Positions 1 through 64,000 of a stretch of DNA of 64,000 bases are shown here, in pieces. Origin of the DNA: Malacoraja senta (Eukaryota); assembly GCA_038087875.1 (NCBI GenBank), contig CM075992.1:2544001-2608000 (forward strand), given 5' to 3'. The stretch's first letter is position 1. The number at the start of each line of letters is the position of its first letter. Both the position numbers and the translations under genes were made by a program. Below the pieces are notes generated by a model, which saw only the letters and a list, made by a program, of their open reading frames with translations, was not told the DNA's origin and did not search any database.

Positions 1-329
1 TCTGGAGAAAAGGAATGGGTGACGTTTCCTTCAAACTGTGAGTCAGGGGAAAGGGAAATAAGAGTTGTAGACGGTGACATAGAGAGAGATAGAGCAAATG
101 AATGTAAGATATGCAAAAAAGTAACCATGATCAAGGAAAGGTGGAGTTCACAATGGTCCATTGTTGGTTGTGGGCTAGGTGATGAGTTATCCAGACCATG
201 AAACTATAACGTGTTATACAGACATTGAAACCTGACTGATATCTGCCAGGATAAACTGGTTATCAATATATTTATGTTCTCAGGCTTGGAAGGGTTGTTA
301 ATTTTATATCCCAACAAACATTTACAAGG

Positions 330-554
330 TACACAAAAATGCTGGAGAAACTCAGCGGGTGCAGCAGCATCTATAGAGCGAAGGAAATAGGCAACGTTTC
401 GGGCCGAAACCCTTCTTCAGACTGCTGAATCTGAAGAAGGGTTTCGGCCCGAAACGTTGCCTATTTCCTTCGCTCTATAGATGCTGCTGCACCCGCTGAG
501 TTTCTCCAGCTTTTTTGTGTACCTTCGATTTTCCAGCATCTGCAGTTCCTTCTT
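330..554. mobile_element. Fold-back Penelope-terminus insertion, family A (representative; others near 7754, 17905, 24565, 47134, 50319, 63375)
   Basis: ~90-bp inverted arms, each with CTGAAGAAGGGTTTCGGCCCGAAACGTT; TSD aaacatttacaagg at 316-329 and 555-568. Confidence 0.8.
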
Positions 555-801
555 AAACATTTACAAGGAATGGTTTCAACCACAAACTGTTGACATCAGC
601 ACAGTTTCTGCATTTGGTCAAGGTGACCAACTTTCATCTCAGCTGCTGCATTATCCTCTAGCATGCCTTGCAACAAAAGATCCCCAGGTGCTCTCAGAAA
701 GTCAGTACATGAACCGGTAGATCAGAGAGGTGCCACGGGCATAGTGTACATGTTGACTGTGGAGACTGGTGGCTGTTTGACGGTTCTGTCATCCCTTGCA
801 G

Positions 802-845
802 ATCCTGCCGTGCTGAAACAATATCCTGAAGATTACAATGACCAG
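802..845 (+). CDS. DENND1C: DENN domain-containing protein 1C (connecdenn 3), first coding exon seen in window; upstream exons are outside the window
   Basis: cag|...|gtaag boundaries; (D)PAVLKQYPEDYNDQ resembles DENND1 uDENN 'DP.V..QFPEDY.DQ'. Confidence 0.88.
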
Positions 846-2381
846 GTAAGCTGCATCTTCTATCTGGCTCTGTGGTTCATTGATCCTCATTGATGGTTGT
901 GAATTGGTTAGTGATTGAGCTCTGGCCATGTCCAGGCATGAGTGGGCATCGAAGGATTCTGCTTCCCAATTTACCAACACAAAAACAGGTTATCCAGTGC
1001 AAGTGATCTATCCATCTGCACATGCTCCATTTAACCTGCCTCCCATTGTCTGTCAACTTGTACTATATTCCTGTCAGATGCTCCATTCCAGTTTTAGCTA
1101 TTTACCTCCACTCCTCTTTTTGAAGCACATTCCACATTCTTACCACTCACTGGGTTCATAATTTATAGGAGCAGAATTTGGCCATAAGGCCCATGAAGTC
1201 TACCCCACCATTCAATCATAGCTGATCTATCTTTCCCCCAACCCCATTCTCCTGTCTTCTCCCCATAACCCCTGACACCCACACTAATCAAGAATCTGTC
1301 AATCTCTGCCTTAAAAATATCCATTGACTTGACCTCCACAGCCTTCTGTGACAATGAATTCCATAGATTCGCCACCCTCTGTCTCAAGAAATTCCTCCTA
1401 ATCTACTTTCTAATGGTAAATACATTTTTCACGACTTCCCGATGGATTTTGAATGAATGAATGAATGAATATGTTTATTGGCCAAGTATTCACATACAAG
1501 GAATTTGCCTTGGTGCTCTGCCCACAGGTGCCCGAATTTATATTTATAGCCAAACATTTTGGAATTTCCCACAGAAATATCTCTACATGAACTCTGTCAA
1601 AAAACTGCTACCTAATCTTAAAGACTCAGGTTACCTCTCAAAATTCCTTTTTTTTCCCCAGTGAAATTAACCCAGTGGCACATTCATGGTTTTTACTTTG
1701 AACTCCGATTAAATGAGGGAGTTATATTTAAGTGTGCATTTACACTTGTTTGTGGGATGATTATTTGGATCACAATAATGGTCAATGTTCCAATGGATAT
1801 TTATTGTCACCTACCACAACCACAAATGTACAGTTGCCAAAATTTGGAGCCTTTAAATGCAAACTGAATGCAAAACCTTTTTTTTATTAGTTTGTGAATG
1901 AATCTCTTTGTCAGGTTTACAATTGAAAAATGACTATTTCTCCCAACAGCAACCATCCAATGCTGAGTTTATACCTGCTGACTCCGATTAGAAACCGCCC
2001 TTCCCAACCTCCCCATTACTTTGCACCACCAACAAATTGCAAATTAAAGGGAGGAATCTCAGTTTCCAATGGCATAGATAACCCTGCACAAACTCCTGCA
2101 AAATCCATAGGAAGAATGGGAATCAAGCACGTCTTTTCTAACTACATGTCTCAATGATGCACTAGACAGTGGCCCTTAATAAGATATCCCACCCATCATT
2201 GTAGATCGAGTCTGAAGAAGGGTTTCGACCCGAAACGTCACCCATTCCTTCTCTCCAGAGATGCTGCCTGTCCCGCTGAGTTACTCCAGCATTTTGTGTC
2301 TATCTTCGGTTTAGACCAACATCTGCAGTTCCTTCCTAAGCAATTACTTTGCCATCTAAATACCTATTTCTCATTTCACAG

Positions 2382-2431
2382 GAATCTTTGCAGAGCCTGC
2401 CGAAGTTCTGCTTCCCGTTTGACATGGAAAG
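2382..2431 (+). CDS. DENND1C: DENND1C coding exon
   Basis: cag|GAA...AG|gtaag; ESLQSLPKFCFPFDME(R), the uDENN 'PKFCFPF' motif. Confidence 0.93.
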
Positions 2432-3479
2432 GTAAGAATCTATCCATGGCTTTTGGAGTGAATGCCTGAACTACTCTTCCTATTGTTGACTATGGGGACC
2501 TCAGATGAATCTGAAGAAGGGTTTCGGCCCGAAACGTTGCCTATTTCCTTCGCTCCATAGATGCTGCTGCACCCGTTGAGTTTCTCCAGTACTTTTGTCT
2601 ACCTGTCGGACCTCAGATGAAGTCAGTTTGAAAGGCTGGGTCCCAATCAATGCCTGGAGGTAGAATTCCACAATCAGGCCCCATCAGGGCTTGATTTATT
2701 CTCAAATTTAGCCATTTTAACTCTCCACACTTTTAAGTGTGGATGTAATTTTGTTACTTTAACCCAAAATGGTTTTCAGTGTTGGTGACCTTTCAGGCAG
2801 TATCAAAGCCATAAACAAACTATCATTAGAGGAAAGGTGGAGAATGAGGGGAAATGATGGAGGCAAGATGAAGGAACAAGGTGAGTGTGTAAAGGGGCAG
2901 GGGAGTTGTGAGAGGAAGTGTACAGGACAGGCAAGTGAGCAAGAGGGAGATAGATAATAGTGAGGGGAAGGACCAAAGAGAGGATGGGAGATTGAGAAGA
3001 TCTCTGCGGTATTATCGAAGCATTAAATGTTCTCCACATGGAGTACTGGGACAGTGACCATTACATATTAATGGCATATATATTTGAAGCAGAGGGAGAT
3101 ACAGGGCAGTGGGCTGTGATTGGGACAATGTGACTACTTTCAGATTGCGCTATAGCAAAGATTTGACATACTCATGATTGACCGAGTGTGTTCCTAACTC
3201 TGCTGCAAGCAAACTTATAATTACTTAGCTAGAAGGCAGGCACTGATGAAGTGAGTGTGGAAGTAAATACTGGTGTAAAGTGGGTGGTTCAGGCAGTTTG
3301 TGCGACTTGTTTCATTCTACATCTAACTTGGGCAAATTAAGAATGTTTGATGTCAACATTTGAAACATGTTTTAATCTTCACGAAACCCTCTGCTGAATC
3401 GCTTATTGGATTACAGTTACTCTGGTTTACCAAGTTGACCTTTGATGACTGAACTACAAATTCTGCTTCTGTTTGGCAG

Positions 3480-3599
3480 GGAGTGGGAAAGTTCCACCGT
3501 CCAGCAGTTCACGTTCGTGCTGACAGATATAGACGGCTATCAGCGGTTTGGTTTTTGCCGCTTGACCAGCGGATCGAAGACCTGCATCTGCATCCTCAG
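3480..3599 (+). CDS. DENND1C: DENND1C coding exon
   Basis: Phase-compatible 120-nt exon [40 protein letters not shown] with the DENN 'FTFVLTD...RFGFCR' motif. Confidence 0.95.
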
Positions 3600-4535
3600 G
3601 TAGGATGGGAAGATGGACACAGAACTTCAATTATTTATTCAAACAAACCTTATTTAATTCAGAGATCCAAATGGAAATGGGCCCATCAGCCCACCTAGTC
3701 CACGCTAACTATCGATCACCCGTTCAAGTCAAGTCACTTTTATTTATATAGCACATTTACAAAGCAACTCTCGTTGGCCAAAGTGCTTTACATTGGTATA
3801 AGAATAGTATAACAAACAACAGTGGTTCATAGATTAAATACAAACATCACTAAATACAAACATCACACTAGTTCTACATTATCGCACTTTCTCATCTACT
3901 TCCTACACACTAGTAACTCAGCGGGACAGGCAGCATCTCGGGAGAGAAGGGATAGGTGACTTTTCGGGTCGAGCAATCCGAAGAAGGGTCTCGACCCGAA
4001 ACGTCACCCATTCCTTCTCTCCAGATTTGCTGCCTGTCCCGCTGAGTTACTCCAGCATTTTACGTCTATCTTCCCTTCACACACGGGGCAATTTACAGGG
4101 GGTCAATCAACCTACAAACCCACACATCTCTGGAACGTGGGAGGAAACTGGAGCACCCGGAGGAAACCCACGGGACCACAGTGAAAACGTGCAAGCTCCA
4201 CACCGATAGCACCCGAGGTCAGGATCGAACCTGGGTCGCTGACACTGATAAGGCATCAGCTCTACCAGCTGTGGCTGCCCCTGTGGTTCCCCAAAAAATA
4301 TTTCTGGAAAATAGCAAAACAAATATTTAATTGTCTTTTTCTCAAATAACTGCTCTTCACACCTCCACCTGTTGGTGAGACTCCACAATACCAACGATCC
4401 TTCCCCCAAAAAACTCTCCAGAGTTGCTGCCTGTCCCGCTGAGTTACTCCAACATTTTGTGTCTACCCCTGACATCACATGTTCATTTCTTTATATATCA
4501 GCATTTTCTTTCCATTGTTGTTATTTGTCTTCTAG

Positions 4536-4605
4536 TTTCCTGCCCTGGTTTGAAGTTTTCTACAAACTCCTAAACAATATAGCTGACTACTTGGCAAAAG
4601 GGCAG
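4536..4605 (+). CDS. DENND1C: DENND1C coding exon
   Basis: tag|...|gtaaa; FLPWFEVFYKLLNNIADYLAKGQ. Confidence 0.95.
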
Positions 4606-7600
4606 GTAAATATTACAGTACTATATTAATCTTGTTTCCAAACATAAGTAAATGTCATCCTATAACATGCATCTGCGGCCTGATATAGATTTTTACAAAG
4701 TTTGTAAAATTAGATTGATTTTACAGATCTCAATACTTACCAAGGACCAATAAAGTGCGCCATCAAATACCCCAGGCAGGAACAATACAAGTTAGACGCA
4801 GAGTAAACTCCCTCTACCATGTACATTGTAACACTCTCCCGACAAGAACAGCAGGAGTAACAGAGTTCAGGTATCTCTTTACTATCCTGTCAAACATACT
4901 CGGGTACAGCACCAGTCATATAAGGTGTACAGTTTCTTTGGCATTGTCCCAGCTCACACTCCCTGGGCGAGAACTACACTTCTTGCAGGGTCTCAACCCG
5001 AAACATCACCCATTCCTTCTCTCCAGAGATGCTGCCTGTCCCGCTGAGTTACTCCAGCATTTTGTGTCTATCTTCGATTTAAACCAGCATCTGCAGTTCT
5101 TTCCTGTACAAGATCTACACTTGTTGAGTCAATTGGAAGCACCTGCATCTAGTAAGTGTGAAATCACTGCAATGCAGAGTGTGGCAAACGTGGAGCAGGA
5201 GGGAGAGAGAAAATCTCCTATCCAGTTACTTTTGTTGGTAAGAAAGAGGAGAAAAGGAGCTTTTGCAACCAAAATGGAGAACACATTATGATACTGTAAG
5301 GTTAGTAACTGTGTAAAGAAAGGTCAACAGGCTTGAAGAAGATGCTATAATATCCTGAGATGGTGGTTGCCTAACTCTAAAGGGAAGCTATTCTGGTTAC
5401 ATCTTGCCCGCATGTAAACTCCCTCCCTGACCAGGCCTATGTCAGCTGGAACTGTCTAGTTAATGATGATTTTTATATCTCAGGAGGAAAGCCCCTCCAG
5501 CAGCATGACCATTAGCTATGTACTGTCCACTGATGCAAGATCACAAGTTATAGGAGTAGAATTAGGCCATTCGGCCCATTGAGTCTACTCCGCCATTCAA
5601 TCATGGCTGATCTCGACCTCCCAATCTTGCCTTGTCCTCATAACCCTTGACACCTGTTCTAATCAAGAATTTGTCTATCTCTACTGTAAAAATATCCACT
5701 AACGGCCTCCACAGCCCTCTGTGGCAGAGTTCCACAGATTAACCACTCTCTGACTAAAGAAGTTCCTCCTCACCTCCTTTCTAAAAGAGCGCCCTTTAAT
5801 TCTGAGCCTATAACCTCTGGTCCTAGACTCTCCCACCAGTAGAAACATCCTTTCCACTCTATCATTGTCTTTCATTATTCTGTAAGTTTCAATGAGGTCC
5901 CCGCTCAACCTTCTATACTCGTAGGCATACCAAGAGACAACCTTTAAACTTAAACTAAACCTATGTTGGAACTGAAATTTGGTTTGATCCTGACCTCGGG
6001 TGCTGTCTGTACGGAGTTTGTTTGTTCTTCCTGTGACCACGTGTGTTTTCCCCAGGTGTTCTTGTTTCCTTCCACACATCAAAGATGTGTGGGTGTGTAG
6101 GTTAATTGGCTTTGGTAAAATTGTCCCTAGTGTGTAGGATAGTGTTAGTGTACAAGGTGATCGTTGGTCAACGCAGACTAAGTGGGCCGAAGGGCATGTT
6201 TCTGCGCTGAGTCTCTAAAGTGTAAAGCAAAGTCTGAGCTGATCCTCCTCTGCCAGAATTGCCCATCAGATCCTGACTCCAGGATCCATTCCAACATGAC
6301 TTAAACCATCCTCGAGAATGTCTTTTATCCCATTCCACACATTGCAGAGGGATTTCATTCAGATTCCACTCCCCCTACTTCCTTATCTTTATCCTTGCCA
6401 CGGGCCCTCTGGTGGGGAGGTGGATTACTGCAGAGTTGAGCTTAAAATCGGAACAATAATGGTATTAAACAGTGAAGACCAGAAACTTGCTCCTCCACTT
6501 CTTTTCTATGCTTGTGTGCAAAGGAATTAGAGATGTCTTTTTATGAGAGCCTGCTTTGCATTTGGAACATCAAGTAATAGAGTACGTTGGATTTAAGGGC
6601 TTTCAGGCATCAATTTGCATTGCTTGAGAGGGTTGGCATTTCAAATACATCGAATATATGAGGTTTCAGCACCTCTCTGAAGCACTGGCCACACTATGGC
6701 CGCATGTACCTGATGTTTGGACACCTGGTAAGAGATGGGCCCACTGAAGGAACTCCTCATTAGTTTGTTCCTGGGCCTGTCTAAGCTGGCTGTTCCCAGT
6801 AGAAATAAGGAACTGTAGATGCTGGTTTAAACCAAAGGGGCACACACACACATACAGTGCTGAAGTAACTCAACGGGTCAGGCATCATCTCTGGAGAAAA
6901 AGGATGGGTGACATTTTGAGTCGTAACCCTTCGTCAGACCTGAAGAGGGGCCCCGACCCAACCCATTTCACATTCCTTTTTCTCCAGCAATGCTGTCTGA
7001 CCCAGTGAGTTACTCTAGCATTTTGTGTCTACCTGTGGCCATTCCCATTTCTAGGCTGTTAGAGTGGGCAGTCAGTCCCTGCTGCGAGCCTGCCTATTTT
7101 CCAAGGTTATGTCCAACTATATATATGCCTCTGGGGTGAGACTAGGCAAGTGTCTGGCTGGTGAGCAGAGTGTGGGTTGTTGCAGAATAAAACCATCTCC
7201 ACCCTGTGGGTTTACTCCAGATGCTCCAGTTTCCTCTTGCATTTCAAAGACATGTGGGTTTGTGGGTTAATTAGTCATAGAGTGATACAGTGTGGAAACA
7301 GGCCGTTCGGCCCAACTTGCCCACACCGGCCAACATGTCCCAGCTACACTAGTCCCATCTGCCTGTGTTTGGTCCATATCCCTTCAAACCTGTCCTATCC
7401 ATCCAATTGACCCTCTATAAATTGTTCCTAGTGTTTAGGTAATGGATGAGAAAGTGGGAAAACAAAGAACTAGTGTGAGCGGGTGATCAATGGTGGACTA
7501 AAGGGCCTGTTTACGTACCTGCTGTATCTCTAAACTAAACTAAATGTTTCACATGGATCAGGATGACATTTCCATTTTTAATTATTTCAGCCTGTGTTTG

Positions 7601-8233
7601 CTTTGATGAAGTTTAGATTTTTTTGATTAGAGACACAACACAGAAACGGGCCATTCGGCCCACTGAGTCGGTGCCAACCAGCAATCACCCCATACACTAG
7701 CACCATCCTAGGGACATTTTTTACAATTAGAACCCAATTAACCTACAAACCTGTTCAAGAAGGAACTGCAGATGCTGGAAAATCGAAGGTAGACAAAAGT
7801 GCTGGAGAAACTCAGCGGGTGCAGCAGCATCTATGGAGCAAAGGAAATAGGCAACATTTCGGGTCGAAACCCTTCTTCAGAATTCCTTCTTCTGAAGAAG
7901 GGTTTCGACCCGAAACGTCGCCTATTTCCTTCGCTCCATAGATGCTGCCTCACCCGCTGAGTTTCTCCAGCATTTTGGTCTAACCTACAAACCAGTATGT
8001 CTTTGGAGTGTGGAAGGAAAGTGGAGCACCCGGGGAAAACCCACTTGGTCACTGCGAGCACATATAAACTCTGTATAGACAGCAGCCGTCATCAGGATGG
8101 AAGCTGGGTCTCTGGTGCTGTAAGGCAGCAACTCTACCGGTGTGCTGCCATGCCATGTTTAGGTGCTTGCTCCGTGTTTAGACTGCATAACCCCACTAGG
8201 CTTGAAATATGATATGCCTTTTTGTTCCTGCAG

Positions 8234-8314
8234 GACGTCGAGATGAAAGAGCTCCTGAGAGTTCTGTACACCCAGCCACCACCCCAGTCAGGCTCTCCAC
8301 TCAATCTTGAATTT
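8234..8314 (+). CDS. DENND1C: DENND1C coding exon
   Basis: cag|GAC...TTT|gtaagt; DVEMKELLRVLYTQPPPQSGSPLNLEF; phase 0/0. Confidence 0.85.
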
Positions 8315-8774
8315 GTAAGTTAAAATGAATAAAGCTGCATTGATCCCTTTAGCTGATTCTTCCCTCTCACAGCCTCCGAGTATCCCAAATGCTTTGTGTC
8401 CAATAACACATACATGCCCAATTTCTGCTCCCAGACAAATCCCAAGAAGTAAACGGATCACCAAGGGCACATTGAATTTGCAAGATTAACTTGCCCAACA
8501 TAGATGATAAATCCCAGGTGGTAAGCACACCTGAAATAGGTTGAAAGACATTTGGACAGGTACATGGATAGTTAAAAGTTTAGTGTGATATGTGCCAAAT
8601 ACACGCAAGTGTGCCTAGCTCGTCGACATTTTGGCTGGCATGGATGAGTTGGGCCGAAAGGCCTGTTTCTGTGCTGTATAAATTTACCGAACAATGATTC
8701 TATGATCCACAGATGTGGTTGGCAATAAATGGCCTCCTTAGTTTGCATGCAATGATACAACAAATGTTTGCTTT

Positions 8775-9069
8775 TAGTTTAGTTTAGAAATGCAGCACGG
8801 AAACAAGCCCTTCAGACCACACTGACCATCAAATCCCGCACACTAGCACCATCCTACACTCTACGGACAATTTACAATTTTTACCCAGCCAATTAGCATA
8901 TAAACCTGTACGTCTTTAGAGTGTGGGAGGCAACCCCAGTGCCTGGAAAAAACCCACGCAGGTCAGGGGAGAACGTACAAACTCCGTACAGCCAGGACCC
9001 ATAGTCAGGATCAAACCCGAGTCTCTGGCGCAGTAAGGCAGCAACTCTACCGCTGCGCCACCGCGCTGC
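8775..9069 (-). mobile_element. tRNA-derived V-SINE (HE1-like); other minus copies at about 4070-4278, 7610-8152, 51818-52119, 52720-52914
   Basis: A/B-box-like head GGTGGCGCAGCGGTAGAG...GGGTTYGATCC, central tgtacggagtttgtacgttctcccc domain, (ctaaa)n tail. Confidence 0.8.
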
Positions 9070-9367
9070 CCTACAAGATGTCTACATCCCATGAACATTG
9101 TGGCCATGGGATCTTGTGCATCTGCCTGAGATAGCACTTGTCTGATCATCACACCTGAAACAGCACAGCACACTCCTGCTGGAGTATCTCAGCGGGGCAG
9201 GCAGCATCTCTGGAGAGAAGGAATGGGTGACGCTCCGGGTCGAGACCCTTCTTCAGACCCGAAACGTGACCCATTTCTTCTCTTCAGAGATGCTGCCTGT
9301 CCCGCTGAGTTACTCCAGCTTTTTGTGTCTATCTTCGGTTTAAACCAGCATCTGCAGTTCCTTCTTA

Positions 9368-9667
9368 AGGGGCTGTCCCACTGTACGAGCTAATTCAAGA
9401 GCTCTCCCGAGCTTTTAAAAAAAATCAAACTCGTGGTAAGCACGTGGAATGTACGTCGCGGGCACGTCGGAGCTCGGGGCGTCTCTTAGCGGCTCGTAAC
9501 GCTAACGGCAGGTACTCTGGAAACGCGGTAAGCTCGGGAAGACTCGTGAACATGTTGAAAAATGTCCACGAGAGCCCTACAAGCGGCCATTACCATAATT
9601 CTCCGAGTTCGAATCAGGGGAATCTCGGGAGAACTCTTGAATTAGCTCGTACAGTGGGACAGCCCCA
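9368..9667. mobile_element. PIF/Harbinger-type MITE
   Basis: TIR (a)ggggctgtcccactgtacgagctaattcaagag; TTA TSD; nested in a family-B repeat. Confidence 0.8.
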
Positions 9668-9865
9668 TTACACACTCCTGCAGGATTATATGCTCAAGTC
9701 TCTGGAGTTTGCTTGAATGGACAACTGATTAAAACAGTGCCACCTACTGAGTCATTGCTGAGAACAAGAAATGGCAAAATATTTCAGAGTACAAAAATGC
9801 TAAAATGTAAGGTTGTAATGTGATATTTCAGAATGAACAATAATCACACGATACTGTCTCACAAG

Positions 9866-9940
9866 GCCCAACAGCTGGGAATTACGACGGAACGATCTCT
9901 GAAAGATGTGAAGAGGGATATCAGTAGTGGTATGCCACTG
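9866..9940 (+). CDS. DENND1C: Candidate DENND1C (cassette) exon
   Basis: ctgtctcacaag|GCC...CTG|gtgagt; 75 nt, phase 0/0, AQQLGITTERSLKDVKRDISSGMPL; acceptor uncertain (alternative cag at 9872-9874). Confidence 0.55.
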
Positions 9941-10543
9941 GTGAGTCGGGCAAAACCCGATGACCAACACCACTGTACTGGCACTGACCAGATTAACCCA
10001 ATAACCAAATGTGTCTAACCCCACACCTGCATGCTGACCAAATTAACTAGCAACCTGTGCCACTGCTGGTTGCAGACTAACCTATTCTTTAACTGCAGTG
10101 TGAATAGATTGTTAACCAACCTTTATCAACAAGGGTTAGCACCTAGTACAAGTAGTTTGCAGGATGTTTACTCTACAATTAGGCCTTTATAATCCTAAAC
10201 GTGGATTCTTGCTGACTGTAGAAATCACCTGGAGAGGTGTAGGAAGGAACTGCAGATGCTGCTTTGCACCGAAGATAGACACAAAATGCTGGAGTAACTC
10301 AGCCGGGACAGGGAGCATCTCTGGAGAGAAGGAATGGGTGACGTTTCGGGTCGAGATCCTTCTTCAGACTGAGCTCGACCCGAAACATCACCCATTCCAT
10401 CTCTCCAGAGACGCTGCCTGACCAGTGAGTTACTCCAACATTTTGGGTCTATCACCTGGAGAGGTGATGCGCTGGTACAGCTGCTCTCCTGCAACAGACA
10501 GGTTCAGGAAGAACATTTCACACCGGGCGCTGTGGATCATATT

Positions 10544-10862
10544 AGTTTAATTTAGTTTCTTGTCACCTGTACCGAGGTACAGTGAAAAGCTTTTTGTTGC
10601 GTGCTAACCAGTCAGCAGAAAGACAATACATGATTACAATCGAGCCATTCACAGTGTGCAGATACATGATAAGGGAATAACGTTTAGTGCAAGGTAAACC
10701 CAGTGATGTCCGATCAAAGATAGTCCGAGGGTCTCCGAATGAGGTGGATAGTAGTTGAGGATTGCTGTCTAGTTGTGGTAGGATGGTTCAGTTGCCTGAT
10801 AACAACTGGGAAGAAACTGTCCCTGAATCTGGAGCCATGTGCTATCACACTTCTGTACCTTT
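10544..10862 (-). repeat. Dispersed LINE-3'-end-like repeat (copies at about 12809, 16001, 29406, 42230, 45201, 53060, 60600-61270, 61800)
   Basis: Shared gtaccgaggtacagtgaaaagc...gcgtgctaaccagtcagc core with an aataaac(t/g)aaact tail; clade not determined. Confidence 0.6.
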
Positions 10863-11684
10863 TGGACTGTGGGCTAGATTGCTCACCATGGATCAGGTTG
10901 AGAAACCATATCCCGGCACTCCGATCCTCAAGCCTAATCCCCCAATTGCAGCAGAAGGGAGAGCAGAGCCACGACTGATGACTGTGTGGGAAGAAACTGC
11001 AGATGCTGGTTTACACTGAAGATAGACACAAAAGGCTGGAGCATTTCTCCAGAGATGCTGCCTGACCCGCTGAGTTACTCCAACATTTTGTGTCTATTCG
11101 CCACTGAAGACTACTTGTTGTAGTCTGAAGTAGGGTCCAGACCCCAAACATCACCGATCCATTTTCTCCAGAGATGCTGCCTGACCTGCTGAGTTACTCC
11201 AGCACTTTGTGCCTATCTTTGGCATAAACCAGCATCTGCAGTTCCATGCTATTACTACTTGCTATTACTGCTGTAAGTTGATAGATGCAGAGGTCCCTTT
11301 GAGCAGACCAATGCACCCACACTGCAGTGAAGTGATCAGCCTCGCATGGTTTAACATCCCCCACCCCCCCGGGGGAAATAAAGGAGACAAAGAGAAAATG
11401 GAGGAAGAGAAAAGGATAAGAAAAGAGAGAGGGGTTGGGTAAAAAGGGAAAGGATAGAAGAATGAAAGAAATGCACCATTTTAATTACAATAACTAAACG
11501 TTGATAATTTCAATCTCGTTGCTTTTCCATCTCTGTTCATCACCTTGATGTATGTCAATCTTGTCATGGTTGGAGGATGAGCCTTCTATTGTTGATTAAT
11601 TTTCAGTGTAATCACTGGCGTAAGAACTGACTCTGCAATCTGCAATCTTTATAATGATGTGACTTGTATCTCCTCTTTCCCCAG

Positions 11685-11738
11685 CTTTCTTATTTTATTG
11701 CCCCCGACGTCAACAGCTTGCCAACGATACCGGAGAGT
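11685..11738 (+). CDS. DENND1C: DENND1C coding exon
   Basis: cccag|...|gtgagt; LSYFIAPDVNSLPTIPES. Confidence 0.95.
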
Positions 11739-12661
11739 GTGAGTTATTACTGGGTGTGTGTGTGGGTGGGGACTGAGGGGAGGAGGGCAGGAGTGCTGCT
11801 TCTAGACTGGGTGGTCGATCCATGGATCCATGCTAACACTTTGTGGGCCCGCTGGCCATTTTAGTTCGTCCACGTTTAGCAAACTCCTGTCAGGAGACGG
11901 CTTATTTACTGATTTGGGTCTTTCTTTCTTTCTCCTCCAACCCCACTGAAGAAACTTGTAACCAATTACGGGTACGCTGTCACTTCTATCACTTTGATCC
12001 CCCTCTCCCTGCGGGGATTTTCACCAGGTGCTTCTGTTCTCTCCCACGCTCAGGAGACATACAGGATTGTAGGCTAATTGGCTTGGTATCAATATAAATT
12101 TAGAACGGAGACGAGGAAACACTTTTTCTCGCAGAGAGTTGTGAGTCTGTGGAATTCTCTTCCTCAGAGGGCGGTGGAGGCCGGTTCTCTTTCAAGAGAG
12201 AGCTAGATAGAGCTCTTAAAGATAGCGGAGTCAGGGGATATGGGGAGAAGGCAGGAACGGGGTACTGATTGGGGATGATCAGCCATGATCACATTGAATG
12301 GCGATGCTGGCTTGAAGGGCCGAATAGCCTACTCCTGCACCTATTGTCTATTGTCTATTGTCTCTCGTGTGTGTAGGATAGTGTAAAGGTGTGGAGATCG
12401 CTGGGCAGCATGAACTCAGTGGGCCAAAGGGCCTGTTTCCGCGTTGTATCTCTAAACTAAACTAAATATTGGGATTCAATGATGTAGCACTGAGGGTGGA
12501 GGATTTTGTCAGTTGAAATTGTAGTGAGAAAGGGGTGGGATGATGTGGAGGAAAAGGTTTATTCCAACACTGAGAAATGATTCTACACATGGTCGACGGC
12601 AATTGTATTATTAACATTCTGTATATGTTTGCACTGTGTGTAAACATTCTGTGTGTTACAG

Positions 12662-12772
12662 AGGAACCTGACAGAATACGTGGTTGCTGTTGATGTGAAC
12701 AGCATGCTGCATCTCTTCGCCAGCATGCTGCATGAGAGACGCATTATCATCACTTGCAGTAAACTGAGTACG
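12662..12772 (+). CDS. DENND1C: DENND1C coding exon
   Basis: cag|...|gtatgt; RNLTEYVVAVDVNSMLHLFASMLHERRIIITCSKLST (core DENN). Confidence 0.95.
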
Positions 12773-12943
12773 GTATGTGCCGGGCGCAGTGGGGTGGGAA
12801 GCAAGTCCAGTGTAGTGTAGTTCGTCACGTGGACCAAGGTACAATGAAAAGCTTTGCTTGCATGTTAACCAGTCAGCGAAAAGGCAATACATGATTACAA
12901 TCAAACCATCCACAATGTAACAGATACAGGATAAAGGGAATAA

Positions 12944-13368
12944 AGGGCCTGTCCCACTTTCACGACTTAACTCAAAACCTCTGCCGTGTTTAAAGGACCT
13001 AAAAAAAAAAATCAAGATCGTGGTAATCTACGAACTCCTACGACCTTCCACGACTATGTTCACAAACTCCTACGAGTATGTCTACGAATTCCCACGACTA
13101 TTTCGATGCCCTCCTTACGAGTAAAAAGTTGCAATTTCTTTCATCCCGACCATTTTTTTACTCGTGGACATTTTTTTTATCGGGCTGGAAAAAACGTCCT
13201 GACTTACCTGATGCCACGAGTACCTACGGCTGGCGTAACGAGCCGCTACGATATATCTACGAACTCCTACCACCTCCTACGGACTCGTTACAAACATTCT
13301 GCGAGTTTGAATCAAGGGGAAAACTCTGGAGAATTCGTGAATTACCTCGTGAAAGTGGGTCAGGCCCT
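12944..13368. mobile_element. PIF/Harbinger-type MITE (related partial copy at about 13690-13838)
   Basis: TIR agggcctgtcccactttcacg / cgtgaaagtgggtcaggccct; TAA TSD splits a host repeat. Confidence 0.82.
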
Positions 13369-13956
13369 TAACATTCAGTGCAAGATAAAGTCTGATTAAA
13401 GGTAGTCCGGAAACTAGAGTATGAAAAGGTATTCATCGAATCATTAAATAATCAACAAAATACAATGAGTTATAGGCAAACAGCTTGTTACAAGACACTG
13501 GATAAGGGTCTCGACCCAAAACGTCACCTATCCCTATTCTCCAGAGATGCTGCCTGACCCGCTGAGTTACTCCAGCTTTTTGTGTGTACCAATATCGTGG
13601 TTGGAAAAAGCAACACGATGGAATGGAATACTTTATTGTCACATGTGACAAGGCACAGTGAAATATGTAACACAGTATGCAAATAGCGGCCACCTACTGT
13701 CGCGTAGTCGTAGGAGGTCGTACACATAGTCGTGGAAGGTCGTAGGAGGTCGTAGGTTACAGCGACCTTGATTTTTTTTTTAGGTTGTTTAAGGTCGTCA
13801 GAAGTCGCGAATTAGGTCGTGAAAGTGGGACAGGGGCTTACGGCTCCTCCTTTGTTCTCCCACACCCTTTGTCCCCCTTTGTTCTCCCCCAACCAACTCA
13901 CAGCGGTTCCTCCATTGTCCATTGTTCTGCCCCTCACCCCTCTCCCCCACGCCGGC

Positions 13957-14156
13957 NNNNNNNNNNNNNNNNNNNNNNNNNNNNNNNNNNNNNNNNNNNN
14001 NNNNNNNNNNNNNNNNNNNNNNNNNNNNNNNNNNNNNNNNNNNNNNNNNNNNNNNNNNNNNNNNNNNNNNNNNNNNNNNNNNNNNNNNNNNNNNNNNNNN
14101 NNNNNNNNNNNNNNNNNNNNNNNNNNNNNNNNNNNNNNNNNNNNNNNNNNNNNNNN
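13957..14156. other. Assembly gap (200 N)
   Basis: Run of exactly 200 N. Confidence 1.
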
Positions 14157-15846
14157 CAGATGCTGGTTTATACCGAAGATAGACACAAAGTGCTGGAGTA
14201 ACTCAGCGGGTCAGGCAGCTTCTATGGAGAAAAAGGATGGGTGAAGTTTTGGGTCGAGACCATTCTTCTGCCTGACTCGCTGAGTTACTCCAGTACTTTA
14301 TGCCTGTCATCAGTACTAATCCCATATGTCACCTAGTTCTCTACTCCACATTTTCCTGGGCACATAAAGCCCAGCCAAAGGGCAACACATACTGCAGTCT
14401 ATCTGGCTGCTTCTTTGCACTCTACGTAACAAGTGGAAGACAGAACAGCAGTTAATGCCAACATTTTTCAGAGATCTAGGAACTATGGTCAATGGTATGG
14501 CTGACAATGACCGAGATGAGAATTTTTTTTTTCACACAGAGTGGTGAATCTGTGGAATTCTCTGCCACAGAACGTAGTTGAGGCCAGTTCATTGGCTATA
14601 TTTAAGAGGGAGTTAGATGTGGCCCTTGTGGCTAAAGGGATCAGGGGGTATGGAGAGAAGGCAGGTACAGGATACTGAGTTGGATGATCAGCCATGATCA
14701 TATTGAATGGCTGTGCAGGCTCGAAGGGCCGAATGGCCTACTCCTGCACCTATTTTCTATGTTTCTATGACTAGGATCTATAGTCAAAGTTCAATAATTG
14801 GAATATGATGTTCTGTTCTCTCCCTCTTGCTAAGAAGTAGCCAGATAGTCAGCAGTATGTGTTGCTCCTTGACTGGGTTTCATCTCCCTGCATTACCCTT
14901 CCCAATGGCTGAATGCAATGCTAGGTGCTGAACAGGCTTTAATAGGGAGTACTTTGGACTTGATCACTGAACACCTCTGCAAGTAAAAAGATTGCTACAA
15001 TTCAGTCCATCATTGCACAGATCACTATGTAGGGGTGGGAGATGGTGTGGTGATGAAATGGGGAGCGATACATGGTGTTGGAAGGAACAGCAGATGCTGG
15101 TTTAAATCGAAGATAGACACAAAATGCTGGAGTAACTCAGCGGGACAGGCAGCATCTCTGGAGAGAAGGAATGGGTGACATTTCGGGTCGAGACCCTTCT
15201 TCAGACATGAAGACCCTTCTTCAGATCCATGGTGTTGGTGGGTCAAGTTACAGATTGCAGGAACAGGCCTTAATATGGAGGTCAAATCAAGTCACATTTA
15301 TTTATATAGCCCATTTAAAAAACAACTCTCGTTGGCCAAAGTGCTTTACATTTGTTATAAGAATAATATAAACAAACAAACTACATACATATATACATAT
15401 AGCCCTCGCTCAGAGGACGTCAAGAAAGGCTTGGGAGTATAGATACGTTTTTAGTCTTGACTTAAAGGAGTCGATGGAGGGGGCAGTTCTGATGGGAAGG
15501 GGGCTGCAACCGCAAAGGCGCGGTCGCCCCTGAGCTAATTGCCTAGACCACGGGATATTCAGCAACCCCCAAGTCAGCCGATCTGAGGGACTTGGAGGTG
15601 GTGTGGTGGGTGAGCAGACTTTTAATGTACGTGGGGGCAAGCCCATTGAGGGCTTTGTAGACATAGAGGAGGATCTTGAAATGTATACGGAACCGCACAG
15701 GGAGGTGATGCAGCACATGGCCACCTGAGGGCAAAATTATTTCTCTATTGATCGTGGTGTGAGTTTTCTCAAGCTCTGACTGCCATTCATCAGTGATATC
15801 TCTCTCTTTTCATCAACTGTGTGACATCTTGTTTCTTTCGCTGCAG

Positions 15847-15972
15847 ATGTCTGTTCTGAAGATGAAGTTGAAGAAGCAGTCGGCAGTGACTGGAGACGGG
15901 GTGTCCCATGCTTTTCTGAGGACGCAAGCTGCAATCTTTGGAAGCTACCAGGATGCCCTCGAGTTCAATCCT
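15847..15972 (+). CDS. DENND1C: DENND1C coding exon
   Basis: cag|...|gtgagt; MSVLKMKLKKQSAVTGDGVSHAFLRTQAAIFGSYQDALEFNP. Confidence 0.95.
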
Positions 15973-16910
15973 GTGAGTGTCCAGGATGGGTTAGAGTCAG
16001 TCCAGTTTAGTTTCTTGTCGCGAGGACTGAGGTGCAGTGAAAAGCTTTTGTCGCGTGCTAACCAGTCAGCGGAAAGACAATGCATGAGTCGGGCCCAACT
16101 GCATGCACCATGCATGCGGCCTAGCACGCACACACACTGACCATTCCCTTGGGTGTCCTCCTCCACTGATGCTGAGGACAACTCAACCGAGGAATGAGGA
16201 AGGTGTGGACCAAGCTAGATACTTTAAGAGCTACAATGAAGTAAATCTCAATGCAAGCAATGAGACCACAAACCTGGCCTTTAGATGCCTTTAAACAACA
16301 GGGAGTGATTTTGTGAGACAAAGTTACACAGTTTAGAGGAGGGTCAAGATGGTGTAATAGCTGTGATGATGAGGGGGATACAACACGATACAATAGAAGT
16401 TTATTTATCCCAGGAGAGAAATTGATCTGCCAACAGTCATAAAAACACAAAATACATGAAATTAAAGTGACGAGTGGAAAGGATTGGGGATGTGCAAAGA
16501 TTGGGGTGGAGGGTGGGGAGGGGAGGAGAATCCGTCTACCCTACGACAGAATGAGACAATCTGTGGAGACGTCAGAAGTTCTATGAGCATAATAATGGCC
16601 ATTTGGCCCATCAGGTCTAGGCCGCCATTCACTCGTGGCTGATCTATCTTCCGCTCTCAACCCCATTCTCCTGCCTTCACCCCATAACCCCTGACATCCC
16701 ACACCCGAGAGACAGTGAGGCTCAAGAATGGAAGGCTAGGAAGTTTTGGTTTATAATTGTCACGTGTACCGAGATTCAGTGAAAAGCTGTGTTTTGCATG
16801 TTATGCAAACGGATCAGATTTACTATCAATCTCCAAAGCATGACTGAAAATAGAAAGAAGAATATGAAGTGGGGAATTGAAATGGCCTCCTGCAGCATCT
16901 TGTTCTAGAC

Positions 16911-17116
16911 CAGGGGTTCCCAACCTTGTTCGTCCCGTTTACCCCCGGCAACTTTAATAGCACATCACAATGTTATTTCTCTTATTTAAGAACAACTAAT
17001 GGTGAACAGATACCGGAACCAAACACAGTCAGTCAATGAGAAAACATATGTACAAATCCAGAATTGACAAATTTACCCCTGGGGGGGGTAAATATACCCT
17101 AGGTTGGGAACCCTTG
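16911..17116. mobile_element. hAT (Charlie-like) MITE
   Basis: TIR caggggttcccaacct / aggttgggaacccttg; 8-bp TSD ttctagac. Confidence 0.85.
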
Positions 17117-17609
17117 TTCTAGACTGAGAGAAGCACCCCCTACATGGTCTGGAATAGGAGGCATCCCGCACGGGATCACTCCCTGATACTGTATATTGAA
17201 TATAGATACCTTGTGAAGTGATGAGACGCCACTATGTGTTGGATCATCACTTTTCCTACAATTCAACATGAAGTTGTTTTTTTAAGTCATAGTCTGTTGA
17301 CTCTCTGTGACAGCTAAGGCGGAGAAAAGTATCACACAATGTTGATGATGTTGTGATGCAGAAAAGTTATGAAAATGAACTGAACTTTCCAAAGGGAAAT
17401 GCGCAAATAGTTAAAACGTGAAAGTTTGCAACCTAACGGGAATGTTCGGAGAAGTGGGGCTAATTGTGGACCTCTTTCAAAAGAGCTGGCAAGGACTCAA
17501 TGGGTTTAATGGTACTGTGGCCTCTGACTGACACTATTTAAGGCAGCCATAAAGAAAGATAGGAGTGAAGGTGAAGCTGCTGGTGCATGTTTTCTTTCTG
17601 TCTGCTCAG

Positions 17610-17711
17610 GGGGAACCAGTTACGTTTTGCGAGGAGACATTTCTGAGCCACAAAGCGAGCTCGATGAAGAACTTCCTGCAGCACGCTGTGCACCTTCAGC
17701 TGTTCAAACAG
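17610..17711 (+). CDS. DENND1C: DENND1C coding exon (dDENN)
   Basis: GEPVTFCEETFLSHKASSMKNFLQHAVHLQLFKQ; canonical splice sites. Confidence 0.95.
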
Positions 17712-18982
17712 GTGAGGCTTCCTGAGAGGCAGAGACCAGAGGTCTATCCCGATCGCAATCTTGTTCAGGCTCATTGGTGCCACTCTCCGTCCAACACTCG
17801 GCACGGTGGCGCTGCCTTAGAGCGCTTGCAGCGCCGGAGACACGGGTTCGATCCCGACTACGGGTGCTGTCTGTACGGAGTTTGTACGTTCTCCCCATGA
17901 CCTGGTAGACAAAAGTGCTGGAGAAACTCAGCGGGTGCAGCAGCATCTATGGAGCGAAGGAAATAGGCAACGTTTCGGGCCGAAACCCTTCTTCAGTCTG
18001 AAGGCTGAGTTTCTCCAGCACCTTTGTCTACCTTCGATTTTCCAGCATCTGCAGTTCCTTCTTAAACACTCCCCATGACCTGCGTGAGTTTTCACTGAGA
18101 TCTTCTGTTTCCTCCAATACTCCAAAGACATGCAGGTTTGTAGGTAAATTGGCTTGGTAAATGTAAAAATTGTCCCTAGTGTATGTGTAGGATGGTGTTA
18201 ATATGCGGGGATCGCTGGTCGGCGCGGACTCAGTGGGCCTGTTTCTGCACTGTTTCTCTAAACTAAACACTCCCTCAGTGATGCTGACAATATTCAAGTC
18301 CTCACATTTCCAGCACAGAAAACAATTATTCAGTTCAACTTGGGTATTCCAGCTACATTCTAGAACAATCCCTAAATAATCCCACTGTGTTGTCTTCCTT
18401 TATCCTTCATCCTTCCTTTATAGAGTCATGGAGTGATGCAGTGTGGAAACAGGCCCTCCAGCTCAACTTGCCCAACATGTACCAGCCGCACTAGTCCCAC
18501 CTACCTGCATTTGGCCCATATCCCTCCAAACCTGTCCTATCCATGTACCAAATCCTTATGCGTACTTGTCCTGTTTTTCAAGATTTAATGGTCTCTGCCT
18601 AAAGATTTAGAGGGATGTAGGCCTAGATGGGACATGAAATGAGTCCGAAGAAGGGTCTCGACACGAAATGTCACCCATTCCGTTTAACCAGAGATACTGC
18701 CTGTCCCGCTGAGCTACTCCAGCATTTTGTGTCTATTCTAGATGAGACATGTTGGGCGGTGTAGAAAAACATCCAGCAACCCCACGAGCAAAGAAACTTC
18801 CCTTCTCTCTCAAAGCCACTTTTACATTTGAACACCTCACACTGACCTCCCTCTCTTCCTCCCAGATCCATGTAATCAAAGGAAATGGCCTTAACCATTT
18901 AAATCCATTCAATCTGCCATTAATTCTTCTTTTTCTCTTTTCTCCGCTGCTCTGCTCACATTCTTCTTTCATTTTGATTCAG

Positions 18983-19073
18983 TTTATAGATAATCGGTTG
19001 GAAAAGCTTAACGAGGGCAAAGTGTTGACAGATGTATTCGAGGAGGAGGTTAATCTGGGCGGTTATTCTTCAG
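18983..19073 (+). CDS. DENND1C: DENND1C coding exon
   Basis: FIDNRLEKLNEGKVLTDVFEEEVNLGGYSS(G); cag|...|gtgag. Confidence 0.95.
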
Positions 19074-19198
19074 GTGAGGGCTGAGCATCGAGAGTGAGTT
19101 CTCACACGAACCAACGCAGGTATCGAGCTGCTTCCCTCCGCCGGCCCTTCCCTTCACATCGGTGAGCATTAACTTTGTGTCCCTGCTCATTCCCCTAG

Positions 19199-19239
19199 GC
19201 TCATCCAAGATGTATCAGCTATGGAAGCAAAACGTAAAG
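19199..19239 (+). CDS. DENND1C: DENND1C coding exon
   Basis: 41 nt, phase 1 to 0; (G)SSKMYQLWKQNVK. Confidence 0.9.
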
Positions 19240-19917
19240 GTAAATGGAAACCTCCCTACTGTTGATTAAAAACTGACAGTGTTGATCGGACACAGGGTTG
19301 GGGCACTCACAGAGGGGAAATAGAGATGCGTGGAGTAAAGGGGAAGAGAGCGAGGGCAAGAGCTAGAGATAGATAGTTTCTTGATTAGTACGGGTGTCGG
19401 GGGTTATGGGGAGAAGGCAGGAGAATGGGGCGGGGAGAGAGAGATAGATCATCCATGATTGAATTGTGGCATGGAATTAATGGGCCAAATGGCCTTATTC
19501 TACTCCTATAACTTGCGTATTTATGAGATGTGAATGGTAGGAACAAAAGTGCAGGGAGGATGGAGGGAAAATGTGGAAAGAAGGGAAAGGAGAAGATGGT
19601 GTGTGGAGCTCAAGAGGAGAAACAAGGGAGGGACAGGGTATTGGGAGGAAAGAGAGTAACCTGATGTGGAAGACGTATGCATTGGTACAGAGATACCACC
19701 TATTTACAAGAGCTGAGGGCAGTTTTGGCCGAATGGATGGTGATGAGAGTCTAAACATATTTAATCCCAGGGGTTTACTCCAGTGGAGAGAGTGAAATAC
19801 CTGAAACTTGTGAAGCTGAAACCTGGAGAATGGAGAAAGTTAATAAGTTTGGAGGAATGTGGGAGCTTAATGATGAAGTGAGACCTGACATTTGAACAAT
19901 TCACTGTTTATGTGCAG

Positions 19918-19989
19918 AGAGGTGGCGGGGCCCTGATCCACACAGTGAAAACTAAAGCCAATCCAGCTATGAAGAACATGTATAACTTT
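19918..19989 (+). CDS. DENND1C: DENND1C coding exon
   Basis: RGGGALIHTVKTKANPAMKNMYNF; cag|...|gtaagt. Confidence 0.95.
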
Positions 19990-20684
19990 GTAAGTACTGA
20001 GGAACTACTGGAGCCTTCACACTACGGGGTCACCGTGACTCCTGACATCAAAGAGCTGTTTCAATGGGCTAATGGCCAGGAGTGTTTACAACTGGCTGCT
20101 GTGGCGATCTGAAAAATAGTGCAATCTCTCAGCCTGAAACAACTCATCATTACTTACATCAAAGAACTTGCAATTCACAATCTCGGATGTTCAGCCAGCA
20201 ATGCATTTTTGAAGTGTTCAGGACCTTGCACTAAAGGAAGTACAGTCAAGAATCCGACAAACATTTAGTTTAGAAACCAAATGCTGGAGTAAATCAACGG
20301 GCCAGGCAGCATCTCTGGATAGAAGGAATGGGTGACGTTTCAGGTCCAGACCCTTCTTCAGGGGTTTAAGAAGGAACTGCAGATGCTGGAAAATCGGCCC
20401 GAAATGTTGCCTAATTCCTTCGCTCCATAGATGCTGCTGCACCCGCTGAGTTTCTCCAGCACTTTTGTCTACCTTCTTCAGGGGTTATGGGGAGAAGGCA
20501 GGAGAATGGGATTGAGAGGGAAAGATAGATCAGCCATGATTGAATGGCAGAGTAGACTTGATGGGCCGAATGGCATTATTCTGCTCCTATAACTTAGGAA
20601 CTTATGAATTTATGAGACCTGAATGGGAGGAATAAAAGTGCAGGGCTGAAGAAGGGTCTCGACCTGAACATTCTTTCTAAATTC

Positions 20685-21097
20685 CATATTCACTGGAATT
20701 TAGGATGAGAGGGAACTTATAGAAACATGTAAAATTCTTCAGGGTTGGACAGGCTAGATGCAGGAAAAATGTTCCTGATGTTGGGGGAGTCCAGAACCAG
20801 GGGTCACAGTTTAAGAATAAGGGGTAGGCCATTTAGGACTGAGATGAGGAAAAACATTTTCAGCCAGAGAGTTGTGAATCTGTGGAATTCTCTGCCACAG
20901 AAGGCAGTGGAGGCCAATTCACTATGTATTCAAGAGAGAGTTAGATTTAGCTCTTGGGGCTAACGGTATCAAGGGATATGGGGAGAAAACAGGAACAGGG
21001 CACTGATTGTGGATGATCAGCCATGATCATATTGAATGGTGGTGCTGGCTCGTAGGGCTGAATGGCCTGCTCCTGCACCTATTGTTTATGTTTCTAT
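20685..21097 (+). mobile_element. CR1 3' fragment (representative; others at about 1165, 5540, 12098, 14511, 25460, 38684, 39388, 45705, 55890, 58417)
   Basis: Matches the 3' end of the 34.5-38.1 kb LINE (RTRGHSLRI...FSQRVVNLWNSLP plus UTR). Confidence 0.85.
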
Positions 21098-21779
21098 GAA
21101 TGTATGATGTTTAAGCCCAATATTTCACTTGGTTAGCTTACAACCCAGCGGTTTCAAGAACAGTCACTCCAATTTCAGAGGGACTGGGAGGATTTGTCCT
21201 TTAGACCACACAAGGTTGATTTAATAGAAGCAAGTTGGTCCAAACAAGTTATCAAAAACAATCAGAGTGGCATGAGGAAAATCCTCCCTATATAGCAGGT
21301 GAGCACAATCTGTAGGTTAAGTCTGAGGATGTTGAGTGAGGAAACCAGCATTGGTACTAAGCTTTTTCTTCCTGTATGATGGAAACTGGTTCAGTTTTTC
21401 TTCCGAAGTACTTGTGGGCGAAAAATATTACAAGGCTGCAGAGAACAAAAATCAGAGAGAAGGATTGTGCACTTATTTTTTTGTAACGAGCGAAAGGGGG
21501 AACTCAATGACTAACTTACCTCTTGCCATGCTCAAACAAATTTATAATCTTCTTGTAAATGGAAACTCGTTTGTTGGAAGACATGAGTGCTGTTTTGCCA
21601 ACGGAACAATAAAGATAAGATTTGGAGATAGAAGAGTGAGGGAGGAGAGGGTGAATTAGAAGATTGCAGATGAGAAGATGAGGACCATGGATCAATGGTG
21701 ATGGAATCAGGGGCCGAGAGAGGATGAGTCAATGGTTTTTGAGATACAGAAATATTAATGCTGTCATTATTATTTCCAG

Positions 21780-21836
21780 GCTAAAGGTCAAGCTAAATTG
21801 GGCTTCAAAGGGATGAAAATTCGTCTGAAGCACAAG
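21780..21836 (+). CDS. DENND1C: DENND1C coding exon
   Basis: AKGQAKLGFKGMKIRLKHK; ccag|...|gtact. Confidence 0.92.
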
Positions 21837-22529
21837 GTACTGGTGACGCCATCATTTAACCTTTTTTTCCCCTCTTATGCAAGTAATCTTACAACTTTTT
21901 CGTAAATCCCCATCCGAGCTTTAACAAGTTGTTAACATGACTCCGGGATTTTCTTACAACTTGCCCACAGTCCAGTCCATGAATGGTTAATTGGCCTTGG
22001 TATAAATTGGCCCTAGTGTGTAGTGTGTGCTAGTGTAATGGGGATCACTGGTCAGCATGGACTCGGTGGGGCGAATGGCCTGTTTGCACACTGTATCTCT
22101 AAACTAGACACTCCCTTTCCTCAACAATATGTTGTCCTTCACCATCACTTGAAGACAGGCGTTCAGCTTCCCAAGTATTCAGATGTCGCCCATCTCCTCC
22201 ATCACCTCTGCATTGTTCAACGTCCAATCCTAGATGAGCTGCCGTTCCCTCCATTAAATGTTTGAAAGATTGAACCCATTGCCGTCACTCTTTGCTACAA
22301 ATGCTATGTTCTCTCCCCTCCCTCGTTGGTTACAACCGAATGAATGAATGAATATGTTTATTGGCCAACTAGGTACACATACAAGGAATTTGCCTTGGTG
22401 CTCCGCTCGCAAGTCACTGAAGCCAAACAAGGCACTAACTTCCAGCCTATTATCTGTTCAGTCAGGAAGGTTGCCTACCTGCCCATCTCAGCTTGTGCTG
22501 AAACACTCTCAAGTGTGTTTTTATTAGTC

Positions 22530-23222
22530 GTCAAGTCACATTTATTTATATAGCACATTTAAAAAACAACTCTCGTTGGCCAAAGTGCTTTACATTTGTT
22601 ATAAGAATAGCACAAACAAAACAAACTACATACATATATACATGTAGCCCTCACTCAGAGGACGTCATGAAAGGCTTGGGAGAAAAGATAAGTCTTGACT
22701 TAAAAGAGTCGATGGAGGGGGCAGTTCTAATGGGAAAGGGGATGCTGTTCCACAGTCTAGGGGCTGCAACCGCAAAGGCGCGGTCGCCCCTGAGCTTATG
22801 CCTAGACCGTGGGACATTCAGCAACCCCAAGTCGGCCGATCTGAGGGGCCTGGAGGTGGAGTGGTGGGTGAGAAGACTTTTTATGTAGATGGGGGCTACA
22901 AAGCCCATTGAGGGCTTTGTAGACATGGAGGAGGATCTTGAAGTTTATACGGAACCGCACAGGGAGCCAGTGGAGAGAGTCCAGGATCGGGGTGATGTGG
23001 TCCCTTTTTCGGGTGCCCGTCAGGAGTCTCGCTGTGGCGTTTTGGACCAGTTGCAGGCGGGACAGGGAAGATTGGCTGATGCCAGTGTAGAGGGAGTTGC
23101 AGTAATCTAGGCGGGAGGAGATGAATGTGTGGATGATCTTTTCGAGGTCATCAAACTGGAGGAATTGTTTTATTTTAGCTATCGTCCGAAGCTGAAAGAA
23201 GCTAGCTTTTACCACGGCTATT
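22530..23222 (-). mobile_element. L2-clade LINE 3' fragment (shorter copy at about 15285-15720; related tails at about 3725, 40580, 59010)
   Basis: ISSRLDYCNSL...LQLVQN..ARLL...HITPIL..LHWLPV motif plus 3'UTR. Confidence 0.85.
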
Positions 23223-23684
23223 ACATCCTGGCTACTTCCTGTCCTCTGTAAAGTTTGTGTATCTGCGTTTGTAACTTGAAAGACAACCGCCTTTAATGCA
23301 TACAAGCCTAATGATATCGGCCACGGCTGTGTTTTAGTCTATGCCTGCCAGACTCATCACTGTGCAAACAAGATAGACACAAAATGCTGGAGTAACTCAA
23401 CGGGACAGGCAGCATCTCTGGAGAGAAGGAATGGGCGACGTTTCGGGTGAAGGGTCACCCATTCCTTCTCTCCAGAGATGCTGCCTGTCCCGCTGAGTTA
23501 CACCAACATTGTATGTCTATCTACGGTGTAAACCAGCATCTGCAGTTCCTTCCTGCACACTGTGGAAACGAGCAGTGTGTGAATGTGGAGGAGCCTAGCT
23601 TTGGCTTTCACCCTAGAGTCATAGATCGTCTTGTGGCCGTCTTGCAGCCAGGTGCCACGGTGCTGATTGCTGTTTGATTTCCAG

Positions 23685-23807
23685 GACCTGGGTGACGAAC
23701 AAGGGTTTCAGCGCGGTGGTTCGCTCAGGTATCAACCCGTCCATCAGCGGCACATCCAGACAGAGAGCTTACAGAACCGCCTACCAATCACCCAGCACTT
23801 TGGTCAA
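23685..23807 (+). CDS. DENND1C: DENND1C coding exon
   Basis: DLGDEQGFQRGGSLRYQPVHQRHIQTESLQNRLPITQHFGQ; 'QRGGSLR...RLPITQHFG' is DENND1C-like as recalled. Confidence 0.92.
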
Positions 23808-25242
23808 GTAAGGAGGCTCTATTATGGGGGCATTTGGACACCCAGCAAGAACAATCATCAGGCTTTCTGTCATCTGTATTTTCCTGATCTTGCTTTCCAA
23901 TATCCAAGTTCAATGCTGTTTTATTGCCTCACCAAACAACTTAATGTTGGCAATATACTCATTGGTAGTAAGTGATTTGACTGTGGAGAAGGCATCACAT
24001 AAGTTTCACTGTTTGTATCCCCTCATTATCACCTTTTATACAACCAACAATTGACCATTGTGGGCTCCACCCTTCCCTGATCATCAGTGCTGCCTTAGAT
24101 TTGTTCTTTTCATGCATTTCATTCTTTTATTTTTTGTAGCTTTTCATATCTCTAGATTCCCTCTCCCCCGACTCTCAGTCTGAAAAAGGGTCTCGACCCA
24201 AAACATCACCTATTCCTTCTCTCCAGAGATGCTGACTGACTCACTGATATACTCCGGCATTTCTGTTTCTATCTTTGGTGTAAACCTGCACTTCCTTCCT
24301 ACACAAGTCCTCAGCTCTGTTTCTGAGGAAAGATGCTTGGGTGCCAGCCAAGGGTGTGTGTTCTCAGCTATTTCTCCTTCATGATCTCTTTCGCTACAAG
24401 GCATTCTGAAGAGTTGTATTCCTGGGCGTCTGGCATTGGATAAAGGCAAGCTGTACCCCTGAAAATGACAAATTACCTCCAAAATTGTGATTGATGTGAG
24501 AGAAGAACTTCTCACCAACCTGACACGAGAATATTTTCCCAGGCTGGTCACCTTCCTGGTTCACGTTGGACAAAATTGCTGGAGAAACTCAGCGGATGAG
24601 GCAGCATCTATGGAGCGAAGGAATAGGTGACGTTTCGGGTCGAGACCCTTCTTCAGACCAACGTCACCTATTCCTTCGCTCCATAGATGCTGCCTCACCC
24701 GCTGAGTTTCTCCAGCATTTTTGCCTACCTTCGATTTTTCCAGCATCTGCAGTTCCTTCTTAAACATTCCTGGTTCACAAAATACTTACCTGAGAATATG
24801 GCTCCCAGATAAAGGCCAAGTAATGCCTTGGGTACCTGGAAGTCTGAATTTAATTTAACTTTATGGAGGGTTTGTATATGGAGAGTGGCACCGCAGCCTT
24901 GCAGCGCCAGGGACACGGGTTCGATGCTGACTATGGGCGCTGTCTATGCGGAGTTTGTACGTTCTCCCTGATTTCTCCTGGATCTCCAGTTTCCTCCCAC
25001 GCTCCAAAGACGTACAGGTTTGTAGGTTAATTGGCTTGGTATAATTGTAAATTGTCCCTAGTGTGTGTAGGATCGCTGGTTTATCTGTTTCCCCACTAAA
25101 CTAAACCATAAATATATCTTAAGTGGGTGGTTCCCCAGCTACAAGGTGCCATTGGTAAAGGTGGAATATTCTATCAGATGCATACATGTGGTGTACCAGC
25201 CCCTCCCCGCCCTGTTTCATTTTTCCACCATTTCTCCTCCAG

Positions 25243-25310
25243 TCTCGTCCTCGACGGCCAAATCGCCACTACACGAACATCGATGGATCCCTCTCCACTG
25301 AGACAGACAG
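25243..25310 (+). CDS. DENND1C: DENND1C coding exon
   Basis: Long polypyrimidine tract + ccag; SRPRRPNRHYTNIDGSLSTETD(R); phase 0 to 2. Confidence 0.85.
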
Positions 25311-26036
25311 GTAACATCTTCCTCTCCTTTCCCCTCAGGATGACCCACCTCTTCCCAGAGTACATACATCTTTGTTACCCTTGCACCCTGACCTATTGCC
25401 CGGGGCAGAAGCAGAGTCCTCTCCTATCATTGTCACATCAACAGGGAGGCACATCCATGTCTGTGGGATTCTCTGCCTCAGAGGGCGGTGGAGGCCGGTT
25501 CTCTGCATGCTTTCAAGAGAGAGCTGAATAGGGCTCTTAAAAATAGTGGAGTCAGGGGATATGTGGAAAGGGCAGGAACGGGGTACTGATTGGGGATGAT
25601 CAGCCATGATCACATTGAATTGCGGTGCTGGCTCGAAGGGCCAAATGGCCTACTCCTGCACCTATTGTCTATTGTCAATGTCCCCACCCCATGGCCTTTG
25701 GACTGAAGTTCCTCGTTCCATTGACATGAATATGGGGCCCACTGTTAAGGGGATTTAGTCACCATTTTTGTACTGGGGAAAGGGTATAGGTGACGTTTCG
25801 TGTCAAGACCCTTCATCAAAAGTCTGAAGAAGGGTCTGACCCGAAACGTCATCCATTCCTTCTCTCCAGAGATGCTGCCTGTCCCGCCGAGTTACTCCAG
25901 CATTTTGCGTCTATCTTTGGTGTAAACCAGCATCTGCAGTTCCTCCCTGCACACAATGTTTGTCACTTATCTGCCCGACGTCCTCTGAAACTTACAATCC
26001 TACTACTGATGCTGTTCATTTGCTTGACTTGTGCAG

Positions 26037-26232
26037 GTCCACCTGTGATGAAGATGAGCAGGACAGCTCCCTGGACACAGTCAGTGATGAGCTCCTGCAG
26101 ATAGAGGATATGGACCTGCTCGGGGAAATCTTCGATACCCTCAGCACTCAGACAGCTCATGACAAGGGCCTCCTGTACGGGACCCGCAGCCTCGACTTCT
26201 TCAACCTGGACTCCATGGAGGACATCCGCAGG
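26037..26232 (+). CDS. DENND1C: DENND1C coding exon
   Basis: STCDEDEQ...EDMDLLGEIFDTLS...GTRSLDFF...IRR; conserved DLLGE and SLDF motifs. Confidence 0.92.
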
Positions 26233-26751
26233 GTGAGTGAGGCCTTGTTTAATCTCAATTAGAAGCTAAATCATGGAGTGATACAGCGTGGAAACAGGCC
26301 CCTCAGCCCAACTTGTCCACACCGGCCAACATGTCCCAGCTACAGGTAGACAAAAATGCTGGAGAAACTCAGCGGGTGCAGCAGCATCTATGGAGCGAAG
26401 GAAATAGGCAACGTTTCGGGACAAAACCCTTCTTCAGACTGCACTAGTCGCACCTGCCCGCGTATTTCTAAACTAAAAAAAAACTAAGTACACTCACCTT
26501 GAAGAAATAAAGCTTACAAATATGTTGCCTTTGAGTCAAAGATAGACACAAAAAGCTGGAGTAACTCAGCTGGACAAGCAGCATTTCTGGAGAGAAGGAA
26601 TGGGTGACGTTTCTTGTCGAGATCCTTCACCCATTCCTTCTCTCCAGAGATGCTGCCTGTCCCACTGAGTTACTCCAGCTTTTTGTGTCTACCTTCGGTT
26701 TAAACCAGCACCTGCAGTTCCTTCCTACACATGTTGCCTTTGTGTCTGCAG

Positions 26752-27858
26752 GTCAGGGGTACCAACCCCAGCGAGGAGAACATCAACAGGAGAGTGTCGG
26801 AGCCAGTGAGACCCCAGGTGTGGAGTTTTGACGGATCCACAGAGTGTATGAAGTCCCTGTCGGCCTCCTTGGAAGAAACATCAGACATGTCCTCCGTGTC
26901 GACCAGCCAGGCAGACCTTGGAGATTCTGGGAGTGCCTCAAGTCACGAAGAAAACGTAGCGTCTCCAGAGATTCAGCGCCCGAATCCCAATGCTCCGAGC
27001 AACAGCAGTTCAGAGGAGCATGGATCACAGGACGACTCCTTGTCCGTTTCACCATCTGCCAAAGGCAACGAGAAGTGTAGAGGGATTCACTGGGATAAAG
27101 GGTCCTTACTAACTCAACCAACGGGAGCACTGACTGAAAATGGAGCCCTTCAGCCAGACACGACCGAGACAGGAAATGAAATACTGATTGAGGACTCGGC
27201 CTCCCAGGGTTCAGCTGCAGAGATCGGCGAGCTGAAACCCTCAGCAGAGGAATTCAAGGACCACCAAGAACAGGAGGTGGAACAAGACGAAGGTCCGGCA
27301 ACATGTGCAGAACAAAGATCCAGCCTAACCGAGCGTTCACCTCCACCAACAGCTCCAAAAACATCAACCACGCGGCAGAGAGCGCGGTTAACGTCGCAGG
27401 CGCTTGAAGGCAGTGGGGGTGAAGCCAACCTCAGTGTGGAGGAGGAAAGCTCCTGTAATCATGGTGCTGGGATAGCGGTGGAGGCTGGCAGCGAGGTGGA
27501 CCCCTCGTGTGTTCCCACTGTCCCAGCAACCAGCAAGGAGGCGGCAGCCCAAAGTGTGCAATCAGCCCTGTCCTATTTCCAAGCCCGTGCTGGCGAGAAA
27601 AAGGCCGAAATCGCCAGGGGAAAGGTTCGCCCAACGTCAGTCTCCTTTAGATGTGGAAAAAAGGAGTGGAAAGAAAAACTAGGTGAATCCTCCTGCAACG
27701 CCTCCACCACCCAGCCTCCTAGCGATGGGAGACCAGAAGAAACATTGTCTGTGGATCAGGAAGAACAAATACCAGAAACTGTATCAGCACCAGAGACGGA
27801 TCCAGATATTACAGCGGCCAAGAAGGTCTCGGAGCTGAAAAAGAGATTTGAAGCCTAG
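26752..27858 (+). CDS. DENND1C: DENND1C terminal coding exon (long S/E/P-rich tail)
   Basis: Open 368-codon frame after tgcag; ends KKVSELKKRFEA*, like the recalled DENND1C C-terminal KVAELKKCFE actin-binding motif. Confidence 0.9.
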   Translation, partial: VRGTNPSEENINRRVSEPVRPQVWSFDGSTECMKSLSASLEETSDMSSVSTSQADLGDSGSASSHEENVASPEIQRPNPNAPSNSSSEEHGSQDDSLSVSPSAKGNEKCRGIHWDKGSLLTQPTGALTENGALQPDTTETGNEILIEDSASQGSAAEIGELKPSAEEFKDHQEQEVEQDEGPATCAEQRSSLTERSPPPTAPKTSTTRQRARLTSQALEGSGGEANLSVEEESSCNHGAGIAVEAGSEVDPSCVPTVPATSKEAAAQSVQSALSYFQARAGEKKAEIARGKVRPTSVSFRCGKKEWKEKLGESSCNASTTQPPSDGRPEETLSVDQEEQIPETVSAPETDPDITAAKKVSELKKRFEA

Positions 27859-29685
27859 GAGCTGAATACATTTAGATTTTATTCCCCAGCATTGATGGAC
27901 CAGTGACAGAGTATAGACGCAAAATGCTGGAGTAACTCAGCGGGACAGGCAGCATCTCTGGAGAGAAGGAATGGGTGGCGTTTCGGGTCGAGACCCTTCT
28001 TCAGACTGGTCTCGACCCGAAACGTCACCCATTCCAGACTGTTTCATAGCCTTGACAAGGGCACCCACATAAGACGGGGCCTCAAGCTTGTGTCCAGGCA
28101 ACACTCATCACCTTGATATGTCCTCCTAAACATGTTGAGAAAATGAGCAGAAAGGTGAAGCTTTTTGATTTGTCGTTGATCTTTTCCTCACTCACACTTT
28201 TGGACTTTGAGCTGATGCAGTTGAAGGGGGCAGAGAGGCTTGTGGCTGGGGAGGGGGAGGCAGAAACAGAGGGAGGGAGGATGGGGAGAGTTGACCTTTC
28301 AGATGTTAGGCCAGTGTAATTTGGAATTTGCTGAATTGGGAGTGTGGCATGTAGCAGACAAGCCCACAGTTGTCATAATCTGCTGCCTCACAAACACAGG
28401 TTGGCCATTGAACAAGTATTTGTAACTGCAAAGATATGTTAATAATGAGAATACAACAGGAAGATAAATTAAAAGATTAAACTTTAGCCATGTTCTGATG
28501 TGCAAACTTTCAAGATGGTAGGATGTTAAGAAAACTCTTTACAAAATACTTAAGGGGGGGGGGGGGAAACATGGCTCTTTAAACTGTGTGAATGCAAAGT
28601 TCTGCCAAAGTGTTGCCAACATCTAATGAGACCCAACTGGAAGGTTGTGTCCAATACTAGACTCCACACTCAAGGAATTTAGAGCCCGATAATTAATGCA
28701 ATACGACCAAGGACAAGTACTACCAAGGTTCACTTAACTAGAGAAAGGCACAGGAAACTGGAATTGATCCCTTTTAGAGGAAAGTTAACACGTTCAAAAT
28801 CACAAAGGTCTTTGATAGAACTAGGCTAGAGATTTTTAGCAACAGAGTGCATTCTGAAAAGAAACTTCAATAAAAGCTTTCAAAAAGTGGAAATATTTAT
28901 TGGGCAGTTGGGAAAGAACAAAATGGGATTCTTCAGAGAGTTTCAATCTCTATTTAGCTACATGCCTTGTGTGGAGTACAATGCTTGAAATGTAATCAGA
29001 TTTTACCATACTGACCTGTGGCCTGGTGAGGATAATGTGCAGCAAACTAGCTGGTTACGTTCAGACAGGAAACGTTGCACCAAAGAGGAAATGATGCATT
29101 AACATGTTGAGGAGATTTCAAACCTCAACCATGGTCACTGTTGGAAACACAGCAAGATAAATCTCCTGTTGCCTTTAAAATAAGCAGTAGGTGAGGGATA
29201 ATTATTGACGTTGCCTGCACATCTTCTTGCAACCTCACTTCCCCACAACTCATGCTTGAAACAGTGACACACCACAGCTTCCAAGATGGCCGCCCAACCC
29301 AGGCGACTATTTTCCTGCTGGCCACAGCAGCAGATCTACAGTCACATTACAATCGCTCCACTCTTAAATCCGTATTCCGACAGCAACATTTCTTACTCTA
29401 ACTATGATCTTATCTGTACACTGAAAAATTTGATTGATTGTAATCGCGTATTGTCTTTCCGCTGACTGGTTAGCACGCAACAAAAGCTTTTCACTGTTCC
29501 TTGGTACACGTGACAATAAACTAAACTGAACTTTGACTGGAACCAATGTATCCAACTACAATAGTACAGAACTCTTCAGTATCCAGTAATTATCCAAATC
29601 CTCTCTGCAATTCCTCTATCCAAACACCACCACAATCCTATGATTGTTCCCCAATTTAATCTAACAGAATGAAAGTACAGGGTTA

Positions 29686-29984
29686 AGCCCCTGTCCCACT
29701 TTCCCGAGTTTCTCACGAATTCTCCCGAGTTTTCCCCTTGCTTCAAACTCGGAGAATGTCCGTAGCGAGTCCGTAGGAGGCCGTAGATATTTCGTAGCGG
29801 CTCGTAATGCCAGCCGTAGGTACTCGGGGCATCAGGTAAGTCAGGACGTTTTTTCAGCAGATTGAAAAATGTCCACGAGTAGCCCTGAATACCTACGGCT
29901 GGCTATTACCGTAATTCTCCGAGTTTGAAACAAGGGGAAAACACGGGAGAGTTTGTGGTAACTCGGGAAAGTGGGACAGGGGCT
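29686..29984. mobile_element. PIF/Harbinger-type MITE
   Basis: TIR agcccctgtcccactttcccgagtt; TTA TSD. Confidence 0.82.
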
Positions 29985-32868
29985 TTAATGAAGCAATTCA
30001 GACAGCCCCACTCTAACGAGCAAGGTTCGACTATTACTGGTTTGCAACACGAGTTGTGAACTTACAACGTGGAAGCTAAATACATTACCATGGTACAAAG
30101 GAGTGCAAATTCATTATCGCACTTAATATAAATACTGTGTAGGAAGGAACTGCAGATGCTAGTTTACACCGAAGATAGATACAAAAACCCGGAGTAACTC
30201 AGCGGGTCAGGCAGCATCTCTGGAGAAAAGGAATAGCTGATGTTTCGGGTCGGGGCCTTTCTTCAGGTGGAGAATCGGGGGGGGAGGGAACACAGAGATA
30301 TGAAAAGGTACATCGAACAAATGAATGAAAGCTGGACCATTAATGCTCCCGCTCACAGGGTTAAAATCCCCCCAATCTTGTCTATATTTCTTTCTTTTTT
30401 TAAATCAAAACACAATGACAGAGAGAAATTATCCATTTCTGATGAAAGAACCTCTGCTGTCAGGGGTTATGGGGAGAAGGCAGGAGAATGGGGTTAGGAG
30501 GGAGAGATCGATCAACCATGATTGAATGGTGGAGTAGACTTGATGGGCCGAATGGCATAATTCTACCCCAATTCCTTATGAAAGATCCTTTACCTGAATT
30601 GTTAACATCTTCTCTCCCTCCTGATGGCACCAAACCTGCTGCCTACACCCAGCACTGGTTTTTATTTCAGATTTCCACGATCTACAAGATAGACACAAAA
30701 AGCTGGAGTAACTCAGAGGGACAGGCAGCATCTGTGAAGTGAAGGAATGGGTGACGTTTCGGGTCGAGACCCTTCTTCATCTACAACTCTTTTTGATTCG
30801 GATGTATCCCGAATTGAATAGGGGATGGGTTTGTGGATATTGAACCCAGCTTTATGTAGTTTCCCAGCCTCCAGTTCAAGCGCCAGTTAGAACTATGTTC
30901 AGCCACACATACTCTGGTCTATAACAAGAGTGGAGCTTTGAAAACCACAGCAATTGCCTGCACAGAACTCTCACCTTTTGATTCATGATCCACTGAACTA
31001 ACTGAATTTGCTTGTTCAGCTGAAGCAATATTATTGGGGGTCAGTATAACTGAACCTAGATTCTGGCCCCTTAATGGTCAGCACTTGAGTTGATGGTATT
31101 ACATGTAATGAGACTTGATCAACTTGCTACCAGTTAAGTTTCTCCCAAGTACAAGCCCTGGTGAAGAAGTGAATGAACACATGACAAGTTTACAATATCA
31201 AATTCTATTATCCACTTGAACAATCATCGAGAAAAAAGTCATAAAAAATAGTAAATGATTTTCTTTTAGACAAAGTGCATACAAAATGTATTAATAAAAC
31301 AGCATGGAGTGCGTGTACAATTTCTGACTTTAAAAATAAGAAGCCAAAATATCAGAGTACGGACGTCTTAATCTCAGTTTGATTGTGGCATAAATCCGTG
31401 CAGAGTTTACTTAATATCAGAGGTCTTTGGCCCCTGATACATACTAGTCCAGTGTTCACACAACAGCAATTAACTTCCGAGCATTGAAGAGATTTAAATT
31501 TACACATTGCCGTTGAAAACAGCTATAATCTAGGGAATAGGGGGTCTGGTCTCTTTGCTGAATGTACGCTAGGTCTTTAAAAATATAAGTAATTATCTAG
31601 TGCAAGAAAGTTACATTAAAATCAGCAACAGAAAAATAAGTGGTTCAAAATTTCCCGTTGAGGTATTAACACTTGCCCTTTCCCACTTATGCATTCTGTG
31701 GTGTTCATATTGCTTTTTCATCCACCCATTGACATCTTCCAGTGACTAATAGCTCTACCTTAGAGGACCCACTTGGCTAAAAAGGGACCGTTAGTGGCTG
31801 AACAGGGAATAAAGTAACCCCGCACCAGAATCTGTGCATCCTAAATTATACTGCAATAATGCTGAACTATTAATATGCAGTAGGCATAAACCAGCAGTTT
31901 CCATTACAGCGAAGACACAAGGAACTGCAGATGCTGGTGTACCTTAAACAGATACAAAGTGCTGGAGTAACTCAGCGGATCAGGCAGCATCTCTGAATGT
32001 TTCAGGTTAGGACCCTACTTCAGACTGTTGCCTGACCTGCTGAGTTACTCCATCACTTTGCCTTAGTGTCCAGTACAGATTCCTTTAGAGAAAAATATAC
32101 AAACTAACATTATTTTAAATTACAAAGTCATTGAGTCAATGAAGGTTCCTGGTGATGCAAAGATCACGGCTGAAATCCATGACTTTCCACCAGGCAATGT
32201 TGGCTCATTGATACCACTTAAGTAGCGAGAGATTGCCTGTAAAGGGGAGGCAAGGCCATGGACAACCCGGGTATTAGTGGGATTACCAATCGTTACCAGT
32301 GCCTGCTGCCATGTGCCGACTCTCAATTCACCACGCTGCAGCTTTGATCGTGGGAGAGATGCTTTGCTGGTACTGGGTCTACGAGTATACGAGGTTAGAT
32401 TATTGTCTGCTTCTAATTTCAAGGGAGAGTGTCTGCAACACAGCCCCAGTCACAGTTCAGCTTAGCTGTCCCGTCTAAAGATCTCAGAGAAATGCCTCGT
32501 GTCCTTATCCTCCCAATCTGTTCACTCCGGGTGTTATCCCAGGGCAGCCAGCAGTTCAGTTACGGGCGAGGCAAACATGTGGTTGGGCCACTGACATCCC
32601 CCCCCAGACTACCTGGGCAGTGTAACCCCATCATTCCAGTAGTCCCCAGCTATCGGAAAGATATCACGGTCAAGGGGAAATACCGTCAGATAATCAGCTG
32701 GATATCCTTAACTTCTCGACCCTCATGATAAGGGCAGAGATCACAGAGTCTCTCTCTCACTCAATCAATGACAATCCCCTACAGAAAACAAGTGACAGTG
32801 TTGGACTTTTTTAGCTCCGACTGTTTCCAGCATCAGTTCCGTGGGCCGAGCGGTCTCTGGGCGCCCGG

Positions 32869-33063
32869 CTAGATGAGCCGCTCCTCGGGAGGCATCTTCA
32901 GGCCGTGCTGGGGCAGCGCCCGTGCTCCACTCTGCTCCAGTTGGCTTGGGTTGTACGTGCCCTCCTCCCTCCGCTTTCCCTTCAGCTTCACGATGCCCAG
33001 CGCGAGGATGATGGCGATGAGCAGCAGGCCCCCGACCACGCAAGGAACCACGATGGCTGCAAC
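32869..33063 (-). CDS. CRB3: Crumbs 3 terminal exon (TM helix + cytoplasmic tail)
   Basis: VAAIVVPCVVGGLLLIAIILALGIVKLKGKRREEGTYNPSQLE...MPPEERLI*; FERM-binding GTYxPS and PDZ-binding ERLI. Confidence 0.95.
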   Translation of the reverse strand, partial: VAAIVVPCVVGGLLLIAIILALGIVKLKGKRREEGTYNPSQLEQSGARALPQHGLKMPPEERLI

Positions 33064-33691
33064 CTGTCAAAGCCCGTAGAGGCACAGGTCAATAACGCAG
33101 TTACCCCTCACACCCCACCCCCACCCGCTGAGTTACTCCATCACATTGTCTTAGTGTCCAGTACAGATTCCTTTAGAAAGAAATATACAAACTAACATTA
33201 TTTTAAATTACAAAGTCATTGAGTCAATGAAGGTTCCTGGTGATGCACACACACACCACCCCCACCTCACAGCTACCCCCCTCCCCACAGCGTGCGTTTT
33301 GATACCATTCCCTTATCTCCATACCCCAACAAACGCTGGCACTAATTATGTACACAGTCCCAGTTTTCCTCCTCCAGAGTTCCAGCAATCACCTCCCATT
33401 GTCATGCCGCAGAAAGCCCACGCAGGCCACAGGGGGAACCTGCAAACTCCGCACAGACAGCACCCGTACTCGAGAATCTCCCAACACCCCCACCCCTCCC
33501 CACCCTCAATCAATCACAACACTCTGCTCTGATAATATAACAACCAATTCCCAATGTTAACGCTAGATTAGCCGGAGGCCACAGCAGGGTGGGAGGTTAT
33601 GGCCGTTCTTCATCTGAAGGCACATTGATCCAAATCGCCATTGAAGACCCAACCTTCACCCTCGGCTCCATTGGTGGAACCGTGGCTAACA

Positions 33692-33876
33692 TTAAATCCA
33701 AGATAGAGGCAAAATGCTTGAGTAACTCAGCGGGGCAGGCAGACTGATCAGTCTGAAGAAGGGTCTCGACCCGAAACGTCATCCATTCCTTCTCTCCAGA
33801 GATGCTGCCTGCCCCGCAGAGTTACTCATTTTGTGTTTATCTTCGATTTAATCCAGCATCTGCAGTTCTCTCCTAA
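33692..33876. mobile_element. Penelope-terminus insertion, family B (representative; others near 2210, 3915, 9180, 10238, 15075, 23372, 25790, 26538, 27912, 39034, 47506, 51503, 54533, 59770)
   Basis: CTGAAGAAGGGTCTCGACCCGAAACGTC at 33753-33780, then ccattccttctctccagagatgctgcc...gcatctgcagtt, preceded by an inverted partial copy. Confidence 0.8.
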
Positions 33877-33926
33877 CATTAAACCCTGCCGCACAAACAA
33901 ATCGAACACCGAAGAGAAAGACTTAC

Positions 33927-33979
33927 TGGCGTTTTGGATTGTGTCGCCAATGTGGGAGATGGAATCGTCGTGCTGTTCT
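33927..33979 (-). CDS. CRB3: CRB3 middle coding exon (short S/T-rich ectodomain)
   Basis: ttttcctcacag|AG AAC...CCA|gtaagt; (E)NSTTIPSPTLATQSKTP with N-glycosylation sequon; phase 1 to 0 links the flanking exons. Confidence 0.85.
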
Positions 33980-34469
33980 CTGTGAGGAAAAGTTAAAAGA
34001 TTGTTTCAAAATATACATCAAATAGATAACTAATAACTGAAATCTTTGCAGTCACAGTGAGAGCATGCAAACTACACACAACGAGCACCCAGAGTCACAA
34101 GCGAATCGGGGCCTCTGGCATTGTGCAACAGCAGCACTAACTGCTGCACTACCACGTCTCCTAACTTCCTTAGTGGACAAAGACCATCAGTCTAAATTTA
34201 AAAAAAGGCTAAGTTGGAGGAGGAGAAAGCTTTGAGAAATTGATTCTATAAAGGACAGCACAGGCCCCTTGGCATAGAGTGATAGTGTGGAAACAGGCCC
34301 TTCAGCCCAACTTGCCCACACTGACCAACATGTCCCAGCTACACTAGTCCCACCGCCTGCATTTGGCCCATATCCCTCCAAACCTGTCCTATCCATGTAC
34401 CTGTCTAACTGTTTCTTAAACGTTGGGATAGTCTGGCAGCTTGTTCCATACACCCACCACCCTTTGTGT

Positions 34470-37400
34470 GCATTCCATGGGTGACTCGGCAGCACAGGAG
34501 GGGAGAAAAAAGAGTGGAAGGGCAATAGTAATAGGGGATTCCATTGTAAGGGGAATAGATAGGCGTTTCTGCGGCCGCAAACGAGACTCCAGGATGGTAT
34601 GTTGCCTCCCTGGTGCAAGGGTCAGGGATGTCACTGAACGGCTGCAGAACATTCTGGAGGGGGAGGGTGAACAGCCAGTTGTCGTGGTGCATATTGGCAC
34701 CAACGATATAGGTAAAAAAAGGGATGAGGTCCTACAAGGTGAATTTAGGGAGCTAGGAGATAAACTTAAAAGTAGGACCTCAAAGGTAATAATCACTGGA
34801 TTACTACCAGTGCCACGGGATAGTCAGAGTAGAAATAGGAGGATATTGCAGATGAATACATGGCTTGAAAAATGGTGCAAGGGGGAGGGATTCAAATTTC
34901 TAGGGCATTGGAACCAGTTCTGGGGGGAGGTGGGACCAGTACAAACAGGACGGTCTGCACCTGGGCTGGAATGGAACCAATGTCCTTGGGGGAGTGCTGT
35001 CGGGGAGGATTTAAACTAATGTGGCAGGGGGATGGGTGCAAGAGCAGAGAGGCAGAGGGGTGTAAAATGAGGGTAGAAGCAATAGGTAGCAAGGTGAAAA
35101 GTAAAAGTGGCAGGCAGACAAATCCAGGGCAAAAATCAAAAAGGGCCACTTTTCAACATAATTGTTTAAGGGGTAGGAGTGTTGTAAAAACAAGCCTGAG
35201 GGCTTTGTATCTTAATGCAAGGAGCATTCGTAATAAGGTGGATGAGTTGAATGTGCAGATAGTTATTAATGAATATGATATAGTTGGGATCACGGAGACA
35301 TGGCTCCAGGGTGACCAAGGCTGGGAGCTGAACATCCAGGGATATTCAATATTCAGGAGGGATAGACAGAAAGGAAAAGGAGGCGGGGTAGCGTTGCTGG
35401 TTAGAGAGGAGATTAACGCAATAAAAAGGAAGGACATTAGCTTGGAGGATGTGGAATCGATATGGGTAGAGCTGCGAAACACTAAGGGGCAGAAAACGCT
35501 AGTGGGAGTTGTGTACAGGCCACCTAACAGTAGTAGTGGAGTTGGGGATGGCAACAAACAGGAAATTAGAAATGCGTGCAACAAAGGTAAAACAATTATA
35601 ATGGGTGACTTCAATCTACATATAGATTGGGTGAATCAAATGGCAGGGGAGCTGAGGAAGAGGATTTCTTGGAATGTATGCGGGATAGTTTTCTAAACCA
35701 ACATGTAGAGGAACCAACAAGAGAGCAGGCTATTCTAGACTGGGTATTGAGTAATGAGGAAGGGTTAGTTAGCAGTCTTGTTGTGCGTGGCCCCTTGGGC
35801 AAGAGTGACCATAATATGGTTGAGTTCTTCATTAGGATGGAGAGTGACATTGTTAATTCAGAAACAAGGGTCCTGAACTTAAAGAAAGGTGACTTTGAGG
35901 GTATGAGACGTGAAATGGCCAAGATAGACTGGCAAATAATTCTTAAAGGGTTGACGGTGGATATGCAATGGAAGGCATTTAAAAACTGCATGGATGAACT
36001 ACAACAATTGTTCATCCCAGTTTGGCAAAAGAATAAATCGGGGAAGGTAGTGCATCCGTGGATAACAAGGGAAATCAGGGATAGTATCAAAACAAAAGAT
36101 GAAGCGTACAAATTAGCCAGAAAAAGCAGCCTACCAGAGGACTGGGAGAAATTCAGAGTCCAGCAGGGGAGGACAAAAGGCTTAATTAGGAAAGGGAAAA
36201 TAGATTATGAAAGAAAAGTGGCAGGGAACATAAAAACTGACTGCAAAAGATTTTATAGATATGTGAAGAGGAAAAGATTAGTTAAAATAAATGTAGGTCC
36301 CTTGCAGTCAGAAACAGGTGAATTGATCATGGGGAACAAGGACATGGCAGACCAATTGAATAACTACTTTGGTTCTGTCTTCACTAAGGAAGACATAAAT
36401 AATCTGCCGGAAATAGCAAGGGACCGGGGGTTAAATGAGATGGAGGAACTGAGTGAATTCCAGGTTAGCCTGGAAGTGGTGTTAGGTAAATTGAATGGAT
36501 TAAAGGCCTATAAATCCCCAGGGCCAGATAAGTTGCATCCCAGAGTACTTAAGGAAGTAGCCACAGAAATAGTGGATGCATTAGTGATAATTTTTCAAAA
36601 CTCTTTAGATTCTGGAGTAGTTCCTGAGGACTGGAGGGTAGCTAATGTAACCCCACTTTTTAAAAAGGGAGGGAGAGAGAAAACGGGGAATTACAAACCA
36701 GTTAGTCTAACATCGGTGGTGGGGAAAATTCTGGAGTCAGTTATTAAAGATGGGATAGCAGCACATTTGGAAAGTGGTGAATTCATTGGACAAAGTCAGC
36801 ATGGATTTATGAAACGTAAATCATGTCTGATGAATCTTATAGAATTTTTCGAGGATGTAACTAGTAGAGTGGATAAGGGAGAACCAGTGGATGTGTTATA
36901 TCTGGACTTTCAGAAGGCTTTCGACAAGGTCCCACATAAGAGATTAGTATGCAAACTTAAAGCACGCGGTATTGGGGGTTCAGTATTGATGTGGATAGAA
37001 AACTGGCTGGCAGACAGGAAGCAAAGAGTAGGAGTAAACGGGTCCTTTTCAGAATGGCAGGCAGTGACTAGTGGGGTACCGCAAGGCTCAGTGCTGGGAC
37101 CCCAGCTATTTACAATATATATTAATGAACTGGATGAGGGAATTGAATGCAACATCTCCAAGTTTGCGGATGACACGAAGCTGGGGGGCAGTGTTAGCTG
37201 TGAGGAGGATGCTAGGAGGCTGCAAGGTGACTTGGATAGGTTGGGTGAGTGGGCAAATGCATGGCAGATGCAGTATAATGTGGATAAATGTGAGGTTATC
37301 CACTTTGGTGGCAAAAACAGGAAAGTAGACTATTATCTGAATGGTGGCCGATTAGGAAAAGGGGAGATGCAACGAGACCTGGGTGTCATGGTACACCAGT

Positions 37401-38092
37401 CATTGAAAGTAGGCGTGCAGGTGCAGCAGGCAGTGAAGAAAGCAAATGGTATGTTAGCATTCATAGCAAAAGGATTTGAGTATAAGAGCAGGTAGGTTCT
37501 ACTGCAGTTGTACAGGGTCTTGGTGAGACCACACCTGGAGTATTGCATACAGTTTTGGTCTCCTAATCTGATGAAAGACATTCTTGCCATAGAGGGAGTA
37601 CCGAGAAGGTTCACCAGACTGATTCCTGAGATGGCAGGACTTTCATATGAAGAAAGACTGGATAGACTCAGCTTGTACACGCTAGAATTTAGAAGATTGA
37701 TGGGGGATCTTATAGAAACTTACAAAATTCTTAAGGGGTTGGACAGGCTAGATGCAGGAAGATTATTCCCGATGTTGGGGAAGTCCAGAACAAGGGGTCA
37801 CAGTTTAAGGATAAGAGGGAAGTCTTTTAGGACCGAGATGAGAAAATCATTTTTTACACAGAGTGGTGAATCTGTGGAATTCTCTGCCACAGAAGGTAGT
37901 TGAGGCCAGTTCATTGGCTATATTTAAGAGGGAGTTAGATGTGGCCCTTGTGGTTAAAGGGATCAGGGGGTATGGAGAGAAGGCAGGGATGGGATACTGA
38001 GTTGGATGATCAGCCATGATCATATCGAATGGCGGTGCAGGCTCGAAGGGCCGAATGGCCTACTCCTGCACCTATTTTCTATGTTTCTATGT
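34470..38092 (+). mobile_element. CR1-clade LINE (HER1-like), near complete but inactivated, antisense within a CRB3 intron
   Basis: ORF1 SGNH esterase (GDSIV...HIGTND); ORF2 APE (YLNARS, ITETWL, GDFN, SDH) and RT (GVPQGSVLGP, FADDTK); frameshifts near 34930, 35640 and 37860; stop at 37493-37495; (tttctatg) tail. Confidence 0.93.
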
Positions 38093-40807
38093 TACAAGAC
38101 CAGGATGGATGGCAAGCACCTGTAGTGAAGGGCAGGAGGCACGTACGTACGTGGTCCTGGACCTGCTGTCAGTGCATTAGGCCGGCAAACAAAGCCTATC
38201 CAACTAGGACAGCGACTGGGGAAAAGCCAGTCTTTGCAAGGGTGCAGATGACAAGCAAACAAGCTCGCTGGCCTTGTGCTCTGTTAGCAGCATGGCCCAG
38301 AGCCAAGACACATTACTATAGCAACTGGAACACCTTGAAGAACATTCCAGAATCATTTTGAAACCCAGTTTCAAAATCAAATTGATTGTATTCTCCTCAT
38401 TAAGATCACAGGCAGTAAATAAATGCCTGTAGGAGCATCACACATATCAGCCCAGTGTGTTTCAGCAACACCTTCATAGAGCAATGCATCTCCAGGCTGA
38501 GTTATGTTTGGTTTAGTTTGGAGATATAGCGCTGAAGCAGGCTCTTCGGCCCACCGAGTCTACGCGATCCCTGTACACCAATACCATCCTACATACACGA
38601 GGGACAATTTACAATCTTTACCAAAGCCAATTAGCCTACAAACCTGCACGTCTCTCGGTGTTTGTGAGCGAGTCACTTCACGTCTCTGCCTCAGAGGGCG
38701 GTGGAGGCAGGTTCTCTGGATGCTTTCAAGAGAGAACTAGATAGGGCTCTTAAAAATAGCTGAGTCAGGGGATATGGGGAGAAGGCAGGAACGGGGTACT
38801 GATTGGGGATGATCACCCATGATCACATTGAATGGCGGTGCTGGCTCGAAGGGCCAAATGGCCTACTCCTGCACCTATTGTCTATTGTCTATTGTCTTCA
38901 GGGAAATAGGTCAGAAGACAACTAGCCGACCCCATTCCTATCTCTGCGAACATCCTCTGGGACCAGTGACACAGCCGAAGAAGTCACGTGTCCCGGTGCT
39001 GGAGACTGCCTTCAGGAACTGAACGTCCTTCAGGTCTGAAGAAGGGTCTCGACCCGAAACGTCACCCACCCGTTCTCTCCAGCGATGCTGCCTGTCCCGC
39101 TGAGTTACTCCAGCATCTCGTGTCTATCTTCACTTTAAACCAGCATCTGCAGTTCCTTCTCACACACTATGTGTTTCACTGCACCTGCTGCAAGTGACAA
39201 TAAAGAAATCATTGACCATCCACCATTAAGGGAGACAGCGTTCAGAGGTGTTGTCCTTTAGAGGCGTCAGATGTGAGAGTGTTAGCCTCTGGTGCAGCAA
39301 GATGGTAGAGTTTTTTACTGCTTCGTACGGGGAAGGACAGAGTTACCGATAGTCCCACCATCTCTGCTGGGGCAGCAACCCAGGAATAGAAACATAGAAA
39401 ATAGGTGCAAGAGTGGGCCATTTGGCCCTTCGAGCCAGCACCGCCATTCAATATGATCATGGCTGATCATCCAGAATCAGTACCCCGTTCCTGCTTTTCC
39501 CGCATATCCCTCGATTCCATTAGCCCCAAGAGCTAAATCTAACTCTCTCTTGAAAACATCCAGTGAATTGGCCTCCACTGCCTTTTTGTGGCAGAGAATT
39601 CCAGATTCACAACTCTCTGGGTGAAAAGGTTTTTCCTCATCTCAGTCCTAAATGGCCCACTCCTTATTCTTAAACTGTGACCCCTAATTCTGGACTCCCC
39701 CAACATGTGGCACACATTTTCCTGCATCTAGCCTGTCCAATCCCTTAAGAATTTTATATGTTTCTATAAGATCCTCTCTCATCCTTCTAAATTCCAGTGA
39801 CATTTAGACAAGCCTGGAGATACCCATTGCTGCTCAGATAACAGTGCAAGGCTAAACCTGCTCTCTCTTTCATGGTCAGTCTATTAGCAAAAGTGATTTC
39901 GCTGGTGGGCGCTGGAGCAAAGCCAATCGAAATCGCTATTCCAGAGAGGCACGAGGATATTAGAGATCAAATTGCCAGGAAAATTTTAAATTAAAGATTG
40001 AAACATTGACATAGAAAATAGGTGCAGGAGGCCATTTGATCCTTCGAGCCAAGATTCAAGATTCAAGAGAGTTTATTGTCATGTGTCCCAGATAGGACAA
40101 TGTAATTCTCGCTTTGCTTCAGCACAACAGAACATAGTAGGCATTGACTACAAAACAGATCAGTGTGTCCATATACCATTATATAAATATATACACACAT
40201 GAATAAATAAACTGATAAAGTGCAAATAACAGATAATGCGCTATTAATGTTCAGAGTTTTCAATATAAATTCAATATGATCACGGCTGATCATCCAGAAT
40301 CAGTAGCCCGTTCCTGCTTTCTCCCCAACACAGAGAAAGTTCAGTCCTCTGATCCACTGCGAGTCTGTTAGATGTGTGGTCCTGATCGCCTTCTATTCTT
40401 TGCTTCAGTCCCGACCATCTCAAACTCCTCACCCTCACCACAAATTCTCCCTCCCACCACTTTTCCCCCCAACGAGGGATGAGAGAGAACGGAGAAAGTA
40501 TTAGGTAAAAGGTCTAAAGAAAGAGTCAGACATGTAAACAATGAAGATTAATCATATTAATACAAAGTGTGGGAGAGAAAGTAATTTTTATTTATATAGC
40601 ACTTTTAAATCAAATTACGTTGAAGCCAAAGTGCTTTACAGAGAAGAAATTAGATTACCATACATCCAAATAAAAGAAAAAAAGACACAATACACTATAG
40701 GATTCAACATGAACGTCCCCCCAACAGCAGAATCAACACTTTCCACTGTGAGGGAAGGCACCAAAAAGGTCCTGTCCTTCTCCTCCTCCTAGTGTGTTTA
40801 ATAGAGA

Positions 40808-41457
40808 CACACACACGCGTACACACATGTACACACGCGCGTACACACACATGTACACACGTATACACATACACATGTACACACGTACACACACACACAT
40901 GTACACACGTATACACACACACATGTACACACGTATACCCACACACATGTACACGTATACACATGTACATGTACACACATACACATGTACACACACACAC
41001 ACATATATACACACACACACATGTACACACGTATACACACACACATGTACACACGTATACACACACATGTACACACATACACATGTACACACATATATGT
41101 ACACACATATATACACACACGTACACACATATATACACACACACATGTACACACATGTACATGTACACACACACATGTACACACACATATGTACACACAT
41201 ATATACACACATGTACACACATATATACACACACACATGTACATGTACACACGTATACACATGTACATGTACACACGTATACACATGTACATGTACACAC
41301 GTATACACATGTACATGTACACACACACACACATGTACACACGTATACACATACACATGTACACACATACACATGTACACACATACACATGTACACACAT
41401 ACACATGTACACACATACACATGTACACACGTATACACATACACATACACGCATACA
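40808..41457. repeat. Compound (CA)/(ACATGT) alternating purine-pyrimidine microsatellite
   Basis: ~650 bp of acac/atgtac/gtatac units. Confidence 0.97.
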
Positions 41458-42835
41458 GACTAAAATATAATATCTTGTTTCAGTAATGTCGGTGTAGCTG
41501 GTGCTACCTCTAGTCATTTAGATTCTGTTCTTCAGTTTAAAGAAATGTTGCTTTAACCGACTGAACACAAGCAGGCTCCAGCTGTGCAGCTCAGACTGAA
41601 CCTATTGCAGTTCAAAATTCCAGGTGACGATATCACTACATGGGCCACGTTAAACAGTTTACATGGATTCCATGAAGCTGGTTAACGACCTGGTCTGTTT
41701 GTGATTTGAGTGAATCTTATAAAATGTGGCAATATATTTCCTCCCCACCCCCCCCCTCTTCCCCCAGACTTTGCTCCCTCCTGTCCCAAAGTTGCTGACT
41801 CACTGGATCAGTTCCACATTAGTCACCCTCGCCTGTACACTTAGTACATCGAGCTTCAGCAAACAGCGAAACCCAGTTCAGCGTCACTACCCTGCCAAGC
41901 TTTTCCACACCACAGCGTGCAAGAGTAGCAACAGTGACTTTTCCTTCCTTTGTTAATTGTAACTAAAAGATGCTTAAATTTCCAAGATGCTGTCTGACCC
42001 GTTGAGTTACTCCAACACTTTGGGTCTTTTAAAAACATTTAGAAACCAGCATCTGCAGTTCCTCGCTTCCACTCCTTTAATTTCCATTGCTACCTTTCAT
42101 TCTTTTTTTACGGCTCTTTACAGCTAAGGAACATTTTTTTTAATTGGCAAGTCACTGTTGCAGACTGTTGAAGAGCAAGATCGCAGAAATAGAAAAGCAA
42201 ATCGCAAGCGGGCCTGTTTTTTTGTGAGTTGAGTCTATCGTCACGCGTACCGAGGTACAGTGAAAAGCTTTTGTTGCGTGCTAAACAGTCGCGATGGTGT
42301 TTGGGGGGAAAGCAGGGAGCCACGATAAATCCCTGCAGAATAAAGACACGTGGGCGGCACGGCAGCGCAGCGGTAGAGTTGCTGCCTCACAGCACCAGAG
42401 ACCCAGGTTCGATCCTGACTAGGGGTGCTCTCTGTACGGAGTTTGTACGTTCTCCCCATGACCTGATTGGGTTTTCTCTGAGATCATCCGTTTCCTCCCA
42501 CACTCCAGAGACGTACAGGTTTGTAGGTTAATTGGCTTGGTATAATTGGAAATTGTCCCTAGTGTGTGTCTGATAGTGTTAGCATGCAGGGATCGCTGGT
42601 CAGGGCGGAAAGGGGTACTGATTGTGGATGATTAGCCATGATCACATTGAATGGCGGTGCTGGCTCCAAGGGACAAATGGCCTACTCCTGCACCTATTGT
42701 TTATTGACTCAGTCCTGTTCCCGTGCTGTATCTCTAAACTAAAGTACGCTCGCTATCCCTCCCCCCCCCCCCCCCCATCTCCACACCACTCCAACCACCC
42801 TGTTCCCCAGAGATAAGAAACACACCAACACTGAC

Positions 42836-42905
42836 CTGCAAAGCTTCTGCCAGAAGCTGCTGCTCCAAGTGCAGTGATGAGCAGTAGATGATGTAATCCA
42901 TCCAT
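42836..42905 (-). CDS. CRB3: CRB3 first coding exon (signal peptide)
   Basis: MDGLHHLLLITALGAAASGRSFA + G|gtcagt; joins in frame to give a 105-aa protein. Confidence 0.8.
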
Positions 42906-45900
42906 CTCTGATGTGGACCGGTCCAGCGACACTCGGCTTAGATTGTGTGTCTCAGACACTGTCTGGACACAGATCGCAACAGCTCCAGAGGCAGGGGCCA
43001 GGTCAGGCACTGGGATCTAATGTGGTGGAATCTGAGCTGTGAGTGTACCTTGTCGAGGAGGAAGGAATCCCACTAATTATCACTGTTGCCGCTGCCTCAG
43101 GGTAGCTGATGCAGGTCACAAAATATTCATCACCGCAGCTGGGTTTCCTCCTGACTTCAGAAAAAAACAAAAACAAAATCATTTTGCATGCAATATTCCA
43201 GAACACCAAATTATCATTCCATCATAATTAGCCTCAGCCCTTCAGGGTAAAGGGCCGTTGAGAGATATTGCATTGATTAATCCCCTTTGGCCTTCACAAG
43301 TAAGTATAGAGGCATGGGGATTGGAGTGAGGACTGGATTGAAGCCAGTGGTGGTCTCTCCCTTGGTTTGGTGGTTCAACAATCCCTGCAGATACACAAGG
43401 AGGAACACAGAGGAGCACAAGAACATGGGGCCAGTGGTCATTCCTCAAGTCTTTGGCTGATCAGCCCCAGACCTCATCTTCTCTTCTGTGCGCAGAGTCA
43501 AAGATTAATACAGCGTGCAAACAGGCCCTTCGGCCCAACTTGCCCACACCAGCCAACATGTCCCATCTACACTGGTCCCACCTGCCTGCGTTTGGCCCAT
43601 ATCCATCTCAACCTATCCTATCCATTCACCTGCCTAAATGTTCCTTACACGCTGCGATAGCACCGTTTCCCCAAAGCCCTTAATTCCTCTATCTTTCAAA
43701 AAAACATTGCCCCACCTCCTCTCTAAATGCCTCTGGCGATGCAGCCTACACAACCCCCAGAGTAGAGACTCCCAGAGACCGATCTGAGCAGAAGTATCTG
43801 CCCACTTCAGTTTTATATAACTACCCCTCGCAATTCACAAAGACAACTGGACATCTATCCTAATTTGACCCCTCTGGGCCTTGTACCTTTCAATAATATC
43901 ACCCCACAAAGTCTTAAATTAAACACATACATATCTAACTTTTTTCAGCTCCATATTTAATCATATTACTTTTCCCAATACCTCATCTTGCATGATAGGA
44001 ATTGTTAATAAGTTTTTCCAAGCTATTTAAAAGTAGTCAAAATATTACATTTCGGATCCATACAGTGCCCTCCACCACAAAGACTGAAACAAAGTACTGG
44101 TTTAAATTATGTGCCATTGCCTTGTTTCCTGTTATCCATTCCCTGCTCCCGACATGGGATGTGCTCAAGAGAGTTAGATTTAGCTCTGAGTGCTAACAGA
44201 ATCAAGGGATATGGGGAGAAAGCAGGAACGGGGTACTGATTCTGGATGATCAGCCATGATCACATTGAATGGCTGGCTCGAAGGGCCGAATGGCATACTC
44301 CTGCACCTATTGTCTATGTTTCTACTCAATCTCCTGATTGCCACACTTATATTAACTAACCACTTCCTTATTATATATCTCCACTGAAATCTTTGCTGTC
44401 TCTTTTGATATTACTTGTTAGTCTCAGCTCATTCTCCTCCTCCTTATTAGCTTGCTGGTTCCTGAAAATCTCCCAGTCCTCTGATGCTCATATTTCTCTT
44501 GACCTCCTTTTGTTAACCATGGCTGATTCATCTTTCTTATCAAGTTCCATTTTCTAAATGCTGACTGAGCATTGTGAAATAGCTGCTTAAATATCTGCCC
44601 TAGTTCATCTATTGACATTTCCTTTAACCCAGTTTCCTCTCGGCAATTCTTCCTTCATTCCTTCCCAGTGACAAGTCCAGCAGGCTGCAGTTTGCCCAGA
44701 TAAAATGAGGTAAAATGGGATAATAAGATATAAAATTCCCTCTCCTCCCTCCTCTCCACCTTCCTCTCCCTCCTTCTCTCCCCCCACCCCTGGTGGAGCA
44801 GAGAGTGTTCCTCAAAGTTCACCTTCACTGCCTTAGTCTTTAAAATAATGTTAATTATTTAACCTTAACGCAGCTTCAAGATTAAGTTGTGTAAGAAGGA
44901 ACTGCAGATGCTGGTTTACACTGAAGATAGACACAAAATGCTGGAGTAACTCAGCGTGTCAGGCAGCATCTCTGGAGAGAAGGAACGCTGCCTGACCTGC
45001 TGAGTTACTCCAGCATGTTGTGCCTATCTAACATCAGGTGTTGTTCATCAGTCAGAGGAAATGCCCTTCACAACTCAGGCACCAGCACAGTAAAGGACAC
45101 ACAGCTCTGAAGAAGGGTCTCGACCTGAAACGTCACCCATTCCTTCTATCCAGAGATGCTGCCTGTCTCGCTGAGTTACTCCAGCATTTTGGGTCAATCT
45201 TAGTTTTAATTTAGTTTATTGCCACGTGTACCGAGGTACAGCGAAAAGCTTTTGTTGCGTGCTAACCAGCCTGGTCAGAGACATGCAGCACAACAGGCCC
45301 TTCGGCCCATCACACCCATCCACGCTATTCCCATTTACCATCTTTCAACATCTGGCCTCGACACTGAAAGTCTCCACCTCCTCTCGGGCAGCTGCTCCAG
45401 ATATCCAAACACCATCTGAATGAAAAATAATCTTTGTGTGTGTGGGAAAAGTTACCCCTTTAGTTTAGTTTAGAGATACAGCATGGAAACAAGCCCTTCA
45501 GGCCATAGAGTCCGCACCGACCAGCGATCCCCAGCACACTAGGGACAATTTACATTTATACCAAGCCAATTAACCTACAAACCTGTACATTTTTGGTTCC
45601 TATTAAGTCCCCTCCCCTCCCCCTCACCTTAAACCTATGCCCTCTGGTTCTCGATTCCCCAACTCTGGGCAAGAGACTCTGTACGTTTACCTGATCCGTC
45701 CTTTGTATAAAATGATGAGAGGAATAGATCGGGTAGATGCACAGGGTCTCTTGCCCAGAGTAGGTGAATCGAGGTGCAGAGGACATAGGTTTAAGGTGAA
45801 GGGGAAAATATTTGATAGGAGTCTGAGGGGTGACTTTTTCACACAAAGGGTGGTGGGTTATGGAACAAGCTGCCAGAGGAGGTAGTTGAGGCTGGGACTA

Positions 45901-46605
45901 TCCCAACGTTTAAGAAACAGTTAGACAGGTACATGGATAGGACAGTTTTGGATATGGAGTAAGCCATTTAGAACGGAGACGAGGAAACTCTTTTTCTCAC
46001 AGAGTGATGAATTTGTGGAATTCTCTGCCTCAGAGGGCGGTGGAGGCAGGTTCTCTGGATGCTTTCAAGAGAGAGCTAGATAGGGCTCTTAAAAATAGCG
46101 GAGTCCGGGGATATGGGGAGGGGTACTGATTGGGGATGATCAGCCATGATCACATTGAATGGCGGTGCTGGCTCGAAGGGTCGAATGGCCTGCTCCTGCA
46201 CCTATTGTCTATTGTCTAAACGCGAACAGGTGGGACTAGTGTAGCTGGGACAAGTTGGGTCGAGTAAACACGGTATCACTCCATGACTAAAACAAGCAGC
46301 AAAATTGAACGACGGCAGCGTTGGCACTGGACTGAGCCACACACTAACTACAGGGTCGCTGCCTGTTTGAATCCAGGTCGCCAACGTGGAGGAGCCACTG
46401 AAACATCCTCACCTGTAGACGCGCAGAGCCACTCCACCAGACTCACTCACACACACAGAGTCGCCCAGAGAAACCGCATCTCCACCGACAAGTACACACA
46501 GCCCTCCCACACACAGCCTTGATGGACCAGGAATGTAGGATTAATTAATAATTAACACCATAACCAGGTCACGGGAATGATTGTGTAACAAGAACGCGTC
46601 CTTAT

Positions 46606-46796
46606 TTTAGAAGGAAATGCTGGAAATAAGTCGGTGGAGACCAACATATATGTTATAAATATTATAAATATAGTATGATACCTATATAGTATGATATATA
46701 TATAGTATGATGGCCTAATATATATATAGTATGATGGCCTAATATATATATATATATATATAATATAGACTAACATATATCTTATATAAACCATGA

Positions 46797-46875
<79 letters not shown>

Positions 46876-47044
46876 AGAGAGAGAGATCATGGTCTATATA
46901 ACATATATGTTAGTCTATTTTTATATCATTATATTTACATTATGTATACATTTATATGCTATATATATATCTATATATATATATCTATATCTATATATAT
47001 ATATTGGGCTCCACCGATTTTTTTCCCTAGCATTTCCTTCTAAA
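46606..47044. repeat. AT-rich fold-back element around (TC)n(TA)n(GA)n
   Basis: ~40-bp outer inverted repeats plus inner inverted arms around (TA)n. Confidence 0.75.
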
Positions 47045-47619
47045 TATATATTAAAAGAGAAAGCATATTGCAGAGGGCGTCATAAGTAATAGGAGCAGAA
47101 TTAGGCCATTCGGCCCATCAAGTCTACTCCGCCGGTACACATAAATGCTGGAGAAACTCAGCGGGTGCAGCAGCATCTATGGAGCGAAGGAAATAGGCAA
47201 CGTTTCGGGCCGAAATCCTTCTTCAGACGCGAACAGGTGGGACTAGTCTGAAGAAGGGTTTCGGCCCGAAACGTTGCCTATTTCCTTCGCCCCATAGATG
47301 CTGCTGCACCCGCTGAGTTTCTCCAGCATTTTTGTCTACCTTCGATTTTCCAGCATCTGCAGTTCCTTCTTTAACACAAGTCTACTCCGCCATTCAATCA
47401 TGGCTGATCTATCTCTCCCTCCTAACCATTCTCCTGCCTTCTCCACATAACCTCTGACACACCTGTACTAATCAAGAATCTTTCTATCTCCGCCTTAAAA
47501 AAAAAGTCTGAAGAAGGGTCTCGACCCGAAACGTCCCCCATTCCTTCTCTCCAGAGATGCTGCCTGTCCCGCTGAGTTACTCCAGCGTCTCGTGTCTAGC
47601 TTCGATCGGTGTAAACCAG

Positions 47620-47960
47620 CGTCTAGTTCCTCCCTGGAGCTTCATTGCGGGTTCCCTCCCTCCCCCGGCCAATGTCCTTTGTGCCGCCGACCAGAGTGGC
47701 CACGGCGCTGCACAAACTCACCTTATTCCACTCAAATCCTCGCTCCTCTTCACCCCTCCCGGGGGGATGGCGGTCCCAGTAGAGGCTGCGTTCCCCAGCG
47801 CTGGCTCCCTGTAGCCGCTTGTCTGGGACTTGCTCCCTCGATTTGCTACGCGTTTCCGATTGCAACACCTGTAACCTGACGGGCTCAATCCTCACAGCCA
47901 GCGCTGTCGTGCCAGTGGTCCCCGGGACAGGCGGGCATATACCTCCCAGACCCACCCCCA
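47620..47960 (-). promoter_or_regulatory. CpG-rich probable CRB3 promoter/first non-coding exon; second candidate 5'UTR donor near 46413
   Basis: Non-repeat CpG-rich segment with minus-strand donor AAG|gtgagt at about 47716-47724; CAG|gtgag at about 46408-46415. Confidence 0.45.
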
Positions 47961-48270
47961 TCCCACTCCCCTCCCCCTTCCTCCCACTCCCCCAATCCTC
48001 TCCCTCTCTCCCCTCCTTCTCCTCCCCTCTCTCTCCCTCCTTCCCTTCCCCTTCCCCTCTCTCTCTCCCTCCCATCCCTCCTCTCTCTCTCTCCCCCTCC
48101 CCTCTCTCTCTCTCCCCCTCCCCTCCTCCCTCTCTCCCTCCCCTCTCTCTCTCCCCCTGCCCTCTTTCTCCTCCCCCCTCTCTCTCCTCCCCCCTCCCCT
48201 CTCTCTCCCCCCTTCCCTCCCCCCCTTTCCCTTTCCCCCTCCAATTTTCTTCTCCTCCAATCTCTCCCCT
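47950..48270. repeat. Homopyrimidine (C/T) low-complexity tract
   Basis: ~320 bp almost exclusively C and T. Confidence 0.95.
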
Positions 48271-48496
48271 TAGGCAGCCTGGACCCTGAGGTCAGAATGT
48301 GTAGGAAGGAACTGCAGATGCTGGTTTACACCAAACCAAATGCTGGAGTAACTCAGCGGGACAGGCAGCATCTCTGGACAGAAGGAATGGGTGACGTTTC
48401 GGGTCGAGACCCTTCTTCAGACTGAGAGATTGTCCCGCTGAGTTACTCCAGCATTTTGTGTGGTTTCATGTCGGAACCCTACTAAGATAGAGAAGG

Positions 48497-48960
48497 TAGA
48501 CAAAAATGCTGGGGAAACTCAGCAGGTGAGGCAGCATCTATGGAGCGAAGGAAATAGGCAACGTTTCAGGTCGAGACCCTTCTTCAGACTGATGTGAGGG
48601 TGGGGGGTGGGGGGGGGGGGCGGGAAGAAGAAAGGAAGAGGCGGAGACAGTGAGCTGAGAAGGGGAAGAGAAAGCAGGAACTACCTGAAATTAGAGAAGT
48701 CAATGTTCATACCGCTGGGGTGTAAATATGAGGTGCTGCTCCTCCAATTTACGGTGGTCCTCACTCTGGCCATGGAGGAGGCCCAGGACAGAAAGGTCGG
48801 ATTCAGAATGGGAGGGGCAGTTGAAGTGCTGGGCCACCGGGAGATCAGGTTGGTTAGTGTGAACCGAGCGGAGGTGTTGGGCGAAGCGATCGCCAAGCCT
48901 ACGCTTGGTCTCACCGATGTAGAGCAGCTGACACCTAGAGCAGCGGATGCAATAGATGAG
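48497..48960 (-). mobile_element. 5'-truncated Penelope-like retroelement: GIY-YIG endonuclease C-terminus plus hammerhead-bearing terminal repeat
   Basis: LIYCIRCSRCQLLYIGETKRRLGDRFAQH...VAQHFN...PSGMNIDF; 14-bp TSD taagatagagaagg at 48483-48496 and 48961-48974. Confidence 0.88.
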
Positions 48961-51082
48961 TAAGATAGAGAAGGCCAGAACAAACCAGGGCCAGCAATAG
49001 ATGACCTCAGGAAGGGTGGAGTCCATAATGGCCCATTGTTGTGTGGGGAAGACGTGTTAACGACAGGAATAATCTTGTTGTCTTTGACTGGGTAGCATGA
49101 AAACAAAGGCTTGTCAATGAGGTGATTATGTACATAAACTGGAAGATGTAAATGCTTTCAGAACATCAGACATAGGAGAGAAATTAGGCCATTCGGCCCA
49201 TCGAGTCTGATTCGCCATTCGATCATGGCTGATCTATTTTTCCCTCTCAAACCCATTCTCCTGCCTTCTCCCCGTAACCTTTGACGCCCATACTAATCAA
49301 GAACCTAACAATCTCTTTAAAAATACCTACGACTTGGCCTCCACAGTGGAAATGAATTCCATAAATTCGCCACCCTCTGGCTAAATAGTGAAACAGCGTG
49401 GAAACAGGCCCTTTGGTCCAACTTACCCACACCAGCCAACATGTCCCAGCTACACTAGTCCCACCTGCCTGCGTTTGGTCCATATCCCTCTAAACCTGTC
49501 TATGTACTTGTCTGTTTCTTAAACGTTGGGATAGTCCCTGCCTCAACTACCTCCTCTGGCAGCTCGTTCCCTTTACCCACCACCCTTTGGTGAAAAATAA
49601 ACTAATTCCTCCTCAAAAATCTCCTTCTAGTTCACAGTATTCTAGCCTCTCACATCTGTAGGGACAAGATTCAACCCAGGTTTACAGTGTTTTGATGCAT
49701 CCTAACCTGGGCACTTACCCTGAGGACAACCTCCTCTTGAGCTCCCCTCTGAAAACCAACTCCCTTTGGAACCAACAGGGTTGGGGCGGCATGGCGGTAG
49801 AGTTGCTGCCTTACAGCGCCAGAGACACGGGTTCGATCCCGACTACGGGTGCTTGTCTGTACGTTCTCCCCGTGACCTGTGTGGGTTTTCTCCGTGAGTT
49901 TTGTTTTCCTCCCACATTCCAAAGACATACAGGTTTGTAGGTTAATTAGCTTGGTATGAATGTAAAAATTGTCTCCAGTGTGTGTGTGTGTAGGATTGTG
50001 TTCATGTGCGGGGATGGCTGGTCAGCGGGGGCTCGGTGGGCCAAAGGGCCTGTTTCCGCACTGTATCTCTAAACTAAACTAAAGGTGGCATGGCTGCTCC
50101 CACCTCATCGGTGAACCCTTTGTACCTTGCACCGTCCTAGACTCTCCCACCAATGGAAACATCCTCTTCACATCCAACGTATCCAGACCTTTTGTTTAGT
50201 CAGATGGTGGTGAATTTGTGGCATCTCTAAACCAAAGATCCTATAGCGAGCAAGATAGTCTACTCGAGGAAAAAGACAGGAAAACTGAAACTTTGTAACG
50301 CGGTTAGTGTTCCTGGAAGGTAGACAAAAATGCTGGAGAAACTCAGTGGGTGAGGCATAGATGCTCGCTCCGTAGATGTTGCATCACCCGCTGAGTTTCT
50401 CCAGCATTTTTGTCTACCTTCGATTTTCCAGCATCTGCAGTTCCTTCTTAAACATAATGTTCCTGGAATCTGGGCTGCGATGCTAGAAAAATTACAAAGT
50501 GCTGGAGTAACTTAGCGGGTCAGGCAGCATCTCTGGTGAATATGGATAGGTGACGTTTCATGTCGGGACTCGGGTTACTCAGGCACTTTGTGCCTTTCTT
50601 TGTAAACCAGCATCTACATGCAGTTCCTTGTAGAAACAGTATGTGAAGTAGGGTCCTGACCCGCTAAGTCACCTATCCATGTTCTCCAGAAATGCATGGA
50701 GTTATTCCAGCACTTTGTGTCCTTTTCTGCAGTTCCCTGTATCTCCTCAAGAAAATTACAATACCGATACATGCTACAAAAGCAGGCTGACAATTTAATA
50801 CAATATCAAGAGGCTTTTGTGCTGTGGACTCACAGAAGGAACAAGAGTTATCTATCCATCCAGACAGGGCGTTTACAACAGATGAGTGGACTGGCACCTC
50901 TTTGATTTGCACGGTGTGTTGGATGTGTTGACTCGCTGCATCACACAAACAAACCTTTCAGATCTGCAGCTCTTCTCTCCTGATGGCTGGTGTTTGGTAC
51001 GTTTCAGAAGATTGGGATCAAAGTTGAGATAAGTAGAGATTGTGATTCCCAGAGAGGGAGAAACTGGTAAAGAAGAAGGTGT

Positions 51083-51385
51083 TTAGATAGTCTTCAGGTT
51101 GCCTGCAGTGTACAGGAGATTCACCCCATTACAGAACACACAGATGAGGTTGCACACCATGCTGATGGCGTGGTACTTCCTAAAGCTCGAGCTGAGCCTC
51201 CTGTACTTGCCGTCGCTCTTATGCAGCTTCTTGTAGGCCTCGATGTTGGTGACAAACCCCACCTCGTCGCCGAGGCCATTCTCCCGCTCGATCTTATGCT
51301 TCTTGAACATAACCTCAGTTGTGGTCTGCCCGAACCATTGGGCGTTGAGACCAGAGAAGATCACGCACACAAACATTGATGCGAT
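51083..51385 (-). CDS. TMEM205: Transmembrane protein 205 terminal exon
   Basis: IASMFVCVIFSGLNAQWFGQTTTEVMF...ERENGLGDEVG...YKKL...DGKY...FRKYHAISMVCNL*. Confidence 0.93.
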   Translation of the reverse strand: MASMFVCVIFSGLNAQWFGQTTTEVMFKKHKIERENGLGDEVGFVTNIEAYKKLHKSDGKYRRLSSSFRKYHAISMVCNLICVFCNGVNLLYTAGNLKTI

Positions 51386-52224
51386 CTGCCAGAAAACATT
51401 TTTTTTTTTTTTTTAGTGTTCAGTTTGGAGACACAGCACGGCAAAAGACTCCTTGGGCCCATCAAGTCCCTGCCGACATCAATCACTCACTCATTCACGC
51501 TAAAGATAGACACAAAAAGCTGGAGTAACTCAGCGGGACAGGCAGCATCTCTGATAAGAAGGAATGGGTGACGTTTCCAGTCGAGAACCTTCTTCTCAAC
51601 CTGAAATGTCACCTATTCCTTCTCTCCAGAGATGCTGCCTGTCCCGCTGAGTTACTCCATCATTTTGTGTCTATCTCCGGTTTAAACCAGCATCTGTAGT
51701 TCCTTCCTACCCATTCACACTAGTCCGATGTTACCCCATTTCTGCCAGGACGCGAGGGCCTGAACGAAAGAGACAGGTTGGGCAGGCTAGAGGGCTAAGA
51801 GGTAATCTTTTAGAGGTGTTTAGTTTAGTTTAGTAAAACAGTGCAGAAACAGGCCCTTCGGCCCACCGAGTCTACTGACCAGTGATTTCTGCACATTAAT
51901 ACTATCCTACACACACCACTAGGGACAATTTACAATTTTTCCAAGCCAATTAATCTACAAACCTGTAAGTCTTTGGAATGTGGAAGGAAGCCAAATATCC
52001 CGGAGAAACCCCAGGCTGGTCACGGGGAGAACGTGCTAACTCTGTACAGACAGTACCCATAGTCAGGATTGAACCCGGGTCCCTGGCGCTGAAACTCTAC
52101 AGCTGCGCCACCGTGCTGCCCACTCTAAAATCATGTATAATATCATGAGAGGAATAGATAAGGTGAATGCACCGAGCCTGGGTATTGCTCTCTATCTAAG
52201 TTACCTTAGTTCTATCCGAGTTAC

Positions 52225-52388
52225 CTGTACAGATTCGGCCTTGTTGAGTAACTGCTGCGGGTGATAGAGGGCAAAGAGAGACAGATTAATGAAGGATCCT
52301 CCCAGAACTGTGTAGAGGTAGTAGGGAAACAGGCTGCTCTGCACCAGGCCGAATGTGTGCCTGCTGATAGTGTTAATCAGAACAAAAC
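52225..52388 (-). CDS. TMEM205: TMEM205 coding exon 2
   Basis: (G)FVLINTISRHTFGLVQSSLFPYY...VQ; 'RHTFGLVQS.LFP.Y' motif. Confidence 0.95.
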
Positions 52389-53295
52389 CTGCGGAGAGAA
52401 CATACACTCGTTCAATATCCTGAAACTCTAATTGTTTATTACAGATAAGGCATACTAATTCAGAATTGATGTTGAGTTGAGCGGTAGAGTTGCTGCCTTA
52501 CAGCGCCAAGGACCCAGGTTCGATCCTGACTACGGGTGCTCTCTGTATGGAGTTTGTACGTTCTCCCCGTAACCTGTGTGGGTTTTCTCCAGGTACTCCG
52601 CTTTCCTGCCAAGCTCCAATAGACAGACAGGTTTGTCGGCTAATTGGCTTGGTAAAATTATAAATTGTTATAAAGTGTAGGATAGTGCTGGTGTACGGGG
52701 ATCGCTGGTCGACACGGACCAATTACAGAAGCCAATTAACCTACAAACCTGCACGTCTTTGGAGTGTGGGAGGAAACCGGGGCACCCGGAGAAAACCCAC
52801 ACAGGTCACGGGGAGAACGTACAAACTCTGTACAGAATGCACCCGTAGTCAGGATCGAACACAGGTCTCTGGCGCTGTAAGGCAGCAACTCTACCGCTGC
52901 GCCACTGTGCTGCCCTTCTTATAAACGTTGAATGTTTGGGATATTCCTTTATCTTAAGTTCAATAGTGTAAATCTATTTAGAAAACCAATCTTGCAGCTA
53001 TATAATTGTCGATAATAAATAGTGGATCTAAGGTTTAAAGGTTCTGGCGTCTAAACGTTATTGCTATATCCTGTATCTGTACACTAAATGGCTGGACTGT
53101 AATCATGCATTGTCTTTCTGCTGACTGGTTAGCACGCAACAAAAAGATTTTCACTGTACCTCGGTACACGTGACAATAAACTAAACTGAACTGAACTAAA
53201 GTGAATGAAAAGAAAAATGAAAAGGTTAAAAACACACTGTTTGAAAATTGTGCCCTAATACACTCAGCAGTGCTGATTCTTTTCCCTGACCTTAC

Positions 53296-53395
53296 CTGAG
53301 ACAAACGACATCCATATCTGCATGCCCCATGTTGTGGACAGTATGATCAGGTGGGTGGCTTTGACCAGGCTAGTAGGATCTCCTTCTGTTGGCAT
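53296..53395 (-). CDS. TMEM205: TMEM205 coding exon 1
   Basis: MPTEGDPTSLVKATHLIILSTTWGMQIWMSFVS(G); 'WGMQ.W' motif; total CDS 567 nt = 188 aa. Confidence 0.95.
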
Positions 53396-54015
53396 TCTGC
53401 AGGCTGGTTAGACCCTGTTTTATTGCAATGAAAATGAATGCAACAGTGAATTTCCCATCTCCAGCATCTTCCCCTCCCAATACAGGGCCCAGTGGATTGG
53501 ATTGTGCAGAGGATGAAACAAAGTTAGTGTAAAAATGGCCGCTTGCTGGTCAGCGTGGACTTGGTCGGCGGATGGACCTGTTTCTGTGCTATATCTGTGT
53601 TGTATCCTCCTCCACCATCACCCCTGGCAACGCGTTCCAGGTACTCACCACACTCTGTGCAAAAGACTTGTCCTGCTAATTTCATTTGAACATTGCCCCT
53701 TTCTCCTTGAAGCCATGCCATCTAGTCTATGACATTTCCACCCTGGGTTGCCACCTCATAATTTGATATACTTAGTTAACCTTTGTATTCCAGAGAAAAT
53801 AATTTCTGTCCCTTGCCCAAACTTGCAGCTAATACCCTACAATCCAGGCAGCATTCCGGTAAACCTCATCAGCAACCTCTCCAAAGCCTCCACATTCTAG
53901 CTGTAACGGGGTTACCAGACCCCCACACAATACTACAAATACAGCCTCACCAAAGGCTGTAACATTTCTCCGCTGGTTTTCCTGTAGCTTCTATCTGTGG
54001 TGCCACACAATTTAC

Positions 54016-54114
54016 CTGCTGGAGAATCTGCCTGTCCGTGCCGAATGGATTCCTCTCCTCACGCCCCTGTGTACTCTTCCCAACGCAGTCCCCGTCCAGC
54101 TGACAACGTTCAAA
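54016..54114 (-). other. TMEM205: Candidate TMEM205 5'UTR exon
   Basis: ttgtttgccttcag acceptor and CAG|gtaaa donor around 99 nt of ATG-free, non-repeat sequence. Confidence 0.45.
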
Positions 54115-55489
54115 CTGAAGGCAAACAAGCTGTAATCTCCATTGCAAATATGGCTGAGAGGCACAGATAACAACGTTCTGAGCACATTAAACAAAAATTC
54201 TCAATTTCATCGCTTGAGACACTGGCTCGTTAAACGGTCTCCCCCATCCCCGGATATCGTCAATATAATGTCAAGCAATAATTCTTGTGAGAAATGCCAT
54301 GAGTGTGACAACAATAACTGATCAAAGGCAGCTGGAGACTCTGCTCACTTGAACTACTATCGATTATTGACAATGGAGTTGACACACACCACGTTAGTAA
54401 CACTGGTGATTTTGGGTTCAGATTACAGTTCTAGAAACTACTGTAGACAACATTAAAAAAAGGCCCAGTAATACCTTCAATACATCTTGGCCAGCTTATA
54501 AACTTCAGCACATTGTTCACCATTTCCTCTGAAGATAGACACGAAAAGCTGGAGTAACAGCGGGTCAGGCAGCATCTCTGGAGAAAAGGAATAGGTGATG
54601 TCTCGGGTTGAGACCCTTCAGTCTGTCTTATTACAATCTATTTGCCTATAACTAGTTGTTTTTTGATGAATAGTCAATAAATTCAATAACTCTGAAGAAG
54701 GTTCTCGACCCGAAACGTCACCCGTTCCTTCTCTCCAGAGATACTGCCTGTCCTGCTGAGTTACTCCAGTATTTTGTGTCTATCTTCACCTCTTCGGTGT
54801 AAACCAGCATCTGCAGTTCTTTCCTACACATTCAATGATACATTATTGTCACAGGTACAGTGAAATCCTTTGTCATCGCATACAATCTGGTAAAATCATA
54901 CAGCAGACGTCACCTCGGTGGTACACAAAGGGCTTTGATCTGTCGTTTTCACACCTTACCCATCCATATCTCTAGTCTCCCTCTGCCCTGACTCTGTCTG
55001 AAGAAGAGTCTCGTCCTGAAACGTCACCCATTCCTTTTTTTCTCCAGAGATGCTCATGTGATAGGAGCTGAATTAGGCCATTCGGCCCATCAAGTCTATT
55101 CCGCCATTCAATCGCGGCTGATCAATCTCTCCCTCCTCCTAGCCCCCATTCTCCTGCCTACTCCCGTAACCCCCGACACCCTTTGTTGCGTCTATTTCCG
55201 GAAGTGGAAATGATAGGATTGTTCCCCCACCCCACCATTGGAGGGGGGTGGGGCTAGCATGGAGCTGTCGGGCCGAACAGCCTTTTACGGGGGTTGGCCC
55301 TGTCAAAGCAGTGCTTCCCCTTTAAAGTAGACATTACTTGTCTACTTAGTGAAGCAAGAGGATTAAACTGAGGATGGGAGGTGGATTTGAGAGGATTAAA
55401 TTGAAGAAAGGGGGGTGGATTTGCTGCACATGGAGCCACGCAGTGCTGTGGGGCCCAGTCGGCCGTTCAGCCGCTCTAGCTGCTGCTAT

Positions 55490-55650
55490 CACTCACCTAC
55501 CCCGGCGCGCAGGCCCGCTCTGCTCCCGCCGCCGCTGACGGACAGGCCCGCCGACCAATCAGGTCGAGGGATGACGCGAGTTCCCGCGGGCTGCGCCAAT
55601 CAGAGGCCGGAGGGCGGGGCCCGCGGTGATCCCGGCCCCGGGCTGAGTGA
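55490..55650. promoter_or_regulatory. CpG-rich bidirectional promoter for TMEM205 (-) and CCDC159 (+)
   Basis: CCAATCAG at 55555 and 55596, GC box GGGCGGGGC at 55612-55620; minus-strand donor |gtgagt at 55491-55496 and plus-strand donor CAG|gtaag at 55795. Confidence 0.75.
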
Positions 55651-57035
55651 CAGGTTGATGTTGCAAAAGCTGATGTGTAACAAAAGGGGCGGCAGCAACG
55701 TCAGGCGCCTGTGTTCAGTCATACAACCTGAAGCCTGGTGGTGTGTGTGTGTGCGTCTGTGTGTTTGTGTGTGTGTGTGTATATGGTTAATACAGGTAAG
55801 TACAATTTTAGATCCTGAATTACAAGGCGTTGCAAGGCAGCAATTTATAATCCTAAATTTATAATTTAGATCCTAAATTATATTCGTACAAAATCATGAG
55901 TGGGATAGATCGGGTAGATGACCGATGCATCTCTTGCTCAGAGTAGGGGAATCGAGGACCAGAGGAAGTAGTTTCAAGGTGAAGGGGAAAAGATTTAATA
56001 GGAATCTGAAGGGTAACTTTTTCACACAAAGCGTGGTAGGTGTATGGAACAAGCTGCCAGAGGAGGGAGTGGAGGCTGGGACTATCCCAACATTTAAGTA
56101 ACAGGTAAGTACGTGGATAGGACAAGTTTGAATCGATATGGACCAACCGCAGGCAGGTGGGACTAGTGTAGATGGGCATGTTGGCCTGTGTGGGCAAGTT
56201 GGGCCGATGGGCCTGTTTCCACACTGTATCACTCTGTATGACTATAAATTATATGTTAGAACAAGGGTGGAAAGATTTTTGCAATAAACAAGTTTTTTGC
56301 ATCTTTCATTCATTGATCTATATCACTCTTCATCATCGTCTATATCTCTTGTTTCCCTTTCCTGTGATTTTGAGTCTGAAGAAGGGTCTCGATCCGAAAC
56401 GTTACCCATTCCTCTCCAGCGATGTTGCCTGTCCTGCTAAGTTACTCCAGCATTTTGTGTCTAAAATTATTACAGGGCACAGGTGTATGATGCAGAACTC
56501 CAGTACTGCACTGGAAATGTTGTTTTAGATTATTATAGCGAAACAATGTGGGAACAGGCCCTTCGGCCCAACGCCCACACTGGCCAGCATGTCCCATCTA
56601 CACTAGTCCCACCTACCTGCGTTTGGTCCATATCTCTCTAAACCTGTCCTATCCATGTACATGTTTAAATGTTTCTTAAACATTGCGATAGTCCCTGCCT
56701 CAACAATCTCCGGTAACCATCTAGGAAGACATTTCAATCCACATTGCAAGGAGGACCAGTTCACAGGATTGTTAAAAAACCCTCAATCCGATGCTGTGAA
56801 GACTAATTTATCAAAGTTTGGATGTTTCTGCACTAAGATGTACAGAAGTTTAGAAGTAATAATACTGGGACTAGCAATCCAGAAACCTGGACTAATGGCA
56901 GAGGGCACTAATATCAAATTGTTTGTCAGCAGCTGGGGAACGTAAAGAAATATATTGGGAAATCATTTTTAAAAATCCACCCATTTCACTCATGTTTTTT
57001 GGGAGAGGAAATAAGACCATAAGACCGAGGAGCGT

Positions 57036-57306
57036 CACGGTGGCGCAGCGGTAGAGTTGCTGTCTTGCAGCGCCAGAGACCCAGGCTCGATCCTGACTAC
57101 ATGTGCTGTCTGTACGTTCTCCCCGTGATTGCGTGGGTTTTCTCTGGGTGCTCCGGTTTCCTCCCACACTCCAAAGACATGCAGGTTTGTCGGCCAATTG
57201 GCTTTGGTAAAAATTGTAAATTGTCCCAAGTGTGTAGGATAGTATTAGTGTGCGGGGATCGATGGTCGGCATAGAATCGGTGGGCCGAAGGGCCTGTTTC
57301 CACACT
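57036..57306 (+). mobile_element. V-SINE (HE1-like); other plus copies at about 5980-6230, 17799-18266, 24883-25106, 42354-42742, 49786-50083, 52480-52720
   Basis: Same head, V-domain and tail. Confidence 0.8.
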
Positions 57307-57698
57307 GCTTCTGTAAAAAAATCTAGATGAAACTAAAAAGCCGAACGAGTCCCCTCCGCTATTCAATCCTGGCTGATTTATTTTTTCTGCTCAATCTCAT
57401 TCTCATACCTTCTCGCCATCACTTTTTGACATTGTTCCTAATGAAGAAAATCTGCCATCCTTATTTGTATCTGATTACAGATCCACACAGTTGACTCTGC
57501 TGCCTTGCGAAATAGCCTCGCCACTCAGTGAAAGGCCAACTAGGGATGGCAATAAATGCTGGCGTGGGCAGTGATGTACTTTTAAATTAGTGTGATTGCT
57601 TGAAAGCACCAGTCAGCAGCAGTGTGTGGAGTTGCCTGTGGCGGGGAAAGATTTAATGGATCTTTGTGCTTTGTTTTGCAGTTTAATAAATTGGAAAG

Positions 57699-57758
57699 AT
57701 GAATACCGATATTTCTCTCATGTCTCGGATAGTCTCCGACACTGATGGGGATACAATG
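57699..57758 (+). CDS. CCDC159: CCDC159 probable first coding segment
   Basis: Exon starts 57682 after ttttgcag; ATG 57699 gives MNTDISLMSRIVSDTDGDTM|gtaggt; start codon and donor uncertain. Confidence 0.5.
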
Positions 57759-59171
57759 GTAGGTAACGTGCTTACATCCACATGTCCATCGTGTGGGAGA
57801 GAAACAGAATTACAAGCTTAGCTCCATGGCTTTTTCATAGAAGGGTCTCGACCCGAAACGTCACCCATTCCTTCTCTCCAGAGATGCTGCCTGTCCCGCT
57901 GAGTTACTCCAGCATTTTGTGCCTATCTTGGGTTTTCATCAAAACTAGGTTCTGATGAAGGGAATAAAAACAAAACACTGGGAGATCCCCAGCGGATCAG
58001 TCAGCTGAGTTACTCCAGTCACTTCTGGGGGGGGTGGGAGGTGCTTCTGTCATACCTGTGCTTTCCCAGACACGAGCGGCTTATCTGGGGGTGGTTTTGA
58101 TCCAAATGGAGCCGCAGTGCTGGAAATACATGCGGCCGTCAATGGTGGAGCCCTGGCCGCAACATGCTGGAGTAACTCGGCAGGACAGGCTGCATCTCTG
58201 GAGAGAAGGAATGGGTGACGCTTCGGGTCGAGTCCCTTCTTCAGACATTTTACCCAGTGTCTCCTGGTAGAGCAACACTCTATTAACCTACAGTGCACTG
58301 ACTCCAAGGGATGTATATCTAAAACTCCTGATCTACCGAGTTGAACAACAGCACAAGTTACTTGGCAAATAGGAAGAACATCATGAGACGAATGTACAAA
58401 ATGTACAGTGTGATCAGGTACAAAATCTGGAGAGGAATAGATCGGGTAGGTGTGCACTCTTGCCCAGAGTAGGGGAATCAATAACCGGATGACATAGGTT
58501 TAAGGTGATGGGAGAAAGATTTTGTAGGAACCTGAGGGGTAATATTTTCCACACAAAGGCTGGGGAAGTAGTGAAGCAGGTACTATCACAATGTTTAAGA
58601 AACATTTGGACATGGATGGGACAGGTTTAGAGGGATATGGGCGAAATGCAGGCAGGTGGGACTAGTGTAGATGGGATATGTTGGCCAGTGTGAGCAAGTT
58701 GGGCGGAAGGGCCTGTTTCTACACTGTAAGACTATAACATTGGTGTAAAGGGATCAAGCGATCATTGCTAACTGATTGCGCCAGGCTTTGTGGGGAGAAC
58801 TCCAGTCTAGTGTAAGGCTGCAAGGCCACAAATAGGCCCTGACCTCGGGTGGTCACAGAGGAAGAGGACTAAACTTTCTGGTGCCTTTCCCCAAAGTGGA
58901 AAATTTTGATTCTGTTGTGGGGAGACGTTTATGTTGAACTCTATAATGTGTTGTGGCAATTTTTCTTTTTTTAATCTTTTTCTATGGATGTACGGAAACT
59001 TATTATTTATTTTATGTAAAGCACTTTGGTTTCAACGCGAGTTAATTTAAAACGTGCCATATAAATAAAACTTACTTACTTACTAGTGCAGACAATGGGG
59101 AAGGTTGCAGTCAATCACAAGCTCTCCTGCAAGTTGGTTTGAGTCACTGATATTATTTTGTTCCCTTGCAG

Positions 59172-59205
59172 CAGACGTTGAAGTTTGGCGGTTGTCACCA
59201 GAAAG
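59172..59205 (+). CDS. CCDC159: CCDC159 small exon (34 nt)
   Basis: ttcccttgcag|...AAAG|gtggg; QTLKFGGCHQK(G). Confidence 0.5.
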
Positions 59206-59285
59206 GTGGGGACACGTTAATATTTAAACTCAAAACATCCAGTTCACTAGCACTGATTAACAAACAGACATCACTTGATCAGCAG

Positions 59286-59422
59286 GTCTGACGAACCTCT
59301 CCTGTGTTGCATTTAACAAGGTGCGGAGCTTCAGTGACACCCATGCAGGATCTTCGCCCGACAGCAAGCACGTGATAGACGAGCTCGAGGTCATCAAGTT
59401 CCACATTGAAGTCCAAACCCGA
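59286..59422 (+). CDS. CCDC159: CCDC159 coding exon (5' boundary uncertain: 59286, 59321 or 59335)
   Basis: ...SSPDSKHVIDELEVIKFHIEVQTR|gtatgg resembles recalled CCDC159 'PDSQKLLRCELESLKSQLQAQTK'. Confidence 0.7.
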
Positions 59423-60404
59423 GTATGGCTCAGGCACAGTTTTACTTCTGTGATTTCTTCAGTTATTCTCTCTCCCATTGCAATCTGAAGCTAAAATAAA
59501 GAGGACATGCTTTCAAGAGAGAGCCAGATAGGGCTCTTAAAAATAGCGGAGTCAGGGGATATGGGGAGAAGGCAGGAACGGGGTACTGATTGGGGATGAT
59601 CAGCCATGATCACATTGAATGGCGGTGCTGGCTCGAAGGGCCAAATGGCCTACTCCTGCACCTATTGTCTATTGACATGCTGGAAATGCTCAGCAGTTCG
59701 GACAGCGTGGGTGGGGTGAGAAACATTCTGATTAGCCTTCATCACAACTGGGAATACGTAGAAAGTACATGCTGGAGTAACTCAGCGGGACAGGCAGCAG
59801 CATCTCTGGAGAGAAGGAATGGGTGACATTTCGTGTCGAGACCCTTCTCCAGACTGATGGAGATGCTGCCTGCACTGCTGAGATACTCCAGCATTTTGTG
59901 TCTATCTTCGGTTTAAACCAGCATCTGCAGTTCCTTCCTACATATTTCTTCCTGGGACATATAGAACATATAAGCTGGGACATACAAGCCATTTCCTTGT
60001 GTTGCTAAGAATAGCAACAACAAATGAAAGAATGTGTAAGAAAGAACTGCAGATGCTGGTTTAAATCGAAGGTAGACACAAAATGCTGGAGTAACTCAGT
60101 GGGTGAGGCAGCACCTCTGGAGAGAAGGAATGGGCGACGATTCGGGTTGAGACCCTTCTCAACATCTGAAAGAAGATACTTGCTGCAATCTTTCAGCATC
60201 TGTGCCAGTGTTATTTGATATCACCTAAGCGCACATCAACCATCTGCTCCACGTCGACATCATCCTCCGCTAACATTGTGTGATGTGCTCTGTCACATTT
60301 GTCCATGTGCCACGTGTAATTGTGATAGAAATGGTAGTGTGTTGTAATTGGAATTGGTGCCACTCTGTACCTGCTCCTGTCCTCACACTTCATTTAATTC
60401 CTAG

Positions 60405-60486
60405 ACCATTGAATCCTTGAATCAGACCGTGAGCCTCTTGGCGAAGGAACGAAGCCACCATCAGCAGCAGATCCGACTACTAGAGG
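60405..60486 (+). CDS. CCDC159: CCDC159 coding exon
   Basis: TIESLNQTVSLLAKERSHHQQQIRLLE; coiled-coil, like 'AFEFLNHSVTMLEKE...QQIKIQQLE'. Confidence 0.82.
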
Positions 60487-60815
60487 GTAGGTATGGGGGG
60501 GGGGGGGGGGGGGGGGAAGGGTCTCTCGGGAATGTTTGTGCTGCAGGCGGGGTGGGTGGGAGCAACTCCAGTGGGCGACAGAAGCAGGGATGGTGCTCTA
60601 TTAGATGCATGAGATGGTCCGGTACATTGCCTGGTAATCCGCTCCTGTTTCATTCCACATCCCAATCCACATCAGCTGCTGTCAGGCAGCTGAACCATCC
60701 TACCAACAGAGAGCAGTCCTGAGTTACCATCTACCTCATTGGTGACCCTCAGACCATCTTTGATCAGACTTTACCTTGCACTAAACATTATTCCCATTAT
60801 CATGGATCTGTACAC

Positions 60816-61166
60816 CAAAGATCCTATAGCGGAGCAAGATAGACCACTACTGCTAAATGCAATGGGCTGACGTGTAGTACGCAACGGAGCGGAACGTGGG
60901 CCTTTTTTTCATCCATTTCCGTAACCCGACCCGCAGTGTAATCAACGTTGCCGGGGGAACAGTTTGTGTTAATAAATTAAAAATCTGAAAATGAGAAGAT
61001 TTTTACCAAATAACTTTTATTTTTACAAGGATGTTTCCGTAACTAGTATCCTATGGGATCTTTGGTGCGGAGACGGAAGCCGGTTACGGAAATGGGGCAG
61101 AAAATTACCCATGAATCTGCCCATGACCGTACTACGTCTTTTATCTTGCTCGCTATAGGATTTTTG
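60816..61166. mobile_element. hAT-type MITE
   Basis: TIR caaagatcctatagcg...; 8-bp TSD ctgtacac. Confidence 0.82.
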
Positions 61167-61460
61167 CTGTACACTGTGGATGGCTCGATTGTAATCACGT
61201 ATTGTCTTTCCGCTGCCTGGTTAGCACGCAGCTTTTCACTGTACCTCGGGACACGTGACAATAAATTAAACAATAAACCTTCCCGTTCACTGAATAGGGA
61301 CAAATTTCATGCCAAGTTTACATTGTTATAATGCACCCTAACCTAAGCACTTACCCAGAGGACAACCTTGAGATCCCTCCTAGAAACCAACTCCCTTTTG
61401 GCACGGACAGGCAGCGTGGCTGCTCCCACCTCACCGGTGAACCCTTTGTTCCTTTCGCAG

Positions 61461-61665
61461 CGGAGGTGAGGAGACTGGGCATGTGCAGCAACATCGAAGA
61501 GGACAGGATTAACCTAATGATAGACAGAAAGATTGAAGACTGGAAGAAGGAGCTGTGCTCGAACCCGACCAATTCACAAGACCCGATCCAACAAGCAGAA
61601 AAACAGGGGCAATCAATGGATACCAACAGCCATACTGAAGAACTTGCGACAGAAATACACGAGAG
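61461..61665 (+). CDS. CCDC159: CCDC159 coding exon
   Basis: cgcag|...AG|gtgag; EVRRLGMC...EELATEIHE; phase 1 to 2. Confidence 0.8.
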
Positions 61666-62618
61666 GTGAGCCAGGCTAAAACAGAGGCTCTCTGACAAAC
61701 TAGATTTACTATTCTTATCAGAGCTCAGTGGGATTTAAGCCCTTTTGTGCCAAAATCCATTAGGGCACCTCCAATTCAGATAGAATACAGTGGGGGCACA
61801 AAAGCTTTTCGCTGTACCTTGGTACACGTGACAATAAACTAAATTGAACTGATTAATGGGAAAGAATCCAGCCACATCTCTGGGCGTTGGACAAGAAGTG
61901 TAATTTAGGTGATCGTAGACTCTATGCCCTCCCCCAGTTAAACCACTCACAATCAGGCACGGATTAGGTTTACCGTTAGTAATGGGTCCATTCTGGTGCC
62001 TGTAGAACCATAACCAAGTCCAATAGCATCGATTCCAGCACCATTTAGTTGCAGTGAAGCCCAGGCCAACAACTAATTAACTCCAACTCAACATTAGAAT
62101 CAGATGTGTGGTGACCTGACAATACTGTAACATTAGAACCACCCAGGAAGTCTAGCTTTGATTCTGTATGTATTTGCATTCAGACCTTTCCAGGTAGTTT
62201 CAGAGCAGAAGTCATTTCCTTTACATACAAGATAATGATCGGATAGGGGGCTTTTTCTTGCTCTAGATTTTAGTTTCAGAACTTGTCCCGTACATGCTGA
62301 GGTGAGAATTACAATTAAAACACAAAGTACTTGTGTTATAACACCAAAATAAGCGCTCAACCAAGAAAACCAAGCCCAAAACCCAAGTCGTTTTTGCACT
62401 GATTATACACACACGTGTGCTAAGGACAATAACTAACTCCATATGCAATAATCAGCTACCTACATGTTAGCAAGAAAATTAAAAAAACGATGCAAGTATA
62501 TCATTGGGGTTAGACACAAAAAACTGGAGTAACTCAGTGGGACAGGCAGCAGGAAAGAAGGAATGGGTGACGTCTGGAGAGAAGGAATGGGTGACGTCTT
62601 GGGTCGAGACACTTCAAG

Positions 62619-63016
62619 CAAAGATCCTATAGCGGATCAAGATAGACCACTCCTGCTAAATGCAATGGGCTGACGTGTAGTATGCAACGGAGCGGAACGT
62701 GGGCCTTTTTTTCATCCATTTCAGTAACCCAACCCGACTCGCAGTGTAATCAACGTTGCGGGGGGAACAGTTTGTGTTAATAAACTATAATTCTGAAAAT
62801 GAGAAGATTTTTACCAAAGAACTTTTTTTTTATGAGGATGTTTCCGTAACCGGCTTCCGTCTCCGCACTAGTATCTTTGCTCCGCTATGGGATCTTTGGT
62901 GCGGAGACGGAAGCCGGTTACGGAAATGGGGCTGAAAATTACCCCATGAATCTGCCCATGACCGTTACTACGTCTTTTTCGTCGAGTGGGGCGATTTGCT
63001 TGCTATAGAATCTTTG
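62619..63016. mobile_element. hAT-type MITE (same family as 60816)
   Basis: Same TIRs; 8-bp TSD acttcaag. Confidence 0.82.
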
Positions 63017-63680
63017 ACTTCAAGTGGGCACCTTCCTTCACTGGTGTTTCATTGAGTTAGGTCCAGCACCTTGGGAAGGCTCAACAATTAGTTCCTGTGT
63101 CCAGAACCACCCCCCTCAATACCTGCCCTCACCACCTATGCTACTAGTATCGACTCAATGGAGGAAACGACAGATGATTAATTCACTTCAAACAAACAGA
63201 TGGGTTGTCAAAGGAGCCCACTCAAGCTGACAAGCCCACTGCGTACCCATTTGGAGAAACGACAAGCAAAATAACAATCAGATGTTTAGTCCTAATTCGA
63301 CCAGAGGTATTCAAGAGAAAAATGTCACCAGAATAATCTGATGGGGAAACACAAAGGAGGGCATCTTAGCCACAGTAGACAAAATTGCTGGAGAAACTCA
63401 GTGGGTGAGGCAGCATCTATGGAGCGAAGGAAATAGGCAACGTTTCGGGCAGAAACCCTTCTTCAGTCCGGTTTGAAGAAGGGTTTCGGCCCAAAACGTT
63501 GCCTATTTCCTTCGCTCCATAGATGCTGCCGTATCCGCTGAGTTTCTCCAGCAATTTAGTCTACCTTCGATTTTCCAGCATCTGCAGTTCCTTCTTGAAC
63601 ATCTTATCCACATGTTGATTGTAAGTTACTGTCTGTGATATCACAATCAGTGAGTTAACCCAGTTCTCTGCCTCTTGCAG

Positions 63681-63748
63681 CAAAAAGTTTCTATGGGAAG
63701 AATGCGAATCATTGCATAAAGAAATAGAGCAAATTAACAGAAAGCTAA
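63681..63748 (+). CDS. CCDC159: CCDC159 coding exon; next exon appears to begin at 63997
   Basis: (S)KKFLWEECESLHKEIEQINRKL matches the CCDC159 'SKKFLWEEL' motif. Confidence 0.88.
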
Positions 63749-64000
63749 GTGAGTATCCGTTGCCTCCTCTTTGTATGATGTTAATCGGGTTGATAAACAA
63801 ATACATAGCCATGATCAGCCATGATCACATTGAATGGCGGTGCAGGCTCGAAGGGCCGAATGGCCTACTCCTGCACCTATTTTCTATGTTTCTATAGCCT
63901 GAATTGGATCCAGACCGGGAAATTAGATTTACTGAATGCTAAAGACTTCTGAAATTAAAATGAAAATAAATATTTTTCATTCCTTTTGTGTTGCAGCTAT

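Follow-up and report, generated by a model that had tools for sequence, protein, structure and literature searches.

Hammerhead-bearing terminal-repeat stubs of a Penelope-like retrotransposon in the skate Malacoraja senta

Described Penelope-like insertions and retrozymes

Endonuclease-positive (EN+) Penelope-like elements form complex insertions. Those described in PMC8557442 and PMC3846280 combine one open reading frame (ORF), coding for a reverse transcriptase (RT) as well as a GIY-YIG endonuclease at the C terminus, with partial-tandem terminal repeats (pLTRs), strong 5′ truncation, an adjacent inverted 5′ copy, a 30–40-bp tail at one end, a target-site duplication (TSD) and a hammerhead within the pLTR. 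To the extent that these papers describe them, such insertions resemble those analysed here in each of these features. They differ in that ORF-less stubs dominate in the skate, at roughly 0.3–0.6 arms per kb, and in that skate TSDs are mostly 13–16 bp long, as against the 8–10 bp that these sources quote for Adineta.

For Poseidon of Anolis carolinensis, two RT start sites have been shown in vitro (PMC11167929). In that account, two internal start points define the tail, the template is uncleaved RNA, and both strands are cut and extended, a picture that the skate insertions resemble. The Anolis hammerhead is reported to cleave only with protein, and by analogy the skate hammerhead may do likewise. 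However, Poseidon belongs to the Penelope/Poseidon clade and its ORF begins at stem II, whereas the skate ORF starts ∼170 nt downstream and encodes a linker of the Neptune/Nematis type. Moreover, no difference in start site between strands was reported in vitro, whereas skate pairs combine a long and a short end.

The minimal type I hammerheads of metazoan Penelope-like elements, as set out in PMC4209133, share with the skate motif the CUGANGA/GAAA core, the extra base before G10.1–C11.1, the palindromic 15.2–16.2 and an occurrence mostly as single dispersed copies, some of them close together on opposite strands. Helix II is shorter in the skate (4 bp, against a 7–8 bp consensus in that paper), as is helix I (2 bp, against 4–5 bp), although 2 bp is also given for D. 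virilis. Non-LTR retrozymes, as characterised in PMC7229834 and bioRxiv 10.64898/2026.07.22.740005, are likewise short, non-coding, pLTR-related and equipped with a type I hammerhead. They consist of head-to-tail tandem units, whereas the skate repeats are solo or head-to-head and have their ends at putative RT start sites instead of at cleavage sites.

Repeats and hammerhead motifs in the window

We searched the window, the whole 64,000-nucleotide stretch of DNA analysed here, with a strict core pattern (CTGANGA-N12–16-GAAACGTH) and took the chance level from 100 shuffles. The pattern matched 23 times, with 13 matches on the plus and 10 on the minus strand, where 0.00 would be expected by chance, and four further copies carry CTGANGA...GAAA with an altered stem III. 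Homologous pLTR or tail segments number 80 and cover 7,114 bp, or 11.1% of the window; they are dispersed over 55 loci between positions 1 and 63602, 25 of which are head-to-head pairs. A preliminary description of this DNA had listed plus-strand cores at 431, 2212, 2511, 7892, 33753, 39036, 47248 and 47508, all of which are present. Its count of more than 30 repeats holds when decayed copies are included and falls to the 23 above on strict cores. The CUGANGA, GAAA and NUH elements with a palindromic stem III bear out its reading of the layout as that of the minimal type I hammerhead which Penelope-like elements carry.

The three stem II variants recur as described, but the change between them is one-sided (U–A to U–G) and not compensatory; a covariation check of helices I and II shows one-sided changes only. 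Stem I, for which 2–3 bp had been noted as a caveat, is 2 bp long in all six copies measured, and also in autonomous copies, and is broken at 47508 by a C after the triplet. None of 11 core positions varies between variants, compared with 11 of 13 downstream positions, in copies that were selected by alignment to the core and are not independent. An Rfam scan returned 81 matches at E ≤ 1 with no hammerhead family among them; its miRNA matches were below gathering scores and were set aside as hairpin artefacts.

Family A and family B are younger and older waves, respectively, of one Penelope-like lineage. Family A pairs lie at 326–560 (short arm on the minus strand, 326–421; long arm with tail on the plus strand, 427–560; 14-bp TSD), 7752–7982 (long arm minus, short arm plus; 13-bp TSD; a 9-nt filler that matches the element itself), 17904–18068 (plus arm truncated at ∼+66; 14-bp TSD), 47134–47376 (core reached by both arms; 15-bp TSD) and 63375–63602 (one short and one long end; 13-bp TSD, mismatched at one position). 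Family B pairs lie at 10240–10453 (long and short end; 16-bp TSD), 26539–26727 (in the last intron of a DENN-domain gene; exact 12-bp TSD) and 33693–33876 (core at 33753; exact 11-bp TSD), and a further pair at 24570–24767 has an exact 12-bp TSD. Solo stubs, all on the plus strand, include a family A copy with a short end at 2507–2604, whose 14-bp TSD abuts the core, and B-type copies at 2208–2342 (core at 2212, with tail; a TSD was looked for and none found), 39034–39159 (core at 39036, with tail) and 47505–47635 (the copy with broken stem I). An older B-type copy (24000–24301, plus strand) retains ∼175 bp of pyrimidine-rich upstream pLTR. Inverted partial copies joined to sense copies and flanked by 11–16 bp TSDs had been noted before; exact TSDs of this length flank 10 of the 25 window pairs and the solo copy at 2507, and the longer arm may lie on either strand.

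The parent element

Judged from sequence, the window repeats are the pLTR, with or without a tail of ∼35 bp, of a Penelope-like retrotransposon that is endonuclease-positive and probably of Neptune type. The link is provided by a 5′-truncated, parent-type copy (48492–48960, minus strand), in which a GIY-YIG C-terminal fragment (48960–48724; Pfam PF01541, E 6.6e-5, 23.6 bits against a cut-off of 22.6) lies directly upstream of the core. It is followed by the ORF end, ∼100 nt of pyrimidine-rich pLTR, TCAG, the core (48587–48560) and a short 3′ end. When GIY-YIG loci were fetched from the genome, 18 of 20, among which two pairs look duplicate, had the cassette after them within ∼135–165 nt. Likewise, among 40 long copies, six A-type and eight B-type cassettes run upstream into GIY-YIG ORF ends.

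Units of ∼3.9 kb with RT and GIY-YIG sit elsewhere in the same genome. At four loci (L092, L094, L095 and L099), core-to-core units of 3.8–4.1 kb stand in partial tandem, with pLTRs 94–97% identical to the window copy at 427–560, and inverted arms occur at L086, L090, L095 and L096. The full-length locus L086, which also has two short ends, contains a 1,225-codon open frame with an RT, a C-x4-C-x2-C linker (residue 1092) and a GIY-YIG domain. In Pfam, the long ORFs score under the curated cut-offs for both RT and GIY-YIG; in Atlas clustering, the parent protein groups with RT/GIY-YIG families at 0.98. The family shows the characters of EN+ Penelope-like elements: one ORF (RT plus C-terminal GIY-YIG) linked to the repeat, partial-tandem pLTRs, inverted 5′ copies, a one-sided 30–40-bp tail and a TSD. 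A CX2-5CxxC linker between RT and endonuclease is given in PMC8557442 as the mark of the Neptune/Nematis clade, and on this single motif we place the element, provisionally, with Neptune.

The preliminary description had interpreted the repeats as non-autonomous ribozyme-bearing insertions of two subfamilies. The pLTR hammerhead layout stands, and the stubs encode no protein. A self-standing family is unsupported, because both A and B continue into GIY-YIG ORF ends and full-length parents exist, and because central junctions vary from copy to copy and 5′ ends lack a cleavage footprint. One sampled copy (L135) joins the ORF start to the pLTR, so deleted derivatives do exist. In the openly accessible literature searched, we found no description of this Penelope family in skates or other cartilaginous fishes; it may already carry a name elsewhere.

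The inverted pLTR, the one-sided tail and the minimal hammerhead are all already published for the Penelope-like class. As a ribozyme finding the family is ordinary, since Penelope terminal repeats are already known to carry minimal hammerheads and the copies are mostly decaying. Its value is mechanistic: it bears on how Penelope elements come by their inverted pLTRs and one-sided tails, and this genome offers a very large sample of stubs together with young full-length parents. Three measurements add detail, namely the long-short pairing of arms, a pile-up of 5′ ends before the core and a probably locally copied 21-bp filler. The first two make sharp predictions for in vitro assays and 5′-end sequencing.

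Ends of the stubs and their assembly

Among family A arms that reach +4, 35 of 55 stop within +4 to −7, at TCAG just before the core. The loss per base is 0.092 in this zone compared with 0.0018 over the next 123 nt, and genome-wide exact-match counts agree with the pile-up. The boundary is a zone ∼11 nt wide, and the per-base loss is high, at 0.068, even from +12 to +4. Of 73 young family A arms, 16, roughly one in four, extend far upstream. Of 352 segment starts, 165 fall at +1 to +3 as against nine at +27 to +32, around the cleavage site. Upstream of short copies, no recurring sequence was found. The most likely reading of the pile-up, which we hold tentatively, is the RNA 5′ end at an initiator-like TCAGTCT.

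The main alternative, possible but rather doubtful, is a roadblock: RT would stop on long transcripts, either where a 3′ splice site has been retained or in a C-rich tract, and the stubs would be ordinary 5′-truncated 3′ ends. Indeed, a pyrimidine-rich tract ending in TCAG is found in all long copies (28–31 of 34 per position), and in Drosophila Penelope an intron is described as ending at hammerhead helix I (PMC4209133), with the start 46 bp upstream of it (PMC2377424). However, few 5′ ends lie within the C-rich tract, and although a hypothetical spliced ORF-end/core junction has 97 genome matches, none of the 15 loci inspected joins the ORF end to the core. TCAGTCT also fits the initiator consensus, which counts against an RT stop.

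For statistics on pairs and TSDs we combined the window with 600 kb of other stretches from the same genome. The latter hold 275 segments in 598.8 kb, and the family makes up about 3.8% of bases in the 600 kb sampled. Copies have two fixed 3′ ends ∼35 nt apart, near +89–97 and +124–130, which match the two Poseidon start sites as reported in PMC11167929. In 58 of 77 head-to-head pairs both ends could be classified; 54 are long-short, four short-short and none long-long (p 1.4e-12). TSDs flank 39 of the 77 pairs, compared with seven of 300 random controls, and only 12 of 70 solo copies. Central junctions vary from copy to copy. In the 47134–47376 insertion, a 21-nt central filler matches a host repeat 0.9 kb upstream (46220–46240, plus strand), its likely donor; this is the only one of 18 long junction fillers with a clear local donor. 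We considered a recurrent transduced flank and rejected it, as the junction occurs once in the genome.

The stubs are very probably the hammerhead-bearing pLTR, with optional tail, of a Penelope-like element that has full-length genomic copies, each stub having likely been built on site by the parent protein. The long-short pairing, the 5′ pile-up and the local filler favour two priming events on uncleaved RNA. The parent protein, probably as a dimer, would make a 13–16-bp staggered cut at the target, and from each free 3′ end the uncleaved RNA of the element would be reverse-transcribed, with one cDNA starting at the distal internal site and the other at the proximal one. The two cDNAs would extend toward the 5′ end, and end-joining repair would then link them in head-to-head orientation; extension on one side only would yield a solo stub. 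The four short-short pairs and the two short ends of L086 count against this scheme. Should the pile-up represent the RNA 5′ end, the majority of stubs would have arisen by run-off copying of the 5′ pLTR in transcripts of the parent. It is quite possible, if on balance uncertain, that the stubs record Penelope insertion in this full form, in which a dimer primes two strands at two obligately paired sites and run-off ends at TCAG. If true, one model would account for the tail, the inverted pLTR and the very large ORF-less family, and ribozyme cleavage would have no role in copy-making.

With the same parent, one strand could instead fold back at a palindrome and prime itself to give the inverted arm, as proposed in PMC3846280, the second end being set by endonuclease resolution; we consider this unlikely. 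In 4 of 77 pairs the junction does lie within the palindrome of stem II, with a 15-nt overlap, and PMC8557442 ascribes the one-sided tail to resolution of an intermediate. Moreover, the arms of a pair differ at 18 of 142 diagnostic sites where 56 would be expected for unrelated copies, indicating that they are usually of one source haplotype. Yet most junctions lie off the palindrome and many contain fillers, and solo copies show each of the two end types as well (109 short and 60 long of 198). Differences between arms also exceed the background (125 of 1,958 sites, p 0.008), suggesting two templates in a minority of pairs, unless gene conversion acted later.

Self-propagating, retrozyme- or SINE-like ribozyme elements, transcribed, self-cut, perhaps circularised and re-inserted by the parent protein, are very improbable: the high copy number, sharp 5′ limit, invariant core, deleted derivatives and the pLTR origin of non-LTR retrozymes given in bioRxiv 10.64898/2026.07.22.740005 would suit them, but the tandem arrangement by which retrozymes are defined is found in only 11 of 99 adjacent pairs (against 77 head-to-head and 11 tail-to-tail), stubs end away from the cleavage site without recurring upstream sequence, junctions are individual and copies decay.

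Folding predictions bear on whether the motif could act at all. Helix II has a pairing probability of ≤0.01 in a 130-nt context for five of six copies. Cofold minima (−15 to −25 kcal/mol) are lower than the energy of two stems II plus a stem III duplex (−6 to −13 kcal/mol, stem I excluded), and the active-dimer fold is thus predicted to be disfavoured; protein-assisted folding may be compatible with these energies. A fold-back pair is unlikely to form a working dimer: its inverted arm runs antisense, tandem neighbours are uncommon and the predictions do not favour the active fold. Folding of the hammerhead likely needs protein or a partner. The stubs decay neutrally, and copies decay at CpG, with the catalytic G12 hit in 30 of 150; selection likely maintains the hammerhead in source elements only, and in most stubs it is likely dead.

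Parent element and abundance of the stubs

The hammerhead-bearing stubs are very probably the ends of a Penelope-like parent that is present in the same genome. In the window, a GIY-YIG fragment (48960–48724, minus strand) leads into an ORF end and a pyrimidine-rich tract, after which come TCAG and a hammerhead core at 48587. This fragment has 72,985 first-look candidates genome-wide, with 91–100% identity among the 150 scored, and of 20 loci fetched, 18 carry the cassette of pLTR part, TCAG and core downstream of GIY-YIG. The longer fetched loci contain units of 3.8–4.1 kb, partial tandems and inverted 5′ arms, and their pLTRs are 94–97% identical to the window copy at 427–560. One locus encodes an open frame of 1,225 codons with RT motifs, a C-x4-C-x2-C linker and GIY-YIG; its Pfam matches are significant yet under the cut-off. 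PMC8557442 gives this linker type as a mark of Neptune/Nematis elements. All testable defining features of endonuclease-positive Penelope insertions are found here, unlike the tandem structure of retrozymes. An inverted pLTR, a one-sided tail and a minimal hammerhead are already described in PMC8557442, PMC3846280 and PMC4209133; a search confined to the literature found no published description of this stub family.

In 40 sampled copies that extend far upstream, ORF ends precede six A-type and eight B-type cassettes (protein identity 48–97%), and the sampled long copies carry several kinds of upstream pLTR part. Because both types lead to ORF ends and the upstream pLTR kinds vary, families A and B are waves of one lineage, which comprises more than the two subfamilies proposed in the preliminary description. 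In a copy at 2088 (minus strand) of sampled locus L135 and in locus L064, the parent ORF start is joined to pLTR and core; these are internally deleted derivatives, which could be true non-autonomous elements.

All eight cores named in the preliminary description were found at their positions, and a strict pattern search returned 23 cores in the window vs none in 100 shuffles. A homology search with two window copies as queries identified 80 segments (7,114 bp, 11.1%) at 55 loci, including 25 head-to-head pairs. Exact TSDs of 11–16 bp, as earlier described, flank 10 of these pairs. Across 60 other 10-kb stretches of the 1.94-Gb genome (598.8 kb without N; two adjoin the window) we counted 37 strict cores and 275 segments (3.8% of bases; 0.30–0.61 per kb, depending on contig size), making the window ∼2.6-fold denser in stubs. 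Roughly extrapolated to the whole genome, the number of arms is between several hundred thousand and a million; an exact family A 31-mer occurs 11,708 times.

Paired insertions and their junctions

The main value of the stubs lies in two testable clues to insertion mechanism, the long-short pairing of arms and the 5′ pile-up. With +1 as the T after TCAG, 3′ segment ends fall into two clusters, ∼+89–97 and ∼+124–130, and in tandems the longer end continues into the element body. The interval between both ends is the published Penelope tail, which in Anolis is bounded by two internal RT start sites (PMC11167929). Among 77 head-to-head pairs, both ends could be classified in 58, each of the other 19 having at least one eroded end; 54 are long-short, four short-short and none long-long (p = 1.4e-12 for the long-short excess vs random pairing). 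TSDs flank 39 of the 77 pairs (36 of them 12–18 bp), 12 of 70 solo arms and 7 of 300 controls.

The central junctions differ among pairs and include stem II palindrome overlaps, blunt joins and fillers. The junction of pair 47134–47376 occurs once in the genome. Spanning it are 21 nt that match 46220–46240, the 19-nt core of which has no other occurrence in the 664 kb examined; this is one of 18 fillers of at least 9 nt, several others of which match the element itself. Paired arms disagree at 18 of 142 subfamily-diagnostic sites, where 56 would be expected for unrelated copies (background 125 of 1,958). By these sites, one source haplotype lies behind most pairs, and two templates may lie behind a minority. 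Repair at the landing site, such as polymerase-theta-like joining, fits the junctions and haplotypes better than a palindrome that moved as a finished unit.

The 5′ pile-up and the hammerhead core

We located 5′ stops in 73 family A arms from one contig, which were the top entries in a list of exact matches. Eighteen stop at +14 to +5, and 35 of the other 55 at +4 to −7; four stop at −8 to −130 and 16 extend at least 134 nt upstream. Genome-wide exact counts are 20,251 (+12), 11,708 (+4), 7,138 (−2) and 4,746 (−5), with a small fall from 10,590 to 9,137 between −5 and −10. Per-base loss, which includes mutation, is thus 0.068 (+12 to +4), 0.099 (+4 to −2), 0.136 (−2 to −5) and 0.030 (−5 to −10). 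A transcript start is a tenable reading of this pile-up, at somewhat under even odds; a roadblock is a rather less probable one. TCAG is retained in all long subfamilies and fits the initiator consensus. The stem III ACGT ∼30 nt downstream of it resembles the downstream promoter motif reported for Drosophila Penelope (PMC2377424). TCAG is equally compatible with a role as 3′ splice site like that described in Drosophila (PMC4209133); none of 15 loci inspected was a spliced copy.

No pile-up was found at the cleavage site (after +29), where 9 of 352 segments start at +27 to +32, and templates are therefore likely uncleaved, as in the Anolis element (PMC11167929).

Core and flank differ in conservation, a comparison proposed in the preliminary description: in 150 copies, a sample skewed to intact 5′ parts, common non-CpG variants occur at 0 of 11 core positions vs 11 of 13 downstream. 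This suggests selection on the core in source elements. Individual copies decay neutrally; catalytic G12 is changed to A in 30 of the 150, and core, stem II and triplet are all kept in 43. Stem II does vary in sequence, as first described, with every change one-sided. Stem I, put at 2–3 bp in most copies, is 2 bp in all six measured, one being a young autonomous pLTR. In a 130-nt context, stem II is absent from the predicted fold of five of six copies. Ribozyme activity of the stubs is unlikely; for the parent, published work makes a ribozyme that acts as a dimer or with protein help plausible. Predicted folds of family A join the 5′ core strand (+3 to +12) to +117 to +127, in the tail just ahead of the long 3′ end (e.g. 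47247–47376), and a predicted 6-bp hairpin competes with stem II. Such folding could keep the ribozyme inactive and place both ends close to each other.

Genomic setting of the window

Within the first 28 kb, the stubs sit in introns of a gene with uDENN and DENN matches (790–27858, plus strand; long last exon ∼26750–27858), which we take to be DENND1-like. One older B stub carries a nested family A pair at its 5′ end (20271–20490; 15-bp TSD), and ∼150 bp starting inside a decayed stub are duplicated (31919–32095 and 33124–33250). A separate repeat of ∼300–430 bp with inverted ends, MITE-like by eye, lies at 9369–9665, 12950–13375 and 29690–29985; its first copy appears to remove the tail end of pair 9177–9369. 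The minus strand carries an exon with a transmembrane stretch that ends in PPEERLI (32870–33065), presumably a Crumbs (CRB3-like) C-terminus, and a coding exon (51085–51395) that we consider TMEM205-like. A near-complete LINE (34430–38090, plus strand; short ORF, endonuclease and RT frames), presumably CR1-like, has 3′ fragments dispersed across the window. A GC-rich, promoter-like stretch lies at ∼55450–55650, and another repeat whose ends are inverted occurs twice, at 60824–61170 and 62620–63015.
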